Translations under genes and position numbers: made by a program
The notes under the pieces: generated by a model
Seen by the model: only the letters and a program-made list of their open reading frames with translations
What the model was told of the DNA's origin: nothing
Databases searched by the model: none
In this document: positions 1-30,200 of the stretch, piece by piece
Layout of the letters: each line of letters opens with the position of its first letter
Numbering within the stretch: position 1 is the first letter of the stretch
Source of the DNA: an uncultured Desulfosarcinaceae bacterium
Lineage (GTDB): Bacteria; Desulfobacterota; Desulfobacteria; Desulfobacterales; Desulfosarcinaceae
Reading direction: 5' to 3'
DNA length: 30,200 bases
Assembly: GCA_964527275.1 (NCBI GenBank)
Contig: CAZGPF010000001.1
Coordinates: 1 to 30,200, forward strand

Positions 1-52
1 TCGTTATAGTTCGTGCTTTTTTGTGCTTTTTGCCATTACGCTGAGTAGTTAC
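1..52 (+). mobile_element. Right-end fragment of a MITE-like element, truncated by the window start
   Basis: Positions 8-52 are identical over 45 nt to 21739-21783 and end in the terminal repeat CTGAGTAGTTAC. Positions 1-7 (TCGTTAT) differ from the equivalent TTGTTGC of the central copy by three transitions. Confidence 0.85.
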
Positions 53-97
53 AGCTTTTTTAACCACCTACACAGTTTAAGGATAAGGAGAAGATAA

Positions 98-1885
98 ATG
101 GGTAAAATTAAGATGACCACTGAAGAGGCCTTTGTGAAGATCCTGCAGATGCATGGAATCGAACATGCGTTTGGTATCATCGGTTCGGCTTTTATGCCGA
201 TATCCGACCTTTTTCCCAAAGCAGGGATCACCTTCTGGGATGTCGGACATGAAGGTAACGCCGGCATGATGGCGGACGGATTTACCCGCGCCTCCGGCAA
301 AATGTCCATGATGATCGCCCAGAACGGCCCCGGCATCACCAATTTCGTGACACCGGTTAAAACCGCCTACTGGAATCACACGCCCCTGCTGCTGGTCACT
401 GCCCAGGCGGCCAATATGACCATGGGTCAGGGTGGTTTCCAGGAGGTCCCCCAAATGGCTGTCTTTGAAGAGATGGTGGCCTACCAGGAAGAGGTCTTAC
501 ATCCCTCCCGGATAGCGGAGGTCCTCAGCCGGGTGATCGTGCAGGCCAGAAGGGCGTCCGCCCCGGCCCAGATTAATATCCCGCGGGACTTCTGGACCCA
601 GGTTATTGAGATTGAAATGCCCGCCAGCGTTGAATTGGAGTGTCCGGCCGGCGGCGAGGAGGCCATTGCCCAGGCGGCCGAACTTCTGTCCAAGGCAAAG
701 TTCCCGGTGATCTTGAACGGCGGTGGCGTGGTTATCGGCGGCGCCATTCAAGAGACCGTGGCCCTGGCTGAACGGCTGGACGCACCAGTATGCTGCGGCT
801 ATCAGCACAATGATGCCTTTCCGGGCAGCCATCCGCTGTTCGCCGGTCCTTTGGGCTACAATGGCTCCAAGGCCGGAATGCAGCTCATATCCAAGGCCGA
901 TGTGGTATTGGCTCTCGGCACGCGTTTGAATCCTTTCTCCACACTGCCGGGCTACGGCATCGATTACTGGCCAAACAAGGCTTCCATTATCCAGGTTGAT
1001 ATGAACCCCAATCGTATCGGCCTGACCAAACCGGTCGCCGTGGGTATTGCCGGAGACGCCAGCAAAGTCGCCAACGCGATTATGGCAAAGCTCACCCCCT
1101 CCGCCGGCGATGATGGCCGTGAAGAACGCAAAGCCGCCATCACAAAAATTAAAGCCGCCTGGACCCGAGAGCTGGCAACCATGGACCATGAAGATGATGA
1201 TCCCGGTACCACCTGGAACCAACGCGCCCAAGAGAGGGACCCTGAAAAAATGACGGTCCGCATGGCATGGCGCGCCATCATCAAGGCCTTGCCCAAAGAG
1301 GCCATCATCTCTTCGGATATTGGCAACAACTGCGCCATCGGCAATGCCTATCCGACTTTCGAGGCGGGGCGCAAATATCTGGCGCCGGGCATGTTCGGAC
1401 CCTGCGGGTACGGATTTCCGGCTATCCTGGGCGCGAAAATCGCCAAGCCCGACGTTCCGGTGGTGGGTTTTGCCGGCGACGGCGCCTTCGGCATCTCGAT
1501 GAACGAGATGACAGCCTGCGGCCGCAAGGAGTGGCCAGCCATTACCATGATCATCTTCCGCAACTATCAGTGGGGGGCGGAGAAACGCAATACCACCCTT
1601 TGGTATGACGACAACTTTGTAGGCACCGAACTAGATATCGCTGTCTCTTACGCCGGCATAGCCAAGGCCTGCGGCATGGAAGGTGTTCAGGTCACCACCC
1701 CGGATGCCTTGACCGAGGCCTTGGACAGGGCCGTCAAGGCTCAGATGGAAGATGGCCGCACGACCTTTATCGAGGTGCTGAACAATCAGGAGCTGGGCGA
1801 ACCCTTCCGTCGTGATGCCATGAAAAAGCCGGTTGTCGCGGCGGGGATCGACAAGCAGGAGATGCGTCCCCAGAAGGGTGTATAA
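98..1885 (+). CDS. xsc: Sulfoacetaldehyde acetyltransferase (ThDP-dependent)
   Basis: 595 aa. N-terminus MTTEEAFVKILQMHGIEHAFGIIGSAFMPISDLFP and QNGPGITNFVT..KTAYWNHTP are typical of Xsc. ThDP motif GDGAFGISMNE..N and C-terminal ELGEPFRRDAMKKPV. AAGGAG Shine-Dalgarno upstream. Confidence 0.93.
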   Translation: MGKIKMTTEEAFVKILQMHGIEHAFGIIGSAFMPISDLFPKAGITFWDVGHEGNAGMMADGFTRASGKMSMMIAQNGPGITNFVTPVKTAYWNHTPLLLVTAQAANMTMGQGGFQEVPQMAVFEEMVAYQEEVLHPSRIAEVLSRVIVQARRASAPAQINIPRDFWTQVIEIEMPASVELECPAGGEEAIAQAAELLSKAKFPVILNGGGVVIGGAIQETVALAERLDAPVCCGYQHNDAFPGSHPLFAGPLGYNGSKAGMQLISKADVVLALGTRLNPFSTLPGYGIDYWPNKASIIQVDMNPNRIGLTKPVAVGIAGDASKVANAIMAKLTPSAGDDGREERKAAITKIKAAWTRELATMDHEDDDPGTTWNQRAQERDPEKMTVRMAWRAIIKALPKEAIISSDIGNNCAIGNAYPTFEAGRKYLAPGMFGPCGYGFPAILGAKIAKPDVPVVGFAGDGAFGISMNEMTACGRKEWPAITMIIFRNYQWGAEKRNTTLWYDDNFVGTELDIAVSYAGIAKACGMEGVQVTTPDALTEALDRAVKAQMEDGRTTFIEVLNNQELGEPFRRDAMKKPVVAAGIDKQEMRPQKGV

Positions 1886-1989
1886 GGCGCAATTTGAAAA
1901 TATGAGAGTTGGCACCATGAGCAGGGGGCTAGCGCCACTTCTCCTGGTGCCGCCTGGAGAATCTTTAGCCCATTACCGGAGACCGAAAA

Positions 1990-3360
1990 ATGATTGATCT
2001 TAGAAACATTCCGTCGTCCAAAGAAGACCTTGACCGCTATGAAGTGGAAAACAATTTCCAGTCATGGTCCTATCAAACCGAACAGTCGCCTCCACGGGTC
2101 GTATCGGCCAAAGGGGTTCGTTTTACAACTGAGGACGGAAGGGAGCGACTCGATTTCAGCTCCTGTTTCGTCAGCCACAACATCGGTCATCAGGACGCAC
2201 GAGTGGTGGATGCGATCTGCGCACAGGCCAGAACCTTGACCTCCTTTGCTCCCAGCATGTCAACAAAACCTCGGGCCCTGTTCGCTAAAATGATGGCCGA
2301 AATCACCCCCGGCGATCTGTCGCGTTCATTCATATCCCTGGGAGGTACCGAAGCCAACGAGGCGGCCGTAAAAATCGCCCACCAGTATACCGGACGGCGC
2401 AAGATTGTGACCCGTTTCCGTACCTATCACGGCGCAACGGCCACATCGATGTCCCTCTCCGCCGGCGATTCCCGTAGCTGGGCCCAGGTGTTGGGAGGCA
2501 CGGAGATAGTTCGCGTGCCCCAGCCGTACTGCTACAGGTGCATGTTCGGCCAGAAATATCCAGACTGCGATCTGCAATGCGTCAAGTATGTCGATGAGGT
2601 CATTGAGCTGGAGGGGGGCGGTGACAAGGTGGCCGGCATCATTTGTGAGCCGGTAACCGGCGCCAACGGCATTATCGTCCCTCCGCCGGAGTATTTTCCC
2701 GAACTGCGCAAAGTTTGCGATAAATGGGGCGCGCTGCTGATCGCCGATGAAGTGATGACCGGATTCGGCCGCACCGGCAAATGGTTTGCAATGGATCATT
2801 GGGATGTGGTGCCCGACATCATGACCCTGGCCAAGGGCATGACCTGCGGCTATCAGCCACTGGGCGTCACCATCGTACGTACGCATATCGGCGAGCGGTT
2901 CAAGGGACAGTTCTTCAGCCACGGGGCTACCTACGCCGGCCATGCGCTGGGTTGCGCTACGGCCTTGTCCCTCATACCCATCTATGAGGAGGACAATCTC
3001 ATCGAAAACTCCGCCAGGCTGGGCGAGTATCTTCTTCAAAGAGCCCTGGAACTCAAGGAGCGGCATGCCTGCGTTGGAGATGTTCGCGGGCTGGGACTTT
3101 TCGTAGGGCTCGAACTGATCAAGAACAAGAAGACCAAAGAGCCGTTGACGGCCGTGGACGCCAAAATCCGGCCGGGCCTGAATCCCAAACTGGAAATCGC
3201 CAAAAAACTTGGTGAATTGGGGATCATGGCCATGGCCGCCAATCCTGTAAACGTTATCGCCCTGGCGCCGCCGCTTATCATTACCAAGGACGAAATCGAC
3301 GAAGGTATTGAGAAAATAGACAAGGCCCTCGAAGTCGGTGACGGCTATGTCGAGGAGTAA
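1990..3360 (+). CDS. Class-III PLP aminotransferase, putative taurine/aminosulfonate transaminase
   Basis: 456 aa with GGTEANE, YHGAT, EPVTG, LIADEVMTGFGRTG, PDIMTLAKG (PLP lysine) and GDVRGLGLF. The substrate is inferred only from its position directly after xsc. Confidence 0.85.
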   Translation: MIDLRNIPSSKEDLDRYEVENNFQSWSYQTEQSPPRVVSAKGVRFTTEDGRERLDFSSCFVSHNIGHQDARVVDAICAQARTLTSFAPSMSTKPRALFAKMMAEITPGDLSRSFISLGGTEANEAAVKIAHQYTGRRKIVTRFRTYHGATATSMSLSAGDSRSWAQVLGGTEIVRVPQPYCYRCMFGQKYPDCDLQCVKYVDEVIELEGGGDKVAGIICEPVTGANGIIVPPPEYFPELRKVCDKWGALLIADEVMTGFGRTGKWFAMDHWDVVPDIMTLAKGMTCGYQPLGVTIVRTHIGERFKGQFFSHGATYAGHALGCATALSLIPIYEEDNLIENSARLGEYLLQRALELKERHACVGDVRGLGLFVGLELIKNKKTKEPLTAVDAKIRPGLNPKLEIAKKLGELGIMAMAANPVNVIALAPPLIITKDEIDEGIEKIDKALEVGDGYVEE

Positions 3361-3460
3361 GCATTGAGGAACGCCGTAACTCCGTTCGCGGGGTTCGCCC
3401 CTGGACGGACAACCGCCGCTATTGGGCTTGATGAGGGCTGCAATCGACTGGAGGGCTCCC

Positions 3461-4183
3461 ATGCAAAAGGGAATTCGACACACTAGCGGCGGCCTGTTGG
3501 AATTGAGATCATTAAGAGAACAGGTATACGATTACCTTCGTGAGGAGATGCAAAGCGGCAGGCTATTGTCCGGGTCGCTAATCAAGCCTAAGGAGATAAG
3601 TGAAAAGCTAGGCATCAGCAAAACGCCCCTTAGAGATGCGCTCATTCAGATGGAGTGTGAAGGGTTTGTCTCCATACTGCCGCGCCGTGGAGTCAGGGTT
3701 CGCAAGCTAAACATAGAGGACATCAAGAACATCCTGGAAGTTATAGGCGCCCTGGAAAGCGCGGTGGTGCTCTCGGTTTTTCCGCAGCTTGACACCACCC
3801 ATATCGAGGCCCTGCGAGGGTTGAACAACAAGATGGCCGTGGCCATCGAGGATGAAGACTTCAAGAGCTATTACGACCTGAATATCTCCTTTCACAATGT
3901 CTTTTTGCAGCTATCTGAAAACAACACCATGCATGGGATACTCATGCCGCTGAAACAGCGCTTATACGACTTTCCGCGCCGTGCCTATATAAAGGAGTGG
4001 GAGCTGATCAACTGTGAGGAGCATGCCCAGTTTATTGAGTTTATCGAAAAGGGTGACCCCCAGAGAGCTGCCGCCCTGATGCGAGACTTCCACTGGTCTT
4101 TTGAGGCCTATGAAAAGTTCATCCGGCGTTTCTACTTCGGCTCCGAGAAACGCATTGAGTCTGAACTGGCCTGGTGCAAATGA
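3461..4183 (+). CDS. GntR-family (FadR/FCD-type) transcriptional regulator
   Basis: wHTH segment LREQVYDYLREEM..ISEKLGISKTPLRDALIQMECEGFV..PRRG, followed by an FCD-like domain (NISFH, EEHAQFIE). ATG 3461 chosen because GGAGG lies upstream; the ORF track starts at 3422. Confidence 0.88.
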   Translation: MQKGIRHTSGGLLELRSLREQVYDYLREEMQSGRLLSGSLIKPKEISEKLGISKTPLRDALIQMECEGFVSILPRRGVRVRKLNIEDIKNILEVIGALESAVVLSVFPQLDTTHIEALRGLNNKMAVAIEDEDFKSYYDLNISFHNVFLQLSENNTMHGILMPLKQRLYDFPRRAYIKEWELINCEEHAQFIEFIEKGDPQRAAALMRDFHWSFEAYEKFIRRFYFGSEKRIESELAWCK

Positions 4184-5412
4184 CGAGCGACAAGCAGACT
4201 AATAAGCATATTTTAGTTGTCAATGCAGGCAGCTCCTCCGTCAAATTTACCCTCTTCCAAAAAGAAGATCTGCGGATGGTTGCCGAAGGTCTTGTTGAGC
4301 GCATCGGCCATCGCAACACTCAGGTGCTTTACAAAACCTCAGCGGGCGTGCGCGTAACCCGTAAGACGAAGGTTAGAGAGACGCGGGAAGCCGTTGAACT
4401 GGCAGCCGATATCATCATGGACAAGGATTGCGGAGTAATACAATCCAAGGCCGAGATCGGCGCTATTGGTCACCGGGTCGTCCATGGCGGCGAATATGTG
4501 AAAGAGGCCGCTGTTATCGATGAGCGTCTCACGGAGATCATCAGGGATTGTTTCGATCTGGCGCCGCTGCACAATCCCCCAAACCTGAAAGGCATTGAAG
4601 CCTGCCAGGAGCTCTTCCCCGGCGTTGCCCAAGTGGCCGTCTTTGATACAGCCTTCCATGCCAATCTGCCGGAGCATGCCTTTCTCTATGGTTTGCCTTA
4701 TGACCACTACCGGGAATACAAAATCCGCAGGTACGGCTTCCATGGCACCAGCCATAAATATGTGAGCCGCAAAGCTGCGGAAATGGTTGAACAGCCGCTT
4801 TCAGCCTTGAAGATGGTTACCTGTCATCTGGGTAATGGCTGCAGCATGGCGGCGGTCAATGAGGGCCGCAGCATCGACACCAGCATGGGGTTGACGCCTT
4901 TGGAGGGGCTGATCATGGGAACGCGTTGCGGTGATATCGATCCGAGCATCCCCCTCCACCTGATGCGCCGGCACAAAATGAGCCCGGAGCAGGTCGAAGA
5001 TCTGCTAAATCGGCAAAGTGGTCTGCTGGGTCTGGGCGGCATCGGGAGCAGTGACATGCGGGACATCGAGGCCGCTATCATCGCCGGCAACCGGCAAGCG
5101 GCAACGGCGGTACGGATTTTGGCATACCGGATCAAAAAATACATCGGCGCCTACACCTTTGCCATGGGGGGGCTCGATGTCATTGTTTTTACCGCCGGTG
5201 TCGGCGAGAATTCGGCCCTGATGCGCGCAAAGATATGCCAGGGGCTGGAACAGATGGGGATCGTAATCGATCAGGCGCTCAATGCAGCCCAAGAGCCGCA
5301 ATGCCGCCAGATCCAGTGCGAAGATGGCAGGGTGAAAATAGTGGTTATGCCCACCAATGAAGAGCAGGAGATTGCACTGCAGGTTATGGGCGTGCTTGCC
5401 GCGCCAACCTAG
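4180..5412 (+). CDS. ackA: Acetate kinase
   Basis: Motifs ILVVNAGSSSVKF, GHRVVHGG, APLHNP, FDTAFH, YGFHGTSH, HLGNGCS, GTRCGDID and FTAGVGEN. The ATG at 4180 overlaps the gntR stop (ATGA). Ends in TAG. Confidence 0.95.
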   Translation: MTSDKQTNKHILVVNAGSSSVKFTLFQKEDLRMVAEGLVERIGHRNTQVLYKTSAGVRVTRKTKVRETREAVELAADIIMDKDCGVIQSKAEIGAIGHRVVHGGEYVKEAAVIDERLTEIIRDCFDLAPLHNPPNLKGIEACQELFPGVAQVAVFDTAFHANLPEHAFLYGLPYDHYREYKIRRYGFHGTSHKYVSRKAAEMVEQPLSALKMVTCHLGNGCSMAAVNEGRSIDTSMGLTPLEGLIMGTRCGDIDPSIPLHLMRRHKMSPEQVEDLLNRQSGLLGLGGIGSSDMRDIEAAIIAGNRQAATAVRILAYRIKKYIGAYTFAMGGLDVIVFTAGVGENSALMRAKICQGLEQMGIVIDQALNAAQEPQCRQIQCEDGRVKIVVMPTNEEQEIALQVMGVLAAPT

Positions 5413-5494
5413 TTCCGGGCGCAGTCTTGGAACTGATCTTCATCCTCCTCCCCAGGGGAACGGCTTTTTCCGTACCAGGCCGGGAACCCAAAAT

Positions 5495-6463
5495 TCATGA
5501 CTTCAATTTCCGCAACTGCTCTGTCACGGCCGGAACCATCTCGAACAGATCGCCGACGATGCCGTAATCGGCATACCTGAAGATCGGGGCGTCTGCATCC
5601 TTGTTGATGGCCACGATCACATCGGAGTTGCGAATGCCGGCGATATGCTGAATGGACCCGGAGATGCCGCAGGCAAAGTAAATTTTGGGCGTGACCACTT
5701 TGCCTGTCTGTCCCACCTGGTCCGACACCGGCCGCCAACCCTCGTCCACGGCGTTTCTGGAGGCCCCGATGGCACCGTTGAGTTCGGCTGCCAGCGCTTC
5801 CAGAATGCTGTAATCTGGGCCGGCCATGCCGCGGCCGCCAGAGATAACATAGTCGGCTTCTGTGAGCTCTAATTTGCCGCTGGTGTCGATCTTCTTCTCC
5901 ACGATGCGGGTGCGGATATTCTCCACCATGGCTTGGGCCGTTTCAACTTCGGCGCTATCGTTTGTCTCCACGATTTTGGCCACGTTGGGGCGCAACAGGG
6001 CCAATTTAGGTTTACCATCGATACGCGTGCGGCTGACCACCTTGCCGCCATAAAGCGCCCGGGTGGCCACCAGCTCTCCATCCTCAAGTTCAAGGGCGGA
6101 GCACTCGCAGGCTAGGCCAGTGTCCAACCGCGCCGCCAAGCGGGCAAAAAGGTCCTTGCCGAATACCGAAGAGGCGGCCAGCACGATTTGTGGTCCAATG
6201 CTCTCAATGGCGGCTTCCAAGGTGTCGGTGTAGGCGTCCGTGGAGTAGTCGGCCAATTGCGGTGCGTCGGCGGCGAATACCTTTTTGGCGCCGTATTTTC
6301 CCAGTTCGGATGCCATCTCAGTCACACCAGCGCCCATAACCACGGCGATCAGCTCACCTTCCAACTGGTCGGCCAGGCGGCGGCCTTCACTGACAACCTC
6401 GAAGGCGCTCTTTCTGAATATGCCGTCAACCTGTTCTGCGAATACAACTATTGTTTGAGCCAT
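5495..6463 (-). CDS. etfA: Electron transfer flavoprotein alpha subunit
   Basis: 322 aa from MAQTIVVFAE (ATG at 6463, AGGGAG upstream). FAD-binding motifs SGGRG, ASRNAVDEGW, QVGQTGK, GISGSIQH and AINKD..APIF. Confidence 0.93.
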   Translation of the reverse strand: MAQTIVVFAEQVDGIFRKSAFEVVSEGRRLADQLEGELIAVVMGAGVTEMASELGKYGAKKVFAADAPQLADYSTDAYTDTLEAAIESIGPQIVLAASSVFGKDLFARLAARLDTGLACECSALELEDGELVATRALYGGKVVSRTRIDGKPKLALLRPNVAKIVETNDSAEVETAQAMVENIRTRIVEKKIDTSGKLELTEADYVISGGRGMAGPDYSILEALAAELNGAIGASRNAVDEGWRPVSDQVGQTGKVVTPKIYFACGISGSIQHIAGIRNSDVIVAINKDADAPIFRYADYGIVGDLFEMVPAVTEQLRKLKS

Positions 6464-6503
6464 CAATATTCTCCCTGATTGCTGAAAAGTCCGGGTTAAA
6501 CCT

Positions 6504-7292
6504 CTATAGCACCTCGTCCGCCTGCAGGCACTTGACCAGCTCAGCGGCCTTGTCCACCACCGTCTCTCCATCGATGATGCGACCGGGCTCTCTTTCCGGC
6601 GGCCGGGCCAAGGAGCAAATGGCCACCTTGGCGCTTTGCGGGCCGACCTCGGCGGCTGACACCTCCAGGTCGGATAGCGGTTTTTTGACCAAGGGTTTTT
6701 TCTTAGCCCGCATGATGTTGGGCAGCGAGGCATACCTAGGCTCGTTGATCCCTCGCTGGGTGGTCAGCACGACCGGCAGATCCGCCTCCACAACCATTAT
6801 GCCGCCCTCCACCAACTGTTCGCAAGTGATGCGTCCGTCGGTGATCTCCTGTTTGGTCACGAAATTAATCTGGGGCAGATCGAGATATTCGGCCACCGCA
6901 GCCGGTACCTGGTAGCTGTCGTCATCCACAGCCCGGATGCCGGCGAGGATCAGGTCGTGGGGAACGGTTTTGGCAGCCGCAGCCAATATTTTAGCAGTGC
7001 CCAGGGCATCGCTGCCTTCGGCGGCTGGATCTTCGATGAGCAAGGCTTCGTCGGCACCCATGGCCAGGGCGGTGCGCAGGGCCGCTTCGCAGCGGCGTGG
7101 CCCCACGGAGAGTGCCGTTACCTTTCCGTGGCCGATCTTTTCTTTGATCCGCAACGCCTCTTCAAGGGCCAGCTCATCATAAGGATTGATAATCCATTTG
7201 ACGTTTTGGGTCTTCACTGTTGCGGTCGCGGTGTCGACCTCCATCAGGGACTCGGTGTCAGGAACTTGTTTGACTAATACGATGATGTTCAA
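6504..7292 (-). CDS. etfB: Electron transfer flavoprotein beta subunit
   Basis: MNIIVLVKQVPDT, INPYDELALEEAL, ALAMGAD, AGIRAVDDDSYQV and INEPRYASLPNIMRAKKK. TTG start with AAGGAG upstream. Ends in TAG. Confidence 0.93.
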   Translation of the reverse strand: MNIIVLVKQVPDTESLMEVDTATATVKTQNVKWIINPYDELALEEALRIKEKIGHGKVTALSVGPRRCEAALRTALAMGADEALLIEDPAAEGSDALGTAKILAAAAKTVPHDLILAGIRAVDDDSYQVPAAVAEYLDLPQINFVTKQEITDGRITCEQLVEGGIMVVEADLPVVLTTQRGINEPRYASLPNIMRAKKKPLVKKPLSDLEVSAAEVGPQSAKVAICSLARPPEREPGRIIDGETVVDKAAELVKCLQADEVL

Positions 7293-7378
7293 CTTGAATC
7301 TCCTTGCAGGCTATAGGCCGATGCCGCAGCAGCGGCCCATAGTGGTGTTGCCAGCGGTACGGGTAGCTGCGGTTGGGC

Positions 7379-9823
7379 TTACATTTTGGTCCGTAAATTC
7401 TTTGGATCGTAAGGCGAGCTCAAGGAGGCCTTGACCGGAACCTTGCGGCCTTCGATCATGATCTCATAATTGCCGGAGTTAATCCAGTCGTTGGTCACAC
7501 CTTTTTCGTTGTGCAGATAGCCCATGCCAACCGAAGCGCCGACTAAATGTCCATAGGCACCGGAACGGATCTGTCCCACCACTTCACCATCGCGGTAGAT
7601 GGGTTCATTGGCGTAAAGCATAGGTTCCGATTCTTGCAGTGTGAACATCACCATTTTTTTAGTCAAGCCGCTCTCCTTTTGCTGCACCAGCGCCTGCTTG
7701 CCGTCAAACTCCTGCTTGCTGAGTTTTACACCGAAGCCCAGCCCAGCCTCGTAGGGCGTGTCCTCCGGGGTGATATCCGATTCCCAGTGACGGTAGCCGG
7801 TCTCCAGCCGCAGGGAGTTGACCGCCTGCATGCCCACTAGTCGCAGGCCGAACTTCTCACCCGCCGCCATGATGGCGTCGAATAGAGGTACGGCAAACAT
7901 GGAGGGAATATAGAGCTCCCATCCCAACTCGCCCACGTAGGACATGCGCACCGCCAGCGGCCGCGCGTAGGCCACGTCCATCTCTTTGGCCGTTGCGTAG
8001 GGGAAGGCCGCGTTCGAAAGATCCTCATCAGTGAGGGTTGCCAGCAGGTCCCTGGACTTGGGCCCCATGATGGCCAGCATGGCGTAGCCGTGGGTCACAT
8101 CGGTGACCGTGGCACGGGCATCGGCAGGGATGCGTCTTTTTATATAGTCCAAATCGCGGATGGTTGTGCCGGCGGCGGTGACGATGAAAAACTCATCCTC
8201 AGCGATGCGGGTGACGGTGATGTCGGTTTCAAATCCGCCCTTGTTATTAAGCACGGGCGTGTAAACGACCCGGCCGACGGATAGGGCTACGTCATTGGAG
8301 CAGATGCGCTGCAGCACGTCTTTGGCGTCCGGGCCCTGCACCAGCAGTTTGCCCATGGAGGAGAGGTCGTACATGCCCACGTTTTCACGCACCGCCATGT
8401 GCTCCCGGGCCTGGTGTTCGAACCAGTTGGCCCGGCCCCAGTTATATTCGTACACCGGCTCGACACCTTTAGGAGCGAACCAGTCGGCCCGCTCCCAGCC
8501 GGCAATCATGCTGAAACAGGCGCCGTTGGCAGTCAGGCGGTCGTGGAACGGAGAGCAGATCACCGGACGTGCCGTCGTGCGCTGGCGGTTGGGGTAGTGG
8601 TGTTCGTAGAGAATGCCAACCGATTCGACGATGCGGTCGTGAAGATAGCGTTTGTTCTGCTGCCAGGGGAAATAGCGGCGCACATCAACGGGCCACAACT
8701 GCTCTTCAGGATAGCCCTGGTCGATCCATTGTGCCAGGGCGCGGCCCACGCCTGCGGCGCTGGCAATGCCCACCGAGTTCATGCCGCAGCCTACGAAGAA
8801 GTTTTTGACATGCGGGGCCTCACCCACCAAGAAGGCGTTGTCCGGGGTGAAGCTTTCGGGCACCACCGAGAGGTGGCGGATCTGGGCATTTTCCAAGGCC
8901 GGAAAACGTTTGAAACCACACTCCAGGAAAATCTCAAATTGATCCCAATCTTCCGATAGCTCAGAATATTTGAATTCATCCGGGATGCCATCCATGCCCC
9001 AGGGCTTGGCTACCGGCTCGAAACCGCCGATAAGGATACCGCCCGACTCCTCCTTGAAATAGGAGTAGCCGTCGAAATCGCGTACCGTGGGAAAGTTTTT
9101 CGTCAAGCCTTCGATGGGCATGGTGATGGCGTGCATGTGTTCTGCGGCCAGCAAAGGAATGCTGACCCGGGCCATTTGACCGATATGGCGTCCCCACATG
9201 CCGGCGCAATTGACAACGATGTCGCAGGCGATCTTGCCTTGGTCCGTGCTGACGCCGCAGACCGCGCCGTTTTTCAGGTGAATGTCGGTCACCTTTACCC
9301 CTTCGAGAACCTTGGCACCACCCATCTTGGCTCCCCGTGCCATGGCCATGGCCGTGGTTTGGGGATCGGTAATGCCGTCGTTGGGCAGGTAGAAAGCGGC
9401 CACCAGATCTTCGGTGCTCATCCCCGGCACCAGCGCTTCGGCCTCCTTGAGGCTGATCTCGTACATGTCGATACCGAAGGCGCTGGCCATGGCGGCGCCG
9501 CGCAGCCATTCACGCCGCCTATCCTCGGTTTGGCAGACGCCGATGGCACCGTTCATCTTGAACCCGGTAGCCACGCCGGTTTCCTCTTCCAGCTTGGCGT
9601 AGCATTGCAGGGCGTACTTGGCCAGGTTGGTCATCTCCTGGTTCTGTCGCAGTTGGGCCAGCAGGCCGGCCGCCGCCCAGGTGGTGCCGGAACCGATATC
9701 CTTACGTTCCAGAAGAAGCACATCGGTGTAGCCGTTCTTGGTAAGATGATAGGCCGTGCTGCAGCCGACGATGCCGCCACCGATGACTACGATCCGGGCT
9801 TGAGTGGGCAGAGTTGTGGTCAT
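7379..9823 (-). CDS. FAD-dependent N-demethylating dehydrogenase with a GcvT (THF-binding) domain; dimethylglycine/sarcosine dehydrogenase or methylaminobutanoate oxidase family
   Basis: 814 aa. Rossmann motif VVIGGGIVG, then VVNCAGMW, ESFTPD and a GcvT half (VRENVGMYDLS, GRVVYT..LN..GG, MSYVGELGWELY, SLRLETGY). Substrate unknown. Confidence 0.88.
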   Translation of the reverse strand: MTTTLPTQARIVVIGGGIVGCSTAYHLTKNGYTDVLLLERKDIGSGTTWAAAGLLAQLRQNQEMTNLAKYALQCYAKLEEETGVATGFKMNGAIGVCQTEDRRREWLRGAAMASAFGIDMYEISLKEAEALVPGMSTEDLVAAFYLPNDGITDPQTTAMAMARGAKMGGAKVLEGVKVTDIHLKNGAVCGVSTDQGKIACDIVVNCAGMWGRHIGQMARVSIPLLAAEHMHAITMPIEGLTKNFPTVRDFDGYSYFKEESGGILIGGFEPVAKPWGMDGIPDEFKYSELSEDWDQFEIFLECGFKRFPALENAQIRHLSVVPESFTPDNAFLVGEAPHVKNFFVGCGMNSVGIASAAGVGRALAQWIDQGYPEEQLWPVDVRRYFPWQQNKRYLHDRIVESVGILYEHHYPNRQRTTARPVICSPFHDRLTANGACFSMIAGWERADWFAPKGVEPVYEYNWGRANWFEHQAREHMAVRENVGMYDLSSMGKLLVQGPDAKDVLQRICSNDVALSVGRVVYTPVLNNKGGFETDITVTRIAEDEFFIVTAAGTTIRDLDYIKRRIPADARATVTDVTHGYAMLAIMGPKSRDLLATLTDEDLSNAAFPYATAKEMDVAYARPLAVRMSYVGELGWELYIPSMFAVPLFDAIMAAGEKFGLRLVGMQAVNSLRLETGYRHWESDITPEDTPYEAGLGFGVKLSKQEFDGKQALVQQKESGLTKKMVMFTLQESEPMLYANEPIYRDGEVVGQIRSGAYGHLVGASVGMGYLHNEKGVTNDWINSGNYEIMIEGRKVPVKASLSSPYDPKNLRTKM

Positions 9824-9986
9824 GATTTCTCCTTATATTCGCCGTGAAATTTGGGGGCGCCAGCAGCGCCGAAAGCGATTATGGGCCACATATAAACATA
9901 GTATCTAATTAAATGTGATCCGTTTTTGTGGTCTGCCCGCGCGTTCGATCCGGGCAGTGATGAGTGAAGCGTTGAGGGCCAGTTTT

Positions 9987-11711
9987 TTACCTTCCATTAG
10001 CATTTTTCATGCCATCGTTATGCTCGCTTTGGGAGGGAGGGCACAAAGTGTCAAAGGAGGTATTGCGCAAGAACAAGGATTGAAAATTTGGCCTTTCGGC
10101 AATGGACAAATGCAACACGTTTTTCATCCTGGTTTGTATGAATTCTCTGTTGGCCGCATCTGTAAGCATGAGCGCGCAGCCGGTTCGACAAGTGTTGCCT
10201 GCAAAATTGATCGCTCCTCTGAAAGCGCACGGGATGATGCCAGTCTGGCGCAGGCTCTTTTCCCGCAAATGGTGGCCGAAGGCACCGGCAATCACGATTT
10301 TTTTCAATTGATGCGGTTGGACATCGGCGGCGTCGAGCAGCAGGTCAATACCGGTTCGGAGAGCGCTCTTGGCAAGTTGAAATGCCCGAATGTCTTTCTG
10401 GGTGAAGTAAACATCGTCGGCCAGCCGTATGGCCGCTACGCGATCCAAGATCTCAAAGCGATCTGTCAAAAGCCCTGCTTCGAGACTCTCAATGCGCAAA
10501 TTTCTCAGCCTGCCACCGGAATCTACAGCACCCATGCGGACCAGGCAGGCCATGGTGTCCATGATGCCGCTGCCGCAGATGCCTTTGGCCGGAATATTGC
10601 CGATGGTCCTGGTGGCGAGGTGCTCCTCGTTGGTCCAGACCATTTCTATGGCCCCGGTCGAGGCGCGCATGCCGTGGGAGATGCCCATGCCCTCGAAAGC
10701 CGGGCCCGCCGCCGTTGATGTCACCACGCACTGGCCGTCGGTAATCAAGGCCATCTCCCCGTTGGTGCCGATATCGATGAACAGCAGTGGCGCGGCCTGG
10801 TTAAAAAAATCGATGCTCAACAACCCGGCACTCATATCGGAGCCTACAAAAGCGTGTACCACGGGGGGGACGTATATCCGGGCCCGAGGGTTTACATTCA
10901 ATCGGAACACTTGGGACTTATAGGTCCGACCGCACTCTATGCCGATGGTAAACGGCAGTACGCCCAAGGGTGAAGGGTCGATGCAGGCGGCGATTTGAAG
11001 CATGGTGGTATTACCGCCTATGACACCATCGACAATTTCGTGCGGCTGGGCCCCGGCAATTTGGCAGGTCTTTGCCACTAGCTCGTTCAGGCCATTCGAA
11101 ACGAGCGTGGCCAGTTGTGTCAGGCCCTCTTCGGTGGAGGCCATTTGAATTCTAGTCATCACGTCGTGGCCGAAGCGGGTTTGGGGATTGAGCGCTGAAG
11201 CCGTTGCCAGCTCTCTTCCTGAGCGCAAATCCATCAGGGTCATGACCAGCGTGGTCGTTCCCATGTCCACGGCAATACCCTTCGGGGAGAAGCCCTCCCG
11301 CCACTCTACTAACGGCGTGGGCTCCTCCTTACGATAGTGAAGCCATGGCCCTTCCTCGTGATTACGGATCGTAGCAGCCGGGGCTGCCCGGCTATTGCGG
11401 ATCAAACCGCCCTCCAGAATCCGCGCATCCAGCGAATAGTCCTCTATCAAGGTGACCCGCATATTTTGTGTGGCCACCACTTTGCAGGCCAGTCGCATAC
11501 CCGAGGCCAACTCATCTTGCGTAAGGTGGTCTTGATGTTCATCCTGATCCCGGGCCGCATCCTTGATGCGTACCTTGCATTTGCCGCACAATCCTTGACC
11601 ATTGCAGGGCGATGAAATCTCGATGCCGGCCTGGCGCAAGGCATCCATCAAAAGTGTTCCCTTCAGGACATTGAGCTTCCTTTCCAACGGTAAAATGGTC
11701 AGGCGGATCAT
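9987..11711 (-). CDS. ATP-dependent reductive activator of corrinoid proteins (RamA/RACo-like; 2Fe-2S plus ASKHA domains)
   Basis: 574 aa from MIRLTILP (AAGGGGAG upstream of ATG 11711). Ferredoxin motif CNGQGLCGKC..RLAC and ASKHA motifs DMGTTT, DIGTNGE, AGPAFEG, GICGSG and IAGAFG. Confidence 0.88.
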   Translation of the reverse strand: MIRLTILPLERKLNVLKGTLLMDALRQAGIEISSPCNGQGLCGKCKVRIKDAARDQDEHQDHLTQDELASGMRLACKVVATQNMRVTLIEDYSLDARILEGGLIRNSRAAPAATIRNHEEGPWLHYRKEEPTPLVEWREGFSPKGIAVDMGTTTLVMTLMDLRSGRELATASALNPQTRFGHDVMTRIQMASTEEGLTQLATLVSNGLNELVAKTCQIAGAQPHEIVDGVIGGNTTMLQIAACIDPSPLGVLPFTIGIECGRTYKSQVFRLNVNPRARIYVPPVVHAFVGSDMSAGLLSIDFFNQAAPLLFIDIGTNGEMALITDGQCVVTSTAAGPAFEGMGISHGMRASTGAIEMVWTNEEHLATRTIGNIPAKGICGSGIMDTMACLVRMGAVDSGGRLRNLRIESLEAGLLTDRFEILDRVAAIRLADDVYFTQKDIRAFQLAKSALRTGIDLLLDAADVQPHQLKKIVIAGAFGHHLREKSLRQTGIIPCAFRGAINFAGNTCRTGCALMLTDAANREFIQTRMKNVLHLSIAERPNFQSLFLRNTSFDTLCPPSQSEHNDGMKNANGR

Positions 11712-11904
11712 ATCACTCCCCTTGCCGTTGCGTAATTGAATGTCGCCCATGGTGATCGTCCTGTATTCCGCGAAAAACTCGCCCTGAAAGTGTCGCCCGG
11801 TACACATATGTAACGTAACAGGGTTGTAAAATGTGACACCCCGCTGCCCACAAAACCGGATTTCGTTATTAGCGTCTCTATCTGAATTTATCTCTCTATT
11901 CAAA

Positions 11905-11927
11905 CGCGCATGCCTAATTCATGCGCG
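11905..11927. promoter_or_regulatory. Perfect 8-bp inverted repeat, candidate operator
   Basis: CGCGCATG-cctaatt-CATGCGCG, located in the divergent intergenic region 11712-12018. Confidence 0.5.
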
Positions 11928-11938
11928 GCAGTTTGATA

Positions 11939-11953
11939 TGGCACGCTATTTGT
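11939..11953 (+). promoter_or_regulatory. Candidate sigma-54 (-24/-12) promoter for the transporter/methyltransferase arm
   Basis: TGGCAC-GCTAT-TTGT versus the consensus TGGCAC-N5-TTGC: perfect -24 element and one mismatch at -12. About 65 nt upstream of the tauB-like start. Confidence 0.5.
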
Positions 11954-12018
11954 AAAATATAGCATGAAACGTCGTTCGATCTTTAATTTTTTTTTAGCCA
12001 GGCCACGGGAGGCGCATA

Positions 12019-12834
12019 GTGGATAATAGACCAAAAGAGAGTGAACTCCGGGTTGAAAATTTGAGCATGACTTATCGTACTGAAACCGGTGACGAGGTAC
12101 ATGCCTTGGAAGACATCAATTTCACCATGGACAAAGGCAACCTGGTGGTAGTGGTGGGGCCCTCGGGCTGCGGCAAAACCACGTTGCTGAACACCATCGC
12201 GGGGTTTCTGACGCCCACCGGAGGACGGATCGTCCTTGATGGCGAGGTCATCGAACGGCCTGGGGCCGAACGCGGGGTGGTGTTTCAGAAGGGCGCTCTG
12301 TTCGAATGGCTAACGGTATATGAGAATGCCGTATTCGGCCTGAAAATGCGAAACGTTGACGAAAAAAAGCGCCACGAGAGGGTTATGGAGTACCTCGACC
12401 TGGTCGATCTGACCGACTTTACCGACACTCCCATCTACAATCTTTCCGGTGGCATGCAGCAGCGCGTGGCAATTGTGCGCTGTCTGGCCAACAATCCTTC
12501 CATTCTGCTGATGGACGAACCCCTGGGAGCCCTGGATGCCCTCACCCGCGAAAAGATGCAGACGCTGATCCTGCGGATCTGGCAGGAGACCGGCAAAATG
12601 GTCTTTTTTATTACCCATAGCGTGGAAGAAGCCATTTATCTGGCTACCGACCTTTTCGTCATGTCGGCCCGCCCCGGCCAGATCATGAAGCGCTACGAGC
12701 TCGATTTCTGCCGCCAGGGATTGGAAAAAGACCCGCGTGAGCTGAAATCGGCCGCCGACTTCATCGCAATCCGCGAGGAGGTGCTGGGACTGATCTGGGG
12801 TATGGAAGAGGAAACCGAGGCGCATGCGACCTGA
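12019..12834 (+). CDS. tauB: ABC transporter ATP-binding subunit, TauB/SsuB family
   Basis: Walker A GPSGCGKTT, VFQ Q-loop, signature LSGGMQQ, Walker B LLMDEP and H-loop ITHSVEEA. GTG start with GGGAGG upstream. Confidence 0.85.
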   Translation: MDNRPKESELRVENLSMTYRTETGDEVHALEDINFTMDKGNLVVVVGPSGCGKTTLLNTIAGFLTPTGGRIVLDGEVIERPGAERGVVFQKGALFEWLTVYENAVFGLKMRNVDEKKRHERVMEYLDLVDLTDFTDTPIYNLSGGMQQRVAIVRCLANNPSILLMDEPLGALDALTREKMQTLILRIWQETGKMVFFITHSVEEAIYLATDLFVMSARPGQIMKRYELDFCRQGLEKDPRELKSAADFIAIREEVLGLIWGMEEETEAHAT

Positions 12835-12981
12835 TCCAGGCATGGGCGTCGGAGAACGAACGGCTGATATCGGATGTTCCGCCTGCCCGGTTAAGAATCG
12901 TGTAGCAGGGAGGCGAAGGACAATCACGGCTCTGGCAAACACCGGAGTCGGGTAAACACACTCGAATGAAGGAGGAATAAT

Positions 12982-13998
12982 ATGAAGTTTCGCAAAGCAT
13001 GGTTAGTGGTTGGTTTAATCCTTATCGCGCTGGTGACTGTTTTCTGTCTGGGCAGTCCGGCCGTGGCTAAAACGAAGAAAGTAACAGTTGCCTATTTTCC
13101 GGGCTGGCCGGGAACCTTTGAATTCGGTTGGGCAAAAGGATGGTTTGACAATGAGATGGGCGTCAAGGTCGACTTCCGCGAGTTTGGTTCTGGAGCGGAG
13201 ATGACTACGGCCATGGCTTCGGGGGATATCTCCATCGCCTACGCCCTGGGGACCACGCCGTTTGCCATCGCCGTGACCCAGGGACTGCCCTTGAAAATGG
13301 TTGCGATCTCCGAAAACTACAGCGAATCGGAAAACCTGGTGGTTCGGGGAGGTTCCGGGATTGCTACACCTAGCGACCTGATCGGCAAAAAAATTGGCGT
13401 ACCTTTTGGAACCACGGCCCATTACCGTCTGATGGGTATTCTCGAGATGTCCGGCATTGCCGAACAAGATGTTAAGGTTATCGACCTCAGCAATCCCGAC
13501 ATCATGCCGGCGTTTATCCGCGAGGATATCGACGGTGGCTGTGCCTGGGAACCCACTGTCAGCCAGATGATTGAAAAAGGCGGCCACATCCTGGTCTCTT
13601 CCGCCGATCAGATCAAGGCGGGGTACAGCACTTATGGTATCGTCGCGGTTACCGATGAGTTCGCCAATGAACACGGCGATCTGGTGACCAAGTTTCTCCA
13701 GGTGGTGAACAGATCCACCGTCACCTACCACAAGAATCCCAAGTCCACTTATGCCGCCATCGGCAAAATGGCTGGTATCACACCTGAGAAGACAAAAGAT
13801 ATCATGAGCACTATGGGCTTTTACGACAAACAGACCCAGTTGAGTGATGCCTGGCTGGGAACCAGCGCGGAGCCGGGCCAGATCGTTCACAATATCAAGA
13901 AGGTCAGTGATTTTCTGGTGCAACAAGGGGCCATGGACAAGTCCCTGCCCGATTATGGCAAGTTTATCGATGCTAGCTTCATGGAAAATGTAAAATAA
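12982..13998 (+). CDS. tauA: ABC transporter substrate-binding protein, TauA-like
   Basis: Signal peptide, then VAYFPGWP..GVKVDFREFGSGAEMTTAMASGDI, DLIGKKIGVPFGTTAHY and IDGGCAWEP, which resemble marine-type TauA. The exact ligand is unproven. Confidence 0.75.
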   Translation: MKFRKAWLVVGLILIALVTVFCLGSPAVAKTKKVTVAYFPGWPGTFEFGWAKGWFDNEMGVKVDFREFGSGAEMTTAMASGDISIAYALGTTPFAIAVTQGLPLKMVAISENYSESENLVVRGGSGIATPSDLIGKKIGVPFGTTAHYRLMGILEMSGIAEQDVKVIDLSNPDIMPAFIREDIDGGCAWEPTVSQMIEKGGHILVSSADQIKAGYSTYGIVAVTDEFANEHGDLVTKFLQVVNRSTVTYHKNPKSTYAAIGKMAGITPEKTKDIMSTMGFYDKQTQLSDAWLGTSAEPGQIVHNIKKVSDFLVQQGAMDKSLPDYGKFIDASFMENVK

Positions 13999-14128
13999 CC
14001 ACCACCTCCCCGGGGGGCTACGAGGGACGTGCCAATGGCCGCCCTCATAGCGCCCCGGCATTTCATAACCTGAACTAAACACTTGGGCTTGACAACACAG
14101 ATATACGCCATAATGCTGGGAGAGGACG

Positions 14129-14905
14129 ATGACCAAACTGGTGCTGGAAAAGACAACTTATAGCTATCCTGAGAAGGGGAGCGGAGCGGGGCGCAGGGGA
14201 GACTTGGCGGAGACCAATCTTCACCTGGAAGCGGCCACGATCACGGCGGTAGTCGGCGCCGCTGGTGCGGGCACCAACACTTTGTTGAACCTGATCGCCG
14301 GTCTGATACAGCCCACCGAAGGTCGTGTACTCTGGAAGGGGCAACCGGTGACTGACCAGAGCCCCGACCGGAGCGTCGTTTTCCATCAGAGCGCCCTCTA
14401 TCCGTGGTTGTCCGTGGCCGAGAATATCGAATTCGGCCTACAAAACCGGAAGATGCGGCGACGGGAGCGCAAAATGCGCGTGGCCGAATATCTAGATCGC
14501 TTCTATCTTACCAAGAAAGCCAACCAGCCAGTTTATCAGGTCAAAGACCACCACGACCTTATTCTGATAAGCTTTGCCCGTTGTCTGGCGAGAGAACCGG
14601 AATTGGCGCTTATCGGAGACGAGCCGTTGAGTCAGATCAACGACCGGTTCCGCAACAGGCTACGGAAGGCCCTGCTCAAGTTCTGGTCGGATAAGCAAAC
14701 GATGCTGATGCTGTTCACCAGCGATGTGGAAGAAGCGCTGCTTATGGCCTCGAAGATTTTCATCATGAGCGGACGTCCCGGCAGGATCGTGAGGCAACTT
14801 GAAGCTGATTTTTGCAACCAGGTGCGGAGTGACGGGGTAGATGCCGTTCGTCATGTGACCGAATTCAGGCAGATGCGAAGGGATGTGCTCCGCCAAGTGA
14901 TCTGA
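14129..14905 (+). CDS. TauB-like ABC ATPase paralog with degenerate catalytic motifs
   Basis: Intact 258-aa frame that aligns by eye with 12019-12834 (DRSVVFHQSALYPWLSVAENIEFGL; IMSGRPGRI). Walker A reads GAAGAGTNT, the LSGGQ signature is replaced by VYQVKDHHD, and the H-loop reads FTSDVEEA. Confidence 0.8.
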   Translation: MTKLVLEKTTYSYPEKGSGAGRRGDLAETNLHLEAATITAVVGAAGAGTNTLLNLIAGLIQPTEGRVLWKGQPVTDQSPDRSVVFHQSALYPWLSVAENIEFGLQNRKMRRRERKMRVAEYLDRFYLTKKANQPVYQVKDHHDLILISFARCLAREPELALIGDEPLSQINDRFRNRLRKALLKFWSDKQTMLMLFTSDVEEALLMASKIFIMSGRPGRIVRQLEADFCNQVRSDGVDAVRHVTEFRQMRRDVLRQVI

Positions 14906-15025
14906 CGCCGTCCGTATACGGTTGTAGTCCGGGGCCCAAAACCTAACTACTTTATGCGCAAGGACTCGTTTACGACATGAAGTCCGCTATCCGGTTTCAA
15001 TGCATGCAAGGGAAGGAAGAATACC

Positions 15026-15889
15026 ATGGAAGATCTTCTGGCCAGAATTAAATCACTCTTGGGCTTTAAAGCCGACGATGATTTCGAAAAGAAGAAGACC
15101 GTCAAATTCGGTGATCCCTCCGCCAGCGGACAGGGACGCAAGTGGAGTATTGTAAGTATCCTCGCCCTGCTGATCACCTGGGTGGTAATCTGCGAACTGG
15201 AGGTCGTTCCTCCGCTCTTCTGGCCTTCGCCCATGGCGGTGCTGGAGAAATTTTACATGATCGCCGTGGAAGGCTATCGCGGCCACACGCTGTTTGGGCA
15301 CTTTGCGATTAGCCTGTATCGCGTTATGTCCGGTTTCTTGCTAGGTTGCTTCTTCGGCGTGCTGCTGGGAATCACCATGGGTCTGAGCAGCATCGTACGC
15401 GGCCTGTTCGACCCCATCATCGAGCTCTACCGGCCGGTTCCTCCGCTAGCTTATATTCCCATCATCATCATCTGGATGGGGATCGGCGATAGCGGCAAGA
15501 TCATGCTCCTGTTTTTGGCCACCTTCGCCATCATGGTGATCAACGCCCGTTCGGGGGTGCATTCGGTTACGGTCGAGAAGATCCACGCCGCCTACTCCCT
15601 GGGGGCGACGCGTTGGCAAGTCCTGCGACATGTCATACTAGTCAATGCCCTGCCGGAGATCTTCACCGGCATGCGTGTCTCCATGGGGGTCTGCTGGGCC
15701 ACCCTGGTAGCGGCCGAAATGGTGGCAGCCACCGCGGGCATCGGCTGGATGGTTCTCAATGCGGCCCGCTACCTGCGAACCGACATTGTGATCATGGGCG
15801 TGATCGTCATGGGCGTGATTGGATACGGCTTCGACCTGATCATGCGGCTGATGGAGAGGAAATTGATCCCCTGGAGGGGCAAGACCTGA
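15026..15889 (+). CDS. tauC: ABC transporter permease, TauC/SsuC family
   Basis: Hydrophobic segments plus PLFWPSP, SLYRVMSGF, RPVPPLAYIP, the EAA-like HAAYSLGA, LPEIFTGMR and LVAAEMVAA. Confidence 0.85.
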   Translation: MEDLLARIKSLLGFKADDDFEKKKTVKFGDPSASGQGRKWSIVSILALLITWVVICELEVVPPLFWPSPMAVLEKFYMIAVEGYRGHTLFGHFAISLYRVMSGFLLGCFFGVLLGITMGLSSIVRGLFDPIIELYRPVPPLAYIPIIIIWMGIGDSGKIMLLFLATFAIMVINARSGVHSVTVEKIHAAYSLGATRWQVLRHVILVNALPEIFTGMRVSMGVCWATLVAAEMVAATAGIGWMVLNAARYLRTDIVIMGVIVMGVIGYGFDLIMRLMERKLIPWRGKT

Positions 15890-15956
15890 TGACGGGCCGC
15901 GACACCCGAGCCAACACAAAAATCAACACAAAAAATAGCTAACGGATTGTTTTATC

Positions 15957-16754
15957 ATGATTATCATCGGAGAACTGATAAACGCCAGCCGCAAGGCAAT
16001 TGGCGCGGCAATTGAGGCTGAAGACTCGGCCAGTATTCAAAAGGTAGCCTTGGATCAGGCGGAAGCCGGCGCGAACTACATCGATGTCAACGCAGGTATT
16101 TTCGTGGGCAAGGAGCCGGCTTATCTCAAGTGGCTGATCAGACAGGTCCAGGCTGTAACAGACAGGCCCTGCGCTATCGACAGCCCTGATCCCAAGGCCA
16201 TCGAAGCGGCGTTGGAGGTCCACCAGGGCACTCCCATGATCAACTCCATCTCTCTGGAGAAGGAGCGCTACGAAAACCTGCTGCCCATCATCGCCAACAG
16301 CGACATGAAAGTCATCGCCCTCTGTATGAGCGATGATGGTATGCCCGAAACCGTTGAGGACCGGTTGAAAATTGCTGACAAGCTGGTCAACGGCTTGCTG
16401 CAAAAAAATGTTGCCATCGGCAACATCTACGTCGATCCGCTGGTGCAGCCCATGAGCGTCAACAACAACTTTGGCGTGGAGTTTGTCAACTCCGTGGAAA
16501 AGATCGTCAACTATTTTCCGGGAATCCATACAGCCTGCGGCTTGTCGAACATCTCCTACGGCCTGCCGGCCCGCAAATTCTTGAATCAGATATTCATGGT
16601 CATGGCCATTGCCAAGGGGCTGGACGGTGCTATCGTTAATCCTCTGGACAAGAGGATGATGGCCAATATCGTGGCCGCCGAAGCACTGGCGGGTCAGGAT
16701 AGTTTCTGCATGAACTACATCAAGTCCTACCGTTCAGGCTTGCTGGATGGTTGA
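15957..16754 (+). CDS. Methyltetrahydrofolate:corrinoid methyltransferase (pterin-binding, AcsE/MtgA-like)
   Basis: MIIIGELINASRK, GANYIDVNAG, AIDSPDP, MINSISLE, VDPLVQP, GLSNISYGLP and AIVNP. Confidence 0.88.
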   Translation: MIIIGELINASRKAIGAAIEAEDSASIQKVALDQAEAGANYIDVNAGIFVGKEPAYLKWLIRQVQAVTDRPCAIDSPDPKAIEAALEVHQGTPMINSISLEKERYENLLPIIANSDMKVIALCMSDDGMPETVEDRLKIADKLVNGLLQKNVAIGNIYVDPLVQPMSVNNNFGVEFVNSVEKIVNYFPGIHTACGLSNISYGLPARKFLNQIFMVMAIAKGLDGAIVNPLDKRMMANIVAAEALAGQDSFCMNYIKSYRSGLLDG

Positions 16755-16772
16755 CTATGAGGGAGGTCCGGC

Positions 16773-18203
16773 ATGACCATTGCCTCCGATTTCAAGCTGC
16801 TCGATAAAGCATCCCTCAACCGCATTCACGAAGCGACAATGGACGTCCTGGCCAATACCGGGATCGTCTTTCGTGGCGCCGAGGCGCTGGAACACTTTCG
16901 TCACCACAATGTGCGCGTGGACGGTCAGACCGTGTTCATCAACCAGGAGATCCTCGACCGAGCACTTGCCTCCGTGCCCGATGCCTTTCACTGGGCGGCC
17001 CGCAACCCCGAACGCTCAATCCTTGTAGGCCAAGGGCAAGAGGGCGTGCATATCAGCATGAACAATGGCCCCATCCATGTCCAGGACTTGGAGGGCGGGC
17101 GCCGGGCCGGTACCCTTGAGGATCTGGTAAACTTCTACAAGTTGGGTCAGCAGCTCCGCACCTGCGGCATCGTCGGTCAGATCCCGGTGGATCCTTCCGA
17201 CTTAAAAGGTAAGCAGCGGCACCTGGAGATCTTTTACCATTTGCTGCGGCATACCGACAAACCGCTATGCGGGTATGTGGGTACACAGGCCGAGATCGGC
17301 CAGATGTTCGATATGCTGGCCATCGCTTACGGCGGGGAGGACCCCTTCAAGGAGAGACACCTGATCGCCGTGTCGCTTAACCCGCTGAGCCCGCTCAAGT
17401 ACGACGAAATTCCCTGTGAAACTCTGCTGGCCTATGCCAAGCGACGGCAGCCGGTGATGGTGCTGACCTGCGCCATGTCCGGTGTTACCGCGCCAATACA
17501 ACCCCTGGGAACCGTGGTCCTGCAGAACGCCGAGATCTTGGCGGGCCTGGTGCTCTCCCAGCTGGTCAACCCGGGCACTCCCTTTGTCTACTCACCAGCA
17601 TCCGCCGTGCCCAACATGCGGACCGCCGGGTATGTGACCGGCATGCCTGTAAGTACCATGATCAACATGGCCGGCATTCAACTGGCCAAGGAGTTGTACC
17701 ACCTGCCCACCCGCTGCATGGCAGGCCTGACCGATTCCAAGACCGTCGATTGCCAGGCCGGGTATGAGACCATGCAGAACTTCCTTATGCTGGCCATGGC
17801 CGGCGTGAACATGGTCAACGAGTGCTATGGCCTGCTCGATGCCATCATGACCGTGTCGTACGAGAAGTTCATCATCGATGATGAACTATTAGATCGCGTG
17901 GCCTGCCTGTTGAAAGGTTTCGAGGTCTCGGACGAGGCCCTCTCCCTGGATGTGATCAAAAGCGTCGCCCATGACGGTGCCTATCTCACCCATCTAAGCA
18001 CTATGCAGGAGTGTCGCAAAATCTGGGCGCCTACGGTTTCGGATATGGACACCTATGCCGCCTGGGAGAAGGCGGGCTGTCCAGACATCGTTGCCCGTGC
18101 CGGCCAACAGGTTAAGACCACTCTTGCCCAATGCCCGGAGAGCATGCTCGACGACGATACGGAGCGCGCTTTGCAAGCCTACCTGGAAAAGAACCAAGTT
18201 TAG
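16773..18203 (+). CDS. Non-pyrrolysine MttB-superfamily methyltransferase (MtgB-like, quaternary amine:corrinoid)
   Basis: 476 aa with IHEATMDVLANTG, NPLSPL, APIQPLGTVVLQNAEILAG, PGTPFVY and FIIDDE. PTRCMAG-L-TDSK has Leu at the Pyl-equivalent position. Ends in TAG. Confidence 0.88.
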   Translation: MTIASDFKLLDKASLNRIHEATMDVLANTGIVFRGAEALEHFRHHNVRVDGQTVFINQEILDRALASVPDAFHWAARNPERSILVGQGQEGVHISMNNGPIHVQDLEGGRRAGTLEDLVNFYKLGQQLRTCGIVGQIPVDPSDLKGKQRHLEIFYHLLRHTDKPLCGYVGTQAEIGQMFDMLAIAYGGEDPFKERHLIAVSLNPLSPLKYDEIPCETLLAYAKRRQPVMVLTCAMSGVTAPIQPLGTVVLQNAEILAGLVLSQLVNPGTPFVYSPASAVPNMRTAGYVTGMPVSTMINMAGIQLAKELYHLPTRCMAGLTDSKTVDCQAGYETMQNFLMLAMAGVNMVNECYGLLDAIMTVSYEKFIIDDELLDRVACLLKGFEVSDEALSLDVIKSVAHDGAYLTHLSTMQECRKIWAPTVSDMDTYAAWEKAGCPDIVARAGQQVKTTLAQCPESMLDDDTERALQAYLEKNQV

Positions 18204-18409
18204 CCAAATGCGGAAACTGTAATAGACTTCAAGCATTAAGGATAGATGGAGTCTCCGGTAAAGATGCCCGGTCCGGGGATACAACTAAAACCGGGGTGGA
18301 CCAACATAGAAACAGGAGGAGCTGAAGAGAACCGTTGAAGTAGGAGTAATGGTCAACGAGCCGGCTTGCTATGCACACCGGCTGATATTTACCCATGGGA
18401 GGTTTAATC

Positions 18410-19888
18410 GTGAAACGCAACCTGTATGCGGGATTCCTGCAAAGCGGGGGGTTGAGCCTGAACATGTTTACCGACGACGAACTGGAGGCCATTCATCTGG
18501 CCACCATGCAGGTGCTCCAGCACACCGGTGTCTTCTTCGAGGACGAAGAGGCCCGGGATATACTGGCTGGCAGCGGCGCTACCGTCGATCCGGAAAGCAA
18601 GGTGGTCAAATTTCCCCCCTATCTGGTGGAGGATGCCATCCGTTCGGCGCCCTCCAAAGTTTTGTTGGCCGGGCGCGACCCGGACAACGATTATGTGTTG
18701 GAGAAGAACCGCGTGGGCTTCACCAACTTTGGCGAGGGCATCTCGATTTTTGATCTGACGTCGGGAGATCTGCGCGAGACTGTGAAACAAGATGTAGCCG
18801 ATAGCGCCGTCATCGTCGATTACCTCGACGGCGTCGATGTCTATGAACGGGCGGTAGGCGCCCACGATGTGCCTCAGGCGGTCCAGCCTCTGCACAATGC
18901 CGAAGCCTTTCTGGCCAACACCACCAAGCACTGCTTTCACGGCGCCGGTAACGGCCGCCTGATGAGGGCCGCCATCGACATGGCCGCGACCATCGTGGGC
19001 GGGCGGGACAAGCTAAAGGAGCGGCCGATCATCTCCTTTAACACCTGTCCCATCAGTCCCCTCAAGCTGGTCAGCGACTGTACCGAGGTCATTGTGGAGG
19101 GTGCCCGCTCCGGCGTGATGGTCAATGTATTGACCCAGGCCCTGGCCGGAGGAACGGCACCAGTGACCCTGGCCGGCACTTTGGTTGTACACAATGCCGA
19201 GGTTCTGGCCGGTATAACCCTCGGGCAGTTGACCCACAAGGGTACGCCGATGATGTACGGCAGCTCAACCTGTCCGCTCGATTTGAAAACTGCCACTGCC
19301 ACGGTGGGTTCGCCGGAGTGTGGCATGATCAATGCCGGGGTTGCCAACCTGGCCAACTATTACGGGCTGCCCAGCTGGGTCGCCGGTGGCTAGGCTGACA
19401 GCAAATTAGCTGACGGCCAGGCTGCCCATGAGAAGACGCTCTCAGGCCTCTTGACAGCGTTGGCAGGCGCCAACCTGATTTACGGTCTGGGGATGCTCGA
19501 ATCGGGCGTTACATTCGATTTTGGCCAGCTTGTCATGGACAACGAGTTTGCGCGGATGATCAAATGCGTCGTCAACGGAATTCCCGTGAACGACGAAACG
19601 CTTGCGGTGGATGTGATTGATACGGTAGGACCCTTTCAACAATTCCTCACGCAAAGGCACACATTCGATCATATGCGCAAGATGTCGCAGCCCAAATTGA
19701 TGGACCGCAAGGTACGCGACAAGTGGCAAAAGGACGGCGGGCGTTCAATGCATGAAAAAGCCATGGACGAGGCCCGGCGGATTCTCGCCGAGCACAAGCC
19801 CAAACCGTTGCCCGAAGACGTACTGAGTAAAATGCGCTCCATAGTTGCCGAAACGGAAGAAGAGCTTGGAGTCAAACGCGAGGCATGA
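18410..19888 (+). CDS. mttB: Pyrrolysine-containing trimethylamine:corrinoid methyltransferase (TAG 19391-19393 read as Pyl, residue 328; 492 aa)
   Basis: The track ORFs 18395-19393 and 19451-19888 share one frame, joined by an open stretch that reads GLPSWVAGG-[TAG]-ADSKLADGQAAHEKTLSGLLTALAGANLIYGLGMLE. This is the canonical MttB Pyl context, and the pyl cassette is adjacent. GTG start at 18410 after GGAGG. Confidence 0.93.
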
Positions 19889-19958
19889 CCCACTTTGAAC
19901 TATAGCGTTTATAGAATTGCCGATGTAATACTTTAAGACACTGGATATAGGAGAGACC

Positions 19959-20591
19959 ATGGTAGATTTAAGAAATATCACCGACGCGCTGATCGCCTGC
20001 GATGCCGACCGCGTCATGCAGCTGGTCCAACAGGCCCTGGATAGTGGAATGATGGCCAACGAAGTCCTCAACGACGGTCTTATGGCCGGCATGGATGTGG
20101 TGGGCGACAAGATGGAGAGCGGGGATATGTTCATCCCCGAAGTGTTGATGGCAGCCCAGGCCATGAGCGGGGCTCTGGATGTGTTGAAGCCCCTGCTGGG
20201 CGAGGATCAGAGCACGACAAGCGGTCGGGTGCTCATCGGCACGGTGAAAGGCGATCTCCATGACATCGGCAAGAACCTGGTCTCCATGATGCTGGAGAGT
20301 ACCGGCATGGAAGTACACAACATAGGTGTCGATATCGCGCCCGAGGCATTCGTTTCTGCGATCCAGGAGAAGGATGTCGATATCGTATGCCTCTCCGCCT
20401 TGCTGACCACCACCATGCCGATGATGAAAGAGACCATAGATGCCATCGTGGAGAGCGGTCTACGGGACAAAGTGAAAATCATGGTGGGCGGCGCGCCGGT
20501 GACCCAGGCCTTTGCCGATGAAATCGGGGCCGACGGGTTTGCCCCCGATGCGGGTTCGGCGGCCAAGATGGCCAAGGCTCTCGCGGCCTGA
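19959..20591 (+). CDS. mttC: Cognate corrinoid protein (MttC-like)
   Basis: B12-binding cap (GLMAGMDVVG..GDMFIPEVLMAAQAM), DxHxxG motif GDLHDIGKNLV, LSALLTTTM and VGGAPVT..FADEIGADG. Confidence 0.9.
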   Translation: MVDLRNITDALIACDADRVMQLVQQALDSGMMANEVLNDGLMAGMDVVGDKMESGDMFIPEVLMAAQAMSGALDVLKPLLGEDQSTTSGRVLIGTVKGDLHDIGKNLVSMMLESTGMEVHNIGVDIAPEAFVSAIQEKDVDIVCLSALLTTTMPMMKETIDAIVESGLRDKVKIMVGGAPVTQAFADEIGADGFAPDAGSAAKMAKALAA

Positions 20592-20650
20592 GATACGATT
20601 TGATTGTATCTGTTCAGGCGCCAGTTATCACTTAACATCACCTCCGCTGC

Positions 20651-20724
20651 GGAGGATGGATCGCAACGAGATCATGCGGACTCTAAATCCGCACAGCCGG
20701 GTGCAACTCCCGGATTCTCCGCCA
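20651..20724 (+). tRNA. pylT: tRNA-Pyl (anticodon CUA)
   Basis: Folds as GGAGGAT/ATTCTCC acceptor, single G linker, GATC/GATC D-stem, 6-bp TGCGGA/TCCGCA anticodon stem, loop CT-CTA-AA (anticodon 20683-20685), 3-nt variable loop CAG, CCGGG/CCCGG T-stem lacking TTC, G discriminator and encoded CCA. These are the tRNA-Pyl hallmarks. Confidence 0.96.
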
Positions 20725-20764
20725 TTTTCAAGGCTGCGGCGCAGGCCACGCAGAAGGGATAGCT

Positions 20765-21610
20765 GTGTACAATTGTCGGTGGTCCGACTCCCAGCTCAAG
20801 CGGCTTAAATCCCTGGGAGCGGACGCCGACACGCTGAAGCTTACCTTCGAGAATGAATCCCAACGCGATGCCGCGTTCCAGGAGCAGGCCAAAAGGCTGA
20901 CCCGCCAAAGTCGCAAACGGTTGTTGCAATTCAGGAGCGACGACCGCCGGCCGCACCTTGTCCGCCTGGAGCACCTGCTGGCCGAGGCCCTGGTCCAAGA
21001 GGGATTCACACAGATCGTCACGCCCATCATCATGTCCAGGGGACACCTGAAGCGCATGACCCTTGGCCCGGACCACCAACTCTACCGGCAAATCTTCTGG
21101 GCCGATGCCAACCGTTGTTTCCGGCCCATGCTGGCCCCCCATCTCTACTATGTCTCCAAAGATCTGCTACGCTTGTGGCCGCGCCCGCTGCGGCTGTTTG
21201 AAATCGGCCCCTGTTTTCGAAAAGAGAGCCATGGTGCACGACACCTGAACGAGTTTACCATGCTGAACCTGGTGGAGTACGGCATGCCGCAAACCGAACG
21301 GCACCGGCGACTAAAAGCGTTGACGGCTCTCATTATGGATAGGGCCACTATTGCGGATTACCGGATCGAAGAGGAGCATTCCGAAGTGTACGGTGACACA
21401 GTGGATGTCGTGGCCGGTGCGGGATCGCTGGAGGTGGCCTCTGCGGCTATGGGCCCCCATCGACTGGATGCCGCCTGGGGCGTGACCGAAACCTGGGTGG
21501 GCATCGGATTCGGCCTAGAACGCTTAACAATGGTGGCCCGGGGACGGGACAATTTGAAAAAATGTGGGCGCAGCCTTTCCAATCTGAACGGGATACCATT
21601 GAATATTTAG
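20765..21610 (+). CDS. pylSc: Pyrrolysyl-tRNA synthetase catalytic (C-terminal) subunit
   Basis: RPMLAPHLY, LRLFEIGPCFRKES, HLNEFTMLNLVE, VYGDTVDV, EVASAAMGP and WVGIGFGLERL. Lies directly after pylT. GTG start; ends in TAG. Confidence 0.95.
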   Translation: MYNCRWSDSQLKRLKSLGADADTLKLTFENESQRDAAFQEQAKRLTRQSRKRLLQFRSDDRRPHLVRLEHLLAEALVQEGFTQIVTPIIMSRGHLKRMTLGPDHQLYRQIFWADANRCFRPMLAPHLYYVSKDLLRLWPRPLRLFEIGPCFRKESHGARHLNEFTMLNLVEYGMPQTERHRRLKALTALIMDRATIADYRIEEEHSEVYGDTVDVVAGAGSLEVASAAMGPHRLDAAWGVTETWVGIGFGLERLTMVARGRDNLKKCGRSLSNLNGIPLNI

Positions 21611-21611
21611 C

Positions 21612-21783
21612 GTAACTACTCAGAGCACTTCATCTTCGGCCCTTCAGGCCTTTCCATATAGCGATGCTATTATGAAAAGACCTGAATGACCGAACCTAAA
21701 GCACTCTGAGCAGTTACAGTTCGAGATAGAATTGTTGCAGTTCGTGCTTTTTTGTGCTTTTTGCCATTACGCTGAGTAGTTAC
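21612..21783 (+). mobile_element. Complete 172-bp MITE-like element with 12-bp TIRs and an 8-bp target-site duplication
   Basis: Begins GTAACTACTCAG and ends CTGAGTAGTTAC (perfect inverted repeat). Flanked by TATTTAGC at both 21604-21611 and 21784-21791. Other copies at 1-52 and 30148-30200. No transposase in the window. Confidence 0.88.
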
Positions 21784-21792
21784 TATTTAGCC

Positions 21793-22884
21793 ATGAAGTC
21801 GTCTGAACTGGAAAATATATTGTCGCAGGCTCGCGACGGTCATGGATTGACACTCCGGGCGATGTCAGCGCTGCTGAAACTTGACTGCCCTGGGCAGATC
21901 GAAGCCCTTTTTAAAGCGGCACGCCAGGTGCGCAAAACTTTCAGCCACCAGCGTATCTTTCTCTACGGGTTTTTATACACCAGCACCCACTGTCGCAATA
22001 ACTGTCGTTTTTGTAAATTTCGCCGTGACAATGACGGCTTCCGGCGTTACCGCAAGAACTTCGACCAGATCGTGGCTGCGGCCGCCAGGCTGGCATCTTC
22101 GGGCGTGCATCTCATCGATCTGACCATGGGGGAAGATCCGACGCTTTTCCGTCGGGGGACGGACTCCTTGCCGGAACTCGTGCGAGCGGTGCGTCAGGTC
22201 AGCGGTCTGCCGCTGATGGTGTCGCCGGGGTGGCTGCCGTCGTACCAACTGGAACTGCTGGCCGCATCCGGCGCGGATTGGTATGCCTGTTATCAAGAGA
22301 CCCATTCGAAAAGGCTGTTTCGATATCTTCGGCCTGGGCAGGATTTTGGGCGACGCATGGCCGCCAAGGAGGCCGCCCGCAAGGCGGGGCTTTTGGTTGA
22401 GGAGGGCATTCTGTGTGGCATTGGCGAGTCTGATCGGCAGGTAGTCGATTCTCTGGTAGCCATGGCCGCCATGGACGCCGACCAGGTGCGGGTTATGAAC
22501 TTCGTGCCCCAGCCGGGCACCCCTCTGGCGGAAAGTCCCCAAGCCAACAATCTGCGCGAGCGCATGATTATCGCCATCATGCGCCTGGCTTTTCCGGACA
22601 AGCTGATTCCGGCCTCCCTCGATGTGGAAGGGCTCAAGGGCCTGCGGCAAAGGCTCGATGCAGGGGCCAACGTCGTGACATCACTTGTGCCGCCCGGAGA
22701 GGGTTTTTGCGGCGTGGCCGGCGGCAGGCTGGATATCGACAATGCTCGCCGAACGGCGCCGGCCGTGCGCCGAGTCATCGAATCCGCCGGACTGCGGGTG
22801 GCCCAGCCACAAGAGCTAGGTGCATGGATGCGCTTGCGACGCCATGCGGTTGTGCGTCGCGGGTCTCTGTGGAGATCGGCATGA
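21793..22884 (+). CDS. pylB: 3-methylornithine synthase (radical SAM)
   Basis: IFLYGFLYTSTHCRNNCRFC (CxxxCxxC), SGVHLIDLTMGEDP, WYACYQET, EEGILCGIGES, RVMNFVPQPGTP, LIPASLDVEG and AGANVVTS. ATG 21793 chosen; the upstream in-frame start at 21754 lies inside the MITE. Confidence 0.93.
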   Translation: MKSSELENILSQARDGHGLTLRAMSALLKLDCPGQIEALFKAARQVRKTFSHQRIFLYGFLYTSTHCRNNCRFCKFRRDNDGFRRYRKNFDQIVAAAARLASSGVHLIDLTMGEDPTLFRRGTDSLPELVRAVRQVSGLPLMVSPGWLPSYQLELLAASGADWYACYQETHSKRLFRYLRPGQDFGRRMAAKEAARKAGLLVEEGILCGIGESDRQVVDSLVAMAAMDADQVRVMNFVPQPGTPLAESPQANNLRERMIIAIMRLAFPDKLIPASLDVEGLKGLRQRLDAGANVVTSLVPPGEGFCGVAGGRLDIDNARRTAPAVRRVIESAGLRVAQPQELGAWMRLRRHAVVRRGSLWRSA

Positions 22885-24041
22885 ATATCGCGTTGGTCGG
22901 CGGCGGTCTGCAAGGTGTCGAAACCGCCTACCTGGCCCGCAAGGCCGGATGGCATGTGACCTTAGTGGATCGCCGACTTTCGCCGCCTGCCAGGGGTCTT
23001 AGCCAGGCCTTCAAACAGATCGATGTCGGTGACGGCGCTGAAATCAAGCATATCTTCGAGCAGGTCGATTTGGTCTTGCCGGCCCTCGAAAATCGGGTAG
23101 CGCTCGATGCCCTGGTGGCTGCGGCCAAAGGGGCCAAAACGCCCTTGGCTTTCGATCCCGCAGCCTATGCGGTTACCTGCTCCAAAGCGGCATCAAACCG
23201 CCTTTTTGCGCAACTCAACCTGCTGCTACCATCGGAAGATGGGCAACACCGGGGGGCGGTGATCGTCAAACCCAACAGTGGCAGCGGCAGCAGCGGCGTC
23301 AGACTCTTTTCCTCCCGTCAGGCGGCCAAGAGATTTCTCGCGCACAGACCGCAAAAGAAACCTTTGTTATGTCAGCAGTTTCTGGATGGTCCCACTTTTT
23401 CCATCGAGGTGCTTGGCCGTCCCGGTCAATACCGGACTTTCGCTGTGACCGACCTTTTCATGGACGAGGCTTTTGACTGTAAGCGCGTGCGTGCGCCGTC
23501 AAGCTTGCCCCCCGTTCATCAGGCGACTTTGGCCGCTATGTCGCACCTGCTTGCCGAAGCCCTTGCGCTAACGGGGCTCATGGATGTGGAGGTTGTATTA
23601 TGGGAAGATCGGCTCTATGTGCTGGAAATTGACGCTCGTATTCCCAGCCAGACACCCACCGCCGTTTACTGGACCAGCGGGGTCAATCTCATTGAGTTGT
23701 TAGGCAACCTGTTTGTCCCGCGACATATTTCTGTTGCGAGGCCTGAAACTCCCAAACGCGCTGTAGTCTATGAACACATCGGCGTGCAGCAAGGCCTGGT
23801 CCATGTTTGTGGTGAAAGCCGGCTGGGCCGCGCTGGTTCTCTGCGCCTGGTTGCCGATTTTTTCGGCTGTGATGAAGCCATAACCGATTTTGAAAAGGGC
23901 TGCGACGCCTGGGCGGCCACTCTGATCTGTTGCGGCAAAGATCCCGCTGCGGCCTGGCGCAAGCGTTGCGCCGCGATTGAGCGCATTGGCGACGCCTGCA
24001 ACCCTGGGGTTGTCGCTCAGCCGGCGGGAGGCAGCGTATGA
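22881..24041 (+). CDS. pylC: 3-methylornithine--L-lysine ligase (ATP-grasp)
   Basis: MNIALVGGGLQGVETAYLARKAG, VKP..GSGS.GV, GPTFSIEV, MDVEV, LEIDARIPSQTPTAVYWTSGVN. ATGA overlap with the pylB stop. Confidence 0.92.
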   Translation: MNIALVGGGLQGVETAYLARKAGWHVTLVDRRLSPPARGLSQAFKQIDVGDGAEIKHIFEQVDLVLPALENRVALDALVAAAKGAKTPLAFDPAAYAVTCSKAASNRLFAQLNLLLPSEDGQHRGAVIVKPNSGSGSSGVRLFSSRQAAKRFLAHRPQKKPLLCQQFLDGPTFSIEVLGRPGQYRTFAVTDLFMDEAFDCKRVRAPSSLPPVHQATLAAMSHLLAEALALTGLMDVEVVLWEDRLYVLEIDARIPSQTPTAVYWTSGVNLIELLGNLFVPRHISVARPETPKRAVVYEHIGVQQGLVHVCGESRLGRAGSLRLVADFFGCDEAITDFEKGCDAWAATLICCGKDPAAAWRKRCAAIERIGDACNPGVVAQPAGGSV

Positions 24042-24889
24042 CACGCCTCTGTGCAGATGATATCCATGAGATTGCCGCTACCATGCCGGCATACGAACGC
24101 AGGCTGCGGAAAGTGACCGGACACAGCCTGCGGGAGTTGGCCCTGCGGGCCTGTGGATACCATGACGCCACTTTACGGTTGGGCTTCGATGACGACCCCA
24201 CCGTGGTGGTTCCGGTAACATCGGGAAAGGGGATCATCGACGGCTTTTCGGACGCCGTAGCCGCCATATTGAACCACATCGGGTTTAAGGCCCATGTCGC
24301 TTCCCGTCTGGATGTGGCTGGGCTGGCCGATGCCTGCGAGAGCGGGGCGCGCATGGTTCTGATGGCCGATGATCACAGCTTCAATGCGCTGAATCTTTTT
24401 ACCCGCCGTGTGGCGGACAACAGCACGGCCACGGGTCGAGGTTTTGCCACCGCCCTGGAGTTGCTGGCCGGTCCGTTGCAAGGCAGACCAGTGTTGGTTT
24501 TGGGTTGTGGTGCGGTGGGTCGAGGCGCCGCTATCCTCCTGGCCGACCTGGGCGCCAGTGTAGGGCTTTTGGATCGGGAGGTGGAAAAGGCGCGGGCACT
24601 CGCGGCATCGATTACGTCGTATCTAGAGCTTCCGGTGGTTATTGAAGATCAGTTGGAACGGGTTGTTTCGAGATACGACCTGATATTGGATGCCACGCCA
24701 GCGGCCAACATCATAGCCCCGTCTTTTGTGACGCCCCGGACCGTAATCTCGGCTCCCGGGGTTCCTTGCGGGCTGCATCCTCTTAAAATGGCGGATATGG
24801 CCTCGCGTCTGATTCACGATCGATTGCAAATCGGAGTGGCCACCATGGCCGTAGAGGCCTGGCTGCCGCCCCCCGGGTCCCGAGCATGA
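24038..24889 (+). CDS. pylD: 3-methylornithyl-N6-lysine dehydrogenase (pyrrolysine synthase)
   Basis: MTRL, VVPVTSGKGIIDGFSDAV, MADDHSF, DNSTATGRGF, Rossmann VLGCGAVG, PGVPCG and HDRLQIGVATM. ATGA overlap with pylC. Confidence 0.92.
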   Translation: MTRLCADDIHEIAATMPAYERRLRKVTGHSLRELALRACGYHDATLRLGFDDDPTVVVPVTSGKGIIDGFSDAVAAILNHIGFKAHVASRLDVAGLADACESGARMVLMADDHSFNALNLFTRRVADNSTATGRGFATALELLAGPLQGRPVLVLGCGAVGRGAAILLADLGASVGLLDREVEKARALAASITSYLELPVVIEDQLERVVSRYDLILDATPAANIIAPSFVTPRTVISAPGVPCGLHPLKMADMASRLIHDRLQIGVATMAVEAWLPPPGSRA

Positions 24890-25233
24890 CCAAGAGGCGC
24901 CAAAGAAAAGCGACCAAACGCTACTATCGTAAGCGGGTTGAATTATTCCGTCTGCTTGCTAAGATTAAACTATGGCCGTCGCGTCGGGGGGTGCTGCACG
25001 GCATCAGGACCATCGAGGTTGCAGGGGACTATGCCTTGGTGGTCACCCACTGCGGACGCAGCTTCAGGGTGCGAAATTCGCGCAACAGCCGAGCAGCCCG
25101 CTGGCTGCGCAACAAATGGTTTCATGGCGTATGCTCCCTTTGTAGGGTGCCTGATTGGAAGCTCGAAAAATATGCTGCCACACGGTTTTCACGCAAGAGT
25201 GGATCGGATCTTAGCCATCATACCCCATCCTGA
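24886..25233 (+). CDS. pylSn: Pyrrolysyl-tRNA synthetase N-terminal tRNA-binding subunit
   Basis: KRYYRKRVELFRLLAKIKLWPSRRGVLHGI..THCG..VRNSRNSRAARWLRNKW..C..CRVPDWKLEKY. Last gene of the canonical bacterial pyl gene order. Confidence 0.95.
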   Translation: MTKRRQRKATKRYYRKRVELFRLLAKIKLWPSRRGVLHGIRTIEVAGDYALVVTHCGRSFRVRNSRNSRAARWLRNKWFHGVCSLCRVPDWKLEKYAATRFSRKSGSDLSHHTPS

Positions 25234-25261
25234 TGGGTTATCTGACCGGCGCAGGCGCTCG

Positions 25262-26290
25262 ATGCGAATGCACCTGAGCGCGTCCTTTGCGCTGTTAATG
25301 GCCTGCCTGGCGTTTGCCGCCTGTCAATTTTCCTGGGGAGAGCCGGAAAAGAGGGTGGTTCGACTCCACGACGATCAGATCGACATGTTGCAGATCAACA
25401 ACGCCATCGCCGAGTTTATCATCGAGAAGGGATATGGCCATGCGGTGGAGCGCGTAGAGTGCACCACCAAGGAGATGCAGCGCCTGATGGTCCAGGGCGA
25501 TATCGATGTGGCCCTGGAAGTCTGGAAAAGTAACAACCAGGAGTGGTACCGACGCGAGGTCGCCGGCGGTCGTATACTCGATCTGGGAGCGATCTACGCT
25601 GACGGGAATCAGTTCTGGGTTATACCGGCCTGGATGGCCCGGGAACATAATATTCGCACGGTGGCGGACATGCGTCAGCCCTGGAGGTTGTTTCAAGATC
25701 CCGAGGACGCCTCCAAGGGACTATTTTTCAACTGTATCACAGGCTGGACATGCCTTGAGATCAACACCGTCAAGCTGGAAGCCTACGGACTCAACAAATT
25801 TTACAATGCCGTATCACCCATTTCCCCGGAGGCCTTGAGGGCGGTCCTTGAAAATGCCCAGCTTAAGCGAGTACCGGTTTTCGGTTACTATTGGACACCC
25901 AACTCCCTAATGGCCTCTTATCAATGGCAGGTGTTAGAAGAGCCGTCCTATTCTGAACAGTGCTGGGAAAAGGTAGTCAAGGCGGCCAACGACAAGACCC
26001 TGCGTCCGCTTGACGAAGCCTGTGAATACGAACAGACACCCGTCCACAAATTTGCAAGCCAGGAGTTGGCCGGTCGTCTGCCTGATGTGCTGGAAGTCAT
26101 GCAAAAAATGGCGGTCAATGCTGAGTCTTTGAGCGATACCCTCTCCTGGGTATTTCGTCAGGGCGGGCAAAAGTGGAACGCTGCGGCGGTCTATTTTCTG
26201 CGTAGCTATCCGGAACAGTGGCGCACCTGGGTTACAGCCCCGGCGCGCAACAGGATCGAGGATGCCCTGGCTGAAATTAACGGCCCCTGA
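25262..26290 (+). CDS. Periplasmic substrate-binding protein, ProX/OpuAC (betaine/proline) family
   Basis: Hydrophobic signal ending LAFAAC (possible lipobox), then GDIDVALEVW, WVIP, FQDPED.SKG.FFNCITGWTC and FGYYWTP. The track extension to 24938 overlaps pylSn and is rejected. Confidence 0.8.
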   Translation: MRMHLSASFALLMACLAFAACQFSWGEPEKRVVRLHDDQIDMLQINNAIAEFIIEKGYGHAVERVECTTKEMQRLMVQGDIDVALEVWKSNNQEWYRREVAGGRILDLGAIYADGNQFWVIPAWMAREHNIRTVADMRQPWRLFQDPEDASKGLFFNCITGWTCLEINTVKLEAYGLNKFYNAVSPISPEALRAVLENAQLKRVPVFGYYWTPNSLMASYQWQVLEEPSYSEQCWEKVVKAANDKTLRPLDEACEYEQTPVHKFASQELAGRLPDVLEVMQKMAVNAESLSDTLSWVFRQGGQKWNAAAVYFLRSYPEQWRTWVTAPARNRIEDALAEINGP

Positions 26291-26320
26291 TAGCGCGAAG
26301 CGAGAACGCCAAAACGAAAA

Positions 26321-28660
26321 ATGCGACTGATCAAGCGAACCGCTAAAAAACGAGATGCGAAATCTCTCCTGGCCTTTAAAAGCCTGCGCGTCAAGATTGT
26401 GCTGCTTGCGCTGATCCCGATTTTTTTTGTTATGGGGGTCGTCTCCATTACGGCGTACCAGGCCGTCATCAAAACCGCCCGGGATGTGGGCGAAAGGCGC
26501 GATATCGAACTTGCGCGCATTGCAGCCGCCCGCCTGGCGGAAAACCTTAGCCAATATGTGCGCAATCTCCAGAACCTGGCCGCCTCAGACCATTGCCGTT
26601 CGCTGAATCCCAAGCGTATCGGCAGCCTGTTAAACGCAACCGGAAGCTGGCTCTATCTCTATGACGGAGGGGTAACGGTCTACAACCACAAGGGCGGTAC
26701 GGTCTGGTCAACCCCCTACTCGGATCGCAAGCTTTCCGGTGCCTTTCCCTTTCCCGCAAGTTTCGACCAACTGCGCCGGACGTTGAGGCCGGTATTCTCC
26801 AATGTGTTTCACACCGCGCCTTCAGACGTGGAAGTGATCATGATAGGTGTGCCGATTATCGGTCTGGATGGTAATTTCAAGGGGGCGCTGACTGGTCTAT
26901 GCAGCGTAAAATATTCTTTGTTGGGAACCACCTACAGCCGGGTACTGGAGTTTAAATCGGGGCACAGCGCCTATGCCTACCTGGTGGATGGCAACGGACG
27001 GGTTCTCTACCATAGGCACAGCTCGCTACTCGGCACCATGATGAAACAATCGGACCCCGTTGCCAGGGTCATGCGCGGGGAGAGCGGGGCCATGCTGACA
27101 CGCGGCCCCACGGGAAAGCTTATCATCTCGGGATTCGCCCCCGTCCCCGGCACCGGATGGGGGATTATCACCAATGAAGATTGGGCGGTGCTTAACAAAC
27201 CGATCATCGCCTACATCAAGTATTTCTGGGGGCTATTGTGGGTCGGCGGCATCCTCTCGGCCCTGCTGATCTTTATTTTTATCAGCCGCTGCCTGAAGCC
27301 CATCGCCGGATTGACCCGGGGGGCCGAACAGATTGCCGCAGGGAAATTTGACAAGATCACCGTGCGTCGGACCGGCGATGAGCTGGAAGATCTGGCCCTG
27401 CGGTTCAACACCATGGCCGATGCCCTTAAAGACTCGTTTACGAGCCTGGAAAAGCGCGTCATTGAGCTTAACCAGACACGCAACGCCCTGGAGGAGAGCC
27501 GGGAGAGATTTGTGCTCTTCATGGAGCACCTGCCTGGCAGGGCCTTCATCCAGGACCGGGAGGGCAACGTCGTTTTTGCCAACCGGCTGCATCAAAAGAC
27601 GCTCGCCACAGCCCAGACCAGGGCGTCGGTTCTTCCCTCCCCCGATCCCTGGATGCAAAAGGGCGCCTCCGTTACGGAAAGCTCTGAAATCATGGTGGAT
27701 ACAGGTGACATAAAAAAAAGCGAAGAGGTTTACCGCACCCGGGAGGGAGTGACCGATTGGCTGACATACCGCTTTCCTATTTATGCCGACCAAGTGCCTC
27801 GGTTTACCGGGGGCATTGCCATCAATATCACTGAGCGCAAGCGCGCCGAGGAGGAGTTGGCCCGTCACCGCAATCATCTTGAGGAGCTGGTTAAAGAACG
27901 CACCCGTGATCTGGAAGCCGCCCAGGAGGAGCTGATCAAGCATGAAAAGCTCTCCATGCTTGGGCAGCTGACCGCCACGGTCAGTCATGAGTTGCGTAAC
28001 CCGCTTAGCGTTATCCACTCTTCTATTTACTATCTGCGACGGATTTGCCACGAAGCGGACGAGAAGACTTGCCAGCATCTGGGCCGCATCGAAGAACAGG
28101 TCCAGATGTGCGACACTATCGTCAACGATCTGCTGGACTATACCCGGGCGCGCCAGCCAGACCCCGTCTTCGAACAGATCAATCCGTTTCTGGAAAAAGT
28201 TCTTGACCAACTCCAGATTCCCGCCAATGTAAGCCTAGTGCGTGAACTGGCGCCGGAGATGCCCATCGTGCCTTTCGACCGCAACAAACTCCAACGCGTT
28301 GTTACCAATCTGGTGGACAATGCCGTAAATGCCGTGCAGATGAGAATGGAGAAAACCAACGCTGCTGACGATCTATATGAACCGGAAGTCCGCGTGGCCA
28401 CGCTCGCCGCTCGCAACAGCGTGCGTTTAAGGGTGGCCGACAATGGGGTGGGTATGACTCCCCAGGTGGCCGACCGGGCCTTCGATCCATTGTATACCAC
28501 CTGGGCGCGAGGTGTAGGACTCGGCCTGGCCATAGTCAAAAAGATTGCTGACGAGCATAATGGTATGGTCTACTTGGATACCCAACCTGACCACGGTACC
28601 CGCATCACCGTGGAAATACCCAGATGGGGGCAGAATGACTGCCAGCAAAAGGGAGCCTGA
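26321..28660 (+). CDS. Membrane sensor histidine kinase (TM, Cache-like periplasmic domain, TM, HAMP, PAS-like, HisKA, HATPase)
   Basis: Two hydrophobic helices, Cache-like YAYLVDGNGRVLYH and SGFAPVPGTGWGII, HAMP GDELEDLALRFNTMA, H-box SHELRNPL, N-box NLVDNA, and DNGVGM and GVGLGLAI. Confidence 0.9.
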   Translation: MRLIKRTAKKRDAKSLLAFKSLRVKIVLLALIPIFFVMGVVSITAYQAVIKTARDVGERRDIELARIAAARLAENLSQYVRNLQNLAASDHCRSLNPKRIGSLLNATGSWLYLYDGGVTVYNHKGGTVWSTPYSDRKLSGAFPFPASFDQLRRTLRPVFSNVFHTAPSDVEVIMIGVPIIGLDGNFKGALTGLCSVKYSLLGTTYSRVLEFKSGHSAYAYLVDGNGRVLYHRHSSLLGTMMKQSDPVARVMRGESGAMLTRGPTGKLIISGFAPVPGTGWGIITNEDWAVLNKPIIAYIKYFWGLLWVGGILSALLIFIFISRCLKPIAGLTRGAEQIAAGKFDKITVRRTGDELEDLALRFNTMADALKDSFTSLEKRVIELNQTRNALEESRERFVLFMEHLPGRAFIQDREGNVVFANRLHQKTLATAQTRASVLPSPDPWMQKGASVTESSEIMVDTGDIKKSEEVYRTREGVTDWLTYRFPIYADQVPRFTGGIAINITERKRAEEELARHRNHLEELVKERTRDLEAAQEELIKHEKLSMLGQLTATVSHELRNPLSVIHSSIYYLRRICHEADEKTCQHLGRIEEQVQMCDTIVNDLLDYTRARQPDPVFEQINPFLEKVLDQLQIPANVSLVRELAPEMPIVPFDRNKLQRVVTNLVDNAVNAVQMRMEKTNAADDLYEPEVRVATLAARNSVRLRVADNGVGMTPQVADRAFDPLYTTWARGVGLGLAIVKKIADEHNGMVYLDTQPDHGTRITVEIPRWGQNDCQQKGA

Positions 28661-30200
28661 TGGAACTTCCGTCTATTCTCATAGTGGATGACGATGCCGC
28701 GCACTGCGCCAACCTCGAGGATATTCTCAAACTGGAAGGTTACACCACCGTAACCGCCGGATCGGTGGCCACGGCCCATGAGCGATTCGAGGATCACCGG
28801 CCCACCATTCTGCTGCTCGATCTTAAATTGCCCGATGGGACGGGTACCCAGTTGTTGGCCGAGTTGAAGCAGAAGAACCCCGATTGCTACGGCGTGATCA
28901 TAACGGCCCACGCGGACCTCGATTCGGCGGTGGCAGCCCTTGACGAAGGGGCATACTACTATCTGCGCAAGCCGTTTCGGGTGGACGAATTGCTGGGGCT
29001 TTTAAAACGCATATTCGAAGCCATCCGGCTACGGGATCAGAAACGCCAGGCTGAACGCGCCCTGCGCCACAGCCAGGAAAAATTGGCCGGTATCATCGAC
29101 GCCGTGGCCGATATCATGTTGATGATCGATGAGCACGGGACCGTTACCTGGACCAATGAAATGGGCCGCCGCATTTTCGGCCCCGACCTAGAGGGGCACG
29201 GCTACAGCGAAGTCATCCACGGGCAGGACTCACCACCGGAGGAGTGTATCGTCCAGCAATGTTTTGCTGACAGTTCCCAGAACGACATGGAGATCGTGAT
29301 TACCGACAGAGAGGGCCTCAAGTTGAATTTCTGGTTCACCGCCAACGTGGCCCTGAAGGACCGCTGGGGGGCCCCCAGGCATGTGGTCATGGTCGGTCGT
29401 AACACCACCGAGATCAAGAACCTCCAGGCCGAGGCGTCCCGCAACGCACATCTGGCCTCCCTGGGGGAACTGGCCGCCGGAGTGGCCCATGAGATTAACA
29501 ACCCCATCAACGGCATCATCAATTATGGTGAAATCCTCGTTGAGCAGTGCGCCAAGACCGGGTCAGACGACGACATTCCGCAACGCATCATCAAGGAAGG
29601 CGACCGCATTGCGCTAATCGTGCGTAAGCTGCTCTCATTTGCTCGTGAAGGCAATGACGAACGAGTAGCTGTGGATTTGTCAGCCGTCCTGCTGGATGCG
29701 CTGGAACTCAACCAGGCCATGCTCGACAAGGACCACATTCAATTGAAGCTCGAAATCGAGGACTCGCTGCCCCACTGCCTGGTGGATGCCCAGCAGATCC
29801 AGCAGATTTTTCTGAACATCATCAGCAACGCCCGGCACGCGCTGACCTGGAAATATCCCCAGGCAGATCCCGACAAAGTTCTTACCATCGGCATGCAACC
29901 AGTTGAGCTTGAAGGCCAACCCCATGTGCGGACCTTCTTTACCGATCGGGGGGAAGGTATTGCGGCTGATATTCTGGACAAAATCTGCAACCCTTTTTTT
30001 TCCACCAAACCGGCCGACCGAGGAACCGGACTGGGTTTGAGTATCAGTTTCAGCATTGTCGAAAATCACAGCGGCCACCTCTGGTTCGAGAGTGTGGAAG
30101 GCGAGTTTACCAAGGTGGTAATTGACCTGCCAACTTCTATCCCCGAGGTAACTACTCAGAGCACTTCATCTTCGGCCCTTCAGGCCTTTCCATATAGCGA
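28660..30200 (+). CDS. Cytoplasmic hybrid kinase (REC, PAS-like, HisKA, HATPase); frame open to the window end
   Basis: Absent from the ORF track because there is no stop before the window end; translated by hand. MELPSILIVDDD, LLLDLKLPD (Asp at 28819), ITAH, YLRKPF, AGVAHEINNP (His at 29488), NIISNA, DRGEG, PFFSTK and GTGLGLSI. The start overlaps the previous stop (TGATG). Confidence 0.88.
   Translation, partial: MELPSILIVDDDAAHCANLEDILKLEGYTTVTAGSVATAHERFEDHRPTILLLDLKLPDGTGTQLLAELKQKNPDCYGVIITAHADLDSAVAALDEGAYYYLRKPFRVDELLGLLKRIFEAIRLRDQKRQAERALRHSQEKLAGIIDAVADIMLMIDEHGTVTWTNEMGRRIFGPDLEGHGYSEVIHGQDSPPEECIVQQCFADSSQNDMEIVITDREGLKLNFWFTANVALKDRWGAPRHVVMVGRNTTEIKNLQAEASRNAHLASLGELAAGVAHEINNPINGIINYGEILVEQCAKTGSDDDIPQRIIKEGDRIALIVRKLLSFAREGNDERVAVDLSAVLLDALELNQAMLDKDHIQLKLEIEDSLPHCLVDAQQIQQIFLNIISNARHALTWKYPQADPDKVLTIGMQPVELEGQPHVRTFFTDRGEGIAADILDKICNPFFSTKPADRGTGLGLSISFSIVENHSGHLWFESVEGEFTKVVIDLPTSIPEVTTQSTSSSALQAFPYS
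30148..30200 (+). mobile_element. Left-end fragment of the same MITE-like element, truncated by the window end
   Basis: 53/53 nt identical to 21612-21664; begins GTAACTACTCAG. Confidence 0.88.

Follow-up and report, generated by a model that had tools for sequence, protein, structure and literature searches.

Does this locus encode one pathway that carries N-methylated taurines from demethylation through to desulfonation, or do independent modules merely lie side by side? The window is a whole metagenome contig of 30,200 bp (ENA ERZ3929161, NODE_135_length_30200), and therefore at most 97 bp is visible upstream of xsc. Its nearest relatives are Desulfobacterales/Desulfosarcinaceae MAGs; the host type is marine and sulfate-reducer-like. 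We read the contig as an island for the catabolism of methylated C2 amine osmolytes that contain sulfur, with N-methylated taurines (taurobetaine and its demethylation products) as the best candidate substrates, a reading to which we give a probability of about 45%.

Gene content, order, and regulation

By domain and profile matches, we found in the window every gene class listed in the initial annotation. The genes form three blocks. The first, on the plus strand, is the xsc operon:

98 to 1885, plus: xsc, sulfoacetaldehyde acetyltransferase (ThDP enzyme); NF005713 (1011 bits, cutoff 620), TIGR03457 (916 bits, cutoff 676), TPP_enzyme N/M/C domains
1990 to 3360, plus: class III aminotransferase, probable taurine aminotransferase (Tpa/Toa-like); PF00202
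3461 to 4183, plus: GntR/FCD transcriptional regulator within the xsc operon; PF00392 and PF07729, start from the gene call
4180 to 5412, plus: ackA, acetate kinase (acetyl-phosphate to acetate and ATP); PF00871 (483 bits), TIGR00016 (484 bits, cutoff 293)

The aminotransferase scored 444 bits against PRK06062, slightly under the cutoff of 472, and its best solved relative is the taurine:2-oxoglutarate aminotransferase 6jix (294 bits). GntR homologues (49 to 66% identity) are found together with the aminotransferase or the flavoprotein in L009/L010, L051, L028, and L170, and at the edge of L094 a GntR-AckA pair matches the gene order of the window. The second block is on the minus strand:

5495 to 6463, minus: etfA, electron transfer flavoprotein alpha subunit, 322 aa; PF01012 and PF00766
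6504 to 7292, minus: etfB, electron transfer flavoprotein beta subunit; PF01012
7379 to 9823, minus: DMGDH-like, THF-dependent N-methyl amine dehydrogenase, 814 aa; DAO, FAO_M, GCV_T, GCV_T_C
9987 to 11750, minus: RACo/RamA-type reductive activator of corrinoid proteins (2Fe-2S and ASKHA), 587 aa; PF00111, PF17651, PF14574

For etfA we used the 322-aa gene call, since a 412-aa open reading frame version over-extended into etfB. The third block returns to the plus strand and runs to the contig end:

11939 to 11954, plus: sigma-54-type promoter-like site, TGGCAC-N5-TTGT, 65 nt upstream of tauB
12019 to 12834, plus: tauB-like ABC ATPase; PRK11248 (300 bits, under the cutoff of 357)
12982 to 13998, plus: TauA-like substrate-binding protein, "YG" subclade; TIGR01729 (203 bits, under the cutoff of 304)
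14129 to 14905, plus: second, degenerate ABC ATPase (tauB2); PF00005 (63 bits only)
15026 to 15889, plus: tauC-like ABC permease; PRK10160 (272 bits, under the cutoff of 342)
15957 to 16754, plus: methyl-corrinoid:tetrahydrofolate methyltransferase (MtgA/MtrH/AcsE type); PF00809, NF005719 (351 bits, cutoff 259)
16773 to 18203, plus: non-pyrrolysine MttB-superfamily methyltransferase, predicted quaternary amine:corrinoid methyltransferase; PF06253 (383 bits)
18395 to 19888, plus: Pyl-MttB, pyrrolysine-containing trimethylamine methyltransferase; in-frame TAG at 19391-19393
19391 to 19490, plus: PYLIS element after the UAG codon; Rfam RF02510 (PYLIS_3), 74.8 bits, gathering score 38
19959 to 20591, plus: corrinoid (B12-binding) protein; PF02607 and PF02310
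20651 to 20724, plus: tRNA-Pyl, CUA anticodon; ARAGORN
20765 to 24889, plus: pylS (catalytic domain), pylB, pylC, pylD; class II aaRS core, radical SAM, ATP-grasp, PylD_N
24938 to 28660, plus: OpuAC-domain periplasmic sensor and dCache/HAMP histidine kinase, start probably downstream of 24938; PF04069, PF02743/PF00672/PF00512/PF02518
28660 to 30200, plus: hybrid response regulator/PAS/histidine kinase, running off the contig end; frame translation

The single internal stop in the Pyl-MttB translation lies within the motif WVAGG*ADSK. Matches of the corrinoid protein were of the MtbC/MtgC type, all under equivalog cutoffs. The tauB-like ATPase has consensus motifs (Walker A GPSGCGKT, signature LSGGMQQR); tauB2 has GAAGAGTN at its Walker A position, with the Lys absent, and lacks the LSGGQ signature.

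The importer had been described as co-oriented with the methyltransferases rather than with xsc. We found that it is indeed contiguous with the methyltransferases, but xsc is also on the plus strand, split off by the intervening minus-strand etf/flavoprotein/RACo block, from which the importer diverges across a shared intergenic region of 116 bp. Nor does the unit end at 20591, as first annotated; tRNA-Pyl, pylS, pylB, pylC, pylD, the OpuAC sensor, the dCache kinase, and the hybrid kinase follow.

The methyltransferase operon appears to be under sigma-54/two-component control and the xsc operon under its own GntR regulator. The promoter-like site is the sole one-mismatch match in the window and lies inside the divergent intergenic region; because matches at up to two mismatches total a chance-level number, it is suggestive only. 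The 97 bp upstream of xsc show no sigma-54 site. In L003, L006, L009, and L171, an OpuAC sensor/kinase pair of this kind precedes the MttB tandem. The receiver domain of the sigma-54 regulator in L003 matches the hybrid kinase at 26%, and L009 shows the arrangement of the window.

The importer and its linkage to MttB

What might the importer carry? By alignment, window residues F39, G41, S70, G71, G90, E117, T145, W189, Y218, and G219 correspond to Q30, S32, S60, G61, G79, E106, T132, W176, L204, and D205 of E. coli TauA. All members at 57% identity or above share the changes of L204 to Tyr and D205 to Gly that name the "YG" subclade, and the subclade keeps E106, T132, and the sulfonate-binding glycines G61 and G79 (E. 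coli numbering). D205 of E. coli TauA was reported to confer selectivity for the amine of taurine (PMC6906117). In other Desulfobacterales (L028 and L051), a classical, D205-containing TauABC lies beside the aminotransferase and GntR. This suggests that plain taurine is not the cargo of the importer lying within the methyltransferase operon.

In at least seven separate lineages, a YG binding protein adjoins a non-Pyl MttB of one and the same clade (the window/L001, L002, L009/L010, L100/L101, L102/L103, L110, and L171/L175). In L007/L008 it lies beside xsc, an aminotransferase, and alanine dehydrogenase. The xsc or aminotransferase gene recurs near these genes in varied arrangements (L007/L008, L009/L010, and L092); in L092, a BCCT fragment comes after MttB (62% identity), with Xsc (81%) next. 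Among loci retrieved via MttB alone, which are phylogenetically non-independent, a sulfur-linked neighbor was present in 14 of 19 within the clade (at least 52% identity) versus 0 of 36 outside it. That neighbor was this importer in seven loci, Xsc or the aminotransferase in three, and choline sulfatase in four. The synteny check proposed in the initial annotation was thus positive, though not cleanly so. In L003, L006, and L095, the module of MttB, Pyl-MttB, flavoprotein, Etf, and sensor occurs with a BCCT transporter, and neither xsc nor tauABC was found within 10 kb of it; relatives with this arrangement have 60 to 63% MttB and 72% flavoprotein identity. Between the sister loci L171 and L003, the transporter is the main difference.

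In aerobic marine bacteria, tauABC and xsc repeatedly occur with one or two DMGDH-like genes, at times also with an MttB homologue. A full-length DMGDH-like gene (48 to 53% identity to the window flavoprotein) was present in 16 of 80 tauABC-family loci. Xsc is encoded in nine of the 16 as well, several carry EtfAB or another paralogue of the flavoprotein gene, and in two an MttB homologue sits between xsc and tauA. These clusters may be taken as independent support for methylated taurines as substrates, biased in that the loci were picked for a TauA-like gene.

A candidate route and its rivals

Judged by genome comparison, an undescribed route for N-methylated taurines is plausible, though unproven. 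The enzyme families in it follow from the matches above; we infer the substrate at every step. The TauABC-like importer would bring in the zwitterion, its binding protein keeping the sulfonate site but lacking the Asp that contacts the primary amine of taurine. The non-Pyl MttB would then demethylate the quaternary amine once, loading the N-methyl onto the Co(I) corrinoid protein, which RACo would re-reduce once oxidized, and the pterin-binding methyltransferase would pass the methyl to tetrahydrofolate. The DMGDH-like flavoprotein would strip the remaining N-methyl group or groups as methylene-THF, with electrons going to EtfAB. The resulting taurine would be transaminated to sulfoacetaldehyde, which Xsc would convert to sulfite and acetyl-phosphate, and AckA would yield acetate and ATP. 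Methyl-THF would be oxidized as donor and sulfite reduced as acceptor via genes beyond the contig. Pyl-MttB would most simply serve free trimethylamine (TMA), sharing the corrinoid machinery. The OpuAC-domain sensor, through the kinase cascade and the sigma-54 promoter, would control the methyltransferase operon, and GntR the xsc operon. The initial annotation knew of no description of such a route, and we found no published one in the literature searched.

The simpler alternative, already raised in that annotation for two modules, is that the locus merely gathers two or three osmolyte modules that work independently. Methylotrophy on TMA plus glycine betaine, or another carboxylate betaine, would depend on Pyl-MttB and an MtgB-like enzyme together with the corrinoid protein, the THF transferase, and RACo; the DMGDH-like/Etf system would take dimethylglycine through sarcosine to glycine. 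TauABC, the aminotransferase, Xsc, and AckA would handle taurine by fermentation or respiration; methyls would be the donor and taurine-derived sulfite the acceptor, with no common carbon skeleton. We consider this somewhat unlikely. It fits the module standing alone with BCCT, the seemingly separate regulators, a widespread and highly conserved flavoprotein family, and a Pyl-MttB that is an ordinary orthologue of archaeal MttB (7xcm, 409 bits). A non-Pyl MttB adjoining Pyl-MttB in marine Deltaproteobacteria has also been read as a putative glycine betaine methyltransferase (PMC8318568). Yet it is weakened. It leaves unexplained why at least seven lineages have a TauA-like importer inside the methyltransferase operon; for several of them xsc was not seen in the retrieved stretch, at times just a few kilobases. 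It also leaves unexplained the loss of the taurine-amine Asp where a classical TauABC accompanies the aminotransferase elsewhere, and the sulfur-linked neighborhood of the MttB clade.

The importer and non-Pyl MttB could instead have a different quaternary amine with sulfur as their substrate. Choline-O-sulfate, almost isosteric with trimethyltaurine, is the likeliest one, and plain taurine imported otherwise would then be left to Xsc, the aminotransferase, and AckA. In a subclade with 61 to 62% MttB identity (L090, L091, L094, and L096), MttB is directly followed by an anaerobic sulfatase-maturating enzyme and choline sulfatase (Sulfatase and Choline_sulf_C). Phosphocholine, an acidic choline ester, is the substrate of MthB, a characterized MttB member, and the BCCT and OpuAC-type proteins of the module are typical for choline-type head groups. 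We nevertheless think this distinctly unlikely: the window lacks the sulfatase, the choline sulfatase subclade is nested and derived in the tree relative to the basal, widespread importer-linked members, and demethylated choline sulfate has no evident path to Xsc, though xsc or the aminotransferase recurs.

A last proposal concerns a single step and would fit methylated taurines or clustered modules alike. After Pyl-MttB converts TMA to dimethylamine, the flavoprotein might demethylate dimethylamine, and methylamine, onto THF, replacing MtbB/MtmB. Domain searches found neither mtbB nor mtmB in the window, and the flavoprotein repeatedly adjoins Pyl-MttB, with a second such pair in L175. We rate this as very unlikely, however, as the family also occurs away from MttB (L172 and L170), beside a TRAP transporter or beside alanine dehydrogenase and GntR, and its nearest sampled aerobic relatives are in tauABC/xsc clusters. 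TRAP transporters usually carry anionic solutes. Across more than 120 Desulfobacterales and Bacillota clusters the family is at least 70% identical, and it occupies several contexts, including L172 with no visible sulfonate genes. Against the methylated-taurine route, such conservation across anaerobes and contexts points to a single shared substrate, possibly dimethylglycine/sarcosine or dimethylamine.

Taken together, the sulfonate analogue of the betaine route first proposed for this locus is partly supported: it is favored by the Asp-less importer subclade, its linkage to MttB, the recurrence of xsc, and the aerobic clusters, and disfavored by the BCCT-linked module without xsc, the widespread flavoprotein, the choline sulfatase subclade, and the apparently separate regulators.

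Comparison with characterized proteins

The window TauA-like protein matched E. coli TauA (6ssy) at 130 bits and the flavoprotein matched human DMGDH (5l46) at 447 bits. In a neighbor-joining tree, the window flavoprotein family and the aerobic xsc/tauABC-linked paralogue grouped together, apart from human DMGDH and DMGO. The non-Pyl MttB matched D. hafniense MtgB (9yce/2qne) at 307 bits. The MtgB residues that contact glycine betaine, Y97, R312, H348, and F356, are N, R, E, and I in the window protein; the loss of three of the four argues against the betaine branch of independent modules. The N/R/E/I pattern is common to the whole wider subfamily, human-gut sequences included, and thus nothing in these differences is specific to sulfonates. 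In favor of the methylated-taurine route, the one retained residue, R312, is reported as conserved in all characterized members, whose substrates are called acidic quaternary amines (PMC13080624).

Gene content and regulation of the locus

By listing open reading frames and searching them against profiles, we found three blocks of genes in the window, which is the entire metagenome contig ENA ERZ3929161 NODE_135_length_30200, with nothing further upstream of xsc on it. The gene inventory of the initial annotation was borne out.

Features of the window
98 to 1885, +: block A, xsc (NF005713, 1011 bits, cut-off 620; TIGR03457, 916 bits, cut-off 676)
1990 to 3360, +: block A, class III aminotransferase, directly downstream of xsc
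3461 to 4183, +: block A, GntR/FCD regulator
4180 to 5412, +: block A, ackA
Block B, -: etfA and etfB, directly downstream of the flavoprotein gene in the same orientation
7379 to 9823, -: block B, 814-aa flavoprotein (DAO/FAO_M/GcvT/GcvT_C)
9987 to 11750, -: block B, RACo-type reductive activase
Block C, +: importer (tauB; TauA-like binding protein, 12982 to 13998; second, degenerate ATPase; tauC)
15957 to 16754, +: block C, methyl-corrinoid:THF methyltransferase
16773 to 18203, +: block C, non-Pyl MttB
18395 to 19888, +: block C, Pyl-MttB
19959 to 20591, +: block C, corrinoid protein
Block C, +: tRNA-Pyl, pylS, pylB, pylC, and pylD
Block C, +: OpuAC-domain sensor, dCache histidine kinase, and hybrid response regulator/kinase running off the contig

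The window has about 56% G+C, and its proteins find their closest relatives in Desulfobacterales/Desulfosarcinaceae MAGs. Xsc has all three ThDP-enzyme domains (PF02776, PF00205, and PF02775) and belongs to TIGR03457/NF005713. The best solved relative of the aminotransferase is the taurine:2-oxoglutarate aminotransferase (Toa) 6jix, at 294 bits; its PRK06062 score is 444 bits, under the cut-off of 472. The contig encodes neither an alanine or glutamate dehydrogenase nor a sulfite exporter or reductase. The initial annotation had ended the unit at 20591 and had contrasted the orientation of the importer with that of xsc. We found that the unit runs well past this point, through the pyl genes, the sensor, and the kinases, and that xsc is on the strand of the importer. 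The importer is linked to the methyltransferases by contiguity and by a 116-bp divergent region that it has in common with block B.

With one mismatch, the sequence at 11939 to 11954 is the best match of the window to a sigma-54-type element; it falls within the divergent intergenic region (11904 to 12018), 65 nt before tauB. There is a weaker match ahead of the flavoprotein gene. The total of such matches in the window is at chance level, and only the position of the single best one is informative. In relatives, sigma-54 activators are encoded at the equivalent positions. By eye, we also spotted GCGCATG-N7-CATGCGC, a palindrome without mismatches and a possible activator-binding site, some 15 nt upstream of the sigma-54-like element. 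The xsc operon has its own GntR regulator, and control of the xsc and methyltransferase operons looks modular from the sequence. A scan for sigma-70 promoters and terminators gave counts at chance level, with one weak terminator-like hairpin in the convergent gap between ackA and etfA. PYLIS was the sole match in an Rfam search of the window, which detected no cobalamin riboswitch.

Methyltransferases, flavoprotein, and importer

The non-Pyl MttB matches PF06253 with 383 bits over residues 6 to 474. Its ORF is uninterrupted, with no in-frame UAG, which places it in the non-Pyl branch, and the THF transferase, corrinoid protein, and activase of the locus provide its partners. We predict that it is a quaternary amine:corrinoid methyltransferase of the MttB superfamily. 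Its similarity to Desulfitobacterium hafniense MtgB is modest (307 bits). The glycine-betaine motif of MtgB consists of Y97, R312, H348, and F356; Arg312 is conserved across all characterized members, and their substrates are described as acidic quaternary amines (PMC13080624). The window enzyme has N, R, E, and I at the aligned positions and thus keeps Arg312 alone. We rejected this motif as a substrate discriminator: N/R/E/I is common to the whole subfamily at 41 to 100% identity, including human-gut sequences, and therefore cannot split importer-linked from other members. It rules out MtgB membership by motif and gives no pointer to a sulfonate. In the human-gut metagenome contigs (L150 to L169 among the homologous loci that we retrieved for comparison), a non-Pyl MttB (42% identical) and a Pyl-MttB of divergent orientation are about 2 kb apart, and the retrieved DNA has none of the sulfonate genes searched for; at a guess, the source is a Bilophila-like organism.

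The tandem Pyl-MttB scores 409 bits against archaeal MttB, of which it is an ordinary orthologue. It has a single in-frame TAG (19391 to 19393, motif GG*ADSK) followed by a PYLIS_3 element (74.8 bits), and with tRNA-Pyl and the pyl genes, all the hallmarks of a Pyl-MttB are present. We identified no separate pylSn gene in the window, where only a catalytic-domain pylS is recognizable (20765 to 25233). An ORF of 115 aa at 24886 to 25233 has no Pfam match. Because the listed pylB and pylC ORFs overlap, pylC probably starts later than listed.

The flavoprotein has the DMGDH/SARDH architecture, DAO, FAO_M, GCV_T, and GCV_T_C with an ETF partner. At a threshold of 70% identity, its family numbers more than 120 clusters, drawn from Desulfobacterales and Bacillota; members accompany MttB genes or, in L172, a TRAP transporter together with EtfAB and an Fe-S/CCG protein. 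In a neighbor-joining tree, in which all the aerobic loci had been chosen for a TauA-like gene and form a biased sample, it groups with the paralogue of aerobic tauABC/xsc loci (48 to 53% identity), and human DMGDH, Arthrobacter DMGO, and the second aerobic paralogue fall outside. Flavoprotein and Pyl-MttB genes recur as neighbors; a second set on the L175 contig (15108 to 20983) comprises an aminotransferase (34%), a DMGDH-like gene (58%), and a Pyl-MttB (56%). In a Peptococcaceae MAG (L170, 15 to 7665), alanine dehydrogenase and GntR/FCD (49% to that of the window) precede a 72%-identical flavoprotein with EtfAB, and the contig ends there. Alanine dehydrogenase and GntR/FCD usually accompany taurine:pyruvate aminotransferase.

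TIGR01729, PRK11248, and PRK10160 are the best-matching families for the importer, which scores below all three equivalog cut-offs (TauA, 203 of 304 bits; TauB, 300 of 357; TauC, 272 of 342) and so is not a TauABC by cut-off. In Escherichia coli TauA, the sulfonate of taurine contacts Q30 and the backbone of G61, G79, and T132; the amine contacts E106, T132, and D205, and Asp205 is said to give selectivity for the ethylamine (PMC6906117). We mapped the binding protein onto TauA in an alignment at about 30% identity and found that it lacks the full set of contacts: Gly61, Gly79, and Thr132 of the sulfonate site and Glu106 of the amine site are kept, and Asp205 is changed to Gly, Leu204 to Tyr, and Gln30 to Phe. 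The Tyr-Gly pair is invariant in every relative at 57% identity or more, and remoter relatives retain Phe-Asp. In other Desulfobacterales (L028 and L051), a classical-type TauABC with the Asp lies directly beside the aminotransferase and GntR genes. Taken together, the residue changes, the classical TauABC elsewhere, and the place of the importer inside the methyltransferase operon argue that it carries the substrate of the methyltransferase system, not plain taurine, and that the ligand would retain a sulfonate-like tail with a nitrogen that is bulkier or non-hydrogen-bonding.

The second ATPase of the importer (14129 to 14905, +) has a degenerate Walker A, GAAGAGTN, with no Lys, and no LSGGQ signature, which implies a putative heterodimer in which one ATPase site is inactive. 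The window, L002, L009, L100, and L110 have this second ATPase; L007/L008 and L171/L175 lack it.

Linkage in anaerobic and aerobic relatives

Among the neighborhoods of non-Pyl MttB homologues, those of a 99% copy and of a relative at 78% preserve the gene order of the window from the importer through the THF transferase and MttB to Pyl-MttB. A search with the binding protein returned a tight subclade (57 to 82% identity), which we call YG after its Tyr-Gly pair and whose members adjoin this MttB clade or xsc wherever enough DNA is available. In the Desulfosarcinaceae MAG loci L009/L010, glutamate dehydrogenase, aminotransferase (81%), GntR, and a TRAP system are followed by the importer, MttB, and Pyl-MttB. 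In L007/L008, the importer is accompanied by genes for a BCCT transporter and an OpuAC protein, by pylB and pylC, and by Xsc (84%), an aminotransferase, and alanine dehydrogenase; L171/L175 have the flavoprotein, the sensor cascade, MttB (60%), and Pyl-MttB, followed by the importer. Scanning metagenomes with the MttB clade as the seed added L100 to L103 and L110, in which the importer adjoins MttB, and L092, in which a BCCT fragment and then Xsc (81%) come after MttB (62%). GntR-AckA lies at the edge of L094 in the same order as in the window. L003, L006, and L095 (MttB, 60 to 63%) have the flavoprotein (72%), EtfAB, the OpuAC sensor/kinase/sigma-54 regulator, the MttB tandem, pyl genes, the THF transferase, and the corrinoid protein; a BCCT transporter replaces the ABC importer, and there is no xsc within 10 kb.

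We found a sulfur-linked neighbor in 14 of the 19 MttB-clade loci (at least 52% identity) and beside none of 36 remoter MttB genes, a count that covers only loci found via MttB, which are not independent and of which two positives (L106/L107) are doubtful. The latter have an aminotransferase (71%) beside Pyl-MttB/MttB, and because a peptide-type ABC system and a beta-keto-acid cleavage enzyme make up the rest of the neighborhood, we regard them as weak evidence for a taurine link, although they are still in the count. We also set aside the TRAP transporter beside the L009 aminotransferase as a dedicated taurine importer, since it matches only the generic DctP family. The L092 BCCT gene (4173 to 4808) encodes a 211-aa fragment that matches the middle of the family profile and may be a pseudogene or an assembly break.

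Scanning genomes with the binding-protein alignment gave 80 loci, mostly of 31 to 41% relatives in marine Alpha- and Gammaproteobacteria and Anaerolineae. Xsc (72 to 76% identical to that of the window) lies within 10 kb in 23 of them, a full-length DMGDH-like gene (48 to 53%) is present in 16, and 9 have both. Many aerobic loci have a second DMGDH-like paralogue at 33 to 36%, and EtfAB is added in three gammaproteobacterial loci. The combination of tauABC, Xsc, and one or two DMGDH-like genes occurs in Hoeflea, Nitratireductor, Pseudovibrio, Flavimaribacter, Aurantimonas, Defluviicoccus, Neptunomonas, and others.

Aerobic combined loci
L018, L022, L026, L027, L031, L033, L041, L048, and L049
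Also L013, L019, L021, L032, L034, L050, and L073

In Hoeflea sp. TYP-13 (L027, 7945 to 9528, -) and Nitratireductor sp. XY-223 (L048, about 8116 to 9444, -), an MttB-superfamily gene (28% to that of the window) lies between xsc/DUF4396 and tauA, and two DMGDH-like genes, a TauR-type regulator, and pta flank the cluster. In Pseudovibrio, the flavoprotein gene directly adjoins an aminotransferase gene. To us, the aerobic clusters have the look of a pathway for N-methylated taurines that has not been described. A TauA-like gene was the selection criterion for every aerobic locus, which biases the sample; the pattern is nevertheless what stepwise demethylation of methylated taurines feeding Xsc would be expected to look like. 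An alphaproteobacterial MAG locus (L043) with RACo, THF transferase, and corrinoid protein genes near tauABC-xsc was dropped, as it has no MttB gene within range.

Readings of the locus and known systems

From the enzyme families and their linkage, which are observed, we infer all of the substrates, and we tentatively favor an integrated route for N-methylated taurines, with a probability of roughly 45%. The importer would take up a methylated taurine, the non-Pyl MttB would remove the first methyl group, the flavoprotein with Etf would remove the later one or ones, and the aminotransferase, Xsc, and AckA would complete the breakdown. It is somewhat less likely that the modules are independent and merely clustered. 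Modular control fits either reading, because taurine formed in the cell could induce the xsc operon. The joining of demethylation genes to xsc proposed in the initial annotation held in that the importer/MttB/xsc linkage recurs but did not extend to the three BCCT-linked loci, which share the module and lack a nearby xsc. A considerably less likely reading has choline-O-sulfate, or some other quaternary amine containing sulfur, as the substrate of the importer and MttB. In a subclade at 61 to 62% MttB identity (L090, L091, L094, and L096; e.g., L094, 11418 to 14321), a radical-SAM/SPASM anaerobic sulfatase-maturating enzyme and a choline sulfatase follow MttB, and pylS and pylC come next, which suggests that choline-O-sulfate use is tied to the same methyltransferase clade. 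In a neighbor-joining tree of MttB, importer-linked members are spread over the whole clade, and the BCCT- and sulfatase-linked groups are nested inside it.

A three-chemistry relay on one skeleton is a long shot. The non-Pyl MttB would take the first methyl off quaternary trimethyltaurine, the tandem Pyl-MttB the second off the tertiary amine dimethyltaurine, and the THF-dependent flavoprotein the last off N-methyltaurine, which would leave taurine for Xsc. Pyrrolysine is a device for activating non-quaternary amines. Such a relay would explain the frequent non-Pyl/Pyl MttB tandems in the clade and the recurring flavoprotein/Pyl-MttB pairs, and it would give a pyrrolysine enzyme a substrate beyond the simple methylamines.

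Taurine and N-methylated taurines are osmolytes of marine algae and invertebrates. N-methyltaurine is reported from tubeworms. As far as we could find, the fate of N-methylated taurines in anoxic sediments is undescribed, and full-text searches of a literature collection returned no description of such a route and nothing relevant that joins methylated taurines to sulfoacetaldehyde or MttB. The integrated route, if true, would give the MttB superfamily its first sulfonate substrate, define a family of THF-linked N-methyltaurine/dimethyltaurine dehydrogenases, and let one compound feed a sulfidogen both an electron donor (methyl groups) and an acceptor (sulfite). An analogous cluster is present in aerobes that have been cultured (Hoeflea, Nitratireductor, Pseudovibrio, Flavimaribacter, Aurantimonas, and Neptunomonas), which makes the hypothesis testable before the Desulfobacterales organism is brought into cultivation.

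The integrated route would be a variation on known systems, in which the MttB and DMGDH families take on a new class of substrate and are joined to Xsc. Like MtgBCA of D. hafniense and MtcB, MtpB, MtyB, and MthB of Eubacterium limosum, the locus combines a non-Pyl MttB TIM barrel with a corrinoid protein, a THF methyltransferase, and a RamA/RACo-type activase, and its MttB has Arg312, the partner of the acidic group on the substrate. Unlike in MtgB, Y97, H348, and F356 are replaced, and the gene lies with a sulfonate-type ABC importer near xsc. Taurine is reportedly fermented by Desulfonispora thiosulfatigenes via taurine aminotransferase and Xsc to acetyl-phosphate, and aerobic dissimilation uses tauR-tauABC-xsc-pta clusters. 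The window resembles these in its Xsc above cut-off, an aminotransferase with a taurine aminotransferase as its best solved relative, and AckA, which would conserve acetyl-phosphate as ATP, but differs in an importer below the TauA/B/C cut-offs without Asp205 and in the joining of this module to demethylation genes.

With Methanosarcina and marine Deltaproteobacteria, the window shares the UAG, PYLIS, tRNA-Pyl, and pyl genes of the Pyl-MttB/MttC system with pylTSBCD, and a non-Pyl MttB in this locus type has already been noted (PMC8318568). In contrast to the Pyl-MttB/MttC system, methyl groups in the window are predicted to go to THF and not to coenzyme M. The tandem of a non-Pyl paralogue with a taurine-type importer, a flavoprotein demethylase, and xsc is a combination absent from that paper, in which neither "taurine" nor "sulfoacetaldehyde" occurs (PMC8318568).

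The flavoprotein has the same four domains (FAD DAO, FAO_M, THF-binding GcvT, and GcvT_C) as the ETF-linked DMGDH/sarcosine dehydrogenases of mitochondria and bacteria and Arthrobacter globiformis DMGO, with EtfAB adjacent. Unlike human DMGDH and DMGO, it belongs to an anaerobic host, and in the neighbor-joining tree it groups apart from them, with the aerobic tauABC/xsc paralogue. An N-methyltaurine dehydrogenase route that releases methylamine is said to operate in Alcaligenes faecalis and Paracoccus versutus. The closest published analogue that we found is PbfC/PbfD, FAD N-methyl-2-aminoethylphosphonate oxidoreductases that open this compound to the phosphonate pathway (PMC10590968). There, too, an FAD enzyme makes an N-methylated C2 analogue of an amino acid available to a core pathway whose input must be a primary amine or an aldehyde. 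PbfC/PbfD and N-methyltaurine dehydrogenase, however, have no THF domain and oxidize the ethyl-side C-N bond, which yields the aldehyde directly plus methylamine, whereas the GcvT domain of the window flavoprotein predicts that the methyl carbon goes onto THF and leaves taurine for the transaminase.

What the first reader, a model, noticed from the sequence alone, without database searches (positions are those of the whole stretch)
21604..21795. MITE with an 8-bp target duplication inserted precisely at the pylSc-pylB junction
Seen: TATTTAGC-[GTAACTACTCAG...172 bp...CTGAGTAGTTAC]-TATTTAGC. The duplicated target contains the pylSc stop. Removing the element and one duplicate gives ...AAT ATT TAG CC ATG AAG..., placing the pylB ATG 2 nt after the pylSc stop, in line with the tight ATGA couplings of pylB-C-D-Sn. 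Both frames survive, but pylB now has no recognisable Shine-Dalgarno and is preceded by a long hairpin and T-tracts. Established: TIRs plus a target duplication indicate DDE-transposase mobilisation. Inference: a recent insertion (45/45 and 53/53 nt identity to the other copies) uncoupled Pyl biosynthesis from the synthetase and may tune or silence the 22nd amino acid. A TTGCCA-17-TATTTA spacing across the right junction could alternatively form a weak new promoter. I cannot assign the element to a named IS family.
Basis: partly seen in the sequence, partly recalled or inferred. Interest (0 to 1): 0.7.

Follow-up and report, generated by a model that had tools for sequence, protein, structure and literature searches.

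The report
IS66-type MITE splitting pylSc from pylB
A 172-bp non-coding jumping element, a miniature relative of IS66/ISBst12 insertion sequences, landed very recently between the pyrrolysine synthetase gene and the first pyrrolysine biosynthesis gene of a ciliate-associated sulfate-reducer-like bacterium; this is an ordinary transposition event, and its effect on the 22nd amino acid is untested.

Summary
Bases 21612-21783 are a 172-bp element with perfect 12-bp terminal inverted repeats (GTAACTACTCAG). It is flanked by an 8-bp duplication, TATTTAGC, that contains the pylSc UAG stop.

Close relatives carry the predicted empty site, ...GAATATTTAGCCATGAAG..., with the pylB ATG 2 nt after the stop. 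These are two contigs with 98% PylSc identity, one with 81%, and four 'ciliate metagenome' runs. A reciprocal case also exists: a 100% identical copy sits in a relative where the window is empty. Five further copies have their own 8-bp duplications.

The same terminus, GTAACTAYTCAGCG, ends IS66-family transposase genes. One is a complete 1718-bp single-transposase IS with an 8-bp duplication. The terminus also nearly matches the published ends of ISDge4 (ISBst12 group). The element is probably present in hundreds of copies in this genome, and the window's own ends are broken copies.

The functional reading is plausible but untested. It holds that translational coupling is lost and that pylB, with no Shine-Dalgarno, now sits behind a strong hairpin. 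No promoter or terminator is called in the element.

Verdict: a new member of a known kind, of modest interest.

The parts
21612..21783 (+). 172-bp MITE. The left-end module is an imperfect 106-bp palindrome (21612-21717) and the right-end module is 66 bp (21718-21783). There is no usable ORF in any frame.
21604..21611 (.). Left copy of the 8-bp target-site duplication TATTTAGC. It contains the pylSc TAG stop at 21608-21610.
   Evidence: single copy in the empty sites of L001, L002 and runs X1-X4
21784..21791 (.). Right copy of the target-site duplication TATTTAGC, 1 nt before the pylB ATG.
21612..21623 (+). Left terminal inverted repeat GTAACTACTCAG.
21772..21783 (-). Right terminal inverted repeat. 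The 18-nt terminus GTAACTACTCAGCGTAAT, read inward, is identical to the end of an IS66-family IS in L008.
21706..21717 (-). Internal third TIR-like site GTAACTGCTCAG (1 mismatch). It closes the 106-bp palindromic left module.
20765..21610 (+). pylSc, the catalytic subunit of the split pyrrolysyl-tRNA synthetase. Intact at 281 aa, the same length as in relatives.
21793..22884 (+). pylB (radical SAM), intact at 363 aa. It now lies 182 nt after the pylSc stop instead of 2 nt.
20651..20724 (+). pylT, tRNA-Pyl with anticodon CUA.
22881..25233 (+). pylC (22881-24041), pylD (24038-24889) and pylSn (24886-25233), chained to pylB by ATGA overlaps.
1..52 (+). Right end of another copy of the same MITE, cut by the start of the window. 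Its outer flank is AGCTTTTT, and it lies 45 nt upstream of the ORF that starts at 98.
30148..30200 (+). Left end of another copy, cut by the end of the window. It is inserted in the 3' end of a histidine-kinase gene. The complete 173-bp copy, with TSD TCCCCGAG, is at the same site in relative L001 (19204-19376).
18191..18198 (.). Empty target GAACCAAG, just before the TAG stop of the 476-aa MttB-family gene. In relative L001 this site holds a copy in reverse orientation that is 172/172 identical to the pyl copy and flanked by GAACCAAG on both sides.

Best explanation
The 172 bp at 21612-21783 are a non-autonomous miniature inverted-repeat transposable element (MITE). It derives from, and is mobilised in trans by, a single-ORF IS66-family (ISBst12-group) DDE transposase.

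The transposase made a staggered 8-bp cut at TATTTAGC, which is the last two bases of the final pylSc sense codon, the UAG stop and one further base. Repair duplicated those 8 bp. Both reading frames are untouched, but the pylSc stop and the pylB start are now 182 nt apart instead of 2 nt.

The event is very recent and polymorphic among near-identical strains. It belongs to a burst that left probably hundreds of copies in this ciliate-associated Desulfobacterales-like genome.

Inferred and not shown: pylB has no Shine-Dalgarno in either allele, so it was most likely translated by termination-reinitiation from pylSc. The insertion removes that coupling and places the start 9 nt behind a very stable hairpin. 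PylB is therefore expected to be translated less, and so are PylC, PylD and PylSn through their ATGA overlaps. The operon is probably still transcribed through the element.
For: **Anatomy**
- Perfect 12-bp TIRs and a perfect 8-bp duplication.
- No ORF in any of the six frames.

**Empty sites**
- L001 and L002 (PylSc 98% identical) read ...CCATTGAATATTTAGCCATGAAG....
- L003 (81% identical) has the ATG 2 nt after the stop.
- Contigs in runs X1 and X3 skip exactly 180 bases (21603->21784). In X1, X2 and X4 the flank continues directly into CATGAAG....
- No indexed run holds the filled junction.

**Reciprocal polymorphism**
- L001 7255-7426 is 172/172 identical, in reverse orientation, with TSD GAACCAAG. 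The window has the single target there.

**Other copies with 8-bp TSDs**
- L001B TCCCCGAG, L007 AAATCCTT, L015 AATCAAAC and L014 AATTGATG (offset by 1 nt).
- Related MITEs in other phyla: L017, L016, L022 and L009 (7/8).

**Family**
- In L008, an ORF matching DDE_Tnp_IS66 (E=1.3e-27) ends 17 nt before the identical 18-nt terminus.
- L024 2293-4010 is a complete 1718-bp IS with ends GTAACTATTCAGCG, TSD AAATTGTT, and DUF6444 plus DDE_Tnp_IS66 ORFs. It scores 268 bits against NCBIfam NF033517, above the 180-bit cut-off.
- L025 and L026 show the same arrangement.
- Published ISDge4 (ISBst12 group) has TIRs GTGACTACTCAGCA and GTAACTGCTCAGCA, an 8-bp direct repeat and observed transposition (PMC12898284).

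**Abundance**
- 488-567 contigs per run touch the element.
- A core unitig has depth 5357 against 10.1 for single-copy flanks in X4.
- There are 3 copies in this 30-kb window.
- An L008-like IS66 transposase gene is present in the same runs at about 5-10 times single-copy depth.

**Structure**
- The RNA fold of 21600-21800 gives -64.8 kcal/mol, z = -5.55, with the TIRs paired.
- The ATGA overlaps downstream are real.
Against: - The autonomous partner with exactly these ends was not recovered from this genome. In the same metagenomes only fragments of a related IS66 transposase gene were seen.
- The filled allele is seen only in the window itself. I could not inspect raw reads of its source sample.
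- The expression consequence is pure inference. The metatranscriptome contigs show no signal anywhere on pylSc-pylSn, and those samples carry the empty allele anyway.
- No terminator is called in the element, so transcriptional polarity is not predicted.
- All pyl ORFs and the UAG-containing mttB remain intact. There is therefore no sign that the pathway has been lost.
Confidence: 0.9

Rival explanations
1. The element is the same MITE, but the insertion is effectively neutral. RNA polymerase reads through, pylB initiates on its own as well as before, and the copy persists only because it is recent and drift is strong in a host-associated population.
For: - No terminator is called in the element.
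- All pyl ORFs are intact.
- The element sits at or near gene 3' ends in three cases, as expected if only harmless insertions survive.
- Differences between strains are rich in non-synonymous changes (23 non-synonymous against 14 synonymous codons in pylSc, pylB, pylC and pylSn). This is consistent with weak purifying selection in general.
Against: - pylB has no Shine-Dalgarno.
- Its start now lies 9 nt after the 3' arm of a -64.8 kcal/mol hairpin.
- In all empty-site relatives the start is 2 nt from the pylSc stop, an arrangement typical of translational coupling.
Confidence: 0.35
2. The insertion creates a new promoter for pylBCD-Sn: a hybrid -35 TTGCCA in the element and a -10 TATTTA in the duplicated target. 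This would make Pyl biosynthesis transcriptionally independent of pylT-pylSc.
For: TTGCCA (21761-21766), a 17-nt spacer and TATTTA (21784-21789) are present.
Against: - The consensus scan does not call it. TATTTA matches TATAAT at only 3 of 6 positions and lacks the final T.
- The -10 hexamer ends 3 nt before the ATG, so a transcript would start at or after the start codon.
- No other promoter is called inside the element on either strand.
Confidence: 0.04
3. The copy at the pyl junction is an assembly artefact: a repeat wrongly spliced into the contig. On this reading the real genome has the empty site.
For: - All four indexed DNA runs show only the empty allele, and no run holds the filled junction.
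- The contig itself ends in this repeat at both sides.
Against: - A mis-join would not create a perfect 8-bp duplication of exactly the sequence that is single in the empty allele.
- Nor would it give an element of exactly the family length (172 bp).
- The reciprocal case (filled in L001, empty in the window) shows that such polymorphisms are real in this lineage.
Confidence: 0.03

Closest known systems
ISDge4 of Deinococcus geothermalis (IS66 family, ISBst12 group; PMC12898284)
   Same: Near-identical terminal sequence: GTGACTACTCAGCA and GTAACTGCTCAGCA, against GTAACTACTCAGCG, GTAACTACTCAGAG and the internal GTAACTGCTCAGAG here. It makes an 8-bp direct repeat on insertion, and its transposition was observed experimentally.
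   Different: ISDge4 is an autonomous IS with a 449-aa transposase. The element here is 172 bp, non-coding, and carries three terminus-like sites.
The 1718-bp IS in locus L024 (ENA ERZ25039495 contig_105041), and the IS ends in L008, L025 and L026
   Same: Ends GTAACTAYTCAGCG. L024 has an 8-bp TSD (AAATTGTT). The L008 end is identical to the MITE's right end over 18 nt.
   Different: These elements encode DUF6444 plus a DDE_Tnp_IS66 transposase and come from other organisms. Similarity to the MITE stops after 14-18 nt.
Classical bacterial MITEs, for example the IS982-derived MITE of Cardinium (PMC9769881) and MITEPsy1/2 of Pseudomonas syringae (PMC3189936)
   Same: Small size, non-coding, TIRs copied from a parent IS, a fixed-length TSD, many copies, insertion polymorphism between strains, and enrichment in host-associated bacteria.
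   Different: The parent family differs. My literature searches found no description of an IS66- or ISBst12-derived MITE. That is absence in the searched library, not proof of novelty.
Bacterial pylT-pylSc-pylB-pylC-pylD-pylSn clusters of Desulfobacterales and Desulfitobacterium type (from my own knowledge of the pathway)
   Same: Same gene order, a split synthetase, and tight or overlapping gene junctions. A UAG-containing mttB with a PYLIS element lies next door.
   Different: Here the pylSc-pylB junction is interrupted by 180 extra bases.

Membership tests
Bacterial MITE | Short (under about 500 bp) with no transposase ORF | tested here: met
   The element is 172 bp and has stops in all six frames.
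Bacterial MITE | Terminal inverted repeats | tested here: met
   12/12 perfect: GTAACTACTCAG / CTGAGTAGTTAC.
Bacterial MITE | Fixed-length target-site duplication at independent copies | tested here: met
   8 bp at the window's pyl copy and at L001A, L001B, L007 and L015. L014 has 8 bp with a 1-nt offset. Related elements L016, L017 and L022 are perfect and L009 is 7/8. L004 and L012 are not clean.
Bacterial MITE | Multiple dispersed copies | tested here: met
   There are 3 copies in the window. 488-567 contigs per metagenome run touch the element, and core depth is about 500 times single-copy depth in X4.
Bacterial MITE | Presence/absence polymorphism with a precise empty site | tested here: met
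   The pyl site is empty in L001, L002 and X1-X4. The mttB-end site is filled in L001 and empty in the window.
Bacterial MITE | Autonomous partner with the same ends in the same genome | tested here: inconclusive
   Fragments of an IS66 transposase gene about 85-90% identical to L008's are present in X1-X4 at 5-10 times single-copy depth. Their ends were not recovered.
IS66 family, ISBst12 group (as parent of the MITE) | Ends begin 5'-GTAA and resemble those of characterised members | tested here: met
   12/14 and 12/14 identity to the published ISDge4 TIRs (PMC12898284). The right end is identical over 18 nt to the IS end in L008.
IS66 family, ISBst12 group (as parent of the MITE) | 8-bp direct target repeat | tested here: met
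   the full IS in L024 is also 8 bp.
IS66 family, ISBst12 group (as parent of the MITE) | An IS66-type DDE transposase lies between such ends, without tnpA or tnpB | tested here: met
   L024 is 1718 bp and contains only DUF6444 plus DDE_Tnp_IS66 ORFs, scoring 268 bits against NF033517 (cut-off 180). L008, L025 and L026 have an IS66 DDE ORF ending just inside the terminus. This was shown in relatives, not in this genome.
IS66 family, ISBst12 group (as parent of the MITE) | The transposase binds these ends and mobilises the MITE in trans | not testable with these tools
   Needs a transposition or binding assay.
Bacterial pyl operon with split PylS | pylT (CUA), pylSc, pylB (radical SAM), pylC (ATP-grasp) and pylD (PylD_N) in one cluster | tested here: met
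Bacterial pyl operon with split PylS | pylSn, the N-terminal tRNA-binding subunit | tested here: inconclusive
   A 115-aa ORF at 24886-25233 sits in the expected position and is conserved in L003 (115 aa), but it has no Pfam hit.
Bacterial pyl operon with split PylS | A client gene with an in-frame UAG | tested here: met
   mttB at 18395-19888 has an in-frame UAG at 19391. Rfam PYLIS_3 matches 19391-19490 at 74.8 bits.
Intrinsic terminator inside the element | GC-rich hairpin followed by a T-run | tested here: not met
   None is called in 21612-21783 on either strand.
Sigma-70 promoter across the right junction | Two hexamers matching at least 9 of 12 positions, with T at position 6 of the -10 | tested here: not met
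   Not called. TATTTA matches TATAAT at 3 of 6 positions.

The most novel reading that the evidence does not exclude
The MITE acts as a strain-level switch of genetic-code expansion. By breaking pylSc-pylB coupling and burying the SD-less pylB start behind a hairpin, it would strongly lower or abolish pyrrolysine synthesis while leaving tRNA-Pyl and the synthetase expressed. Near-identical strains with and without the element would then differ in whether UAG can be read as the 22nd amino acid, and so in whether the UAG-containing trimethylamine methyltransferase is made.
Probability: 0.15. Interest if true: 0.6.

Novelty: new member of a known kind. Interest (0 to 1): 0.35.

Why it matters
In itself this is ordinary: a transposon-derived repeat that landed between two genes. 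It is useful for three reasons.

1. It ties a widespread and so far unnamed set of MITEs to the little-studied ISBst12 group of the IS66 family. These MITEs all end in GTAACTACTCAGCG and occur in Desulfobacterales-like, Thiotrichaceae, Methylococcales, Ignavibacteriaceae and other MAGs.
2. It documents a large, ongoing MITE burst in a ciliate-associated bacterium. The burst breaks short-read assemblies and differs between strains that are about 99% identical.
3. It offers a natural filled-versus-empty pair for testing how much pyrrolysine biosynthesis depends on translational coupling to the synthetase gene.

Tried and rejected
- **Exact-protein look-up of the window's PylSc.** It is not on record, so I went through homologues instead.
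- **Scan of genome contigs with a degenerate 20-mer for both ends.** One hit (L010) lies inside an ABC-ATPase ORF and is probably chance. L011, L018 and L020 had no transposase next to the match.
- **Searching runs for the filled junctions.** One 60-mer gave no run. The other had too few indexed words.
- **Rfam.** Nothing real matches the element, only sub-threshold miRNA-like hairpin hits at 19-28 bits against cut-offs of 80-93.
- **Promoter and terminator scan.** Nothing is called in the element.
- **Metatranscriptomes.** They are too thin to say anything about the pyl genes.
- **Literature.** I found no paper linking Kentrophoros or other ciliate symbionts with pyrrolysine, and none describing an IS66-derived MITE. 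The Kentrophoros study (PMC6593406) has a matching layout, with separate metagenome and metatranscriptome studies from 2019. I could not verify that the coded runs belong to it.
- **In-frame GTG at 21754 as a new pylB start.** It has no Shine-Dalgarno and lies in the hairpin arm, so I rejected it as unsupported.
- **UAG read-through of pylSc into the element.** It would end at a second in-frame UAG at 21659 or at the TGA at 21683, and yields nothing meaningful.
Full report
**1. The observation**

The window reads ...ATTGAA TATTTAGC | GTAACTACTCAG...CTGAGTAGTTAC | TATTTAGC C ATG AAG....
- The duplicates are at 21604-21611 and 21784-21791, and the element is at 21612-21783 (172 bp).
- The 12-bp ends are perfect inverted repeats.
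- The 12-mer occurs four times perfectly in the window and once more with one mismatch. Shuffles give 0.8 matches expected at up to two mismatches, and none of 100 shuffles reached five.
  - tRNA-Pyl (CUA) at 20651-20724;
  - pylSc at 20765-21610, with its TAG inside the left duplicate;
  - pylB at 21793-22884 (radical SAM);
  - pylC (ATP-grasp);
  - pylD (PylD_N);
  - a 115-aa ORF in the pylSn position.
- The ATGA overlaps at pylB/C, C/D and D/Sn are real.
- Element plus one duplicate is 180 bp, exactly 60 codons.

**2. It is an insertion, and the empty site exists**

The closest PylSc homologue (98% identity) lies on two public contigs, L001 and L002. Both read ...CCATTGAATATTTAGCCATGAAG..., which is the target once, with no element and the pylB ATG 2 nt after the pylSc stop. 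An 81% relative, L003, has the same 2-nt spacing.

Four DNA runs labelled 'ciliate metagenome' hold the locus at 99% identity or more.
- In X1 and X3, contigs skip exactly 180 bases (21603->21784).
- In X1, X2 and X4, the pylSc flank runs straight into CATGAAGT....
- No indexed run holds the filled left junction.

The filled allele is therefore known only from the window. It arose after strains that are otherwise nearly identical had diverged.

The reverse case also exists. L001 carries a copy that is 172/172 identical to the pyl copy, in reverse orientation and flanked by GAACCAAG on both sides, 3 nt before the TAG stop of the 476-aa MttB-family gene. The window has the single GAACCAAG at 18191-18198.

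The half-copy at the window's right end (30148-30200) is complete in L001. There it is 173 bp with TSD TCCCCGAG, inside the 3' end of a histidine-kinase gene.

**3. Family**

Other copies at 97-99% identity occur in MAG contigs L007, L014 and L015. Their 8-bp duplications are AAATCCTT, AATTGATG (offset by one base) and AATCAAAC.

The terminus GTAACTACTCAGCGTAAT also ends unrelated small elements (95-206 bp, and one of 721 bp). These are in MAGs of Thiotrichaceae, Methylococcaceae, Ignavibacteriaceae, Polaromonas and others, most again with 8-bp duplications.

Several results link this terminus to IS66-family transposases.
- In L008, an ORF matching DDE_Tnp_IS66 (E=1.3e-27) stops 17 nt before this same 18-nt terminus.
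- Homologues of that ORF led to L024. It holds a complete IS at 2293-4010: 1718 bp, ends GTAACTATTCAGCG, TSD AAATTGTT. It contains only a DUF6444 ORF and a DDE_Tnp_IS66 ORF, which scores 268 bits against NCBIfam NF033517 (cut-off 180).
- L025 and L026 show the same right end just after the transposase gene.
- A 2026 paper describes ISDge4 of Deinococcus geothermalis as an ISBst12-group member of the IS66 family. It has a single 449-aa transposase, TIRs GTGACTACTCAGCA and GTAACTGCTCAGCA, and an 8-bp direct repeat, and it was caught transposing (PMC12898284).

The ends of the element here differ from those TIRs at two of fourteen positions. I therefore file it as a MITE of the ISBst12 group of the IS66 family. 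In the same ciliate metagenomes, fragments of a transposase gene about 85-90% identical to L008's are present at roughly 5-10 times single-copy depth. This is a candidate partner, but its ends were not recovered.

**4. Anatomy**
- The left 106 bp (21612-21717) are an imperfect palindrome, made of a left end and an inverted, diverged left end.
- The remaining 66 bp carry two T-tracts and the IS-type right end. The element therefore has three terminus-like sites.
- As RNA, 21600-21800 folds to -64.8 kcal/mol (z = -5.55) with the outer TIRs paired.
- Rfam has nothing for it.

**5. Abundance and host**
- Between 488 and 567 contigs per run touch the element, and 177-210 touch its left end.
- In X4, a 37-nt core unitig has depth 5357 against 10.1 for the flank. 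That is roughly 500 copy-equivalents if all copies are in this organism.
- This agrees with three copies in 30 kb.
- Both ends of the window are broken copies, as expected for a short-read contig.
- L014, from a MAG labelled Desulfobacula sp., has the same depth profile across X1-X4 as the window (15.8, about 12, 39.3 and about 11, against 7.6-17.4, 13.8, 33.5 and 10.1). It is probably the same organism.

**6. What it does to the pyl operon (inference)**

pylB has no Shine-Dalgarno in either allele. The 20 nt before the ATG are ...CCATTGAATATTTAGCC in the empty site. With the stop 2 nt upstream, and ATGA overlaps downstream, the operon looks translationally coupled throughout.

After the insertion, the terminating ribosome is 182 nt away, and the start sits 9 nt after the 3' arm of the hairpin. 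I expect lower PylB translation and, through coupling, lower PylC, PylD and PylSn.

Several things argue against a stronger effect.
- No terminator or promoter is called in the element.
- All pyl ORFs are intact.
- The UAG-containing mttB is intact: UAG at 19391, with PYLIS_3 at 74.8 bits.

The metatranscriptome contigs show weak RNA on the transporter genes, on mttB including the UAG site, and on the element itself. They show none on the pyl genes, and those samples carry the empty allele. The functional claim therefore remains open.

**7. Verdict**

The structural finding is real and now well documented. The element is a new member of a known kind, an ISBst12/IS66-type MITE. The link to the 22nd amino acid is a testable but unproven idea.

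Noticed in passing
window 18395-19888 (UAG at 19391-19393; Rfam PYLIS_3 at 19391-19490): A trimethylamine methyltransferase gene (mttB) with an in-frame UAG, followed immediately by a PYLIS_3 match (74.8 bits against a 38-bit cut-off). Two 151-nt metatranscriptome contigs in X8 cover the UAG site.
   Followed up: partly
window 1-52 and 30148-30200: Both ends of the window are broken copies of the same MITE. The window is probably a whole short-read contig that ended at repeats.
   Followed up: yes
L001 7255-7426 versus window 18191-18203: In the 98% relative, a MITE copy sits 3 nt before the TAG stop of the 476-aa MttB-family gene and changes its C-terminus (NQV* to NQGNYSA*). Each strain thus has its own MITE inside the methylamine/pyl gene cluster.
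   Followed up: yes
window 21606-21613 with the element removed (TTTAGCCA) and 18199-18206 (TTTAGCCA): Both polymorphic insertion sites lie at or next to the same 8-mer, TTTAGCCA (...TT TAG CCA...). The four other sites examined lack it, so it is probably coincidence rather than a target motif.
   Followed up: partly
L014 1-52: The start of this contig belongs to a second high-copy repeat, unrelated to the MITE. Its depth is 1161-4745 against about 12-39 for the rest of the contig, and many different flanks join it. The genome therefore carries at least one more expanded repeat family.
   Followed up: no
L015 2820-2945: 74 nt of a MITE left end are followed directly by a fresh left end. This looks like one copy inserted into another. 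L015 1531-1682 is a 152-bp deletion variant.
   Followed up: partly
window 20765-25233 versus L001 10001-14289: The pyl genes of the two strains differ at about 1% of bases, with more non-synonymous than synonymous codon changes (23 against 14 in pylSc, pylB, pylC and pylSn). This suggests weak purifying selection, or very recent divergence.
   Followed up: partly
L009 1994-2025, L017 3619-3650 and L011 7380-7411: In a Thiotrichaceae MAG, related 189-bp elements carry two right-end terminus copies 20 nt apart. Multiple terminus sites seem common in this MITE family.
   Followed up: no
RNA runs X5-X8 on window 21612-21783: Metatranscriptome contigs contain the element. One is exactly 172 nt, and two continue into flanks other than the pyl locus. 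Some copies are therefore transcribed, or DNA is carried over in the RNA libraries.
   Followed up: partly
L024 2543-3981: The transposase of the full-length IS is split into two overlapping ORFs: a 158-aa DUF6444 ORF and a 326-aa DDE_Tnp_IS66 ORF, overlapping at 3001-3019. This is either a frameshift, possibly programmed, or an assembly error.
   Followed up: no
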